NCBI RefSeq assembly: GCF_004010195.1
Contig: NC_057752.1
Span: 8,142,317-8,206,316, forward strand
Length of the DNA stretch: 64,000 bases
Origin: Chiloscyllium plagiosum
Taxonomy: Eukaryota
Direction: 5' to 3'
The position numbers and the translations under genes are program-made. Below, one piece after another: positions 1 to 64,000 of this stretch (position 1 is its first letter; every line of letters starts with the position of its first letter). The notes beneath the pieces were generated by a model that did not search any database, was not told where the DNA came from, and was given only the letters and a program-made list of their open reading frames with translations.

Positions 1-441
1 AATTGAATTGCAACTGTATGAGTAACATTGAATATACTGAATAGAGTGGCAGGAAAATAAATACTGGTTTAGTGACAAAAACAGGACCTGTTCAGGTAAT
101 ATTCATCTCTCGCATATCCAAACACCATTACCATTTGGCATTATTTCACTTTTGGAGGATTCTTTTAAATTTAGAAAAATAGCTGTCAACTTTCCTATTT
201 TATTGATTGAGTTTGTTTTCATCAATAAGAGATATATATAAGAGAACTAAAATTTACATTTTAGACACTCACTAAGCACATCCAATCAGAAACAAGACTA
301 GTAAAGCTCCTCTACTTCAGAAAATCTTGAGAGCTTCCTTGACTGTACTTGCATAGTGTTTTCACTTTACATATAGTGATCTCACTAATTATTTTATGCT
401 GAATTGGAAGCAAATTATCACATGAACCTATTCCTACCAGA

Positions 442-515
442 GATGGGTATCAACCTACAGATATTCACTTCAAGTGGATGGGCATCAATCTACAGATATT
501 CACTTCAAGTGGATG
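442..515. repeat. 35-bp tandem duplication (about 2.1 copies)
   Basis: gatgggYatcaaYctacagatattcacttcaagtg starts at 442 and again at 477, with 2 mismatches. Confidence 0.9.
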
Positions 516-869
516 CAGTAGAATAGTCATGTTCCAGGACTAGAGATGAGAACTAACATCACAACATGACAATTCAAACTCAGCTTTAGAAAATCTAGAA
601 ATTGTATCATGCAATTTTCTAACAGTTGTAAAAACCAAATTGGTTTATTAATGTCTGTACATTAGAGTCATCACTTCTGTACCATACAAACATGATTCCT
701 ATCATGTAGCCAACAGGGTAGTCACTTGCATCTCAAGGTAACATTGTGAGAGAGCAAAGGTCAGTATTAAGAGCAGTTACTCAGATTAAAGGATCCACAA
801 AGTTCACTGCTTAGATCACAATGATTAAGTATTAACTATTTGATTTATTCATAAATCTTCTCAATCAAA

Positions 870-1780
870 ATTTGCCAATTATACCAAATATGGTGGTATG
901 GCAGAGGAAAATGCATCATAAGACACTATAAAACTTACAGTTGAGCAGGAAATAAATTTTCACGTAGATGACTAAAAAGTGATACCCTTTGGTTAGAAAA
1001 GCTGAAACATCACCCACACTTTGGAAAACAAGAAATTAAACAAGGTACAGAAAACAAAAATTTCAGGATAAAAGGGGAATAATTTTTTTTTAATAACAGG
1101 CAAGGCTGGTCAGCAAATCATCAAAAAAATGCTATCAAAGCACTGGGGTTTAGTCTCATGGATATAGAATTTGCAAGTAGAATTTAACTTTGGACTTTGG
1201 TCAGAGCTGTTCTGTGAATAGTTCTGGTTCCCATGCTGTATAAAAAGTATCATGGAGAAAGTAAAAAAAAAAAATCCTTCAATCAGAACAGTAGGAAGGA
1301 GCCCAAGATATTCGTGCCCTTTTCACCAGCACCTTGCTCCAATACCTAGGCCCCATTAACATTAATATTTTAGAATAAAACCTGGTGCAATGGGAACATT
1401 ATTTAAGAATATGTAGCTGTGTGTTTTCCCCATTGGCAGAGGATGTTTAACCAAACAACTGAAGTTTATAGGCTATGCTTGAATTTTACACAATGAACAC
1501 TTGGGAGAGGTTCTGAAATGCAAGTGCCACTTGAAGAACTGGAACCCAGCAAACACTTAGAGGCAAGGAGAAAAAAAGAAAATGACTAGAAATAAGTTTT
1601 CAATTTCAAGGATGTTACTGGAGTTGAGCTGATTATAGATATCAGGAAAAAAAATAAAATTAAGAGAGAAGACCTGACAGAGTTGCTTGAAATTATAAAT
1701 GGCTAGACAAGGTAAATTGTGGAAAGAATATTTCCACTTATTGCAGAATCCAAAATTAGGGGTCACAAATTCAAACAGTT
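870..1780 (+). mobile_element. Old, highly decayed CR1-type LINE fragments
   Basis: tttgccaattataccaaatatggtgg resembles the FADDTKLGG RT motif. 1670-1775 resembles the CR1 ORF2 C-terminus (gacctgacagag...ggggtcacaaattcaaa). Confidence 0.5.
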
Positions 1781-2890
1781 CAAAAGGAACAGCATCTAAC
1801 CAAATGGACCATCCATTACTCATCAGTGTCCCTAGCATCATGGCTTCTCTCTGCCTCAAATATTTTCTACAGATAGTGAGAACAAATTTAGCAGGCATGA
1901 TCTATTTATATCTTTCTTACAAAAAAAGATTGAGTCTTAACATTTACCACTCTTCAATGGCTCTCCTGAACATAAACCTTCATATTAGCATGCACACATG
2001 GAAAAATGTCAAACAAGGTTTAAATTCCCAATGGACACAATTGGTTTTAATTTTGATTATATTCAGGGTCCTTGGAAATTCAGCAGTTTGTACTGAATTC
2101 AGTAATTTAGGTACAATAGAATGACTCTCAACACCTCACCTAGCCAAAAAAGACAGGATTCCAAATCCGGAATACTGCTCTATGACCCTGGCTGGAAGAG
2201 GATTTTTGGATGCCAGGGAAGGATAGGATCATTTATTTTGCAAGGTATCCTGTAGAACTAATGACCAAACATGGGAACATTTTTGACTAGAATTACATTT
2301 ACCTTCCATTCTAACATAACCTGCTTCTAAATAGAATTCAGATTTAAAGAAAAACACTCCTGTTTAAAACCACTGGCTAAGAGGCAACTCACCTGCTTCT
2401 GATCCATGCTTTTTCCAAGATAAGCCCTTTCTCAACGGTTCCTCATATGGTTTCCAATTTTAAAACAACCCATTTCTAGTTTTTAAAAACTATCTTCAAA
2501 TATGATTTGCATAAAATCTTAAACAAATTAATTCCCCATCCTAGGTAGGTCACAAACATACATCAGATCACTGACTGCAGTCAAAGTAGAAGACACAGGG
2601 AACTTGGAAAGTAGGTGGCAGTCTTTTCTTAAATAAATGCCATAGCCATTTCTCTCTCCTGCTGGTTAAAACAGCTCCAAAGTGATGAAGCTTTAACAGC
2701 ATGTTTCATAGTACCTGTCACCTCCAAATGGCTTAGTAATCACATTCTAATATTATTAGATTAGGTTGCGTTTAAACACGTCCTGGGGTGAAGGACAGAA
2801 TTTTAACTTTATATCCCAGAATAGGCAATGCTATTTAAGTATGCACTACAAACACAAGGAATACAAAACAATTCACAAATGAAAATTTGC

Positions 2891-2896
2891 TTTATT
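2891..2896 (-). terminator. Candidate polyadenylation signal of the ZC3H10-like transcript
   Basis: AATAAA on the minus strand is followed about 15-45 nt downstream by a GT/T-rich tract (ttgtgaattgttttgtattccttgtgtttg). Assignment to this gene is inference. Confidence 0.4.
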
Positions 2897-5870
2897 GTTA
2901 TACACTCAACAGACTTCCATAGAAATGAAGGTGAACACATTTTTGCTTTAAAAGATCTACAATTAAACGAAGTACACTTAGTTTAGGACTCTATAGGTTC
3001 TGCTGTCCTGGAGGTCTGCATCAGTGGAACGATTAACCATGGGAAAGAACAGTCTACATGTAATCGCATAGAAAAGCATTAACCATAGCAAAGAATTATG
3101 CAGCAATCAATATATACACATTATACACATACTGTACCATTAAACCTTTCCAACCCATAAAGAACCAACAATAGCAGTGATGGTTTCCCATTTTATTGGC
3201 ATACCTAGATGGCAATTGAAGTGTTTACTAATATCAGAATAACCACTTCTCTGCAAGTTAAGTCCAATGCAGGAAACAATGTAATTTGGTAGCATAGTAA
3301 TAATAAAACATTGAATGGTGAAATTAAAAAAAACTACTTAGCAATCAGTAGTAAAAGCCAGAACTTAAACTGAAGGAACAGAATTGCAGTTCAGATCAAT
3401 GGCAGATAGAATGCATGCACTATCACAGTACTGCAACATTCTCCAGATGCACAGATCTCACGATGACCACATTAACTCAGACCTCAAATCAAAATTCCTT
3501 TGTATAAAAAGTGTCAATAATTATGACAGGGTCTGTGTAAACTGTATAAAGAATTTCACTGTGAAAATACACTAAGAAATACAATTAGTAATTATTTCTG
3601 AATTATTAAATAAATCTTGGTGCAACAGTATAGTCTGGGAGTTGTAAGCCAAGCAAAAACACTGTTGAACGTCTTTTTTTGACTGGAAAGGGTTAACAAT
3701 AACTGATGAGTAGCCATTGACCAAGAACTGCTCCTGACCACCCTCCCCAGAGTTAACTTAAGTTTGAGTGGTGCCCAACAATTTAGGTAAATGTGAGGGA
3801 TGGGAGAAGAAATATTAACGGCTTAAATATTGACCCCAAGCTTTAAGTTGAAATGAACTAAATTCACATAGTACATACAAACACCATAATGGGGGATAAA
3901 TGGATGCCAGAATCCTAAACCAATGAGGCCAGTTATGACTGTAAATAGTATCACGGTATGTTTCAGTGCAAGAATCTAAAATAAACACTACAAAGAGCAA
4001 GCGATACTCAAGCACTGTGGTTTGAGGAACTGAAAGAGGCTACAGTTAAATCCATGAAATTTGTATCGTATGCATTAATGGCAAAAACCTGCTTTAGGTC
4101 CTGCTGTGAGAAATTGATTTCAGTCATTTATGCAAATCTGATGAATAAGCTATTGTGCCCCATCTATCACAAACAGGATTCTATTGCACACCCAATTATG
4201 ACTCATCCATCCCTGTATACCAATTATAACTAAAATAATTAATATTCCTAAACTACAAGAAAGGAATTCCAAAAGTATCTGGTAGTCGCAGTATTAGCTT
4301 GATATCCATCATCACCAATACCTAGTGGTAGCGCAATGAATTGCATTTTGCAACACAAAGCTGTATTTTATCCCTTGAGCTTAAAAGATGGCATAAAAGG
4401 AAGGAGATGGAAGCAGGTGGACAAAGGGAAATCAGGAATACAGTAGCTGTAGGGGCTAGTCCATGTCCACCATTACCAGTTGGAGTGGCAGAATGAAGAC
4501 CAGCTGTTTCTTCAAAGAGAGGATGAGAATCGGAAGAAGGTCGTTTCTTTATTTGCTGCAACAGCCAGAGAAAGATCAAGATTTTCTGAGGCTAAATTTC
4601 TGGCCTCCAATAGGGCTAGCAGAGTGACAAGAAAAAAAAATTTAAAAACTTATGAACAGTAGCTGGGGAATTACTAACAGCAGGCAAAACTCTCTCTTCA
4701 CTGGACATAGTGAAAACATGGCAACTAATATCTACACTCATTCAATTGTTTTAAATTGAGTTTTAAAGTAGAAAGCAATACAAGATGATTAACAGAAAAA
4801 CTGCATGGAGGAGCCATGGATTCCCACCAATGCAAAAAAACAACCCACTACAATACAGATTTCTAATGACCAAAGTACCACCAACCCAACAATACCCATT
4901 ATGCAGAGCATTAAAAATGCCTCATTCTTGTGGTACAGTTGACTAACTAGCAAATGATTGACTTGGTTCTCACAAAGGTCAGTTACAAACAAAGTAACAA
5001 ATACATGAGGCAGCTAACTACATGTTTAAAAAGATGATTTGGGTGTATGAAGGACTGCAAGTTCCCATTCCCTAGATTTAGCTGAGAAAATAGATCAGGA
5101 CAGCAAGATCGATCAAGACTTATACAGCCCTTTAGTACCCAAAACCATTACAACTTGCAACACATACCAAAGCATCTCACCGTAACACACTGGATGATTT
5201 TACAGTACAGATGGTTCAATGAGTTGCCAATTTTGCCACTTAATTCATTTCTGCTTTTGTTACCTAGTTTTGCCAAAGATAAATCTGGCAAACACCTCAA
5301 GTCTTGCTACACGTTTTCATAAAAGCAAATGCATGAAACTGTGAGAAGACTCAAACCTGCGCATGTATGGCCATAATGAAGTCAATGGATGGAAAATTCA
5401 AATTGTGATGCTTGGAAAATTGTCCAAAGCCAACACTGGATTATACCCAGACTTTCTTTCATACTTTTTTTTTAAATTAGTGAACAGTGAAGGCAAGAAA
5501 AGAAGGTCAAATTATGCAAAATGGTTTAAATGTTCACAGCAGGAAAATGGGATATAAACATGAACCAATACCAGAATCTTCGATATTGTTCTTATTTCAC
5601 CACCACTCCCAAATGAAATGTTGGAAAGGGTATCACAGCAACCCCCGTCCATTTATAAATTCACGGTAGTGGTATGTTAAAACTGCCTTATATTGATTGA
5701 GCTTGTGGTCTTATATTGGTCAATTTGTAAATTTGCAACTGTAAAGCAGAGTCCCAGCACAACGTTCTCAGATCTGACAAACTACATAGGTTTCTTTATT
5801 AGTATACTGAAGTGACAAACAGGTATTTAAGGAGTTGAGTCACACCTCTTTCAGGTAATCAACTCCAATG

Positions 5871-6524
5871 TCACTGGGTGGTGAATCTCCCAGCTGTTGC
5901 AGTGGGCGTGGGTGTCATAGGTGTCATGGAGGTCATGGGGGTCATGGGGGTCATCATTCCCATCTTCACTTGGTTGCGGAGATTTGCATTCTGCTCCAGG
6001 AGGAGCTCATTGGTGGCCATCAGGTTTGACACCTGTTTTTGGAGATCCTCAACACGCTTTTGAAGCATGAGATTCTCTTCCTTCAGAAACCGGTAGTCAG
6101 CTGCGCCAGGATTTTGCATGCCGTAGTCGTATACTTCAAACCCCATGCCCTCCATCCTTCTCCTCTTCATGTGAGCATCGTAGCCATCGTAGAGGTCATC
6201 GTAGCGGTCATATCTGCGTGCCAAGGGAGAAAACACCTGGCTGTGCGCCATACCTTGGTTTTCATAACCATACTCGTCGCGCTTTACGTGCAGGAACTTA
6301 CATTTGGGCCCTCTTTGACAGTCACCCTTCTGATAGTCGTGGCAGATCGGAATCTCACCTTTATTAACAGGTAGATCAGAAGATAAAAGGCCAAGGGTGG
6401 ACATCTCATTAGCGTCTGGGTGGCGGAACTTGCAGCGCTTACCGCGGTTGCAGACGTTGCGCAGGAAGTCACGGCAAATATCATCTGTACTGGGGCCAGC
6501 CTCCTCGGTGCCGTTATCTGGCAT
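5871..6524 (-). CDS. zc3h10: ZC3H10-like CCCH zinc-finger protein, two fingers, 217 aa, single coding exon
   Basis: ORF has ICRDFLRNVCNRGKRCKFRHPD and ICHDYQKGDCQRGPKCKFLH (C-x7-C-x5-C-x3-H), KRRR, and the coiled coil EENLMLQKRVEDLQKQVSNLMATNELLLEQNANLRNQ, all recognisable ZC3H10 motifs. A strong acceptor (tttttttttcttttgcag) places the exon start at 6572. Confidence 0.93.
   Translation of the reverse strand: MPDNGTEEAGPSTDDICRDFLRNVCNRGKRCKFRHPDANEMSTLGLLSSDLPVNKGEIPICHDYQKGDCQRGPKCKFLHVKRDEYGYENQGMAHSQVFSPLARRYDRYDDLYDGYDAHMKRRRMEGMGFEVYDYGMQNPGAADYRFLKEENLMLQKRVEDLQKQVSNLMATNELLLEQNANLRNQVKMGMMTPMTPMTSMTPMTPTPTATAGRFTTQ
5906..5957 (-). repeat. 9-bp coding tandem repeat encoding MTPMTPMTSMTPMTPTP
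   Basis: Plus strand shows repeated (g)gNgtcat units within the CDS 3' end. Confidence 0.85.
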
Positions 6525-7229
6525 TTTTATAGATTAATTCTGCGCTGTTTAGCCAAGGCGCTACACAAGCAACTGCAAAAGAAAAAAAAAGGCAGGTCTT
6601 TACAGAGAATGAGCGATTCATTACAAATTAATTATTGCGCATTCTATAAAACATTGAATTTTGAGTAGTTGCAGTAGCAACATTACCAAGTGACTATTAG
6701 GACTGAAGAAATCTGTGCAACATGTGTTAGCACACAGAAAAAATCACAAAGGAATCAGTCAGATCCACAAATGTGATGCGCGCAAAACCAAAGCTCTACA
6801 ATTTATGGTTGCCTTCAAGTTTCATAATTTAGTGGTTAAATTAGAACGCTAATCCATGCTAGAACACATGGATTTCTGGTGCGCCAATATAAACTCTTCC
6901 TTTGGAAAGGAGTACAAGAGGCAAACACTAAAACTGCACTAAAAGATAATGTAGTAGATATCTAAGTGAATTGTGCCTATCTACATCAAATGGTAAGCCT
7001 TCACATAAGTTACCAATCTCAACATGCACAGGGGTAGTGCTCACAAACTCAGGATGTGCATTAGCCTCTCGATATTATTGGATTTTTGCTCTTAAAACTT
7101 TACAAGGCAGACTACCTTAAAAGAAAACAAAGTGGCCTTAAATATGAACTCTTAAAAGCACTTGACATAATGCAAACTAAAAGATTAATACTTTAGCAAA
7201 AAGCAGTGAAGTATCTGATCTGAAGGCAG

Positions 7230-8520
7230 TTACGTCGAGGTCACCCTCACTATTGAGCTAAGAGGCGCACTAACAGGCACAGTTGATGGTTCTTTGCCCA
7301 AGGACCACCACAAAGTTGGGGCGGGGTGGCGGCGAAAATTCTCGCCGAATAATAACGTTTCATCTGGCTCCACTGAATGGATCAGAGTGATCTCATGTAG
7401 TTCCGTCAACTTTGAACATAATATATTCAACAGCATGAAAACCAAACAAGTCACAATGCTTGTACCCAAGTTTAGTTGTCTACGGTGTGCGGCGGGGGAA
7501 TTAAATCCAACTGCGATACAAGAAAACTCTGCAGGTGTGGGTGTCGGTCAAATCGTTTGAGCTGCAGTAAATTTTACACCTCTTGCATTGTACACAATCA
7601 TTTTCAATGTAGCTTATCGGATTACAAGGCTTCTAGACCTCAACGTCCTGATACAGGAAACAACTGCATTCATACTAACTGAACCCTCAATCGTAATATT
7701 TAAACAGTTAGAATAAATCGAGAAAGTGATCACGGGTGAAAGAAACAGAAAACAGGAACACATTTACACAAACGGTTCAGCTCCTCCAAACTACGAACAG
7801 ATCCAGACAACGGCGTCAGAACTGCAATTCGAGCCACTTTAAACAATTCTAAACAAATATTTTGCGATAAACTATTTGAGTATGGGAAATTGATTCAGTA
7901 TTTAACATGTAAAAACCAAGGCGAACCTTCAAACAAATTTGTCCTCCCATCCCCCACAAGACAGTCTGATTTTATCCTGCGTGCCACGCACACGAACTAA
8001 AGCAGTTTATTCGACGGATGCTTCTGTCTTTAAAGCATCTTTAACCAATTTATCCAACAATGTGATTCGGCAGCCGCGGTCGCTCCAGATTACTGTTGAA
8101 CCAAGTGCCTCGCAAACGCGTTCGCTGGATTTCAGGCTGTAATGGCGCCTTTAGGCCTCGACTTCCTGTTACAAATTAAAATGACCCCCAGCTCACAAAC
8201 AAACACGAATCTTCTAAGTACAGCGTATGCACATATAAATCTTGGAATGATTCCAATGACCCCGAAGCTTTTAACATGTGTCAAAACTCACAAACCACGG
8301 GTAGGTTTACCTATACAGCACAGCTCCGTTCTGCTCAGTTCCTTCCCTCACAGGCTTCAACACAAAGAGGCTCAACGCAGGTCCTCCCAGTCAAGGGTAA
8401 CTTCACGACAAAGAGCATTAAACTAGGTCCTCCCAGTCAAGAGGGACTCCAAGCTAAAACAAGGCGTATCATAGGCGCCTTTGACAACAAAATTTGAAAA
8501 ACTCATTCCATGCCTCGTCG
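7230..8520. promoter_or_regulatory. CpG-enriched promoter-like / 5'UTR-exon region upstream of the ZC3H10-like exon
   Basis: Locally high CpG in an otherwise CpG-depleted window. Contains a GC box ggggcgggg (about 7318), YY1-like aatggcg (8141), ETS-like acttcctg (8161) and a possible minus-strand donor AG|GTAAA (about 8310). Confidence 0.5.
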
Positions 8521-10158
8521 AATACTAAATACCATTTATTAAATGGAAATCGCTCATTTTTATTTAAGATGTGCCATTTTCACAAACGTCATTTTAGAAA
8601 ACATAACACACTCTACATAGAAGTTTTGTAAACTACTCTGATATAGGAACAAGGGATTGGACTGTATCTACATAGAATTCTGGTGTTTCCAATGAAAATT
8701 TAGGAATCAAATGCTTACACTATATTAAACATGAAAAAAAGGGAAACACCGGATTTTATTTTATGAACATAATTTTTGGCAGTCTGATTTGAGAGGTGAT
8801 CGTACGAAATCTAGCAATCTATATCACTCTTGCAACGATCATTCTTAACAATATTGCGGCGTCTTCTATCACGACGTTTATTTCTTCTAAAAAAAATCAG
8901 TATTCGATTAACCATTGTTAATTCAGATCACACAAACTTTCTGGCCAAAGTCGGGCAACTTACTCTAAGGCCTTCCAGAGCTGGTATATAATCGAAGATA
9001 GTTCACTACCCGCCTTGCTTACGAATGAGAGGAACTCGGCCTTCAAGGAGTAGTGAAACGAACCACACATTGCCTATGGAAAAGTAAACACCTTCCTCTC
9101 AACAACACACAACAGCAAACTAGTCCTTCAACTCCACTTAAATGCACTGGGTCCCTTAGAAGCCACAAAATGTGGCCTTCATTATAGACACCAATCCTTC
9201 AACAATATTAAACCATAGACTATTATTTACATTATTATTTCACTTCATCCAATAAAAATGAAAACAAGTGAAATTTCGATGTTTCCCTTTAAATTCACAA
9301 AATTACTGTGCAATCATTTGAAGTTAACTTCTCTTTCAAGCCATTTACAAAACTAGGAAAGGAAAGAAAAGACCCACCTATTATCAATCTTATCCTTTTA
9401 AGGGTATAGGATCTTTTCCAATCATGGCACCGTTAACTCTTGTGAAATGCACAAAGTGAAGATCATTTGTGGCCAATTTCAGGAAAATCTCTACTTTGTT
9501 TCTTCCTTATAGATAGGATAGTGAAGAAGGCATTTGGTATGCTTTCTTTTATTGATCAGAGTATGGACTACAGGAATTGGGAGGGCATGTTGCGGCTGTA
9601 CAGGACATTGGTTAGGCCACTTGAAATATTGTGTGCAATTCTGGTCTCCTTCCTATCGGAAAGATGTTGTGAAACTTGAAAGGGTTCAGAAAAGATTTAC
9701 AAGGATGTTGCCAGGGTTGGAGGATCTGAGCTACAGGGAGAGGCTGAATAGGCTGAGGCTGTTTTCCCTGCAGTGTCGGAGGCTGAGGAGTGACCTTATA
9801 GAATTTATGAAGGGCATGGATAGGGTAAATAGACAGAGTCTTTTCCCTGGGGTCGGGGAGTCCAGAACTAGAGGGAATAGGTTTAGGGTGAGAGGGGAAA
9901 GATATAAAAGAGACCTAAGAGGTAACTTTTTCTCGCAGAGGGTGGTACACGTATGGAATGAGCTGCCACGTATGGAAGTGGTAGAGGCTGGTACAATTGC
10001 AACATTTAAGAAGCATTTGGATGGGTATATGAATAGGAAGTGTTTGGAGGTATATCGGCCGGGTGCTGGCAGGTGGGACTAGATTGGGTTGGGATATCTG
10101 GTCGGCATGAATGGGTTGGACCGAAGGGTGTTTCCATGCTGTACATCTCTATGACTCT
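8047..10158 (+). repeat. Segment duplicated at 41505-43380 (copy 1)
   Basis: Constant offset of 33458 from 8047 to 9533. Identical ORF translations at 8142/41600 and 8276/41734. Confidence 0.95.
9508..10158 (+). mobile_element. CR1 LINE 3' fragment flanked by 141-bp direct repeats
   Basis: ORF 9534-10082 has YCVQFWSPSYRKDVVKLERVQKRFTRM...FFSQRVVHVWNELP and a 3' tail ctatgactct. Flanks are 9367-9507 and 10159-10299. Confidence 0.92.
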
Positions 10159-10630
10159 AAAAGACCCACCGATTATCAACCTTATCCTTTAAAGGGTATA
10201 CGATCTTTTCCAATCATTGCACTGTTAACTCTTGTGAGATGCACAAAGTGAAGATTATTTGTGGCCAATTTCAAAAAAATCTCTACTTTGTTTCTTCCTC
10301 ATTTCACAATACCAGGGTTATTGAAAGAAAGATGGTTTGTTTTTGTACTACGAGTTTTAGGCGCTCTACTTTATTTTTTAAAATGTTTACATGGGCTTTT
10401 TTGGCAAGCAAAGAGTTAATTGCTTGTATGTGAAAAAATGTTTCAGTGATTTGGTTAGGCATGGATAATGCAAAAGGCAGGAAGATATTTAAAATGGTTA
10501 CTGTCTATACGTGTCCAATTCTCACTGCTACAAAAGATGTTACCAAAGGACACGTAATCAAAACTTTGTCAGTTGTGGTCCAGGATCTAACTATCGATTG
10601 TGTATCAACAGTCGATTGATTTTTTTTTAC

Positions 10631-10901
10631 ATTAGATTAGATTACTTACAGTGTGGAAACAGGCCCTTCGGCCCAACAAGTCCACAACGACCTTCCGGAG
10701 AGCAACCCACCCAGACCCATTCCCCTACATTTACCCCTTCACCTAAAGCTACGGGCAATTTAGCATGGCCAATTCACCTAACCTGCACGTTTTTGAACTG
10801 TGGGAGGAAACCGGAGCTCCCGGAGGAAACCCACGCAGACACGGGGAGAATGTGCAAACTCCACACAGACAGTTGCCTGAGGCGGGAATTGAACCGGGTC
10901 T
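10631..10901 (-). mobile_element. HE1-type (V-SINE) tRNA-derived SINE, 5' truncated
   Basis: Box B ggttcaattcc, V-domain tgtggagtttgcacattctccccgtgtctgcgtgggtttcctccgg, and (taatc)n tail. Confidence 0.88.
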
Positions 10902-11263
10902 ATAGTACAAAAAAGGAACAGAAGAAAGCAGACTAGACCAGAACTAGTGTCAACTTGCATTTACGCTGGTTGTTGAGTATTGCTTTATTACTTAGTAAAT
11001 CCTCAATTTGTTAAGCGTCTCACTTTTTTGTCTCATCAAAAAAACCAAATAAAAGGCATCATGGATAGTTTATGGTGCTATAAATTACTTCACTACTATC
11101 TCCTACTTGAACAGTACAGTGACCTGCTTTCTTGGTATGTCCAAATGGCTTTTGGAACACCATACTTTGAACTTTATCAATCAAGCTATCCAAAAGGCTA
11201 CGTACTGCCCAACCTCAGGCACTTCCACAAAAAAAATATTCACCCCTTTCTTATTCAACAGGG

Positions 11264-11342
11264 GTTAACAAGATTGAATATAAGGAAATAAGGGGTGAAT
11301 ATCTTATTCACCCCTTATTTCCTTATATTCAATCTTGTTAAC
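11264..11342. repeat. Perfect inverted repeat, 38-bp arms, 3-nt loop
   Basis: 11264-11301 is the exact reverse complement of 11305-11342; the loop is tct. Confidence 0.95.
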
Positions 11343-11663
11343 ACGGTTGATTTCTCCCCTTATGGAAAAAGTGCATTTGTGTAGCACAACATACAAAGTT
11401 CTCTTGCTGTGACATATTTAAAGTATAAACATTGTAAGAAACACAATTAAAATCTCAAATGCCTCCTTTCCCCAATACAAGCTTCCCTATTGACACTCAT
11501 TTCATCACTGCTTAATAGACCTCCTTTAAATTCCCTCCAATGACACACTGATCTCCTTTTAAAGCTATGAGCACATTCTCATTTCATAAGCAAGATGTAA
11601 AATGGTGCTCATATCAACTGTCTACTGAATTATACCTGGCTAACTCAGTGCAGACTGTTATAA

Positions 11664-11903
11664 CTGCTGAAAATGTGTTGCTGGAAAAGCGCAGCAGGTC
11701 AGGCAGCATCCAAGGAACAGGAGAATCGACATTTCGGAAAATAAGCCCTTCTTCAGGAACCTGAAGAATTCCTGAAGGATTCCCGAAGAAGGGCTTATGC
11801 CCGAAACGTCGATTCTCCTGTTCCTTGGATGCTGCCTGACCTGTTCCAGCAACACATTTTCAGCTCTGATCTCCAGCATCTGCAGTCCTCACTTTCTCCT
11901 CGT
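11664..11903. mobile_element. Palindromic Penelope-like end-derived insertion (family A) with two back-to-back hammerhead-like motifs
   Basis: Inverted arms about 11666-11759 and 11769-11864. 12-bp TSD agactgttataa at 11652-11663 and 11904-11915. Arms match the end of the GIY-YIG element at 37835-39010. Confidence 0.85.
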
Positions 11904-13169
11904 AGACTGTTATAAACCAATTTCAAGTAGGCATAGGTGCATACTGCTGAAGTGTCTGAAAATATGGCTTATAAAGGCTATAAGATAACTGAACTGGGAA
12001 AACCTGTACTGGTACAGTAGTAGAACGACTATGAAGGCTGAGGTTAAGGATTTTGTTCAAGTCTCTAAACAATGCATTGTCTTCAGAGCATTTGGGGCAG
12101 AACATAGGCTGCAATTATGCGTTTTGCTACTCATCAGCCTATTTTCTTCTAATAATTTATTTTACTGGGCTGCAAAAACACCAAATATTGAGGACAGAAC
12201 CAGGGTGCCCCAGCCAGAGGATTAAAAATAGGAAACACAGTTCCTTAGCACTTGCATTTCTCACCCTGGTCACAACAGGGTGTACATAATTCAGAAAATC
12301 TGTCTACAAATTAGCAGTTAACCATGAGAAAGTATAACATTCCAAAGTTTGATATTTCTGGTGTCTAATAAAATGTTCTCAGCACCAATATCCCCCACTT
12401 TTATATCAACAAAATCATACCAACAAATAAGATCTGTGCACCTTCAACAAGATAGCTCAAAACAGTACCTGGCAGACAGCAGAGTATGAGGGGGCAGGGG
12501 AAAGTGCTCATCACCCTCCTCCAAGATCAGAGTAATGATCAGAAAATCGCCTGTCCATTAAACGGAATGTTATCAATTTATACATATGGAAAATTACATA
12601 GCTACTATCTACCAATGGGAGAAGAAAGAATTAAAACAATAAGCCAAAATACTTAGTGTGTGCTTTCCTTAATTCATTACACAGAAGTGGCCGAAATACA
12701 TTACTAATCATTCACAAGGCTCAAAATGCTCTTTGTGTGCAAAGTTTAGATAGACAATATTGATAACTGCTTCTCTGATCTTTCTGCTGACACTTTCAAA
12801 GACATTTAAAATACAAATACAAAAATTTTTGAACTTTTAAAGTTCAGAACACAGACACCAATCGGACAAAGTATTGCAATAAATTTGAATAAACCAAAGA
12901 CCATCAGAAAGCAGGAGTCCGACTTCAAGCGTGTATGACAGTGTCAAGTAAACTGACCCACCCAAGAGGAATAGTGCTCTTTTATATCTGTAAGACTATG
13001 CAATTAAACTCCACCAACTGAAATAAGCAATTCTGAACAGACCATTGATTCTGTACATTTCACATCATGGATTAAAGCAGTCTGCAGCCACATTTTGTTT
13101 TGAAGCAGTAGTATAATCCCATGACAGGGTGAGTTGGGCTAGGTGATGAAATTTGATGGATATTTCCCC

Positions 13170-14200
13170 AGGTCCGTCAGATGTGGGAGCAGAAGTAATG
13201 CCATTCAGCCCATCAAGTCTCTTCTATCACTCACAATTAGGTCATGACTGATTTGATAATCCTCAAAACCATTTCCTTCATAACCATGGATTCCACTACT
13301 GATCAAAAGGTGATTTCAGTCTTGAATATATGACCCAGCCTTGACAACCCTGTAGTAAATAATTCCACAGATTCAATGCTCCCCAAAAGAAGAAATTGCT
13401 CACTTATCTCCTACTTGGGTGACTCCCCATTCTGAAATTATGCCCTCTGGTTCAAGATTCTCAAGGGGAAACAACCCCTCTGTCAAGACCCCAATGAATC
13501 TTCTACGTTTCGATAATGACACCTCTCATTCTTCTAAATTCCAATGAGTACAGACCCAACCTACACCTCATCTCTACTCATAACAAAGTCCCTCCATATC
13601 CACAATCAACCTAGTGAACCTTCTCTGGACTGCCTCCAATATCTTTCCTTAAATATGGGGACCAAAACTGTTCACAGTATCCTAGGAATAGAAACTATTC
13701 TTTTCAGTGGTTGTTTGACTTTTGTAAGATTTCCCAATTTTTATACTCCATTCCTTTTGAAACAAAGGTCAACATTCATTTGCTTTCCCTGTAACACAAT
13801 GAACTTGTGGGCTAGTATTTCCATGATTCAAGCACGAGAACGCTCAAATCCTTCTATCCTGTAGCTTTCTGCACTCTCAAATTTAAATATTCAACTGCTC
13901 TATTCTTCTGGTCAACATGCATAACCTCACATTTCCCACAGTATATTCCATCTCCCAAGTTTTTCTCCACTTGCTAAACCGGTCTATATCCTTCTGAAAA
14001 CTGTCATCCTCACCACTTGCCTTCCCATCTTTCTGCAATCTGCAAACTTGACGATAATACATTCACTTTCCTCAACCAAGTCATGAAGATATAGTCTCAG
14101 TAATTGCAGCTCCAGCACGAAGTCCTATTATGGTTTTCTACCAATCACAGGTTGCCATCCACAGAATGTCCCCTTGTCCCAATTCTCCGTGTTCTATTAG
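13170..14200 (-). mobile_element. Decayed CR1-type LINE 3' part
   Basis: Reverse complement shows a KFAD-like RT remnant (about 14040), a VNSFWSP-like motif and the CR1 3'UTR motif ggctgaatggc. Confidence 0.75.
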
Positions 14201-14646
14201 TTAGTATAACATGAACAGTGGATTGGGTAATTCCAAAAGCATGCCATTCATTGCCACACATGTAAATAAATTGCAGAAGTTAATGTCTATGAAGTCTAGT
14301 GACTGGTGTTGCTTTAGCTGAGATTGTACTATTTATGGTGTTAAGAAGTCAGGCTGCCAATGTCTTCTTCTAATCTCCCCAGGAAGAGAGATCAGGTAGG
14401 AACTTAAAAGGCAATAGGTCATTTAAGAGTTAATATTGGCATCACTAACTTGATACTTAAAAATGCCTAGGCAATAAATGGAAACTTACATGCAGGTTCA
14501 CATTTAGGTTGGGTGAACAGAGCAAGTTTCCAAGAAGCAATTTAAGTGGATTCAGTAGAGACACACCAAAATGTAGTGGCATATCGGGCACAATATCATT
14601 AAGAGGAGACCACAGACAAGCCCAATCCCCTCACCAGATGTACACA

Positions 14647-14765
14647 GGACTCTTGTGGTGCAGTGGTTGTGCCCCCCACTCTGAGCCAGTAGCCTAGGTC
14701 ACAAGTCCCACCTGCGCCAAAGGCATACAATGACAACTCTGTACAGTTTGGTTCAGAAGTATACA
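14647..14765 (+). mobile_element. Short tRNA-derived SINE; related copies at about 40910-41000 and 49424-49545
   Basis: Box A-like tggtgcagtgg, box B-like caagtcccacctg, and a shared downstream core (RtaacatctctgaaYaggttg-like) in three copies. Confidence 0.6.
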
Positions 14766-15042
14766 CATTCTGAAAAAAAGTAATTGGATAATAGCCCCAG
14801 GAACACATGTTTGTTTTCTCTTATATCTAGTCAGGGCGCTCGGAATTCATTCAGTTCAGTAAACAGGACATGCAGTCTTCTCTGCATGTCTCAATTTAAA
14901 CCAATTCCCCCTCCCCCACTTGTCATGCGTTGGAGCAATTTAAATCGAGACCACAACCTGCTGAGAGCAAGTTTTACATTTTAACGTAAACGTTTAACAC
15001 ATTTGTAGATTTGCGGTGAATCTTTTAAACTGTTGTAGAACT

Positions 15043-15158
15043 CCGTAGTGTTAGGTAAGGGATAAATGTAGGGGTATGGGTGGGTTGCGCTTCGGCGGGG
15101 CGGTGTGGACTTGTTGTGCCGAAGGGCCTGTTTCCACACTAAGTAATCTAATCTAATC
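15043..15158 (+). mobile_element. HE1-type SINE 3' fragment
   Basis: cttcggcggggcggtgtggacttgtt...ggcctgtttccacact followed by (taatc)n. Confidence 0.85.
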
Positions 15159-15229
15159 AACGGGAAAATACGTTCTAAAAATACAAGTTTCCAAAATAGT
15201 TAATCTTCAATAGCCTAGCTCATAGATGC

Positions 15230-15980
15230 ATTTTGAACTCGTTTGGTTTGCCGTCAGAGGAAGTCGCTGTTAAATCTGATCATAATTAAACTTTTTATTG
15301 ATCCAGAAATTTGGACGTTTCAGAATTTCAAAATGAACCCACCTACAGCAGTCACTCTACGGTTCTTATCGCTTGCTGATCTCCTGTTTGTTTGTAAAGT
15401 AAGATTGCTTTCCCATTTCAACTTTTTTTCCGTTAGAGCTACTTAAATACACCATTGAAAATTTATAGTAAATTCAGTTGCTAATTTCGCAATGGACGTT
15501 TAAAGATGTGGAGAGTTTATTTTCGCCTGGCGCCGTTTCCAGCCATTTGTGGAACGGAAGCTTGGTGAATACTCCTGTCTTGCAACTTTGTGAAGTCCAC
15601 ATCAAATAAAATCTTCCCCATCTAAAACAGGGCAGGCATTTCTGGTTAGCCGAACTCAAATTAGCGAGAGTAAAATAACAGACCTGGAGTAATCGCAAAC
15701 GCTTCCAGGTTACTGTCGGGAAGAAATCACAATTAACCGAAAAGCTTGTCAGGACAATAAATACTCTCCACATCATAATTCAAAACATCCAGCTCGCCAA
15801 GAGCAACTATACAAATAAACCAGCGCTGCTAAAGGGACTGTCCGGACTTGGGCGGGAATATCCGGGGAAGACTGAGCTCCTATTAGTTAATCTGACAGTT
15901 ATGGATGGTATCAGGCACCATTTTGCAGACTTGAAAATTGCGGCTGCAAAGCTGTTTTTCAAAATGGCGCGTCAATATCA
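15230..15980. promoter_or_regulatory. Second CpG-enriched promoter-like region
   Basis: Non-repeat-like, CpG-enriched sequence with ETS-like aggaagt (about 15258), gggcggga (15850) and YY1-like aaaatggcg (15961). Confidence 0.4.
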
Positions 15981-16103
15981 ACTTTATTAATATAAACAAA
16001 GAAACGCCAAAGACTTAGGTAATTTGAACAAAGGAAATGAGAACATATCAACCCTCCCGAGTTCCTGTCAAGTTACACTGTACAATGAAACTAAACTGCA
16101 ACA

Positions 16104-16471
16104 ATGATTTGGAGATGCCGGTGTTGGACTGGGGTGTACAAAGTTAAAAATCGTCATTTTTAACTTTAAACTGTAATAATTCACTGTAACTGACCACTTA
16201 AAGATAACTTGCGACGTAAGCAGTTGCAACTGCTTAAAAAAGGTATTCTAACAGATGAAAGACTTAATCAATTTTTCAATGTATAATTTCAATTACATCA
16301 CACTAAATCTTTGCTATAAATTCTGTTATGATTGAGCCCTCCACTACCACCTGAAGGAGCGACGCTCCGAAAGCTAGTGTGCTTCCAATTAAACCTGTTG
16401 GACTATAACCTGGTGTTGTGTGATTTTTAAATTTTGTACACCCCAGTCCAACACCGGCATCTCCAAATCAT
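16104..16471. mobile_element. Element with about 50-bp terminal inverted repeats (PLE-end family C)
   Basis: 16104-16152 is inverted at 16422-16471 (first 39 bp perfect). Internal hammerhead-like motif cac-ctga[tga lost]-a-ggagc-gac-gctcc-gaaagcta-gtg at 16348-16379. Confidence 0.75.
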
Positions 16472-16640
16472 AAAAAAAGGGCGGTAGCTCAAGTAACCCT
16501 GGACAAAGCAATGATTATAACAGGGACCCACTTTTTTTTTAAAGAAAAGCTTGACGTGTATCTGATGTGCAGAACTCCATTCAAAACAGAAATCAAAGTC
16601 AAAATAGATTGGTTTTTCTCTGGTTGGCAAGCTACAACTA

Positions 16641-16760
16641 AGAGAAAGTGAGACCTGGAGATCAGAGTCAAAAAGCGTGGTGCTGTTAATCATAGCCGGT
16701 CAGGCAGCATCTGAGGAGCAGGAGAATCGACGTTTCAGGGATAAGCTCTTCATCCGTAAT
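16641..16760 (-). mobile_element. 120-bp PLE family A end inserted in a CR1 remnant
   Basis: 10-bp TSD gctacaacta at 16631-16640 and 16761-16770. Host RT remnant KFADDTKLG at about 16865. Confidence 0.8.
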
Positions 16761-17428
16761 GCTACAACTAGTTGGGTGCCACATGGTTTGGCCTGCAAGT
16801 CCCAGCTATTCACAATGCAATCTATACTAATGACTCGGATGCAGGGATAGAAGATACTACAGTCAAATTTGCAGATGACACTAAATTAGGTGAGAAACTT
16901 TGATGCAATAAAGAAATAGAAAATTTACAAACCAGTATGTGGCAGGATGGCACAATGATTAATTTCCTTCCACAATCCGAAGATGTGCAGGGTGGATTGG
17001 CCATGCTAAATTGCCAGTGTCCAGTGATGTGCAGGCTAGGGGGATTAACTCTGCAGGGTTACAGCGATCAGGTTGTTTGGGGTTGGGCTCTGGTTAGGAC
17101 GCTCTTTGGAGGATCAGTGCAGATTTGATAAGCCAGGGTTGTAATGGTTGGGGATTTTAATTTTCCAAACATAGACTAGGACTGCCAGAGTGTTAAGAAC
17201 TTGGATGGAGAGGAATTTGTTAAGTGTGTACAAGAAAACTTTCTTATTTAGTACATGGATGAACCTATTAGAGGAGCAAAACTTGACCTTCTCTTGGAAA
17301 ATAAGACAGTACAACTTTTTCACGCAGAGGGTGGTGTGTGTATGGAATGTGCTGCTACAGGAAGTGGTGGAAGCTGGTACAATTACAACATTTAAAATGC
17401 ATCTGGATGGGCACATGAATAGGAAGGG

Positions 17429-17533
17429 CCTTCATTCCTGATGAAGAGCTTTTGCTCAAAATGTCGATTTTCCTGCTCCTCGGATGCTGCCTGGACCTGC
17501 TGTGCTTTTCCAGCACCGCTCTAATCTAGATAT
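17429..17533 (+). mobile_element. 105-bp PLE family A end
   Basis: 14-bp TSD atgaataggaaggg at 17415-17428 and 17534-17547. Begins 9 nt before ctgatga. Confidence 0.85.
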
Positions 17534-19264
17534 ATGAATAGGAAGGGTTTAGAGGGATATGGACCAAGTGCTGGCAAATGGGATTAGATTAGGTTAGGAT
17601 ATTTGGTCAGCATGGAGGAGTTGGACCAAAGGGTCTGTTTCCATGCTATACATCTGAGTCTAAGTGACTGAGCTGTCAGTGGGAGAGCACTTTGGGTCCA
17701 ATGATCATAATTCTATTAGTTTTAAAATAGTTATGGAAAAGGACATCTGATCAACAAGTTAAAGTTCTAAACTGGAGGAAGGCCAATTTTGACAGTATTA
17801 GGCAAGAACTTTCAAAAGCTGATTGGGAGAGGCTATTTGCAGATAAAGGGACGGTTGGAAATTAGAAGACTTTCAAAAATGAGATGAGTGTCCAAAAAGA
17901 GTTTGTTCCTATTAGTGTGAAGAGAAAGGCTGGTAAGTGTAGGGAATGCTGGATGACTAGAGAAATTGAGGGTCTGCCAAGAAAGAGGCGGCATAGAGTG
18001 AATCCCTCGAGGAATGTAAAGGCAGTAAGAGTATATTCAAGATGGAAATCAAAAGGGCAAAAAGGGGACAAGAGATAGCTTTGGCAAACAGGGTTGAGGA
18101 GAATCCAATGAGATTCTATAAATACATTCAGGGCTAAAGAGTAACTAGGGACAGAACAGGGCTCCTTGAAGAACACCAAGCCTGCCTGTATGTGGAACCA
18201 CAGGAGATGGACGAGGTACTAAACATGTATTTCATGTCAGTATTTACTGTCGAGAAGGATATGGAAGCTAGAGAATTTGGAGAAATAATGATAGTTGAAA
18301 CATGTCCATATTAGAGGGGAGGTGGTGCTAAACATCATACAACGCATAAAGGTGGATAAATCCCCACGATCTGATCAGGTGTATCCCAGAACTTTGTGGG
18401 AAGCAGGGAATTGATTACTGGACCCCTCGCTGAGATACTTATATGATCAATAACCATGGGTGAGGTGCCAGGAGACTGGAGGGTGGCTGACGTGTTGCCA
18501 TTATTGAAAAAACGGCTGTAAGAAAAAGCCAGGGAAGTACAGACCGGTAAACCCGACATCACTGGTGAGTAAGTTGTTGGTGAGGATTCTGAAGGACAGG
18601 ACTTAGGGATAGACAGGACTATGCATTGGGGATAGACAACATGGCTTTGTGCGTGGGAAATCATGTCTGACTTGATTCAATTTTTTGAAGAAGTAACAAA
18701 GAAGATTGAAGACGACAGAGCAATGGATATTGGACTTCAGCAAGGCGTTTGACAAAGTTCCACCTGGTAGATTGGTTAGCAAGGTTAGATCACGTGGAAT
18801 CCATGGAGAACTAGCCATTTGGATACAAAATTGGCTTGAAGATAGGAGACATTGAGGGTGGTGGTGGAGGGTTGCTTTTCAGACTGGAGGCCTATGACCA
18901 GCAGTGTGCCGCAAGGGTCCACTGACTTTTGTTGTTCATATAAATTCTTCTATGTTCACATCCAAATAAATGGTTAGTAAGTTTGCAGATGACACCAAAA
19001 TTGGTGGTGTAGTGAACAATGAAGGTGGTTATCTCAGAGCACAGTGGGACTTTGATCAGATGGGTCAATGGGCCAAGAAGTGGCAGTGTTGCATTTTGAT
19101 AAGACAAATCAGGGCAGGATTTATACACTTAATGGTAAAGTCCTGGGGAATGTTGCCAAACAAAGAGACGTTGGAGTGCAGGTTCATAGTTACTTGAAGG
19201 TGGAGTCACAGGGAAGCAGGGTAGTGAAGGCTACATTTGGTATGCTTGTTTTTATTGGTCAGCC

Positions 19265-19477
19265 ATGATGTGGAGGCACCAATGTTGGACTGGGGTGGAT
19301 AAAGTTGAAAATCACACGACACCAGGTTATGGTCCAACAGGTTTATTTAAAAATACAAGTTTTTGGAGTGCTGCGCCTTTGTCAGGAGCTACATGATAAG
19401 GAGCAGCACTGTGAAAGCTGGTATTTTCAAATAAACCTGTTGGACCATAACCTGGTGTCGTATGATTTTCAACTTTT
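19265..19477. mobile_element. Palindromic PLE family C insertion within CR1
   Basis: aaagttgaaaatcacacgacaccaggttatggtccaacaggtttattt is inverted around about 19387. ttggtca occurs on both flanks. Confidence 0.8.
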
Positions 19478-20099
19478 TTGGTCAATGTATTGAGTATAAG
19501 AGTTGGGATATCATGTTGCGGCTGTACAGGACATTGGTTAGGCCACTTTTGGTGTAACTTGTTCAGATCTGGTCTCACTTCTATAGGAAAGATGTTGTGA
19601 AACTTGAAAAGGTGCATAAAAGAATTACAAGAATGTTGCCAGGATTGGAAGGTTTGAGCTACAGGGAGAGGCTGAATTGGCTGGGGTTGTTTTCCCTGGA
19701 GCGTCAGAGACCGAGGGATGACCTTATAGGAGGTTTATAAAATCATGACGGGCATGGATAGGGTAAGCAGACATGGTCTTTTTCCCCAAGGTATGGAAGT
19801 CCAGATCAAGAGGGCATAGGTTTAAGGTGAGAGGGGAAAGGTATAAATGGGACCTAGGGGGCAACATTTTCATGCAGAAAAACCACCAGAGGAAGTGGTG
19901 GAGACTGATACAACTATAACATTTAAAAGGCATCTGGATGGGTACACGAATAGGAAGAGTTTAGAGGGATACGGGCCAAGTGCTGACAAATGGGACTAAT
20001 TTCAGATATCTGGTCGATACGGATGAGTTGGACCGAAGGGTCTGTTTGTGTTGTACATCTCTATGACTTCTAGATAATAAATTTGACTTTGTATTCAAA

Positions 20100-20830
20100 G
20101 TGGAGAGAAATTTTGGAGTCAATGGTGCAAAGGGATCTACACATCCTCGTGCATGAATCACAGAAAACTAGAACACAGGTATACCAAATAATAAAGGAAA
20201 GCAAATGGAATTTTGGCATTTATTGTGAAAGAAATGGAATGTAAAGGTAGGCAAGTATTGCTTAAAATGTCCAAGGCATTAATGAGCTTGCACCTGGAAT
20301 ATTGCATACAAATTTGGTCCCCTTACTGGAGGAGGCATGCAGTTATATTAGAAGCGATTCAGAGGAAGTTCAAATCATTGCATCCAGAGATGAGTGGTTT
20401 GTCTTATGAAGAGAGATTCAGCAGTTTAGGCCTATAATCTCTGAAATTTCAAAGAATTAGAGGAGATCTAATGGAGGGTTATAAGATGCTAAAGGAGTTT
20501 CACAAAGCAGTCATAGAAAGTGTGCTTCCTGATGTGGGACAATCGAGAATGAGGTCATAATTTTAGGCTAAGGGGTACCAGACTGAAAACAGAGATGAGG
20601 AGAAATTAATTCTCTCAAAGGGTAGTTGATTCTGTGGAATTCACTACCAGAGTGGAGTGGAAGCTTGGGCATGGAGTAAATTTAAGGAAGAGACAGACAG
20701 ATTTTTAATTAACAATGGGTTATCGAGCATGGGCAGGAAAGTGGAACCAAGGTTGAAATCTGATCAGCCAAGATCATATCAAATGGCAGGACAGGCCTGA
20801 GGGGCTGAATGGCCAATCCCTGCTTTTAGT
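20100..20830 (+). mobile_element. CR1-type LINE 3' part (second subfamily)
   Basis: ORF 20213-20437 has HLEYCIQIWSPY...LSYEERF; 3'UTR ggggctgaatggcc. Confidence 0.85.
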
Positions 20831-20899
20831 TGTTATTCGCTTGTTAACGAGTTCCTAAACCAAATTGAGAAAATTAGAGGTGTATCTTCTATTTCAAAC

Positions 20900-21100
20900 A
20901 AATAAAAACAGAAACTGCTGGAAACACAATGCAAGTCTGATGGCATCTGTGAAGAGAAAAGAATCAACCTTCAAGTCCAGTGACCCTTGTTCAGAACAGA
21001 TTACTGGACTCTAAACATTTGACTTTTTTCACTCCTAAACCTTGAGTTTCTCTCGCAATTTCTGTTTTCCTTTGTTTCAGAACTCTAGCATCTGCAGTTG
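20900..21100. mobile_element. Old palindromic PLE-end remnant (family E)
   Basis: aaacagaaactgctggaaa is inverted by gcaatttctgtttt; central agtccagtga / ttactggact; ends in gcatctgcagt like family A. Confidence 0.6.
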
Positions 21101-21454
21101 TTTCATTTTACCTCTTGTATTTGTCACATTATAGAATGGGAAGTCGAAAAAGCTGCGGGGCAGCTCAGAGAATCCTGCATATATTGTTCGTTAAAAGCTG
21201 TACAGCCAAGCAAAGGTGGCACACAAGTTCATCTACTGAACAAATACAAACTTTTAAAGTTAATACTTTTTCCAGAAGTATTACAATTTACAATATATCC
21301 CAAAAAAGGTTAAGGAGATGAATTTTACAAATTATGCAACAAAAAAGCTGCCAATGTCAAGAAACAAAGTAAAGAATCATTACAATTTTGGTGAACCACC
21401 CAAATTCAAATGGTCTAAGAACTGTAACTAAATCAAAAGGATATGAATTGTGGG

Positions 21455-22555
21455 TACACAGAACATTACAGTGCAGTACAGGCCCTTCGGCCCTCAATAT
21501 TGCGCCAATCTGTGAAACCAATCTGAAGCCCATCTGACCTACACTATTCCATTTTTGTCAAAATGTTTATTCAATGGCCATTTAAATGCCTTTAAAGTTG
21601 GCCAGTCTATTACTGTTGCAGGCAGCGCTTTCCCCTACTACTGAGTAAAGAAACTACCTCTGACATCCATCCTATATCTATCACCCCTCAATTTAAAGCT
21701 ACATCCCCTCATGCTAGCCATCGCCATCCGAGGAAAAATGGCTCTCACTGTTCAACCTAACTCTCCGATTATCTTATATGTCTCAATTAAGTCACCTCTC
21801 AACCTTCTTCTCTCCAGTGCAAACAACCTCAAGTTTTGAGAAGCCTCGTCTGGAAGCTCACTGAACATGGTGACGAAACGCCCGAAAATGAACCTTCTAG
21901 CTCAGCGACCAAACCTACATCCAGAACCTCAAGTCCCTCAGCCTTTCCTCATAAGACCTTCCCTCCATACCAGGCAATATCCTCGTAAACGTCCTCTGTA
22001 CCTTTTCCAAAACTTCCACATCCTTCCTATAATGCAGTGACCAGAATTGTACGCAATACTCCAAATGCGGCGACACCAGAGTTTTGTACAGCTGCAGCAT
22101 GACCTAATGGCTTTGAAACTCAATCCCTCTATTAATAAAAGCTAACACACCGTATGCCTTCTTAACAACCCTATCAACCTGGGAGGCAACTTTCAGGGAT
22201 CTATGTACACGGACACAGATGTCTCTGCTCATCTACACTACCAAGAATCTTACCATTAGCTCAGTACTCTGTATTCCTGATACTCCTTCCAAATCACCTC
22301 ACAATTTTCCACATTAAACTCTATTTGCCACCTCTCAGCCCAGCTCTGCTGTTTATTTATGTCCCTCTGTAACCTACAACATCCTTCATCGCTATCCACA
22401 ACTCTACTGACCTGAGTGTCATCTGCAAATTTACCAACCCAACCTGCTACGCCCTATCCACATCAATGATTTGGATGAGAATGTACAAGGCATGATTAGT
22501 TAAGTTTGCAGATGACACCAAAATAGGCAGCCTCGTCAACGGTGAGGAAGGTAAC
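21455..22555 (-). mobile_element. CR1 LINE 3' part with a PLE family B insert (about 21835-21930) and an inverted 5' piece (about 22462-22555)
   Basis: ORF 21915-22100 has HLEYCVQFWS...LEKVQR. KFADDT occurs on both strands around 22420 and 22505. Confidence 0.85.
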
Positions 22556-24484
22556 CTTGGGAAGGGTAAAACTCTCAAGAAATATAGTGACCACTAGGAA
22601 GCAAAGTTGCAGGTTAACATCTGTGGGTATTATGGAATTAAAAGCATCAAAATGTATTCATATACCTGTTATTGACACTTTTCAAATTTAAAGGAAATAA
22701 TCTTGTACCTGACAGGATACTGGAGACCAAAGCTCAGATTATGCATAAATTGGAAGAACTATTGACCAGTGTGTTTGCAGGACATTAACTGAATTAAGAT
22801 CTCAAGTAAACTCAATAATTTGTTATAACAGGAAATGTAAACCACTAAATAATTCATTCAGGAAGGCTGGGCAGGATCTGATAAGACAAAATATTACAAA
22901 TTCTTGAACAGTGAAAGAAACAATTAGGAGGACCAGACAGAGTTGTGCAATGAGAAAACTAGCATCACCCCACATTTGCAAAAGAAACTGTAATATTAAA
23001 AATCTGAAATGTCTACTGGAAGTATTCAGAAACATTGAACGAGCTTTGTTTTCAACTGCAAACATTAATCCAAAACCAAAGATATATACATATTAACCCA
23101 ATTAGCTGAAATTGAACTGCATTAAATGCAACGTTTTGAAATTCTGTTTTCACATTCCACTTGCACCCTACTCACTCCACCCCCAAGACTATAGACATTC
23201 TAATTCTGTGTATCAAATAGAAAAATAAAAAGGTTTGATATTGAGATTCCTATCGCTGTAGTCCAGTTCAACTTGGCTGACCCGCCTGCTTCTGATTAGC
23301 AACTGCAGTACAAAATGCTCTTCAACTCAATTACAATTTTCTTCTGTCCTCTTCTGAAAGAAAACACTCGTGAAAAATTAAAGTTCCATAGACACGTGCA
23401 GCCTTTGACTAAACTGTCCAAGACACCTTTATTTATTATATTAATGAGTCTGACAATTAGCATAAGCAGGCTATGAAAATTCTATCAGGGAGCAGTTGGT
23501 ACAAGTCAGTCAGACTCAGCCCATAACCCTGTATATCATGAAACTAACTGCCACCAGCACCATACTGGTGAGATCAGGTGCTTCAGGAGAGACCACGAAT
23601 CCAACCTAGGATAGGTGTGCCTCAGTATCATAATAGAAGCACATTAATCCACTGAACCATTGGGGATTTAGAGCCTCAGTGCACTGCATAGATGTGTCAA
23701 AGAAGCATCTCAGCTTCAAAGGCTTGAACTGGCCTCTCACTGGAATCATCCATACAAGTTTGCATAGGTATCCATAGACCAAAGATAACTTCCTTCAATA
23801 AGCTACAAGGCTCAGTCTATTTTAAATTTGAGTAGCATTTTTAATAAATGAATGCAATATCACCAATAGTACTGATGACAAGCATAAAAGTTTGAGGGAA
23901 ATTGCATTAAACAGGGATGGATTGTTGAGTATCCGAATGTAGGAGCAGAGAGCAGGCCATGTAACACCCCACTTTCAGTGCCAAAATATACGGGAGGAGG
24001 AAAAACAAACGGTAAACAAAGGAAATAATTTGAACAATGTTAATAAAATTAAACAATTCCTAAATAATATTTTATATTAACAAATACAAACTTTGATTAG
24101 ATGGTCTTACTGACCTTAAATGCAAGGTATCAGAACTGTATTCAACAAATTTGCTCCAACCTCCCCAATACTAAGAAGGCAGAAAGCTTATCTGTTTGTA
24201 GAATATGCCTATGCTATTCTTAATTCCACTGTAAAGAGATGTTTTAGAATAGTCTGATGTTGCTCTCAATTCCCTGCAGCTAAAAGTTCAAACTTGGATG
24301 ACTGGAGGAAACAGGAAAGTGAATCTGTATTTCTAAATGCAGGACGTTTGAGGCTCAACTTAATATACAGAAGGAACCCAGGCTAGAAAAGACTTCAGTT
24401 TATGTTGTGCCTCTCACAACCTAATGGACAACTTGGGACATACAACTAATGTTGTGATTTTTAACAACCAATCTGCACACAAAA

Positions 24485-24790
24485 ATCACCCACAAGCAAC
24501 GTGATGACGACTAGATAACCTGTTTTGCAAAAACCTGATTGAGGGATAAATATCAGCTAGAACATCAGGGAGCACTTCCCTGCTCCTCTTCCAAACGCTG
24601 CCATGGGATCTTCTGTTCAACCGGTTGAAGGAGGAGAAGGTGGAGTGGGGGGGGGGGTGGTGGTGGTATTGCGGCCTTGGTTTAATGACTCCTCTAAAAG
24701 GAGCTTCCTCTCAATACAATACTCGGGGTGTCATCTTCAATTGGAAACTCAAATTCCTGGGGTCGAATTTGACCCCACAACATTCTGACA
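24485..24790 (-). mobile_element. Ancient Deu-domain SINE (SacSINE1/AmnSINE-like)
   Basis: ttgagggataaatat...ttccctgctcctcttccaaa..gccatgggatctt...gccttggtttaa resembles the reverse-complemented Deu core as recalled. Box B-like sequence near 24765. Confidence 0.65.
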
Positions 24791-25399
24791 CAAACGTGTT
24801 GAGAATTTTCTTTAAACAATGTAAACCAGCACAGAATTAACTTAATCCTGGCTCAATAATAGATATGATAAACATCATGCTTAAAACTATGAAAATGAAT
24901 AAATGCATTTTAAGAACAAAAGTAGTTTGTGTTCAATTTGTACCAGATGTTTTAAATCAAATGTTTGAAAGAGTAAAACAGTGGAGGGTTGCCAGTTGAA
25001 TCCAAGAATCAGAACAGAAGGTATAAGAAATGTGGCATAACCTAGCCTGTGGATTCTAATGTATGTAGAAATCAAAGTAAAATATCTAATTTACAGACAC
25101 TAATGCACAAACAGCTCCTTCAGGACAGAATGTTTACACAAGTTCACTTATATAATCTCTTGTAAACATGGAGATTTTTGAACATTTGTTTAACTGTCTA
25201 GAGATTTAATAAAGGCATTCATGATTTGTGATGTTATCTCTTATTAGGCAAGGACAACACATGGCAGAGAGAGCAGCCTCCATTAATGTTATTTTGACAT
25301 TGTATACCATTATTGTATAAAAACTCCAATCAAATGTTCAGAACAATTTTCAGAGATTATTGCTAATCCAGAACAATTGATATTCAAAGATAATATTGG

Positions 25400-25610
25400 A
25401 ACAAAGGTGGTTGGTTAGACAGCTGGTTTGCGATGCAGATTGATGCGAATACCGCAAGTTAACTTCTACACCAGCTGAGGTTACCATGAAGGATTCTCCT
25501 CCTCAAACCTCTCTCCTTGCCTGACACATGGTAGTTTAACTTGAGAGTCACCATCATTTGTCTCTCTCTAATGAGAGCAGTGCTCTGCTCCAGTAGAACT
25601 ATAATGACTT
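25400..25610 (+). mobile_element. Probable decayed tRNA-derived SINE
   Basis: gttggttagacagctggtttgcgatgcag...gctgaggttaccatgaagg...tctctctctaatgagag; tRNA-like head. Confidence 0.45.
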
Positions 25611-25619
25611 TACCCACGC

Positions 25620-25920
25620 CTTGAGCCTGTTCCACCATTCAATGAGATCATGGGTGATCTGTGGCCTAATTCCATACACCTGCCCTTGGCCCATATTCCT
25701 TCATACCTTTGCTTAACAAACATTTTAAATTTGAGATAGATAATTAACAACTGATCTAGCATCCCCATCCTTTGTGTGTAGAAATGCTTCCCTACATCTC
25801 TTCTGAACTGACCCCAATTCTCAAAGTATGCCCCCTAGTTTTAGAGTCCCCAATCAGTGGAAATGGTTTATATTTATCTACCCTGTCTTTCCTTGTTAAC
25901 ATCCTGAAGACTTCAATTTA
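25620..25920 (-). mobile_element. CR1-type 3' fragment
   Basis: ccaccattcaatgagatcatgg and atttatctaccctgtc resemble the other CR1 3' ends in the window. Confidence 0.65.
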
Positions 25921-28136
25921 GGACAAATAAAAAAATGTCCTGAAGGGGATTATGATTAGGTTCTGATGCAGAGGAAAATTGGGAATGCTAAAAATTTGTT
26001 GATCAAAATTCTTGGATTTTTCATTACTGGGAAAACAATGATTTGCCAAGTTAAACTATTTTAAACAATTCCACGAAAAGCTGAAGGATACGCTCACATT
26101 TACCCATGCTATTAGATATTATACCATTGAACAATGATGATTTTTTAAATCAATAAATCTGAGCCAATTATGTGCAAATGTGATGGATAACATAAATGCA
26201 AAACATTTACAACAATAGGCATGTTTAGACTATGCAGGGAAATTTTGTTTTTAGCAATATGGTTTATTGGAATACTTCCTGGTGTCGTGGGGATTAAATT
26301 TAAGAATTCAGCCAGTCAGTTCTTCCATGGATTGCAAATTCGTGTATTTTCTATTATAACGTATTTAATTTTTAGCCCTCATCTCTGAAAGCTGATAATA
26401 CACAGCAAGGTTGTATATAACAAATAAAACGAACTATCTTGTAGTTCGCAGTACCAAGAAATGGGATGCAGCTGTTCTCTGACATAATTTTGGGCTTTGG
26501 TCACACATGGGATTATACTGGACTTTTGGGGGGAGGGGGGTGGGCACAAAGAGCACACAAAAGTTACAAAAAAATGATATATGCATGGAGACTGTTTGTT
26601 CCTCGCAAAATAAATATGAAAATAAAGGTCTGCATTTATACAGCCATTTTCATGACCATTGATTGATTCATTTGTCTTTCCTCAAAGAAAACAATGATGG
26701 ATAACTGCAGCTTTTTTGATGTTGACATCCATTTTTCATTTGGTGGAACAAATAACTTAAATCGCTGTCTGATGTCAGAGGGTCATTAGAATACTTACAT
26801 TTTTATAACTATCAATACAAATGACAATTGCAGTAGTTTGCTTCAACAAAGTTAACTTAAAGAGCACTTTGCATCAAAATATGTTTTCTGTAGTTTAGAG
26901 AATTACAAATAAAAATCAGTGATCTAACTATTTTAACACTTCAAAATACATCAAAACAATATCCCTTCCCTGAACTGCAACACTAGATGGATTAGGGAAA
27001 GAGAAGAATTGTTGTGTAAGTCAGTAATTAATCAAGGTGGGAAGGTAGTTCCAATGCAGAAGTATACCTAGATGTTTGAAATCAGATCATTCAGAAATAT
27101 GAAGAATTATAACATGGTAACACCACCTGAAAGAGAACTTTTCCACAAAAGCTTCTGAAAACTAAACAGATGTTGAGGTTGTTCAAAATCAGAAGATCCA
27201 TTTTATACCCGCCTTATATAATTTTTATTCCAACTATTAATAATTTAAACAAACCTTCCATTTAAGCAATATGGAGATTCCGATGCTTCAGGATGATTTA
27301 AGAGCATGCCGGGATGCTTTGTTTAAATAAAAGGACAGGTGGTGATATTCAACTTAACATTACAAGCAATATTTGAAAACAGCATGATGAGCTTTTAGGG
27401 AACGGTTTAAGACTACGACTGAGCTACTGGAGAACAGCAAGTAGTAAAAGTCAAGTTTTGTAGTGAATGAATCTAGTAACTCATGACACATACTAAGAAA
27501 TATTTTGCCATTTTTTAAAGAATGCAGTTAACAAAAGTATGCATTACATGCACCCTCACAATGTTGTCACTTGTTCACTGCTAAACTGATCAACTGAGGT
27601 GTGCCCTGAAATAACAAAGTTCACAATTAGCTTAATTTATAACTACTTGCCTTTTTGCATGCAATGCAGATTCTTCTGGGATAAACTGCTGAGATTAGAA
27701 AGAAACTGGGGTCTATTCTATTAGGCATAATAAAGATTAACAATACAGAATGCCAGGCCTCAGTCACATCCTCTCAAGAGTATCACTCCCTGACAGCACA
27801 GCATCCCTATTATTTCAAAGAAATATGGAAACCACCACTCCTACTCCATTTGTTTGTTCAGATACACATTCTGTTCCACTTGTGACACCTGAATGTAAGT
27901 TCCCTGTTAAGTTTCTGCAGCACACGATTCTTGTGAAATTATTAGCAATCAACTGTTTGTGAAATTATGCCACATTCCTATCTCAGCAAGTGTAATATTT
28001 CACTTCAGATGGCTACCTCCTTGATGTGGAAAATACTCATTGCAAGAGTACTTGGTACATGCTTTTCATTGTGATTTCCATAATCAAAAGCATCATATTT
28101 TACATGCAATAATTTACATTCAAGCCTACAAAATCT

Positions 28137-28404
28137 ACCCTTCTAATCGCCATGGAAGATTTGAATCAAACCTTTTCGTAAAGAGGCATGTGATAAAGCA
28201 AAATGCCAAATTCAGAACACTCATTAGCATTTGGATGGCAAAACCTGTAGCGCTTGCCGCAGATGCAGAGGTTGCGCAAGATGTCTCAGCAAATGTCATC
28301 AATGCTATTGGCAGCCTTGCTGTTGTCACTGTTGACTAAATGATCTGTACCTTACAGTCTATAGATTAATTCAGCGCTGCTCAGTCAAGATGCTCAACAA
28401 GGAA
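28137..28404 (-). pseudogene. zc3h10: Decayed, 3'-truncated ZC3H10-like paralog exon
   Basis: Manual translation gives DDIC*DILRNLCICGKRYRFCHPNANECSEFGILL...[frameshift]KGLIQIFHGD*KG versus DDICRDFLRNVCNRGKRCKFRHPDANEMSTLGLLS...KGEIPICHDYQKG. Stops at 28286-28288 and 28143-28145, no ATG. Acceptor and 5'UTR align with 6529-6609. Confidence 0.88.
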
Positions 28405-30377
28405 CTGCAAAAGAAAAACAAGTCATGTCTTTACAAAGAAAGAGGGAATTACAGGTATCCACAAAATAACTAATTCACTCATCTCAATGATTAAAACATT
28501 CATTGAAAGTAAACCATTAATGGAAGACATACATGTAATAAGAGTTGATGGAATTTCAGCTTTCTACCCTGACCAAGTTTTTCTCCATTCCTGAATGAAC
28601 CAGATGTACCAGATTTCTGACATTGCGCTCAGATGCACATTCATTATGTGTGGACCTAAAAAGGCATCCCATTCACTTGTGGAAGCTAAGCTAAACCTAA
28701 TCCAATGATCACCGCATACACTTACTGGAGGGCTCACTGGAAAATGATCAGGCATGAGACTTTATTGCCCCATAATCCAGAAGGCCAGAGACAAAACTGT
28801 ATCAACTCTACTTCTATGCTGGCAGTGATTAGCCAACTCATCACTGAACACCAATCAAAATCAGGGATCTTTAGGCTTCATAGACATCTAAACAAGTTGA
28901 ATCATAAGGGTGCTCTGACTTATTGCTATCGATAATATTGAATAGAACATCTATGTGCACCATACAGAGATCAGGGACTGTCAATTAGAAGCAGAAAAAT
29001 TGGCTGGATCTCCTTTCTATTACCTGAGAACAATTAAAGCAGTTAATTGACTGAGATCAACATCAGCAAGGTCAGGGACTGAATTTGGAATCTTATTAGC
29101 CTATTGAACATCACACAAAACTCAGCAATGCATTTAAGGTCAGATCCATTAAAGTTCAGCAATGGTATGCTTTCCTAATCAGACATTGGAAGATGTCTGG
29201 AAGACCCATAATGACTTGCCCATTGGTGAAAATCAGAAACTTCATCACACCTCCCTTGAAAGCACAGTAGCAACTACAGACTTTGTGGCTCCAAAGGATA
29301 TAAACTGGTCATATACCACTGATGCATTTCGTACGTGTCAGGCCACCTTTTTTACTTTAGCACCATGTAACCATTCTAATGGTGAAACTTGTTAATACAA
29401 GTTGCGACAATTTACATGTCGCACATTTCCAAGTATAGTTTAGCAAAGCAGTCCAACACTAATTGGTCTGTGGGGGAAAAATACCCAGAAGGCAATTGGA
29501 AGTGTTACTGTTTCACTTCTTATGAAGGCAATAGATCAATAAATTAACCTATCTAACGAGCGGAGGACAATTCTGTTTGTTCTCATGTAACATGGAAACA
29601 TCAATAAGGTGAGGCAGAATCAGTGAAATAAAATTCAAGACACTTGTATCTTTAAATAAAAGCCTGGGTATAAACCATTTAAAATTTCTTTTTAAATCAG
29701 GATAAAAATATACACAGCCAGCAAAACGATGAGACATTTTCATAAAAATGGTGTAACTGTAGCTGAATTCTGTGTATTCTTGTTAAAACTTGCAGAAAAT
29801 TGGCCGCCACTACATTCAACCCTACCATATTGCAAAAAAAACATGTGCTTAGTCTGCTAAATTCTCAACTGATCAAGGCCTTTATGCGCCAAGACTATTT
29901 ATTTCTAATCCACGTCGACATCAGAAATTTTACTTTTTAAACTTAACACTGCCACTCTCAAAAGTAAATGAAAGTAAAATCAAAAATGAATCGTCATAAA
30001 CTTTGAGCAATTTCAAATTACCTTTGAGGGAAATCAAGTGAACTTTAAATAAGCAGCATGGAAGATGGCAGTGCACCAAATTGTTACACGTACTAATTAG
30101 AATACTGGCTCCACAGAGTGGCTATTACAAATTAAGCTGCATTACCTCTAGCCTGACATTTTAACCTGTTTTTATGAAAGCGCTAATTTAGCTCAAACTA
30201 ACAGCGTGCATCATAACTTAGACATCCAAGTGTATACTCCGAGTGAAAATAACACAACAGACAGGAAAATGTAAGATTTCAAGCAAGAATGGCTTTGCTA
30301 CATCAACGTTCGTTTTTTTTCGGTTTTGGGACAAGTATCAATGAGAATCATTGTGCAAAAGAAAAAAAAGCAGTCAT

Positions 30378-30387
30378 CACTTACCTG
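30378..30387 (-). promoter_or_regulatory. Consensus splice donor CAG|GTAAGTG, candidate non-coding upstream exon end
   Basis: Plus strand cacttacctg, about 2 kb upstream of the paralog acceptor, in non-repeat-like sequence. Confidence 0.35.
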
Positions 30388-31954
30388 CACAACATATTGC
30401 AACAGAAAGATATTACTCAAGTGGATCATAGAGTGATCTTGCTCGCATTCATGCTCCATCCCAAAGTCATTTATTTATTGCTATAGTCTTACTGCTAAGA
30501 TGTCAATCCAGCAACTTACAAGGGGTGAGGCAAGACAATATTTACGTATGTAAACTACTGTAGTTAAAACTTCATGAAATTAAGTGGGAAATTCAATCCT
30601 ACCCAAACAGATCTCCAGTGATGTTGCTCAATAGAGAGAAGGTTTCTGAGATTTGGGTGCTAGAGTGGAAAATGCATGTTTCCAGTGAAAGTAGTTTCAA
30701 CACTAATGTTAACAGCTATAACATGACAAAACTGCATTTGAATCAGAACAGAAATTGCTAGAGAAACTCAGATCTGACAGCAACTGTGGAAAGAAAGCAG
30801 AGTTAACGTTGAGTTCAGTCCCCATTCCTCAGAACTAATAGTAGCTAGGAAAAGGTAGTATTTATGCTGGCTGGCTGTTTTGAGGGGAGGGGGCACTACA
30901 CTGTGAGCAGCACATACTAGATTGAGTGAGGTGCAGGTAAATCGCTGCTTCACCTTGATGGTATGTCTGGAGACTTGGATCGTGAGAAAGGAGGACAAAA
31001 ATGGGCAGGTGTTGCACATTCTGCAACTGCATGGAAAGCTGCTGTGGAGGGTGGGGTACGAGGTGGTGTTGGGAGTGGACCAGGGTGTCCCAGATGGAAT
31101 GGCTTCTGTGAAATGCTGGCAATGGACGAGAGGGAAATGTGTGTCAAGTGGGAGCATCTCACTGGATTTGGCAGAAATGGTGGCTTATGATCCTTGGGAA
31201 ATGAATGATGGTGGGGTGGAAAGTAAGGACCAGGAGACGCTATTGGTGTTGTAAGAGGGTAAGAAAAGGGGCGAGGGCAGAAGTGCGGGAAATGGATCGG
31301 ACACAGCTGAGGGCCTATCAACCACAGTAGCAGGGAATCCTCAGTTGAGGGAAAAGGGGGACTTTTCTGAGGCCCATCTGTCTCTGGAAGGTGGCATCAT
31401 CACAACAGATGGGATGGAGACAGAGGAACTGGGAGAATGGGAAAGAGTTCTTGCGGACACCAGGGTGTGAGGATGTATAGTCCAGGCAACTGTGGGAATT
31501 GTAGGGTTTGCAGTGGTTAACAGTTGCCATCCTATTATCAGAAATGAAAAAGAGAGATGTCGACAAAAGGGAAGAGTCAGAGATGCACCAGGTGAAGGCA
31601 AGAGCAGGGTGGAAATTGGAAGCAAAATTGATACATTTTTCCAGTTCAGAATGAGGCAGGGAAGCAGCAACGATGTTACTGATGCACTAGAAAGAGGTAT
31701 ATGTGGGGATCAGAGTAGGACTGGTACGAAGAATGCTTTACATGCCCCACAAAGAGGCAGGCATAAATGGGGCCCATACGGGTACCAATGGCCACCCCTG
31801 TAAAAGACCTGCTGTAAAAGACAGGAGTTAAAAAGGAGAAGCTTTTCAAAGTGAAGACCTGCTCGGCCAAATAGAGGAGGGTAGTGGGGATGGGCATGTA
31901 AGAAGGACTGCACATCCATGGTGAAGAGGTGGCAGCCGGTACCTGCAACCTGGA

Positions 31955-32645
31955 GATTTTGAAAATAATGTAAAGCTGGATGTAAGTTTGTTCGCTGAGC
32001 TGGAAGATTTGTTTTCAGATGTTCCATCACCATACTAGATAACATCTTCAGTGAGCCTTCAGTGAAGTACTGGTGGTATGGCCCACTTTTTATTTGTTTA
32101 GTTTTCCTTGGGTTAGTGATGTCATTTCCTTTTTTTTCCCCCCCTCAGGGGTGGTAAATAGGATCCAAGTCAATGTGTTTGTTGATAGCACTCCAACCGG
32201 AACTCTATGCTTCTAGGCATGTATCCGGAATACATTAACATCAACTAGCCACAAAATGACACAACCCTGTCTCACGAGTATCCTCACATACAGATAAGGA
32301 AGGACATCATTTCAACTGGGACAACACATCCATCCTAGGACAAGCCAAACAGAGACACGCGGCAGAATTCCTAGAAGTGTGGCACTTCAACCAGAACTCT
32401 ATCAACAAACACATTGACTTGGATCCCATTTACCGCCCCGAGAAAGAGAACCGGAAATGACATCACAAATCCAAGGAAAACTAAGAGCAAATAAGAAGCA
32501 AGCCATACCACCAGTGCTTCATCAGAGGCTCACTGATGTTATCTAGTATGGTGACAAAACATCTGAAAATGAACCTTCCAGCTCAACGAGCAAACTTACA
32601 TCCAGAACCTCAACCTGAGTTACAAATCTTCTCAAAACTCACGAA
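31955..32645. mobile_element. Inverted pair of PLE family B ends
   Basis: 31955-32215 is the reverse complement of about 32370-32645. The FNWDNTSILGQAKQRHAAEFLEVWH GIY-YIG tail is on the plus strand. Confidence 0.85.
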
Positions 32646-32711
32646 TAAGGTAAAGCATCAGTGGGATCAAGTTAAGTGGGAAGGGACTGGACACCATTTT
32701 GGTTTTGGCAA

Positions 32712-33035
32712 AACTAAGGACTGCAGATTCTGGAGATTAGAATCAAGATTAGAGTGGTGAGTGGTGCTGGAAAAGCACAGCAGGTCAGGCAGCATCCAAG
32801 GAGCAGGAAAACCGACATTTCGGGCAGGAGCCCTTCATCAGGAATGAGGATGGAAGCCTCGGGGCAGGGCTGGGGAGAAGGCAGTTGAGTGCGCAATAGG
32901 TGGATGGAGGAAGGGGTAAAGGTGATAGGTTGGAGAGGAGGGTGGAGCGGATAGGTGGGAAGGAAGATGGACAGGTGGGACAGGTCATGAGGATGGTGCT
33001 GAGCTGGAAGTTTGGAACTGGGGTAAGGTGAGAAA
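32712..33035 (-). mobile_element. PLE family A 3' fragment
   Basis: Matches 37835-38170; hammerhead-like motif at about 32810-32845. Confidence 0.85.
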
Positions 33036-33999
33036 TTAAACACAGATTAGGTGACTGCTTTGCAAAACACCCAAATTCTGTCCACAAAAATGACCCTTAG
33101 GCTTCCAGTTGCCTGCTACTTTTACACACCACTGTGTTCTCTGGTCAACATTTCTGTCTTGGGCTTGCTGCAGTGCGCCAAGGCTTAGCACAAGCTGGAA
33201 GAACAGCACCTTGTCTTCTGCTTAGGAACCCTGCAGCCTTCAGAACCTTATATAGAGTTCAAGAATTTTAGAACCTGACCACCTTCTTCCACATTTTTTA
33301 CTTACACCTGAGGCCCTGTTGTCACACTGGCTGCTTTCAGCATACCCAACCCATTTTCATCTACCTATGGTCATAGGTATCAGCTTTTTTTTCCCTCCCG
33401 AGCAGACCATCACTAATATCTTTGTCTCCTTACTGTCATTCTCTTTCTTGATGTCCCCTTCCCCCAAGCATAAATAGCACATTTTTCCAGCTATCAGAAT
33501 TTGATTTGAATTATTGTCACATGTACCCAAGTACAGTGAAAAACTTGAGCAGTACAGGCTGATCATAGTAAGCAAAGACATACAGATCATAGTGTGCTTG
33601 GACAGAGTGAGGCATACAGGTTACACTCTGAAGGGGCACTGGACTCGAAGCGTTGACTCTCCACAGATGCTGCCAGACCTGCTGAGCTTCCTCCAGCAAT
33701 TTCAGTTTGTGTTTCAAATTTCTAGTATCACAATTCTTTGAGTTTCTTTTGCTTTTTAAATCAGCTCCATTTGCACTCTATTTTTAAGTGCATCTGCAGC
33801 ATACATGATAACATAGTAGTGAAGAAGAAAGAAAGAAAAAGCAGACAGTACCTCAAACTTGACTTAGCCCATACCATCTTGCCTATTTACTCCCCAGCAC
33901 TTGCTTTTTCCTCAGTGTATCAGGATCATACGGTTTTAATGAATTGAAGAAACCTGACACACATATAGATCTGGAATGCATTGCCTAGAGCATGGAGGC

Positions 34000-34457
34000 A
34001 AGTTCACTCTGCCAAGGACATGGAGGTCCTGGGCCTCCTTCACCGCCGCTCCCTCACCACCAGACGCCTGGAGGAAGAATGCCTCATCTTCCGCTTTGGA
34101 ACACTTCAACATCAGGGCATCAATGTGGACTTCAACAGTTTCCTCATTTCCCCTTCCCCCACCTCATCCTAGTTCCAAACTTCCAGCTCAGCACTGTCCC
34201 CATAACTTGTCCTACCTGCCTATCTTCTTTTCCACCTATCCACTCCACCCTCCTCCCTGACCTATCACCTTCATCCCCTCCCCCACTCACTTATTGTACT
34301 CTATGCTACTTTCTCCCCACCCCCACCAGCTTATCTCTCCACCCTTCAGGCTCTCTGCCTTTATTCCTGATGAAGGGCTTTTGCCCGAAACGTCGATTTT
34401 CCTGCTCCTCGGATGCTGCCCGAACTGCTGTGCTCTTCCAGCACCACTAATCCAGAA
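34000..34457 (+). mobile_element. PLE family A 3' fragment (GIY-YIG C-terminus plus terminal repeat)
   Basis: RRLEEECLIFRFGTLQHQGINVDF; near-identical to the reverse complement of 37870-38320. Confidence 0.9.
34363..34398 (+). ncRNA. Minimal hammerhead ribozyme motif (PLE family A), intact core
   Basis: attc CTGATGA a GGGC tttt GCCC GAAAC GTC gatt. Confidence 0.7.
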
Positions 34458-34764
34458 TACTTTTAGCAGAAGACTGTGGCAGAATAGATGCCACAACGTT
34501 GTGAAGATAGTTGGGCCTTTTCTTATTGGAGATACTCATCGGTTGGATGCTTCATTAGAGTTGTGTTCGTAAACAGACAGGATCACTTACAATTTTAACA
34601 TCAAGGGAGGATTTTTGATGAAGCAGGTGAAAATAATTCATAGGATTAAAAACTAACAAGTTATTTTGAGGAATTCTATCTACTGGCCATAGACAAGATT
34701 CAACTTCCACATAAAATTTTTCTACTTTAACTATGGACACAAAATCAGCTGATGCAGTTATATT

Positions 34765-35135
34765 AAGTTATAAATCACATAACATCAGGTTATAGTGCAA
34801 CAGGTTTGTTTGGTAGCAGCAGAATCTGTGTCTTATGATCCTACTCCACTGCTACCTGAAGAAAGAGCAGTGCTCCAAAAACTAGTAGTGCAACAGGTTT
34901 GTTTGGAAGTATGACCTGGTGTTGAGAGATTTCAGACTGGGGTGGACAAAGTTATAAAGCACACACCAGGTTATAGTCGGATCATCAGACACAGATCCTG
35001 CTCCACAGCTACCTGACGAAGAAACAGTGCTTCAAAAACTAGTACTTCCAAATCAATCTGTTGGATTATAACCAGGAGTTGTGAGATTTATAACTTTGTC
35101 CACCCCAGTCCAACACTGGCACCTCCACATCATGC
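34765..35135. mobile_element. Rearranged cluster of PLE family C ends
   Basis: Repeated caggttatagtgcaacaggtttg and inverted copies. Two tandem degenerate hammerhead-like motifs at about 34853 and 35010. Confidence 0.75.
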
Positions 35136-35229
35136 CAGATATATAACATCAAGTGCCCCGTTTCCAAAACACGACCATGAGATTCTTCAAAAGAAGCAAA
35201 GTTAGAAACCACAGGAGAACAAGGCCAGT

Positions 35230-35800
35230 GCACAGAGACCATAAAGATCTTTCAGCCCGATGGCTGGTCTGGTCCACAAGTTGATCATGGCTGATCTAAT
35301 AATCCTCAACTTCACTTTCCTGCCTTTTCCCTATTGCCTTTGTTTCACTTAATGATTAAAAATCTGTTTCAGCCTTCAATATACTTAATGACCCAGACTC
35401 AACAGCCCTCTGCAGAAGAAAAAAGTTCCTCATCTGTGTCTTAAGTGTGCAAACCATTATTCAGAGATTATGCCCACTGATCCAACTCTCCCACAAGGGA
35501 AAACAAACTCACAACATCTAGCCTGTCAAGTCCCCAAAAAATCTTATTTTAATAAGGTAATCTCTCATTCTTCTAAATTCCAATGAGCACAGACCAGCCT
35601 CATAAGACATTCCTTCCATTACTGGTATCAACTGAGTGAATCTTCTCTGGATTGCCTTGAATGGCAGTTTATCTTTCCTTTGAGAAAAGGACGAAAACGG
35701 TCTTAAGTATTCGAGATGTGGTCTGACTAGTGCCTTGTATAACTTTAGCAAGACTTCCGATCTCTTATATTACATTCCCTTTGAAATAAAGGACAATGTT
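35230..35800 (-). mobile_element. CR1-type LINE 3' part
   Basis: ORF 35518-35751 has LYKALVRPHLEY...AIQRRFTQLIP. Confidence 0.85.
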
Positions 35801-35974
35801 CCTTTGTTTTGGTTCAAATTCCCTTCAATAATATTTTCCTTTTGTGGTTCAACATGTTTATAAGGCCTGAATTTTAAGTTCACGAGAGATAGTTCACGAG
35901 TGACAGTAATAGGGTGGTTGTTATGGGGGACTTTAACTTTCCTGATATTGATTGGGAAAGCTATAGCTCAAGTT

Positions 35975-36210
35975 CGATTTATAACTTTGTCCACCCCAGT
36001 CCGAAATCTCTCAACACCAGGTTATAGTGCAACAGGTTTGTTTGGAAGTACTAGTTTTTGGAGCACTGCTCTTTCTTCAGATAGCTGTGAAGTAGGATCA
36101 TAAGACACAGATTCTGGTGCACAGCTACCTGAAGAAGCAGTGCTCCAAAAACTAGTACTTCCAAACAAACCTGTTGCACTATAACCTGGTGTTGTGTGAT
36201 TTATAACTTA
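35975..36210. mobile_element. Palindromic PLE family C insertion
   Basis: caacaccaggttatagtgcaacaggtttgtttggaagtactagtttttggagcactgct (36012-36070) is inverted at about 36137-36194. Confidence 0.85.
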
Positions 36211-36369
36211 ATATATCTGCATCAGCCTTTTAATTTTTCTGAACTAATTCTGAAAGCAAAAACACTAATAAGTAATATAAAAAAAGGCAAGAGAATCTTT
36301 AAATGTGTGAAAAGGAATAGCGAGAAATGGCTTCTCATAGGAGACAGGGAGTTCGAATACTACCATTTC

Positions 36370-37760
36370 AGGATGGTAATTAATGTACCAACTTTGCAGA
36401 TGACACCAATTGGAAAGGCAAATAGCGAGAAGTCTGCAGAGGGTTCTGGACAGGCTAAGTGAATGGGCAAAAACTTGACAGCTGGAATATTATATGGGAA
36501 AATGTGAGGTTATACTCTCTAGCAGGAAGAATAGAGCAATAAAATATTATTTCAATGGAGAAAGCAGCAACAGATGGATTTGGGGCTCTTGTACATAAAT
36601 CATAAAAAGCCAGCATGCATGTACAGCAGGTATTACGGCAGACAAATGCAATGCTGACCTTTATTTGAAAGGAAATAGTATAAAAATAGGGAAATATTGC
36701 TAAAACGAGACAAGGCACAAGTGAGACCACATCTGGATATCCTGGAGAATTCTGGTTCTTTCAAAGAAAACATATACAGAGGGACCTAGATTGTCCGAAT
36801 ATCAGATTATCCGAAGGAGATCTCGAGATCCCGATAGAAACATTACATCAAAGATGTGTTTCTAACACTGATCGTGTCTTTTGTTTAAAGTGATTAAAAG
36901 TGAACTCGGCTTACTGAAATGCTGCCGAGAACAGTCTTGCACTGATGGCAGCCCAAATGTCTGACCTCCATGCGCTGAGCTTCCACCCCACCCCCCAATT
37001 TTCTCTGCAGTTCTAAACAGGCGTGTACCCTAAACCCCCCCTTCGCCAGATTATCTCTCCAACATCATCCTGTACAGGGCAAAGGTGGAACCTGTCAAAA
37101 ACTTTGCACTGAAAATTTGTGTGTGGGGCTGTGTGTACACTATTTGGAGACCCCCCTCCCCCAAAAGGCAGCAGCAGCAGCAGTCTTGTCATTGGTGTCC
37201 AGTCCGGCTTCCCCGGGGGTGTGGTGGGGAGGGACAGTGTTGGACAGGGTTGCAGGGGAAGGGAGAGCGGGGAGTAATGTTGGACGTGGATCACATAGGG
37301 GGCAGTGTTGGATGCGGTTAGGGATGTGCAGGGGCTCGCGTGTAGTGTGCTGCTGCCTAGTTTTTCTGAACGGGGAGCGGACTTGAATGAGAATAGACCT
37401 TATTAACAGAAGCTTCTTAGAGAGAGAGAGACAAAGAATGCGTCCATCTCTGTAGCGTGTCTGTGTGTTTCACATTGTTGAAAGTTTCTTTCCCCTGGTA
37501 GGACATACTAGGACCAGAGGGCATAATCTCAGAGTAAGGAGTTGCTCATTTAAATCAGATGAGGAGTAATTTCCTCTCCTAGAGGGTAGTAAATCTGCAG
37601 AATTCTTTACTGCTGAGGCTGGGCCATTAAGTTCAATCAAGATTGAGAAAAACAAGATTGTTAATCATTAAGGGAATCAAGGATTGAGAAAAAGGCAGGA
37701 AAGTGGAGTTGAAGATGTTCAGATCAACTATGATCACACTGAACGAGCTTACTTCTTCCA
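36370..37760 (+). mobile_element. Decayed CR1 split by a DNA-transposon fragment
   Basis: FADDT at about 36395 and GKCEVI at about 36497; 3' end resumes at about 37480-37760. Confidence 0.7.
36777..37385. mobile_element. Probable Tc1/mariner (Tigger/pogo-like) non-autonomous fragment
   Basis: TA followed by CAGAGGGACCTAGATTGTCCGAA..GATTATCCGAA resembles a Tigger-type terminus. No second terminus was found, so the right boundary is uncertain. Confidence 0.5.
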
Positions 37761-37834
37761 CATCTTATCATCTTACAACATTCAGCAAGTTCTATAAGAC
37801 AGCTCCTCATAGATAATATCAAAAATAAAACTGG

Positions 37835-39012
37835 GTAAAAAAAATGACTGCAGATGCTGGAAACCAGATTCTGGATTAGTGGTGCTGGAAGAGCACAGCA
37901 GTTCAGGCAGCATCCGAGGAGCAGGAAAATCGACGTTTCGGGCAAAAGCCCTTCATCAGGAATACAGGCAGAGTGCCTGAAGGGTGGAGAGATAAATGAG
38001 AGGAGGGTGGGGAGAAAGTAGCATAGAGTACAATAGGTGAGTGGGGGAGGGGATGAAGGTGATAGGTCAGGGAGGAGGGTGGAGTGGATAGGTGGAAAAG
38101 AAGATAGGCAGGTAGGACAAGTCATGGGGACAGTGCTGAGCTGGAAATTTGCAACTAGGGTGAGGTGGGGGAAGGGGAAATGAGGAAACTGTTGAAGTCC
38201 ACATTGATGCCCTGGGGTTGAAGTGTTCCGAGGCGGAAGATGAGGCGTTCTTCCTCCAGGCGTCTGGTGGTGAGGGAGCGGTGGTGGAGGAGGCCCAGCA
38301 CCTCCATATTCTCGGCAGAGTGGGAGGGGGAGTTGAAATGTTGGGCCACGGGGCGGTTTGGTTGATTGGTGCGGGTGTCTCGGAGATGTTCCCTAAAGCG
38401 CTCTGCGAGGAGGCGTCCAGTCTCCCCAATGTAGAGGAGACCGCATCGTGAGCAACGGATACAATAAATGATATTGGTGGATGTGCAGGTAAAACTTTGA
38501 TGGATGTGGAAGGCTCCTTTAGGGCCTTGGATGGAGGTGAGGGAGGAGGTGTGGGCGCAGGTTTTGCGATTTCTGCAGTGGCAGGGGAAGGTGCCAGGCC
38601 GGGAGGGTGGGTTGTAGGGGGGCGTGGACCTGACCAGGTAGTCACGGAGGAACGGTCTTTGCGGAAGGCGGAAAGGGGTGGGGAGGGAAACATATCCCTG
38701 GTGGTGGGGTCCGTTTGGAGGTGGCGGAAATGTCGGCGGATGATTTGGTTTATGCAAAGGTTGGTAGGGTGGAAAGTGAGCACTCGGGGTGTTTTGTCCT
38801 TGTTACGATTGGAGGGGTGCGGTCTGAGGGCAGAGGTGCGGGATGTGGACGAGATGCGTTGGAGGGCATCTTTAACCACGTGGGAAGGGAAATTGTGGTC
38901 TCTAAAGAAGGAGGCCATCTGGTGTGTTCTGTGGTGGAACTGGTCCTCCTGGGAGGAGATACGGCGGAGGTGGAGGAATTGGGAATACGGGATGGAATTT
39001 TTGCAGGAGGTA
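37835..39012 (-). mobile_element. Young Penelope-like element, 5' truncated (RT thumb, linker, GIY-YIG endonuclease, terminal repeat)
   Basis: KNSIPYSQFLHLRRIS, then after a frameshift CHCRNRKTC...NIIYCIRCSRCGLLYIGETGRLLAERFREH...RRLEEERLIFRLGTLQPQGIN. Confidence 0.95.
37928..37963 (-). ncRNA. Minimal hammerhead ribozyme motif (PLE family A), intact core
   Basis: Reverse complement reads attc CTGATGA a GGGC tttt GCCC GAAAC GTC gatt. Confidence 0.7.
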
Positions 39013-39454
39013 GGGTGGGGGCTGGTGTCAGAGATGGGATGGAGCATAGTGCCTGTATTGGGAAATCTGTCCCCACATGGTACTAGCTTTCCAAACAGAC
39101 TTTTTTTGCTTAAGTTTCCACTCAAATTTACTTGTACATCATCAAGATCGAAAACAGAGCCAATGCAATCAGTATTTTGGAAAGTTTGTTTTATGCATTA
39201 ACAATATTCCTTAATGAATAGCAACCTCACAGTTTTATTAATACCACTAAAAACTGAGTTCCCACAATTAAATATTTCCAATCATTGGTCGGCATGGACA
39301 GGTTGGACCAAAGGGTCTGTTTCCATGCTATACATCTCTATGACTCTATAGCATCAATGAGTAACCCAATTCTAAATCTTAAAATTACTTTAAAATATAC
39401 AGAATTATTTACTAATTTCACTGCTAAGAGTACAAAGATCAACAGATTTGAAGA

Positions 39455-40700
39455 GAGGACATAGAGTGGTAGTAGAGGGTCGTTTTTCAGACTGGAGGCC
39501 TTCCACTACTGCTTGTGATTTAAATAAATGATTTGCAGTAAACATAAGAAACATGGTTAGTAAATTTGCAGATGATACCAAAATTGGAGCTGCAGTGGAC
39601 AGGAAAGAAGGTTAGTTCAGAGTACAACAGGGCAATGATCAGATGGGCCAATGGGCTGAAGAGTGGCAGGTGAAGATAAATGGGAGGTGCTTCATTGTGC
39701 AAAGGCAAATCAGGGCTGGACTTACAATACTTAACGGTAAGATCCTGAGGAACATTGCTGAACAAAGAAACCTTGGACTACAGGTCCAAAGTTCCTTGAA
39801 AGTGGAGTCACAGGTAGACAGAATAGTGAAGGTGAGTCACAGGTAGACAGAATAGTGAAGGTGGTGTTTGGTATGCTTACCTTTATTAGTGCATTGAGTT
39901 TGAGAGTTAGGATGTCATGTTGCAGCTGTACAGAACATTAGTTAGGCTATTTTTTGGTGTACTGCATTCAATTCTGGTCTCCCTGCTATAGGAAGGATGT
40001 TTGAAACTTGAAAGGGTTCAGAAAAGATTTATAAGAATGTTGCCACGGTTGGAGGATTTAGAGTCATAGAGATGTACAGCATGGAAATAGACCCTTCGGT
40101 CCAACCCATCCATGCCGACCAGGTATCCCAACCCAATCTAGTCCCACCTGCCAGCACCTGGCCCATATCCCTCCAAACCCTTTCTATTCATATACACATC
40201 CAGATGCCTCTTAAATGTTGCAATCGTACCAGCCTCCACCACATCCTCTGGCAGCTCATTCCAGACACGTACCACCCTCTGTGTTGAGCTAGAGGAAGAG
40301 GCCAAATAGGCTGGGGCTATACTTTCCCTGGAGCAGAGACTGAAGGGTAAACTTACAGAAGTCTACAAAATCATGATGGCATAGATAGGGTGAATAGCCA
40401 AGGCTTTTTTTCCCCTAGGGTAGGGGAGTCCAAACCTAGAAGGCACAGGTTTAAGGTGTGGGGGAAAAAAAACTTAATGGGGACCTAAGGGGCAACTTTT
40501 TCATTCAGTGGGTGGTGCGCACCTGGAAGTGGTGGAAGCTAGTACAATTACAACATTTAAAAGGCATCTGGATGGGTATATACGAAGGGTTTAAAGGGAT
40601 ATACTAACAAAGAGGACAAGATTAATTTAGGATATCCGGACAGCATGGAAGAGTTGAGCAGTAAGGTCTATTTCCATGCTGTACCTCTCTCTGATTCTAA
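39455..40700 (+). mobile_element. CR1 LINE 3' part with an opposite-orientation CR1 3' fragment at about 40060-40283
   Basis: SKFADDTKIG, QMGQWAEEWQ and LERVQKRF. 29-bp tandem duplication at 39805-39862. Confidence 0.88.
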
Positions 40701-41504
40701 ACAGGCCCAATTAGCAGAAATTCACATCACTGATCAATTAAATCTGCACAGTATTCAGTTTACAGGGAATGTATTTAAATTGTACTTCACATCAGTTCCT
40801 ACTGTTATCACTGAGATATTAGCCAGCAGGGAGAAATTGTACCAGGATTGATAGAGTAAATTGAAAATAGAGTTCATTCAAAAGAATTAGTTAAACAGTA
40901 TGAGGGTATTATGCCACAATGGTATAGCTAGAAGGCTTGAGTTCAAATCCCACCTGACAGAGGTGTGTCATAACTTGTCTGAATAGATTGATAAATATTG
41001 ATTTAGAACTATTGCAATCAGAGAGAGAAATTAGGGCTCTGTGGACTATGGCGAGAACTAGAACACTAACCCTAGCGATCTTTTTTTCCCACAAGATAAA
41101 TTAGAGAAGGTCCTCCAACTAAAAGCACTGAACAAACTTTTTAAAAAACCAAGCCAAACCAACTAGAAACCCTAGTGATAGGTAGATAGAGGCCAGCAGA
41201 GCAAAAGAAAAAAAAACAGACGGGGTACAAGAGAAACAGAAATCACTTAGGAAAGGCGATTTTTAAAGATGTCTTGAGCAACACCGAAGGAGATCAACTT
41301 CTAAATATTGGTTATCGAAGTTAAGAAAAAGCTCTTTAGCTGACAACACTCAGGTACAAGGCCATCTCTGAAGATTCGGCTCCCACCAACCCTCAGAAAG
41401 GTTTATTGTTCAAAAAATATGAATGGTATTTTCGTAAAAATTCCATCTGAAATCAATTAGCGAACTCAAGTAAACAGCAATTTATTATTATACGAATTAG
41501 ATTA

Positions 41505-43380
41505 AATTTATCCAACAATGTGATTCGGCAGCCGCGGTCGCTCCAGATTACTGTTGAACCAAGTGCCTCGCAAACGCGTTCGCTGGATTTCAGGCTGTAA
41601 TGGCGCCTTTAGGCCTCGACTTCCTGTTACAAATTAAAATGACCCCCAGCTCACAAACAAACACGAATCTTCTAAGTACAGCGTATGCACATATAAATCT
41701 TGGAATGATTCCAATGACCCCGAAGCTTTTAACATGTGTCAAAACTCACAAACCACGGGTAGGTTTACCTATACAGCACAGCTCCGTTCTGCTCAGTTCC
41801 TTCCCTCACAGGCTTCAACACAAAGAGGCTCAACGCAGGTCCTCCCAGTCAAGGGTAACTTCACGACAAAGAGCATTAAACTAGGTCCTCCCAGTCAAGA
41901 GGGACTCCAAGCTAAAACAAGGCGTATCATAGGCGCCTTTGACAACAAAATTTGAAAAACTCATTCCATGCCTCGTCGAATACTAAATACCATTTATTAA
42001 ATGGAAATCGCTCATTTTTATTTAAGATGTGCCATTTTCACAAACGTCATTTTAGAAAACATAACACACTCTACATAGAAGTTTTGTAAACTACTCTGAT
42101 ATAGGAACAAGGGATTGGACTGTATCTACATAGAATTCTGGTGTTTCCAATGAAAATTTAGGAATCAAATGCTTACACTATATTAAACATGAAAAAAAGG
42201 GAAACACCGGATTTTATTTTATGAACATAATTTTTGGCAGTCTGATTTGAGAGGTGATCGTACGAAATCTAGCAATCTATATCACTCTTGCAACGATCAT
42301 TCTTAACAATATTGCGGCGTCTTCTATCACGACGTTTATTTCTTCTAAAAAAAATCAGTATTCGATTAACCATTGTTAATTCAGATCACACAAACTTTCT
42401 GGCCAAAGTCGGGCAACTTACTCTAAGGCCTTCCAGAGCTGGTATATAATCGAAGATAGTTCACTACCCGCCTTGCTTACGAATGAGAGGAACTCGGCCT
42501 TCAAGGAGTAGTGAAACGAACCACACATTGCCTATGGAAAAGTAAACACCTTCCTCTCAACAACACACAACAGCAAACTAGTCCTTCAACTCCACTTAAA
42601 TGCACTGGGTCCCTTAGAAGCCACAAAATGTGGCCTTCATTATAGACACCAATCCTTCAACAATATTAAACCATAGACTATTATTTACATTATTATTTCA
42701 CTTCATCCAATAAAAATGAAAACAAGTGAAATTTCGATGTTTCCCTTTAAATTCACAAAATTACTGTGCAATCATTTGAAGTTAACTTCTCTTTCAAGCC
42801 ATTTACAAAACTAGGAAAGGAAAGAAAAGACCCACCTATTATCAATCTTATCCTTTTAAGGGTATAGGATCTTTTCCAATCATGGCACCGTTAACTCTTG
42901 TGAAATGCACAAAGTGAAGATCATTTGTGGCCAATTTCAGGAAAATCTCTACTTTGTTTCTTCCTTATAGATAGGATAGTGAAGAAGGCATGTCGGAGGC
43001 GAGGAGTGACCTTATAGAATTTATGAAGGGCATGGATAGGGTAAATAGACAGAGTCTTTTCCCTGGGGTCGGGGAGTCCAAGAACTAGAGGGAATAGGTT
43101 TAGGGTGAGAGGGGAAAGATATAAAAGAGACCTACGAGGTAACGTTTTCTCGCAGAGGGTGGTACACGTATGGAATGAGCTGCCACGTATGGAAGTGGTA
43201 GAGGCTGGTACAATTGCAACATTTAAGAGGCATTTGGATGGGTATATGAATAGGAAGTGTTTGGAGGTATATCGGCCGGGTGCTGGCAGGTGGGACTAGA
43301 TTGGGTTGGGATATCTGGTCGGCATGGATGGGTTGGACTGAGGGGTCTGTTTCCATGCTGTACATCTCCATGACTCTCTG
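41505..43380 (+). repeat. Near-identical copy of 8047-10158 with a 241-bp internal deletion
   Basis: Same sequence up to 42991, then a jump to the equivalent of 9775; ends at the CR1 3' tail. Confidence 0.95.
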
Positions 43381-43389
43381 ACTCTATTT

Positions 43390-44650
43390 ATTGCTGAATG
43401 ATTTACAAAGAACAACCAAGGTTAGGCTGATTGAATTAGCTGAAAAATTAGGGTTAGAGTTATAAGGGGGCTCAGAAAGATAACTGTGCAACATTTGAAG
43501 TTGGAAGAACAGCAACACAAATCACATGGTGAGTCAATTGAGTTAGTAGTATTTTACGTACAGATGAAGCCGTTTGAAATAAAGAAAGTAAAAGAAATGT
43601 TAAGAAAACTTGAACTGGTGGAAAAAGGAAAGGAAAGAGCATTTCAGGTAAAGAATATTTCAGGTAAGGGAAAAGGTGAAAGAAAGGAAATGCCAGCTTA
43701 AAAGTCCGAAACTAAACTAAAAGGCCTCTGACTCCATGGAACATGTTGACGAGGAAAGATTTGAATTTAATCCAAGATCTATTGGGGAGCTATTTAAATT
43801 TGTGCAAGCCCTCCCAAAATTTGATGGAGGAATCATTGTGGTATTTTTAATTTCTTTTGAAAAGATAGCTAAGCAGATGAGTTAGCTAAAATAAAACTGG
43901 ACATTGCTCACAGGCTCCTATAGATTATAAAGTGGAAAAAAAGACTATTCTCAGTATGAGTTGATCCCTGAGGCTTACAAACAGATATTTTTGAACATCC
44001 GGAACCATCCTGGAACTACTTTTTGAACTTGAGAGATAAACCAAAATAACTTTGATCATTGGATGCAGACAGTAAAGATAGAGACTACGTATATGAGACC
44101 TTAGGGATAATTATGAGCTGGTCCACAAATCCAAACATTACTTTCTGTCACCACTCACAAACCCAAGAAAGATAGAAAGTTGGAAGGTGAAAGAAAGTCA
44201 AATAGCCAAGAATAAGAACCGATACTGGGAAACTCTGCAGGCCAGACAGAGAAGTGCTGAGCTGAAAGTGATATCCAAAGGCCTCAGTATTTCCATTGTC
44301 ATAATCTGGGACACCTTCATGCATATTGCTGGAAGTTGTGAGGTAAATCCATATCAGGGTACACAAAGCCAGTGCAGTAAAATGAACCCTGACTGAGAGT
44401 GCAAAAGATCAGTTGTTACTCTGACCATGGCTGTGAGATGAAGTATAAACATTGCTGTGAGTACAGGGTAATTAAGCAAGGCACCTGAGAGTTACAAGGA
44501 ATTCTTGTGAAAATGAAAAGTAACTCCTTCTTCCTCAAATGAGGCAACTAAATCTGTAGTCATAGTAGAGATATGGGAGCCACTCAAGTCTTTCATTGGA
44601 GAAAGGTATGACTTTCCATCAGAGAATGACATGAATGTGAATGTTTTAGT
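43390..44650 (+). mobile_element. Older Gypsy element, gag/protease remnant
   Basis: ELFKFVQALPKFD...ISFEKIAKQM and YELIPEAYKQ parallel 52330-52580. Protease-like RDMGATQ at about 44567. Confidence 0.75.
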
Positions 44651-44659
44651 ATCTATTAG

Positions 44660-47600
44660 TAAATAGGAGGAAACAGCAGGGACAGCAACTTCTGAGATAA
44701 CATGAGAGAGTGCATTTTCATCAAGAGAAGAGCAGACCTATGTTAGAAGGACAGCAGCAACAGGAGATAAAAATTGGCAGCAGACAGTCCCTTCAACCTG
44801 TTTCAACCTATCAGAGCCAAAGTGTGACGTAACAGGAAAATGGGCAGGTGATTGGTGAGTATTTCTTACGTGTCTCTTTTGTTTAACCAAGTGGTTTAAA
44901 TCAAGACACATTATGACAGCAGCAGAGTACAGTAAAGAAATTCATTTTTAAGTTATTTAACATTCAAATTAATTAATTAAATAGGATAGAGATTGCTGAG
45001 CAGGTGAGGTGTTGAGGTTGTAGAATGTGGAAGATGGTGGATGCATGTGATCTATGATGAGCTCATTTGTAGCAGTTGTTGGCTGCATGAACAACTCAAA
45101 GTTGATGAGTTGGAGTCTGAACTGCAGACACTGTGCCACATCAGGGAGGGAGAGAATTACTTGGACACTATTTTGGGAGACAGTTCCATCCCCTACATTA
45201 ATTACATCAAATTTGATCTGTGGCCAAGGACAGGAAGATGTGGCTGTAAGAAAGACAGGTATAGGGAGCCAGAATGTAGCTTTGAAGGAGTCTCAACCTT
45301 GTCCATCAGGCACAAGTTCCTTTTTCCTGGTATGGATGAGGGCACAGACTGCAGGGAGGATGATCAAACTGACGACAGCACCAGAATGCCATTCAAGTGA
45401 GGGGAGAAAAAAGAAATGTAATAGTAATAGGCATAGCATAGTTAGGGAAATAGATACTGTTCTTTGCAGCAAAGACAGAGTCTCAAAGGCTGTGTTGTCT
45501 ACCTGGTGACAAGGTTCAGGACATCTCTTCTGGGATGGATAAGAACTTGGAGTGGAAAGGGTAGGAGTTGTGGTTCGCATAGGTACCAATGACATAGATA
45601 GTGCTAGGAAAGAGATTCTGAGGGATTACAAGCAACTCCAGGCTAAATTAAAAAGCAGAACCACAAAGGTAATACTCTTCAGATTGCTACCTGAGCCCCA
45701 TGCAAATTGGCATAGGGTAAATAAGACTAGAGAGGTAAATGTGTGGCTCAAAGATTGGAGAAATGAGGTCCAATTTATTGCACCACTACTGGGAGAAAGA
45801 GAGCCGTTCCATTGGGATGGGTTTCATTAGAACCATGCTGGGACCAATGTCCTGGCAAATTGTATAATTACAGTTGTAAATGTGCTTTTAAACTAATTAA
45901 TGTTGGGCAAGGATTCAACTGAAGGGAAATATGAAAACAATCAAAAAGAACTTAGAGAGCAGAGGTGAAGGGTAGCGAAGAGGCAAATGATAATCAAAGA
46001 GTGACAGGAAGAAGTAGAAAATATACTTAGAGTGCAGCAGAAATTAGAACCAGGACAAGTAACCATGATAAAAATTCAAAGCTTAAGGTTCTTTATTTGA
46101 ACGTATGCAGCATTTGCAACAAGATAGAAGTTGGCAGCACGGATAGAAATAAATGAATATTACTTGACAGCTATTACAGAGATGTAGTTGCAGTGTGACT
46201 AAGACAGGGGAACTCAATATTCAAGGGTATTTGCTGTTGTGGAAGAATAGAAATAAAAGGTAATAGGAAGTAGGTAAATTTGTTAGTTAAGAAACGTATC
46301 AATAAGGTGGGCAGTAGTGATATAGGTGCAATAGGTTGTGTTGTTAAATCAGTTTGGATAGAAATAAGGAATAGCAAGGTAAAGAAGTCACAGGTAGGAG
46401 TTGTATATAAATCCCTAAAGAGTTGCCTCACTGTGGGACAAAAGATAAATCAGGAAATAATGGAGGCACTTAAGAAGGCACAATTATCATCAGTGATTTT
46501 AATCTGAATATTGACTGGTCAAATCAGATGAGCAAGGGTCACATGGAAGATTAATTTGCAGAGTGCATCAAGGCATGTTTCTTCGAACAGAACGTTGCAG
46601 GACATATCTGGGAACAGGCTATTTAGATTTAGTAATGTGTAATGAGGTGTGATTAATAAAGAGTTCTTGTAGTTGAAGATCCTCTGAGGGGTTGGGATCA
46701 CAATATGGCAGAATGTTAAATATTGTTTGAGAGAGAATAATTAGCTTTAAGCATGTGTTCTCAACCTAAATAAGGGCAAACACAGAGGTATGAAGAAAGA
46801 GTTGTGTAAAGCGGACTGGGAAAATAGCCTAAGGAGAAGGTCAGTGGATGAGTGGTGGCAAACGTTTAAGCAGATATTTCATAATGCTCAGCAAATATTT
46901 ATTTCAGACAAAAAGAAGAACTTGACAATAAGGATGAACCACTCATGATTAATGAAAGAGGACAGGGAGAGCACTAATCATAAACTAAGGCATACAAAAT
47001 GGCAAGAATTAATGGTAGGCCAGAGGATTAGGGATTATTTAGGAACCAATTGCAGATAAAGTGGAAGAAAATTGATTATAGAAGTAATATGGCAAGAAAT
47101 ATAAAAAAAACAAAAAGCAAGAGCTTCTGCAGATACATAAAAAGAAAGAGTAGCTAAAGTAACTGTAGGACCCTTGGAGGGCACACTGCAGAATTCATAA
47201 CAGGGAACAGGGAAATGGCAGATAATTTAAACCTATATTTTGCATTGGTTTCACGATAGAGGTTCCTGGAAACATCCCAGAGATAACAGATAAGCAAGGT
47301 GCTGATGGGAGAAAAAATTTGAAAGTCTCTATCACGAGGGGCAAAATATTTGACAAACAAATAGGACTAAAGGCAGACAAGACACCAAAACTTGACCTAC
47401 ATCCAAGGAATTTAACAGAAGTGGCTGCAGAGATAGTGCAGGCATTGATTGAAATATTCCAAACTCAGTGGGTTCCAGCAGATTGGAAAATTGCTAATGT
47501 GGTGCTCTAATCATGAAGGGAGAGAGGTGGAAAACAGGAAACTCTTGACCAGTTGACTGAACATTTGTTGTTAGGAAAATGCTGGAGCCTATTATGAAAG

Positions 47601-48800
47601 AAGAAATAGCGGGACATTTGGAAAAGCTTAACAGAATCAAACAGAGTCAACGTGATATTTTTGAAAGAGAAATCATGTTTGGCAAAGTTGCGAGAGTTCT
47701 TTGAGGATATAACAAGCAGAGTTGATAAAGGGGAAGATGTAATGTATTTGGATTTTAAGAAGTCATTCCATAAGGTGCCATTTAAAAGGTTATTGCATAA
47801 GAAAGGAGCTCATGGTATTTCAGGTAGTATTTTAGCATGGATTGAGGATTGGCTAACACACAGGAGACAGAGAATCAAAAATAATAGGTCTAGGAAAGAG
47901 GCCCTAGGAAAGACATAACTAGTTGAGTACCACAAAGATCAGTCCTAGGACATCAATTATTTACAATCTATATTAATGACCTAGAGGAAGGGGCAGAGTG
48001 TAATGTATCCAGATTCGCTGATGACACAAAATTTAGTAGGAGGGCATGTTGTGATGAGGACATAAGGATTCTGCAAGGGAATATAGACAGATTGAGTAAC
48101 TGAACAAAAACACGGCAGATGCAGAGTTTGATGTAGGAAAGTGTGAGGTCATGCTGTTTGGTAGGAAAAATCAAAAAGGCAGATTGCTAACTTAAATGGA
48201 GAAAGTCTCTTAAAAAGTGTAGCTGAGCGATTTGGGTGTTCTTATGAATGAAACACAAAACATTAGCATACAGGAACAGCAAGTAATTAAGAAGGTAACT
48301 GAAAATTTGGTCCTTAATAGTAGGGGATTAGAGTTTAAAAACATGGTGTTGGTGAGGCTGCACCTGGAGTACTGAGTTTGGAGCCCGCACGTAAAAAAAG
48401 GATATACTGGCATTGGAGGTTGTGTAAAATAATTCACCAGCTTGATTCCTGGGATGGAAAGGGTTGACTTATCAAGCTCAGCTAAACAAGTTCGGCCTTT
48501 ATTCGTTAGAGTTTAGAAGAATGAGGGGTGACCTTAATGAAACATGCAAGATTCTGAGGGAGCTTGACAGGGTAGATGTTGAGAAGACATGTCCACTAGT
48601 GGCGGGATCTCAAACTGGGGGGTATAGTTACAGATTAAGGAAACACTCATTTAAAACTGAGATGCAAAGGACTTTCTTCTCCCAGAGAGTGAATGTCTGC
48701 AATTCTCCACCTCAGGAAATTGTAGAGGTTAGATCACTAAAGGTATTTAAAGAGGAGGTAAATACATTTCTGAAATATCAGGGAATGCACAGTCTGAAAG
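44660..48800 (+). mobile_element. Near full-length decayed CR1 LINE (ORF1 esterase; ORF2 endonuclease and RT)
   Basis: ORF1 has VVVRIGTNDI...HWDGFH (SGNH-like). ORF2 has LYLNVCSICNK, YLDFKKSFHKVP, IYINDL, RFADDTK and FFSQRV. Confidence 0.92.
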
Positions 48801-49189
48801 TGTGGTGAAGGCAGGTTCACTTGAAGCATTCAAGATGGAATTGGGTGATTAATTGAATTGAAAGAATTGCAGGGATACAGGGAAAATTCAGGAGTTTGGC
48901 ACTTACTTAAAATGCTTGGAAAGTCAGTGTAGATATAACAGGCTGAATGGACTCCTTCTGTGTCATAACAATTTTATGAGCTGACAGCCATGCTGAGCTG
49001 GCATGAAAGAGGGATTGAGGTCTGGGACAGCACAGGCATGGTCTTATTGAGTGGCAGGGCAAGCCTGAGGGGCTGAATGGTTTTCTCCTGCTCTTGTTTA
49101 TTATGTTCTTGTGTTCTAAGCCAGTGCAGGTGTGTCAGTAGTAAGGACAGTGGAGGAACCAACTACTTTCGTCTTACCTTACAATGAAT

Positions 49190-50665
49190 TGTTAGGGATA
49201 AAAAGGCCATGTTTTCATATTAGAAGCAGAAGAACAAAAAGAATACTCAAGATAACTCATCCAGTTTAAAGAAGTCTTTCGGGATAAATCCATATGCACA
49301 ATGTTAACCACAGAATGCAGATGTACGTGAATCCTCCCCTATAAATAGCGTTCTTATCACTTAGGTCCAGAGAAACAAGCCCAGCTGAAAGTAGAAATCC
49401 AATACATTTTAAAAACCAAATAAGGAGCCCTCTTGTGGTGCAGCGGGTATGTCCTTACCCCTGTACTGGGCGGACATATTTCAAGTCTCACCTGCACCAG
49501 GGGTGTGCAATAACATCTCTGAATAGGTTGATGATAAAAATAGGTTAAATAAAAAAAATAATCAAAGCAGCTATAGATCCCCAGCAATGTTAAAGTTTTA
49601 AAGTTGATGGTTCACCCAGATGCTGTATCAACTTCAGAAAGGTCGTGGTAGTAACAAAGGCAGACACCTAACCAATTCCTTGTTTACAAATCTGTATTGA
49701 TAGGATTGGAAATGCCAGATATTTTGCCAAAATATATTATTAAAAAGATATTGGCAGATTCATTTTCCACCGAGAGCTAAAGAGATATTGGCCTTTGTCA
49801 TGCCAGACAGTCTTTTCCAATGTCAAGTGATGCCATTTAGGGAAACATAGAAGCATTGAAAGTAGGAACAGAAATAAGCCATTCTGACCTTTGATTCTGC
49901 TCCAATAATCAATACGATCATAACTGATCATCCAACCCAATACCCTGTTTCGACTTTTGCCTCATACCCTTTGATCACTTTAGTCCTAAGAACTATATCT
50001 CACTCCTTCAGGCTAAAACATTGCTTCAGCAACTTTTCAATCATTGGTTACCTTGATGATGTACTGGCATAGAGTGACACTTAGGACAACCACTTGGAAC
50101 AACTGGAAGATTTGTTTAGGAACTTACAATTGGCTGAATTAGTGATAAAGCTTGCCAAAAATGAATTTTCAAAGGCATAAGGAACTTACCTAGGGCATGT
50201 AGTAGTGCAAGGACAAGTGCTACCAAGAACAGCAAAAGTACAACTATTAATGGAGATTTCCACCCCTAAAACCAAATGAAAAATAATGAGATTTTTGGGG
50301 ATATGTGGTTTTTGTTGCAAACTTGACCCAAATTTCAGCACAAGAGCTCCTCTGCTGACAGATTTGCTCAAAATGTAAGCCAAGGTAATGTGCCAAGGGG
50401 AGTACTACACATCTTCTGAAAAGTTTAAATCATTTTGATAAATGAACAAGTGTGAGCTACACCAAACTTAACTAAGCTCTTCAAGGTAACAACTGATGCT
50501 AGGGATTTGAGAGTGGCTGCTGTTACAAGTTGATGAGTCAGCTGCAGATAAGCCAGTAGGAATTTCTGTAAAAAGTTAAACTGACACCAAAGGAGATCCT
50601 CTATGATGGAGAAAGAAATCCTGGGATTGCTACCAGCTGTTATATATTTTGAAGTATATGTCTAG
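49190..50665 (+). mobile_element. Older Gypsy element, RT/RNase H remnant, with nested SINE and CR1 3' piece
   Basis: CINFRKV, YLDDVL (50049), FLGICGF and TDARD (about 50492). Probably the continuation of 43390-44650. Confidence 0.75.
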
Positions 50666-50699
50666 CAGAGCTCGAGATATGTTGGTATCTGCTGGTCAT

Positions 50700-51360
50700 G
50701 ATAGAAATAAAAGGATAAGGTATCTCCTGAATGTGTGGCTGGAAAGATGGTGCTGAAGAAAGGCTTTAGATTCTTGGGATAGGCTCTGGCAAGATGTAAC
50801 CTGTACAAGTCAGGCACAGTCCAGGTATATATCCTCAAAAGGGCAAACAAATCAAGAGCTTCCTGCATGAAAGATGAGATAGAAATTAAAATAAAGAAGA
50901 AAAACTGTGCTTATGACAAGTATTAGGTCGAAAATACAATTGAGAACCAAGAAAATTACAGAAGGATCAAAGGGGAAGTGCAAAAGCCTATTAGAGAAGC
51001 AAAGATGGATTATGAGAAAAGACTGGATGCTAACATAAAGGAGAATCCCAATGTTTTCTCCAGGCACATTAATAATGAAAGGGTGCTAAAAGAAACCAAA
51101 AAGGGGATTTACACATGAAGGCCAGAGGAATGGCTGAAGTGTCAAGTTAATAGTTTGCATTGGGGTTGCTGCTATTCAGGTCATAGTGACAGAAGAGGAA
51201 GCTCTGTCACTGGAAGAGTTCAAAATTGATAAGGAGGAAGTGTTGGATAAGCTATTGACACTTAACATTGACAAGGAACTGGGACCAGATGAGATGCATC
51301 AAAGATATATTGAAGGAAATGAGAATGGAAATTGCAGGGGTACTGGCCATAATCATTCAG
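50700..51360 (+). mobile_element. CR1 fragments
   Basis: ORF1 tail ggctttagattcttggga and ORF2 linker LGPDEMH. Confidence 0.65.
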
Positions 51361-51367
51361 TTAGTGA

Positions 51368-51790
51368 TTTTTGAGAAGATTTGTAGCTCAGGTTGAGGTT
51401 CTGGATCTAAGTTTGCTCACTGAGCTGGAAGGTTCGTTTTCAGACGTTTCATCACCATACTAGGTAACATCATCAGTGAGCCTCTGGTGAAGCACTGGTG
51501 TTATGACCCACTTTCTATTTCTGTGTTTAGGTTTTCTTGGGTTGGTGATGTCATTTCCTGTGGTGATGTCATCTCCGGTTCTTTTTCTCAGTGGGTGGTA
51601 CATGTGGTCCAAGTTGATGTGTTTGTTGATAGAGTTCCAGTTGGAATACCATGCTTCTAGAAATTCTCATGCATGTCTCTGTTTGGCTTGCTCTAGGATG
51701 GATGTGTTGTCCCAGTCAAAATGGTGTCCTTCCTCATCTGTATGTAAGAATACTAGTGATAGCGGGTCATGTCTTTTTGTGGCTAGTTGA
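51368..51790 (-). mobile_element. PLE family B 3' fragment
   Basis: HQLATKRHDPLSLVFLHTDEEGHHFDWDNTSILEQAKQRHA. Confidence 0.88.
51440..51479 (-). ncRNA. Minimal hammerhead ribozyme motif (PLE family B), intact core
   Basis: Reverse complement reads tca CTGATGA t GTTACC tagtat GGTGAT GAAAC GTC tga; stem I tca/tga, 6-bp stem II with two G-U pairs. Confidence 0.72.
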
Positions 51791-51791
51791 T

Positions 51792-51827
51792 GTTCCTGAA
51801 GAAGGGCCTGTGCCCGAAACGTCGAAT
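51792..51827 (+). ncRNA. Minimal hammerhead ribozyme motif heading a roughly 95-bp PLE family A unit (to about 51885)
   Basis: gttc CTGAAGA a GGGC ctgt GCCC GAAAC GTC gaat; stem I ttc/gaa. Confidence 0.72.
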
Positions 51828-54098
51828 CTCCTGTTCCCTGGATGCTGCCTGACCTGCTGTGCTGTTCCAGCAATAAAGTTTCAACTTTGGTGGCTTACAA
51901 AAGGTGAATAAGGCAAAGGTGTTGGAATTGGCAGACAAGCTGGAGTTAGAGTTACCTTCATCCATGAGAAAAGGACAGATAATTACAGCAACAGCTCGGC
52001 ATTTAAACTTGCTAGAAATGCCATCAGAATCTTTGGCTAAAATTCAATTGAAAATGAAGCAGCTTGAGTTAGAGGCAAAAGAAAGAGAAAAAAATGAAAC
52101 AGTTTGAATTACGATTAAAAACTGAGCAAAAAGAAAAGGACAAAAATCACTTGAGGAGAACAGAAAGAAAAGGAGAGAGAAGAAAGGGAGAAAAAGAGAC
52201 AGTTTGAACTTCAGAAATTGGCACTTAGACAGGAAAGTTGGCATAAAAGAATGGAGATGAAGGCAGAAGGTAAGATTAGTGAGGAAGATATTGAGGATGA
52301 ACAAATCCATGGTTGCCAAAGGCCTGATGGGGATCTGTTTAAATATATTCAAACTTTGCCTAAATTTGATGAGAAAGACGTGGAAACCTTTTTCATCTCA
52401 TTTGAGAAGGTGGCTAAACAAATGTAGTGGCCAGTGACCATGTGGGTTTTTATTGATCCAGACAAAACATGTAGGTAGAGCTAGTGAGGTATTCGCATCA
52501 CTATCAGAGGAGGTATCTGGGGAGTATGAGGAGGTGAAAAAAGCCACCTTAAGTGCTTATGAGCTTGTACCAGAAACCTACAGATGTTTCAGGAATATAA
52601 GGAGGGACTCTAGTCAACCCTATATTGAGTTTGAAAGGATCAAACAAAGTAATTTTGATAGGTGGATAAGGGCATTAAGAATAGAGCAAACATATGACAC
52701 TCTTAGAGAGACAATTATTTTGGAGGGGTTCAAAAATTCACTTCCTGAAGTAGTGAGAACTCCTGTGGAAGAGCAGGGAGTTAAAACAGCAAGGTTAGCA
52801 GCTAAAATGGCTGATGATTATGAGTTGGTCATAAATCAAAGTTTGGCTTCCAACATCAATTTCAATCTGCGAGGAATAGGAAATGGGGAAAAGAGAAATC
52901 CTCACATGGAAAGGGAAAGGTAGATCTCAGTGAAGATCATAAGGATAACTTACCACAGGGTAAAAACGAAACCCATGAAGGGGAAAGAGAAATGTTATCA
53001 CTGTAATAAAGTAGCCTACATGAAATCACAGTGTTGATGGGTTAGAAAAAGCACTGGGAAGATGGATACCGGAAAGCAGGATAAGCCAGTGAATTTTGTT
53101 GGAATGATAACAAAAAGCACAGTGTAGGGTAGAAAACTGCACCAGACTGTACTGGTCGGAGGTTGGTTAAGGAGGAAGTGCCAGATCTTCCAAAATCATT
53201 TACGTGCGAAGGTAAAGTTTACTCGTATCGGCCAGGAGCAGCAGGTAAGGAGGTTACAATATTAAGAGACAGCGAATCATGTCAATCTATGATGTTGACA
53301 GATGAGGAGGTATGTAACTTGGAAGGACAATTGCCAGAAAAAGTGCTAGTATGTGGAAATCACCGTGAGACAAGAAGTGCTCAGTTATGTAAAGTGAGGT
53401 TAAAGTGTCCAATGAAAACTGGAGTAGTGGTGGTAGGCGTACTGGAAGAACTCTCAGCTCCAGGGATACAATTTGTCCTTGCTAATGATATAGCTGGCTC
53501 ACAGGTAGGAATAATGCCTTCCGTGGTTGAAACGCCAGTGGATAATCAGGCAATTGAGATATTACAAGAAGCATATCCTGGGACTGTGTGGTAACGAGGT
53601 CACAAAGTCACCAGTTGAAACAGGAGGAGAAATCAAAGAGTACAGATAAGAGAGTTGAAGTAGAATTATCAGAGACCATGTTTGATCAAATGATTGAGAA
53701 AAGACAGGAACAGGTGGAGGACAATGTGGATATCTTTAGCTCAGAGAAATTAACAGATTTACAACAGAAAGATGAAAAACTGAAGCAATTGTATCAAAAA
53801 GCATACACGGAAGTAGAATCTGAGTGTATCCCAGAATGCTACTATCTTAAAAATTTCCTTAATGAGGAAATGGAGATCATCACATATTCATGGCCAATGA
53901 GAAATGGGCAGAAGTTCATCAAGTTATATTACCAGTGGGTTATAGAAAGGATGAGTTGTGGGTAGCATATGAACTCTCAGTAGGTCATTTAGTTCTAAAA
54001 AGAACTCAAGCTAAAATACAAAAACATTTTTACTGGCCTGGACTGCATAAGGATGTAGTTGAATTTTGCCAGACATACCATACATGTCAGGTAATTGT

Positions 54099-54463
54099 CA
54101 AGAGTGTGGTGCTGGAAAAGCACAGCAGATCAGGCAGCATCAGAGGAGCAGGAGAATCAATGTTTCAGGCATAAGCCCTTCATCAGGAATGAGGCTTGTG
54201 GGCTGCGCGGGCTGAGAGATAAATGGAAGGGGGGGAGGGGCTGGAGGGGAAGGTAGCTGAGAATGAAATAGGTAGATGAAGGTGGTGCACAAGGTGATAG
54301 GTCAGAGAGGAAGGTGGAGTGGATGGATAGGAAAGACGATTGACAGGTCAAGAGGGCAGTGCCGAATTGGAAGGTTGGGACTGGGATAAGGATGGGTGAG
54401 GGGAAATGGGGAAACTGGTGAAATCCACATTATCCCTCTTGGTTGCAGGATCCCAAGGCGGAA
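54099..54463 (-). mobile_element. PLE family A 3' fragment inserted in the Gypsy integrase
   Basis: IFRLGILQPRGI tail and terminal repeat; taattg on both flanks. Confidence 0.85.
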
Positions 54464-54510
54464 GATAATTGGAAAACCACAGGCAGTAATAAAAACCACA
54501 TCTTTAACCC

Positions 54511-54743
54511 GCACATTCTCCCTGTGTCTGCGTGGGTTTCCTCCGGGTGCTCCGGTTTCCTCCCACACTCCAAAAATGTGCAGGTTAGGTGAATTGGCCA
54601 TGCTAAATTGCCCGTAGTGTTAGGTGAAGGGGTAAATGTAGGGGAATGGGTCTGCCTGGGTTGCGCTTCGGCGGGTCGGTGTGGACTTGTTGGGCCGAAG
54701 GGCCTGCTTCCACATCGTAAGTAATCTAATCTAATCTAATCTA
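54511..54743 (+). mobile_element. HE1-type SINE, 5' truncated, in the Gypsy integrase
   Basis: V-domain plus (taatc)n tail. Confidence 0.9.
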
Positions 54744-57649
54744 TTCTTTAATACTTAGTCCTGAATTTGAGGAACCTTTAACAAGCATCTTAATTGATTG
54801 TGTAGGACCCCTACCTAAAACAAAAAGTGGGAATCAGTATTTGTTAACAATAATGGATGTGTCCACTATATTTCCAGAGGCCATTCCATTATGCAATATC
54901 ACAGCTAAAAGGATTGTAGAGGAATTACTCAAATTTTTCACAAGATATGGATTACCCACAGAGATACAATCAGGTCAAGGGTCAAAGTTTACATTAAAAT
55001 TATTCAAGGAAGTTATGGACAGCTTAGGAATAAAACACTTCAAATCCACTGCGTACCATCCAGAGTTGCAGGAAATGCTCGAAAGGTGGCATCAGATGAT
55101 AAAAACAATGTTGAGGGCTTATAGATGATTAGGATAAAAGAATTCAGTCTGTACTTTTTGCCGTTAGAGATGAACCAGATGAATTGACTAAATTCAGTCC
55201 ATTTGAATTAGCTTTTGGGCACGAAGTGAGAGGACTATTAAAATTGATTAAGGAGAAATTGGTGAGTAAGAATTCAGAAACCACAGATTTGGATTATGTG
55301 TCAAATTTTAGGGAATGTTTTTAAATAGAGCAGGGAGTTGGCTAGACAGCATTTAAAAGTATCACAGCATATGATGAACAGGAAGCAGACAAGAAATCAA
55401 AAACTCGCAATTTTGCTATTGGAGATAAAGTGTTAGTGTTATTTCCAATGATAGGTGAACCTTTAAAAGCAAAGTTTAGTGGACCTTATCAAATCAAAAG
55501 GAGACTAAATGGGGTGAATTATTTGCTAAGGACTCCAGACAGAAAGAAATCTCACAGAGTGTGTCGTATGAATATGATAAGGGAAGGAAAGCAAAAGGAG
55601 AATGTGTTACTGGTTACAACATTGAGAGAAGAACCAAGTTCAGAGGATTCTGAACTAGACATTCCTCAAATCAAATTGGACAATGAGGAAGTTGTCAAAA
55701 ATTGGGATAACTTATTGAGTTACCTTCCAGAGGAAAATTGAAATCACATGGGGAGATATGTGGAAATAAGCTGGGAAGTACTAATTTAAATATGCATGAT
55801 GTAGATATAGGAATTGCTGTTCTAATTAAGCAATTTCCATATAGACTGCACCCTCTAAAGTTGGCACAGGTTCAAAAGGAGGTTGAATGCATGCTTCAAG
55901 ACAACATAATCAAATCGCAATGACTGCAGCTCACCCATAGTAACAGTGCCAAAACCAGATGGCACCCAACAGTTTTGTGTGACTATCGCAAAGCCAGTGC
56001 AGTTACTAAGTCTGATTCAAATCTGATTCCACATTTGGAAGACCATACTGAAAAGGTGGGACAAGCCACTTTTATTTCTAAGTTGGACTCACTCAGAGGA
56101 TATTGGCAGGTACCTTTATCCGAAAGAGCAAAGGCAATTTCGACTTTCATAATACTTAATGGACTGTATCAATTTAAAGTCATGCCATTTGGTATGAAAT
56201 AAAGTCATTTCTGGATAACCCAATTGTGTGGTTTACATCGATGACCTGGTGAGTTTTAGTCACACACGGAAGGAACATTTACAACACTTAACAGAATTAT
56301 TTGATCAACTTCAAGAGGTAGGCTTGGTGATAACCCTGGCTAAAAGTGAATTTGCCAAGGCCCAAGTCACCTTCCTGGGCCATTTTATCAGACATGGACA
56401 GATGGCCCCACAGACTGTAAAAACAAAAGGTAATTGGAGAGTTTCCCATACCATCGATGAAGAGAGCAGTACTACAATTCCGGGGATTGGGTGGGTTTTA
56501 TTGGAAATTCGTACTGAATTTTAGCAGCATGGCTACTCCACTCACTGAATTACTAAAGAAAGGCAGGAAGTTTCAGTGGATGGCAGGCTGTCAGAAGTCA
56601 TTTGACAGCCTGAAAGCTGTGTTAATCACTACCTCAGTATTAGCCACACCTAATTACGCAAAGCCATTCAAGGTGGCTATCGATGCAAGTGATGTGGGTA
56701 TTGGTGCCGTACTCTCACAAGAAGAGGACGAGAAGATAGAAAGACTATTGGATATTCCTCCTGGAAACTGAACATTCATCAGCAGAAATATTCGACAATT
56801 GAGAAGCAGACTTTGAGCCTGGTGTTGGTGTGACAACATTTCAACATTTGTGTTGCCAATAATGTGTCTGAGACAATCATATATACTTTTCATAACCCAT
56901 TCAAGTTTTTGAAGAAATTTAAGGACAAAAATTCCAGTCAGTTTAGATGGAGCTTTTTATTGCAGCCATTCAATTTGAAAATTGTAATGTGGCAGGGCGA
57001 GAAAATGTTATTGGTGACACATTGTCAAGACTTGGATCAGAAATGGAGGTATTCGATGGCAGGAGTGAACAGACTGAAATAGAATGTAGTAGTGCATGTT
57101 CTAGTCAATGTAATATATATGTATTGTAATGTACTAACACTGTAAGAGTAAAGGGTTTTAAAATGAAGCCATCTTTGTGTATTGATGATTCATTTTTTTA
57201 AGGGGGGGGGGGTGATGCTGCCCTTTAATAAGGTTATGTTGTCCTTGGGTTTTTTTCATAAGGGATCATAAATGTGGAGGTTCCAATATGTCTGGAAATG
57301 GCTACATGAAAACAATGGTGGGGAGTGACCAGTTCTCCCAGTTCAGGTTTTTTTTCTAGTTTGGTTTATTTTTAGCAAGCAGTCAAAAACTGCTGGGGAC
57401 CTAGAAAAGCAGCTACAGTGAAAAGAGGTTCCATGCTTCAACAGAGGTCTTGCCTGAAATTTCTCTCTGAATTCTCTCCTGCCTGAGTTTGAATTTACCA
57501 TTTGCCAAGGGGTGTGTTTATGGGATGTTGCAGGGATTGGAATAGCTCCTTCATTGATTTATGATAGAGTCGGTTGGGTTATCAAATATGTTAAGTTCTA
57601 AATTCTATTTTCTTTTGTTGGTGTTTCATTTGTAGCGTTTAAATAAATT

Positions 57650-59147
57650 ATGCCGTAGTTGTGGGTAAGTTCGCTGAGCTGGGAAGTTGATTTGCAGACA
57701 TTTCATCCCCTGCATGGTTGACATCGTTTGGAGCCTCTTGTGAGGCGCTGCTGTACTGTGTCTTCTGGAGTTTATTTAGTTCCATTCTTGCTGCTTCCGG
57801 TTGCCGGTTCTGGTAGTTCATTATAGTGGCCAGTATATTGGGTCCTGGTCTATGTGTTTGTTGATGGAGTCCTTGGATGAGTGCCATGCTTCTAGAAACT
57901 CTCTGGCTGTCCTATGTTTAGCTTTTCCTATGTTCATTGTTTTCTCTCAGTCGAGTTTGTGGTCCTTGTCATCTGTGTGTATGGCTACTCAGGACAGCTG
58001 GTCGTGGCATTTAGTGGCTAGTTGGTGTTCATGGATGCAGATTGCTAATTGTCTGCTGTTTGTTCTATATAGTGTTTCATGCAGTCTTTGCATGGAATCT
58101 TGTAAATTATGTTAGTCTTACACATGATGGGTATAGGATCCTTTGTTCTGGTGAGTTGTTGTTTGTCGATTTATGGGCTGTCATAAATCCGAGTGGTGGG
58201 AGACTCTAGCCAGAGAAACAATAGTCAACCTCCTGGACAATCAAAACAAACGATATGACAAGAACCTATCAACAACAACTGCACACTCAAACTACTGGAC
58301 CTGTGCTTAACAATACACGTCACATTCAACAGCCAGATATATGAACAGATATTAACATATATGAGATTTTTTTTTATCTAAGGTAGCGTGGCTAGTGTGT
58401 GGTGATGTGGCATGTCCTCGTCCGGTTGTTTGCTAGGCATCTAAGGATGAAGTTGCAGGGGTATCCATTCTTGGTGTAGAGGTGTTCTTCTTCCTTTCTC
58501 AGGTCAGAAGTGCTGTAGTATGTTGTAGCCCTTTTTAACAGGGTCCTAATGCAGCTTCTCTTGTGTGTGCTCGGGTGGTTGCTGTTGTAGTTCAGGAGCT
58601 GGTCTGTGTGTTTGGCTTTTCTGTACACTTTTGTGGTGCATTCACCGTTCTGTGTTCTTTCTACTAATTTAGGATTGAGATGAGGAGAAATTCCTCGTCT
58701 AGTCTTCGCATCGCTGCTTCTGCTATGAGCCTGAAGATGGGTGAGCCCATCCGTGTCCCATTGATCTCTTCATATATCTGGCTGTTGAATGTGACGTGTA
58801 TTGTTAAGCACAGGTCCAGTAGTTTGAGTGTGCAGGTGTTGTTAATAGGTTCTAGTTATGTCGTTTGTTTTGTTTGTCCAGGAAGTTGGCTATTGTCTCT
58901 CTGGCTAGAGCTTTGTCAATTGATTCATCCTTGTCTACATTTATGTTCTTGATGATCCTGGAAGCAGCAGGAATGGAACCAAATAAATTCCAGAAGACAC
59001 AGTAGAGCAGCGCTTCACAGGAGGCTCCAAAGCACTGAAGATGTCACTAGACAGGGGATGAAATGTCTGCAAATCAACATCCCAACTTGGTGATCATAAC
59101 CATAACCACGACAACTGGCACCCGAGCTACAACTCTTTATGCAAACC
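57650..59147. mobile_element. Rearranged Penelope-like element (family D) with inverted ends, inserted in the Gypsy LTR
   Basis: YRKAKHTDQLLNYNSNHP and NGTRMGSP on the minus strand. 57660-57800 is inverted at 58960-59105. taaataRatt on both flanks. Hammerhead-like gca CTGAAGA t gtcac..gggat GAAAT GTC tgc at 59032-59070. Confidence 0.85.
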
Positions 59148-59304
59148 TTAAATAGATTCTGTTTTATTTAAAGCTGCGTGTTTGACTAGCTACATCACTT
59201 CTGGAATATCCACTTTATATCTGCCTAAAAAAAGCATAAAAAGTTAGGGTCTGGGCTACCTTCTTAAAACCTTTTGAGGAGGTCTGGCCTGGTCCATAAC
59301 AATA

Positions 59305-60000
59305 TGAAACTCAGAAGCATTGGAGACTGTGAGGAGGACAGTGAAGAACTCCAAAATGATATTGACAAGTTGGTAGACTGGGCATGGGGTGGTAGATGAA
59401 GTTCAATGTGGAGACGTGTGTGTTAATGCATTTTAGTAGGAAGAACATGGATAGACAATATAAAATAAGAGGTACAATACCTAAAGGGGTCAGAAGCAGA
59501 GGGATCTAGGTATATATATGCATAGATTACAAAAGGTGGCAAGAGAGTGGGAGAGAGCAGTTATTAAAGGATATAATATCCTGGAACGTATTAATAGAGA
59601 CACAGATTACAAAAGCAAATGGGTTATGCTGAACTCTATGAGAAACTTGTTAGATGTCAGCTGGAGTACTGTGTAGAGTTCTGGACATCACATTATAGGA
59701 TGGGTGTGAATGCATTGGAGAGACTACGGAAGAGATTTGCAAAAACTTATTCCAGGGAGGACAGATTGAAGAATTTTGAACTGTTCTCCAGGGAGAGAAG
59801 AATGTTAAGTGGAGATCTGATAGAAGCCTTCAAAATCATGAATGGTCTTGATAGAGTAGATTGGGAGAAATTGTTACTACTCATAAAAGATCGAGTATGA
59901 AAGGGCACAGATTTAAAGTGATTTACAAACATAGCAAATGCAACGTAAGAAAAAACCCTTTTCACACAAGTGATTCAGGTTTGGAATTCGCTGCTTAAAA
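59305..60000 (+). mobile_element. CR1-type LINE 3' part
   Basis: QLEYCVEFWTSHY...GDLIEAFKIMNGLDRVD. Confidence 0.85.
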
Positions 60001-60464
60001 GGCTTCTTTGAAGTCATAGGACTGGGGATAATTGCTTACTTTGCTGGGTCTGTTTTGAAGAGTGACCGGATTGGAAAGGTGCTCATTTTATCTGGTTCAA
60101 TCAGAGGGAATCCTACTAAGAACAAGCCTGAGTTGGAAGGAAGCTTACCGAGAACAAATTACCCCCTGGTGTCTTCTCAATTCTGAAAAGAAAACCCACT
60201 GGTTGAGTGGGTTTATCCTTTTGAAAGAGTGATTGAAAAAACATCTCAAGATTTTATTTCCACAAGAGACAATCATGCATGTTTGTCTATATGTGCCAGA
60301 CTCCCAAACATAATTATGCCTAATACATTTACTTTCAAGAATAACCATGGGTCAAAGTGTTTTTTTTTCAGAAAGCCAATCTCTGCAGAGAAATGTGTAA
60401 TGTTTTCTCTTTTTTCCAAAAAGTGTATGTGTTTGTTTGCATATGTGTGTTGAGGTTATTGTTC

Positions 60465-60982
60465 ATGAGATCATAAGAAATTGGAAGAGGGGGCCCCTCA
60501 ATTCTGCTGTGCCATTCAATGGCTGATCTGATATTCTTCACATTTAATTTTCTGCCCTTTCCTCATGACCCTTGATTCCCCAGCTGATCAAGAATTTATC
60601 TCAATCTTAAATAGACACAAGAATTCTACCCCTGGCTCTCTGAGGCAAGGAGTTCCAAAGGCTCTCAACCCTCAGAAGAAATGCTTCCTCATCTCAATCT
60701 CAAATTGGTGCCCCTTTATTCTGAAACTATGCCTTCTGGTCTTAGACTCTCCCATGAGGGGACACATCCTCTCAGCATTTACTTTGTCAAGCTCTTTAAG
60801 AATCTTTTATGTTTCAATAAGATCACCGCTCATTCTTCTAAATTCCAATGAGTCTCAACTTGTTTAGCCTTTGCTCATAAGACAATCCTTTCATACCAGG
60901 GATCATCCTAGTCAACCTTTTGCCAGCACTTGGCCCATATCCCTCTAAACCCTTCCTATTCATATACCCATCCAAATTCCTT
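60465..60982 (-). mobile_element. CR1-type 3' fragments
   Basis: ctcattcttctaaattccaatgag is shared with the CR1 copies at about 13525 and 35564. Confidence 0.75.
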
Positions 60983-61289
60983 TTAAATGAACATCAACAG
61001 ATGCCTAAGGGAAAGACAACGGAACGAGGACATGCCACAACCCAAAGGACTAGCCACACTACCATACATCAAGAGCATTTCCGAACTGACAGCCAGACTA
61101 CTGCGACCACTAGGACTCATAACAGCACACAAACCAACAGCCACTCTCAGACAACAACTCACCAGAACGAAGGACCCCAATACCCAGCATGAGCAAAACC
61201 AATGTAGTGTACAAAATCATATGCAAGGACTACACAAAACACTACATAGGACAAACAGGAAAACAGCTAACAATCCGCATACATGAACA
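60983..61289 (+). mobile_element. Penelope-like element GIY-YIG fragment running into the gap
   Basis: LPYIKSISELTARLLRP and NVVYKIICKDYTKHYIGQTGKQLTIRIHE. Confidence 0.9.
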
Positions 61290-61804
61290 NNNNNNNNNNN
61301 NNNNNNNNNNNNNNNNNNNNNNNNNNNNNNNNNNNNNNNNNNNNNNNNNNNNNNNNNNNNNNNNNNNNNNNNNNNNNNNNNNNNNNNNNNNNNNNNNNNN
61401 NNNNNNNNNNNNNNNNNNNNNNNNNNNNNNNNNNNNNNNNNNNNNNNNNNNNNNNNNNNNNNNNNNNNNNNNNNNNNNNNNNNNNNNNNNNNNNNNNNNN
61501 NNNNNNNNNNNNNNNNNNNNNNNNNNNNNNNNNNNNNNNNNNNNNNNNNNNNNNNNNNNNNNNNNNNNNNNNNNNNNNNNNNNNNNNNNNNNNNNNNNNN
61601 NNNNNNNNNNNNNNNNNNNNNNNNNNNNNNNNNNNNNNNNNNNNNNNNNNNNNNNNNNNNNNNNNNNNNNNNNNNNNNNNNNNNNNNNNNNNNNNNNNNN
61701 NNNNNNNNNNNNNNNNNNNNNNNNNNNNNNNNNNNNNNNNNNNNNNNNNNNNNNNNNNNNNNNNNNNNNNNNNNNNNNNNNNNNNNNNNNNNNNNNNNNN
61801 NNNN
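61290..61804. other. Assembly gap (515 N)
   Basis: Run of n. Confidence 1.
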
Positions 61805-64000
61805 TCCTGTACTCAATACTCTGACCAATAAAGGAAAGCATACCAAACGCCTTCTTCACTATCCTATCTACCAGCGACTCCACTTTCAAGGAGCTATGAA
61901 CCTGCACTCCAAGGTCTCTTTGTTCAGCAACACTCCCTAGGACCTTACCATTAAGTGTATAAGTCCTGCTAAGATTTGCTTTCCCAAAATGCAGCACCTC
62001 GCATTTATCTGAATTAAACTCCATCTGCCACTCCTCAGCCCATTGGCCCATCTGGTCAAGATCCTGTTGTAATCTGAGGTAACCCTCTTTTCTGAAGGCT
62101 TCCCATTTTCCAGCCATTCCTTTACCTGCCAACATCTGCCCCCAATCAGCTTTTGAAATTTCTTGCCTAATACTGTCAAAATTAGCCTTCCTCCAATTTA
62201 GAACTTCAATGTTTAGATCTGGTCTGTCCTTTTCCAAAACTATTTTAAAATGAATAGAATTATGGTTGCTTGCCCCAAAGTGCTCCCCCACTGACACCTC
62301 AGTCACCTGCCCTGCCTTATTTCCCAAGAGTAGGTCAAGTTTTGCACCTTCTCTAGTAGGTACATCCACATACTGAATCAGAAAATTGTCTTGCACACAC
62401 TTAACAAATTCCTCTCCATCTAACTCCTTAACACTATGGCACTCCCAGTCTATGTTTGGAAAGTTAAAATTCCCTACCATAATCACCAATTTTGTTTCTC
62501 AATTTCCCTCTGACTATTAGGGATTCTATAATACAACCTCAATAATGTGATCATCCCTTTCTTATTTCTCAGTTCCACCCAAATAACTTTCCTGGATGTA
62601 TTCCCAGGAATATCCTCCCTAAGTATAGCTGTAATGCTATCCCTTATCAAAAATGTCACTCCCCTTCCTCTCTTGTCCCCCCTTTCAATCCTTCCTGTAA
62701 CATTTGTATCCTGGAACATTAAGCTGCCAGTCCTGCCTATCCCTGAGCCATGTCCTTGTAATTGCTATGATATCCCAGTCCCATGTTCCTCACCTGCCTT
62801 CCCTGTAAGGCCTCTTGCATTGAAGTAAATGCAGTTTAATTTATCAGTCCTACCTCGTTCTCTGCTTTGTTCCTGCCTGCCGTGACTGTTTGACTCGCCC
62901 CTTTTCCTAACTGTACCAGTCTCAGATTGATCTTTTTCCTCACTATTTCCCTGGGTCCCACTCCCCCACCTTACTAGTTTAAATCCTTCTGAGCAGCTCT
63001 AGCAAATCTCCCTGCCTGTATATTAGTCCCCTTCCAATTTAGGTGCAATCCATCCTTCTTGTACAGGTAACCTCTAATCCAGAAGAGATTCAAATGATCT
63101 AAAACCGAGAACCCCTCTCCCAGCACCAGCTCCTCAGCCATGTGTTCATCTGCTCTATATCCTCATAATCCTACCTTCACTAGCTCGTAGCACCGAGAGC
63201 AATCCAGATATTACTACCCTCGAAGACCACCATTTTAAATTACTGCCTAACTTTCTATATTCTTCAGGATCTCAACCTTTTCCCTTCCTATGTTGGCTCC
63301 AATGTATACAATGACCTCCTGCTGGTCCCTCTCCCCCTTGAAAATATTCCACACCTTCTCTGAGATATTCTTGATCCTCACACCAGGAAGTCAACACACT
63401 GCTCTGATTTTTCGCTGCTGGCCACAGAAACATCTGTCTGTGCCTCTGACTAGAGACTCTCCTATCACAATCGATCGCTTGGAACCCGACGTACCCCTCA
63501 TTTCATTAGAGCCTGTTTTGATACCAGAAACTTGGCTGTTCGTGTTACATTCCCTGAGAGTCCATCACCCCCTACATTTCCCAAAACAGCATACTTGTTT
63601 GAAATGGGGATAGCCACAGAAGACTCCTGCACTACCTGTCTACCTCTCCTACCTTTCCTGGAGTTAACCCATCTATCTGACTGTATCTGCAGCTTTTCTC
63701 CCTTCCTATAACTGCCATGCATCATACCCCCTTGCTCTTGTAAATTCCCCATTACCTTTAACTGTCGCTCCAACGGATCCATTTGATCTGATAGGATTCG
63801 CAACCAAAGACACTTCCTGCAAACATAGTGCTCCCTAAACTCCCACATGTAAACACTCCCTAAACTCCCACATCTGACAAGATGAGCATATCACTCTACT
63901 AAAGGCCATCTTTGCTCCTTCACAATCTGCAGACCCAGAAAATTGCACCGTCATATTTCTCTTAAAAAGAAAACACCGCTCCAGGCTTACTTAACACTTA
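61805..64000 (-). mobile_element. CR1 LINE with ORF1, endonuclease and an internal deletion of the RT core
   Basis: ORF1 YVCRKC...IPISNKYAVL. ORF2 VGNFNFPNIDW...WEAFR is joined to EGYLRLQQDLDQMGQWAEEWQMEFN at about 62090. Confidence 0.9.

Follow-up and report, generated by a model that had tools for sequence, protein, structure and literature searches.

Minimal hammerhead motifs at the termini of five Penelope-like element families in Chiloscyllium plagiosum, with U6 copies joined at the predicted cut

The window analyzed here is a 64,000-nucleotide stretch of the Chiloscyllium plagiosum genome (assembly GCF_004010195.1, contig NC_057752.1, forward-strand positions 8,142,317 to 8,206,316) in which short sequences resembling a hammerhead ribozyme core recur on both strands. 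This locus raises the question of whether these are genuine ribozyme motifs, which mobile elements carry them, and whether they cut in the living animal. The motif class is already known (published in 2014): minimal hammerheads (min-HHR) were described in the pLTRs of metazoan Penelope-like elements (PLEs) by Cervera and De la Pena (2014, PMC4209133), in whose available text they occur in Neptune and Poseidon elements of fishes, with further species listed in supplements. The cutting of PLE hammerheads in animal cells and their place in the transcript are stated as open in the available portions of PMC4209133, PMC8557442 and PMC11167929. The answer that we consider probable is that terminal hammerheads of five PLE families are spread over insertions numbering in the hundreds of thousands, most of them short and decaying, and that in the Neptune-type families they likely form the first ~35 bases of a capped RNA and likely cut a minority of these RNAs in the germ line.

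Using a strict hammerhead descriptor (CTGAnGA, stem II of at least 4 bp, GAAA, NN-TH), we found six matches in the window, compared to a mean of 0.07 (maximum 1) in 100 dinucleotide shuffles, and 42 matches in 600 kb, compared to 0-2 per shuffle in ten shuffles. These controls uphold the recurring core reported in the earlier note, and the search beyond the window that it had proposed recovered the motif in 600 kb, in 1.2 Mb and genome-wide. Among the 90 strict matches in 1.2 Mb, 88 have an extra nucleotide after A9 (unpaired between 9 and 10.1), and the first base of stem II (10.1) is G in 87. Helix III is indeed a short palindrome (15.2-16.2, without loop III) that reads ACGU or AGCU in every family; its Watson-Crick form is retained in 57 of the 90 matches, and most of the remaining ones look CpG-decayed. 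Chance matches within repetitive DNA, which the shortness of the core and the lack of any Rfam hammerhead model match in the window at E<=1 might suggest, are excluded by the shuffles and deserve practically no credence, as features beyond the descriptor recur and the stems covary over five families. Judged from their sequence, the motifs are minimal type I hammerheads of PLE termini. They share with the published min-HHR the core, the unpaired nucleotide before stem II, the G10.1-C11.1 pair, the palindromic 15.2-16.2 and the absent loop III, as well as the presence of several covarying families per genome and of mostly solo copies with some opposite-strand pairs (PMC4209133, available text).

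The CUGANGA...GAAA...UH core with complete stems I and II is present in the majority lines of families A, B, C and E, and also in family D copies. As had been claimed, stem I covaries between families: its sequence differs and its pairing is kept throughout, with (A)UUC/GA(U/A)U in A, UCA/UGA in B, CAC/GUG in C, GCA/UGC in D and GUU/AAC in E. In family A this stem is mostly just 2 bp plus a U.U pair, and an A.G mismatch in stem II is common to the whole of family D. Double changes within family stems co-occur above chance at three of five pairs (p = 0.006, 0.0003 and 0.03; the others 0.23 and 1.0); we did not count them as selection because subfamily ancestry or hairpin-templated mutation would look alike.

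Family A (Neptune-type) contributes the three complete cores expected for it in the window, at 34367 (+), 37959 (-) and 51796 (+), and each of the four loop sequences (tttt, ctgt, ttat, tcct) is present. The first hammerhead (34363-34398, +), whose predicted cut after 34394 agrees with the earlier prediction, belongs to an element 3' end at 34005-34464 (+) comprising the endonuclease C-terminus, 3' UTR and hammerhead with the tail absent. This 3' end is a 94.5% identical inverted match to 37868-38322, within a 5'-truncated element at 37830-38802 (-) that retains a linker remnant, GIY-YIG endonuclease, 3' UTR, the second hammerhead (37928-37963, -, predicted cut after 37932) and a ~35-nt tail. 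The third (51792-51827, +) represents a GAAT subfamily with a 4-bp stem I; its copy starts at the hammerhead 5' edge and ends at 51891, and the cut is predicted after 51823, also as proposed earlier. The remaining family A copies include a head-to-head pair of short copies at 11664-11904 (untailed arm -, tailed arm +, 12-bp target-site duplication), a solo copy of ~120 nt running from the hammerhead 5' edge at 16639-16761 (-, 10-bp target-site duplication, core decayed), a 3' end with a near-intact hammerhead at 32704-33025 (-, core at 32841), and an older 3' end at 54096-54389 (-, core at 54186) inside an LTR-retrotransposon remnant. The short copy at 17446 (17428-17530, +) does have the reported GAGC/GCTC stem II, but its catalytic core is damaged (GAAA>AAAA) and the copy is probably dead.

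In family B (Poseidon-type), the complete core with stem I tca/tga was confirmed at 51476 (-), in a hammerhead at 51440-51479 with a predicted cut after 51443, inside a 3' end with GIY-YIG remnant and tail (51361-51831, -); a head-to-head pair of 3' ends at 31972-32644 has both cores damaged, and a short copy at 21843-21932 (+) is decayed. For family C (the second Neptune-type family), stem I CAC/GUG was found as described, yet the intact cores lie elsewhere in the genome and none in the window, where the family is represented by a copy with inverted tail and damaged core (16099-16473), a head-to-head pair of short copies with damaged cores and a 7-bp flank in common (19259-19478), and two clusters of decayed copies (34762-35136 and 35976-36212). 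The family D (Poseidon-type) motif at 59035 likewise has its stem I GCA/UGC, but stem II has lost one base; the hammerhead (59032-59070, +) and a decayed one near 57733 (-) lie in an inverted insertion with coding remnants (57656-59138). Family E is degenerate, as noted before, at 20931-21004 (-) and 33629-33686 (+), both short decayed copies, and at 30769-30844 (-), where a Neptune-like ORF remnant lies on its 5' side (about 30900-31940).

The assignment to PLE termini is supported by coding sequence, to which families A-D are tied by search and family E by eye only. In the window, the family A terminus is preceded by a GIY-YIG frame (PF01541, E 4.4e-5). Family C lies 375-938 nt 3' of the end of the second Neptune-type ORF at 14 of 20 loci, a count that includes the locus of the query itself, and these loci give RVT_1 at 5e-7 and GIY-YIG at 0.0018 (under the curated cut-off). 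A Poseidon-type GIY-YIG precedes family B by about 340-395 nt at 8 of 30 loci, and family D likewise in the window. The layout of EN+ PLEs, with RT followed by a C-terminal GIY-YIG with CCHH motif, was observed in fragments only (the motifs in B), together with the optional 30-40-bp tail, inverted copies and variable target-site duplications. The Neptune CX2-5CxxC linker between RT and endonuclease reads PCHGRRCKMC in family C and PCSCRMCNTC in the family E remnant; in family A it is damaged in the window copy and reads C-x4-CxxC by eye in a remnant at locus L102. In family B, no Cys linker was seen in the ~10-15 residues preceding the endonuclease. A PDB search with the RT fragment gave nothing significant. 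By these motifs, families A and C are Neptune-type and E is probably Neptune-type, and B and D would be Poseidon-type; the linker is common to Neptune and Nematis, and the clade names (as in the available text of Craig et al. 2021, PMC8557442) are taken here from motifs.

Across the genome, exact patterns matched about 99,600 copies, of which 80,723 belong to family A, 17,087 to family C and 1,815 to family B, with 0 matches for reversed-pattern controls, compared to about 4,000 min-HHR copies in coelacanth and 9,000 in Xenopus (PMC4209133, available text). The set is dense and diverse, as first described: 430 copies in 1.15 Mb, which by extrapolation would correspond to roughly a million copies in the genome. 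Most copies read as decayed passengers, not working ribozymes. At such a copy number the genome records rare intermediates. We mapped copy ends, using an evenly spaced 1.2 Mb sample for the 5' ends; the available text of PMC4209133 maps no copy ends and gives no in vivo evidence. The Neptune-type copies are mostly insertions of 90-135 bases with 5' ends bunched at the hammerhead 5' edge: 57 of 138 within -5..+4 for family A (untailed 27/65, tailed 30/73) and 24 of 47 within -15..+4 for family C. The 5' peak is broad (about -9..+7). A sharp pile-up is absent in the 21 copies of family B. Since the peak position is the same in tailed and untailed copies, a length effect was rejected; so were copies beginning at the cut, as family A starts fall at +28 in only 2 of 138 cases, one of them an alignment artefact. 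On the 3' side, copies end at one of two positions that differ by about 35 nt (family A about +94/+130, family C about +82/+124, family B about +79/+115). The copies seen stand alone or in head-to-head arrangement, with 55 head-to-head vs 0 tail-to-tail pairs in family A and 26 vs 2 in family C, and one arm is tailed in 46/55 and 25/26 of the head-to-head pairs, respectively.

The evidence on cutting comes from insertions in which a U6 copy is fused to a PLE terminus. In all nine such insertions whose junction fell within the terminal intervals searched, it lies at the predicted cut (A seven, C one, B one): the five terminal Ts of U6 join the first base 3' of the cut, i.e. after hammerhead position 17. 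With +15..+45 permitted, all seven family A pattern matches (six insertions) fall at +28, and one more insertion (L237) came from the Rfam search; the single family B junction is placed within +/-1 base, in a T run. At the common 5' edge, U6 was found in 0 of 3 true matches; +5..+15 and mutated anchors lay outside the junction patterns. Three insertions have the identical U6 junction on both arms. RtcB depends on a cyclic phosphate together with a 5'-OH (PMC6789731, available text), and the junctions fit cleavage in vivo followed by RtcB-type ligation. Similarly, U6/LINE-1 chimeras made via RtcB combine a U6 3' end with a retroelement RNA that is then retrotransposed (Moldovan et al. 2019, PMC6789731, available text); the L1 junctions, however, are variable and need an unknown endonuclease, whereas here they are fixed at the predicted ribozyme site, with a PLE as partner. 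Read by eye, the sequence after U6 is a SINE-like 5' end in about 11 of 30 copies and the PLE endonuclease region in 2, and therefore U6 chimeras form by other routes too. The U6 copies joined at the predicted cut likely record that these weak ribozymes cut in living cells, and their position at the scissile bond, seen in members of two PLE clades, speaks indirectly for germ-line cleavage. Among the titles listed by our search of largely open-access literature, none concerned U6 snRNA-Penelope chimeras or Neptune PLEs in shark genomes, and Penelope hammerhead ribozymes in sharks gave one review.

The same junctions could arise if the hammerheads were catalytically idle signals for protein binding or RNA pairing, and U6 were joined after cleavage by a host nuclease or by template switching where reverse transcription stalls at the 3' foot of the structure. 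Minimal hammerheads are only weakly active in vitro (PMC4209133, available text), SINE-like 5' ends are joined to U6 as well, and a weak excess of family A 5' ends near +27..+32 (11/138, several being internal deletions) could reflect such a stall. Moreover, core mutants of the anole Poseidon element insert unaffected and RNA-seq ends at its cut were not found, as far as the available text of PMC11167929 goes; here, genomic U6 junctions mark the cut. However, the junction follows position 17 in three families whose local sequences differ (GUC/G, CUA/G, GUC/U). With the 3' strand of stem I located past the junction, a stall at the foot would be expected 3-4 nt further on. No junction was seen at the 5' edge, though this edge is far commoner, and the occurrence of one junction on the two arms, as in three inverted insertions, is consistent with a chimeric RNA formed beforehand. 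We thus regard idle signals as quite improbable and occasional cleavage as the better reading.

The clustered 5' ends bear on the place of the hammerhead in the transcript. In hand counts of the first 100 among the matches listed, the base before the putative start was G in 56 and A in 44 in family A (41:59 expected, p=0.002) and G62:A11 in family C, the latter falling to 29:8 (p=4e-6) after removal of rows that an inverted arm or longer copy would account for; these start-anchored listings were chosen after the 5' peak was seen. Enrichment of a non-templated G at this edge suggests that the hammerhead likely opens a capped transcript. In unselected solo copies the cap-G test was not significant (A 22/67, p=0.33; C 8/20, p=0.11), which, like the breadth of the peak, would suit copies truncated in the ordinary way where the 5' side has a pause site, or copies descended from non-autonomous short masters, SINE- or retrozyme-like, with a fixed boundary of their own. 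Animal retrozymes reportedly derive from PLE termini (bioRxiv 10.64898/2026.07.22.740005, available text), and non-LTR retrozymes are comparable in having type I hammerheads, a very high copy number (126,247 in axolotl) and a link to PLE termini; they act as dimers with RtcB-ligatable ends (Cervera and De la Pena 2020, PMC7229834; Li et al. 2026 bioRxiv; available texts). In contrast to their tandem repeats, canonical hammerheads and circular RNA, the copies seen here stand alone or in head-to-head pairs and retain the PLE tail. Tailed and untailed copies peak at the same position, and in two families whose upstream sequences are unrelated the peak coincides with an initiator-like A, with G enriched just before it. 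Truncation or short masters therefore seem to us an unlikely source, and run-off at a capped end the preferred one.

In the mechanism that we propose, transcription would begin at the initiator-like A, which precedes CUGA by 4 nt in family A and by 8 nt in family C, and the element protein would prime reverse transcription at two internal sites 85-130 nt downstream; internal priming has been demonstrated in vitro for the anole Poseidon only (PMC11167929, available text). Reverse transcription running off the capped end would give the short copies, and copying of two RNAs into one target site the inverted pairs. This pairing of RNAs could supply the palindromic helix III with its required second strand, and occasional cleavage would leave a 5'-OH to which an RtcB-type ligase may join the U6 cyclic phosphate, with the chimera being retrotransposed. 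Cleavage is unnecessary for insertion, because most copies carry an uncut hammerhead.

A 2017 RNA Biology paper reportedly found that PLE hammerheads cleave as dimers. In our nearest-neighbour folding an active dimer could be drawn with no energy gain over two monomers (-13.7 vs -14.8, -10.7 vs -11.0 and -16.3 vs -16.2 kcal/mol), and it was less stable than a wrong dimer. One raw single-cell RNA run contained 2,068 element reads on both strands, with no pile of starts or ends seen at the cut or the edge, and a sister run had 0 reads on the element. A tentative extension, which we hold to be possible though somewhat doubtful, is that the Neptune-type hammerhead acts as a cap-proximal switch: as the first structure of the mRNA, it would be activated when a dimeric element protein pairs two RNAs via the ACGU/AGCU palindrome (the same two RNAs giving the head-to-head insertions), and would remove the capped first ~32 bases, leaving a 5'-OH for capture by RtcB. 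If so, the genome directly preserves a record of where transcription starts, of both priming sites and of the ribozyme cut. The clustered 5' ends allow the start to be predicted to a single base, and together with the U6 junctions they give exact bench tests.

A described counterpart of family B is the Anolis Poseidon element PAc (Frangieh et al. 2024, PMC11167929, available text), whose hammerhead is protein-assisted and dispensable for insertion. The geometry looks the same, with the PAc ORF start at stem II: in tailed copies of family B, an ATG at stem II begins a frame that runs on through the tail, although no copy was found in which this frame continues into the ORF. In PAc, the tail is set by a pair of internal RT start sites that lie 111-118 nt into the ORF, and the family B tail correspondingly ends about 110 nt past the ATG overlapping the core. 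Unlike the PAc start within the hammerhead, the apparent ORF start of family A lies after the tail (locus L261).

An earlier note had placed minimal hammerhead ribozymes in the termini of five families (A-E) of Penelope-like elements (PLEs) in the window, and its coordinates proved correct. The family A cores are complete at 34367 (+), 51796 (+) and 37959 (-), the family B core is complete at 51476 (-), and the predicted cuts fall after 34394 and 51823 as proposed. Using a strict descriptor (CTGAnGA, stem II of at least 4 bp, GAAA, NN-TH), we found 6 motifs in the window, where 100 shuffles averaged 0.07; evenly spaced samples of the genome totalling 600 kb held 42 motifs, versus 0-2 in shuffles. 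A profile search identified 29 pieces of families A-E in the window, while the Rfam search of the same stretch detected none of these hammerheads. Three points needed revision: family C has no intact copy in the window, the copy at 17446, credited with a compensated stem II, has a damaged core, and stem II of the family D copy at 59035 is one base short. On the note's check of core conservation, the outcome is favourable at the level of families: the core is complete in all five, with stems that differ yet remain paired. Inside each family, decay is similar at all positions and worst at CpG sites, as expected of dead copies. The motifs are minimal hammerheads of PLE termini, a kind already published (PMC4209133). 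Their copy number is comparable to that of axolotl retrozymes.

By the motif definitions that separate Neptune and Poseidon types in PMC8557442, rather than by a tree, the sequences assign families A, C and probably E to the Neptune type and families B and D to the Poseidon type. In the window, the family A hammerhead lies 3' of a GIY-YIG frame. The family C hammerhead is found, in 14 of 20 loci including that of the query, 375-938 nt 3' of the end of a different ORF, and a CA-rich 3' UTR separates the two. This ORF encodes a reverse transcriptase with YIDD, a linker of the form C-x4-CxxC, and GIY-YIG. A linker-less GIY-YIG precedes the hammerhead of family B in 8 of 30 loci and that of family D in the window, and family E has an upstream ORF remnant with the linker.

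Exact patterns searched in the 3.56-Gb genome returned 80,723 copies of family A, 17,087 of C and 1,815 of B, and the reversed patterns used as controls for these families gave no matches. The 25 largest contigs were sampled in 120 10-kb stretches (1.15 Mb once N is excluded). These contained 430 copies (238 of A, 88 of C, 78 of E and 26 of B/D), with 90 passes of the strict descriptor. Extrapolated to the whole genome, the estimates are about 1.3 million for copies and about 270,000 for descriptor-positive motifs.

All families have a main 3' end and an optional tail ending about 35 nt beyond it. Tailed copies of family B have an ATG that overlaps the core and starts a frame reading through the tail, which ends about 110 nt past that ATG; the Poseidon element of anole, in which in vitro work located two internal priming sites, is described with the same geometry of core ATG and tail end (PMC11167929). 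In family A, an apparent ORF start lies beyond the tail (locus L261). Short copies are insertions and not deletion remnants, because they are flanked by target-site duplications of 10-12 bp. Inverted pairs are head-to-head in 55 cases for family A and 26 for C, and tail-to-tail in 0 and 2. Of the head-to-head pairs, 46/55 and 25/26, respectively, have one tailed arm. Two family A ends in the window (34005-34458 and 37868-38322), one tailed and the other untailed, stand in inverted orientation about 3.4 kb from each other and are 94.5% identical; a single insertion enclosing other DNA may have supplied both as its arms.

The 5' ends were numbered from the CUGA of the core, +28 being the first base after the predicted cut. 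From 250 matches to the family A profile we kept 138 (at least 85% identity and 45 aligned bases, free of N and not at an edge, with the truncation within 195 nt), leaving out 10 longer copies as well as older or E-like ones. Contrary to expectation, copies do not begin at the cut: 2 of these 138 start at +28. The 5' ends lie within -5 to +4 in 57 copies and within -15 to +14 in 88, with equal distributions in tailed and untailed copies. For family C, 24 of 47 ends (kept from 83; 16 were longer) fall in -15 to +4, and family B ends form no sharp peak. Both peaks sit on an A, in what we take to be an initiator-like context; in family A this base is also the first of stem I. The base preceding the start, hand-counted on one contig (C1), was G in 56 and A in 44 of the first 100 of 15,411 start-anchored matches for family A, and G in 62 and A in 11 of the first 100 of 2,584 for family C. 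For family C the count became 29 G and 8 A once we excluded the T rows, 33 G rows that an inverted or duplicated arm could explain, and 3 A rows that belonged to longer copies. A capped transcript start at the edge of the hammerhead is thus likely, not proven, since the start-anchored matches show this G excess, though among unselected solo copies it was not significant (22/67).

The motif itself is ordinary, and it is the record of U6 junctions that bears directly on the open question of whether PLE hammerheads cut in animal cells. Within the limited coverage of our literature search, we found nothing on shark PLE hammerheads or U6-PLE chimeras. In two of 30 U6 loci (from 48 listed), U6 is fused to family A precisely at the base that follows GUC. 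A family A pattern that accepted junctions anywhere between +15 and +45 gave 7 matches, all at +28, representing 6 insertions in several subfamilies. The family C pattern yielded one U6 junction immediately 3' of CUA, and the B/D pattern one after GUC to within one base, whereas a pattern for junctions at -15 to +5 gave 3 matches, none of them U6 or hammerhead. Five Ts precede the junction in all nine U6-PLE insertions. In three of the nine, both inverted arms carry the same junction, consistent with formation of the chimeric RNA ahead of copying. Hammerhead cleavage leaves a 5'-OH. The U6 end is a cyclic phosphate, which RtcB ligates only to a 5'-OH (PMC6789731).

More complex joins were also observed. 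At L261 (900-1530, -), a family A copy joined to U6 extends from the cut past the tail and across about 430 nt of the apparent ORF start. Attached to it there is a second copy, which likewise starts exactly at the cut; this suggests that pieces of the element's own RNA are also ligated to the cut end. Near 3236 (-) of locus L213, a family A 3' UTR is joined straight to +28, skipping the hammerhead, which could be deletion or ligation. An inverted insertion at L266/L267 has two cut-site junctions, and between them lie several U6 segments that are nested and in part duplicated.

Against the cleavage reading, we counted that other U6 copies adjoin SINE-like 5' ends or the endonuclease region, and that no pile of ends was seen in RNA reads. 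About 11 of the 30 U6 copies (among loci L235, L238, L242, L243, L247, L252 and L255-L260) are followed directly by the 5' end of one abundant repeat, presumably SINE-like, and one copy among these loci by a sequence that we take to be tRNA-like. Modeled dimer energetics gave no support for cleavage as a dimer.

To connect the observed anatomy, ends, pairs and junctions, we propose that transcription would start at the hammerhead edge, that run-off copying would begin from the first terminal repeat, and that two RNAs would be copied into one target site. Occasional ribozyme cleavage would provide an end for ligation by RtcB. More speculatively, protein-mediated RNA pairing might activate the dimer, and cleavage might serve as decapping.

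The window contains several other features. A 220-aa single-frame stretch at 5871-6533 (-) has two CCCH zinc fingers and a coiled-coil-like region and resembles ZC3H10. At 52438-55741 (+) lies the decayed remnant of an LTR retrotransposon, in which Pfam recognizes SCAN-like and integrase domains and into which a family A copy is inserted. The segments 8047-9533 and 41505-42991 (1,487 bases, 33 kb apart) are 100% identical, either through duplication in the very recent past or through an artefact of assembly. The long near-perfect palindrome at 11259-11346, which scored below the gathering threshold of a miRNA precursor model, is probably a hairpin repeat and not a miRNA.
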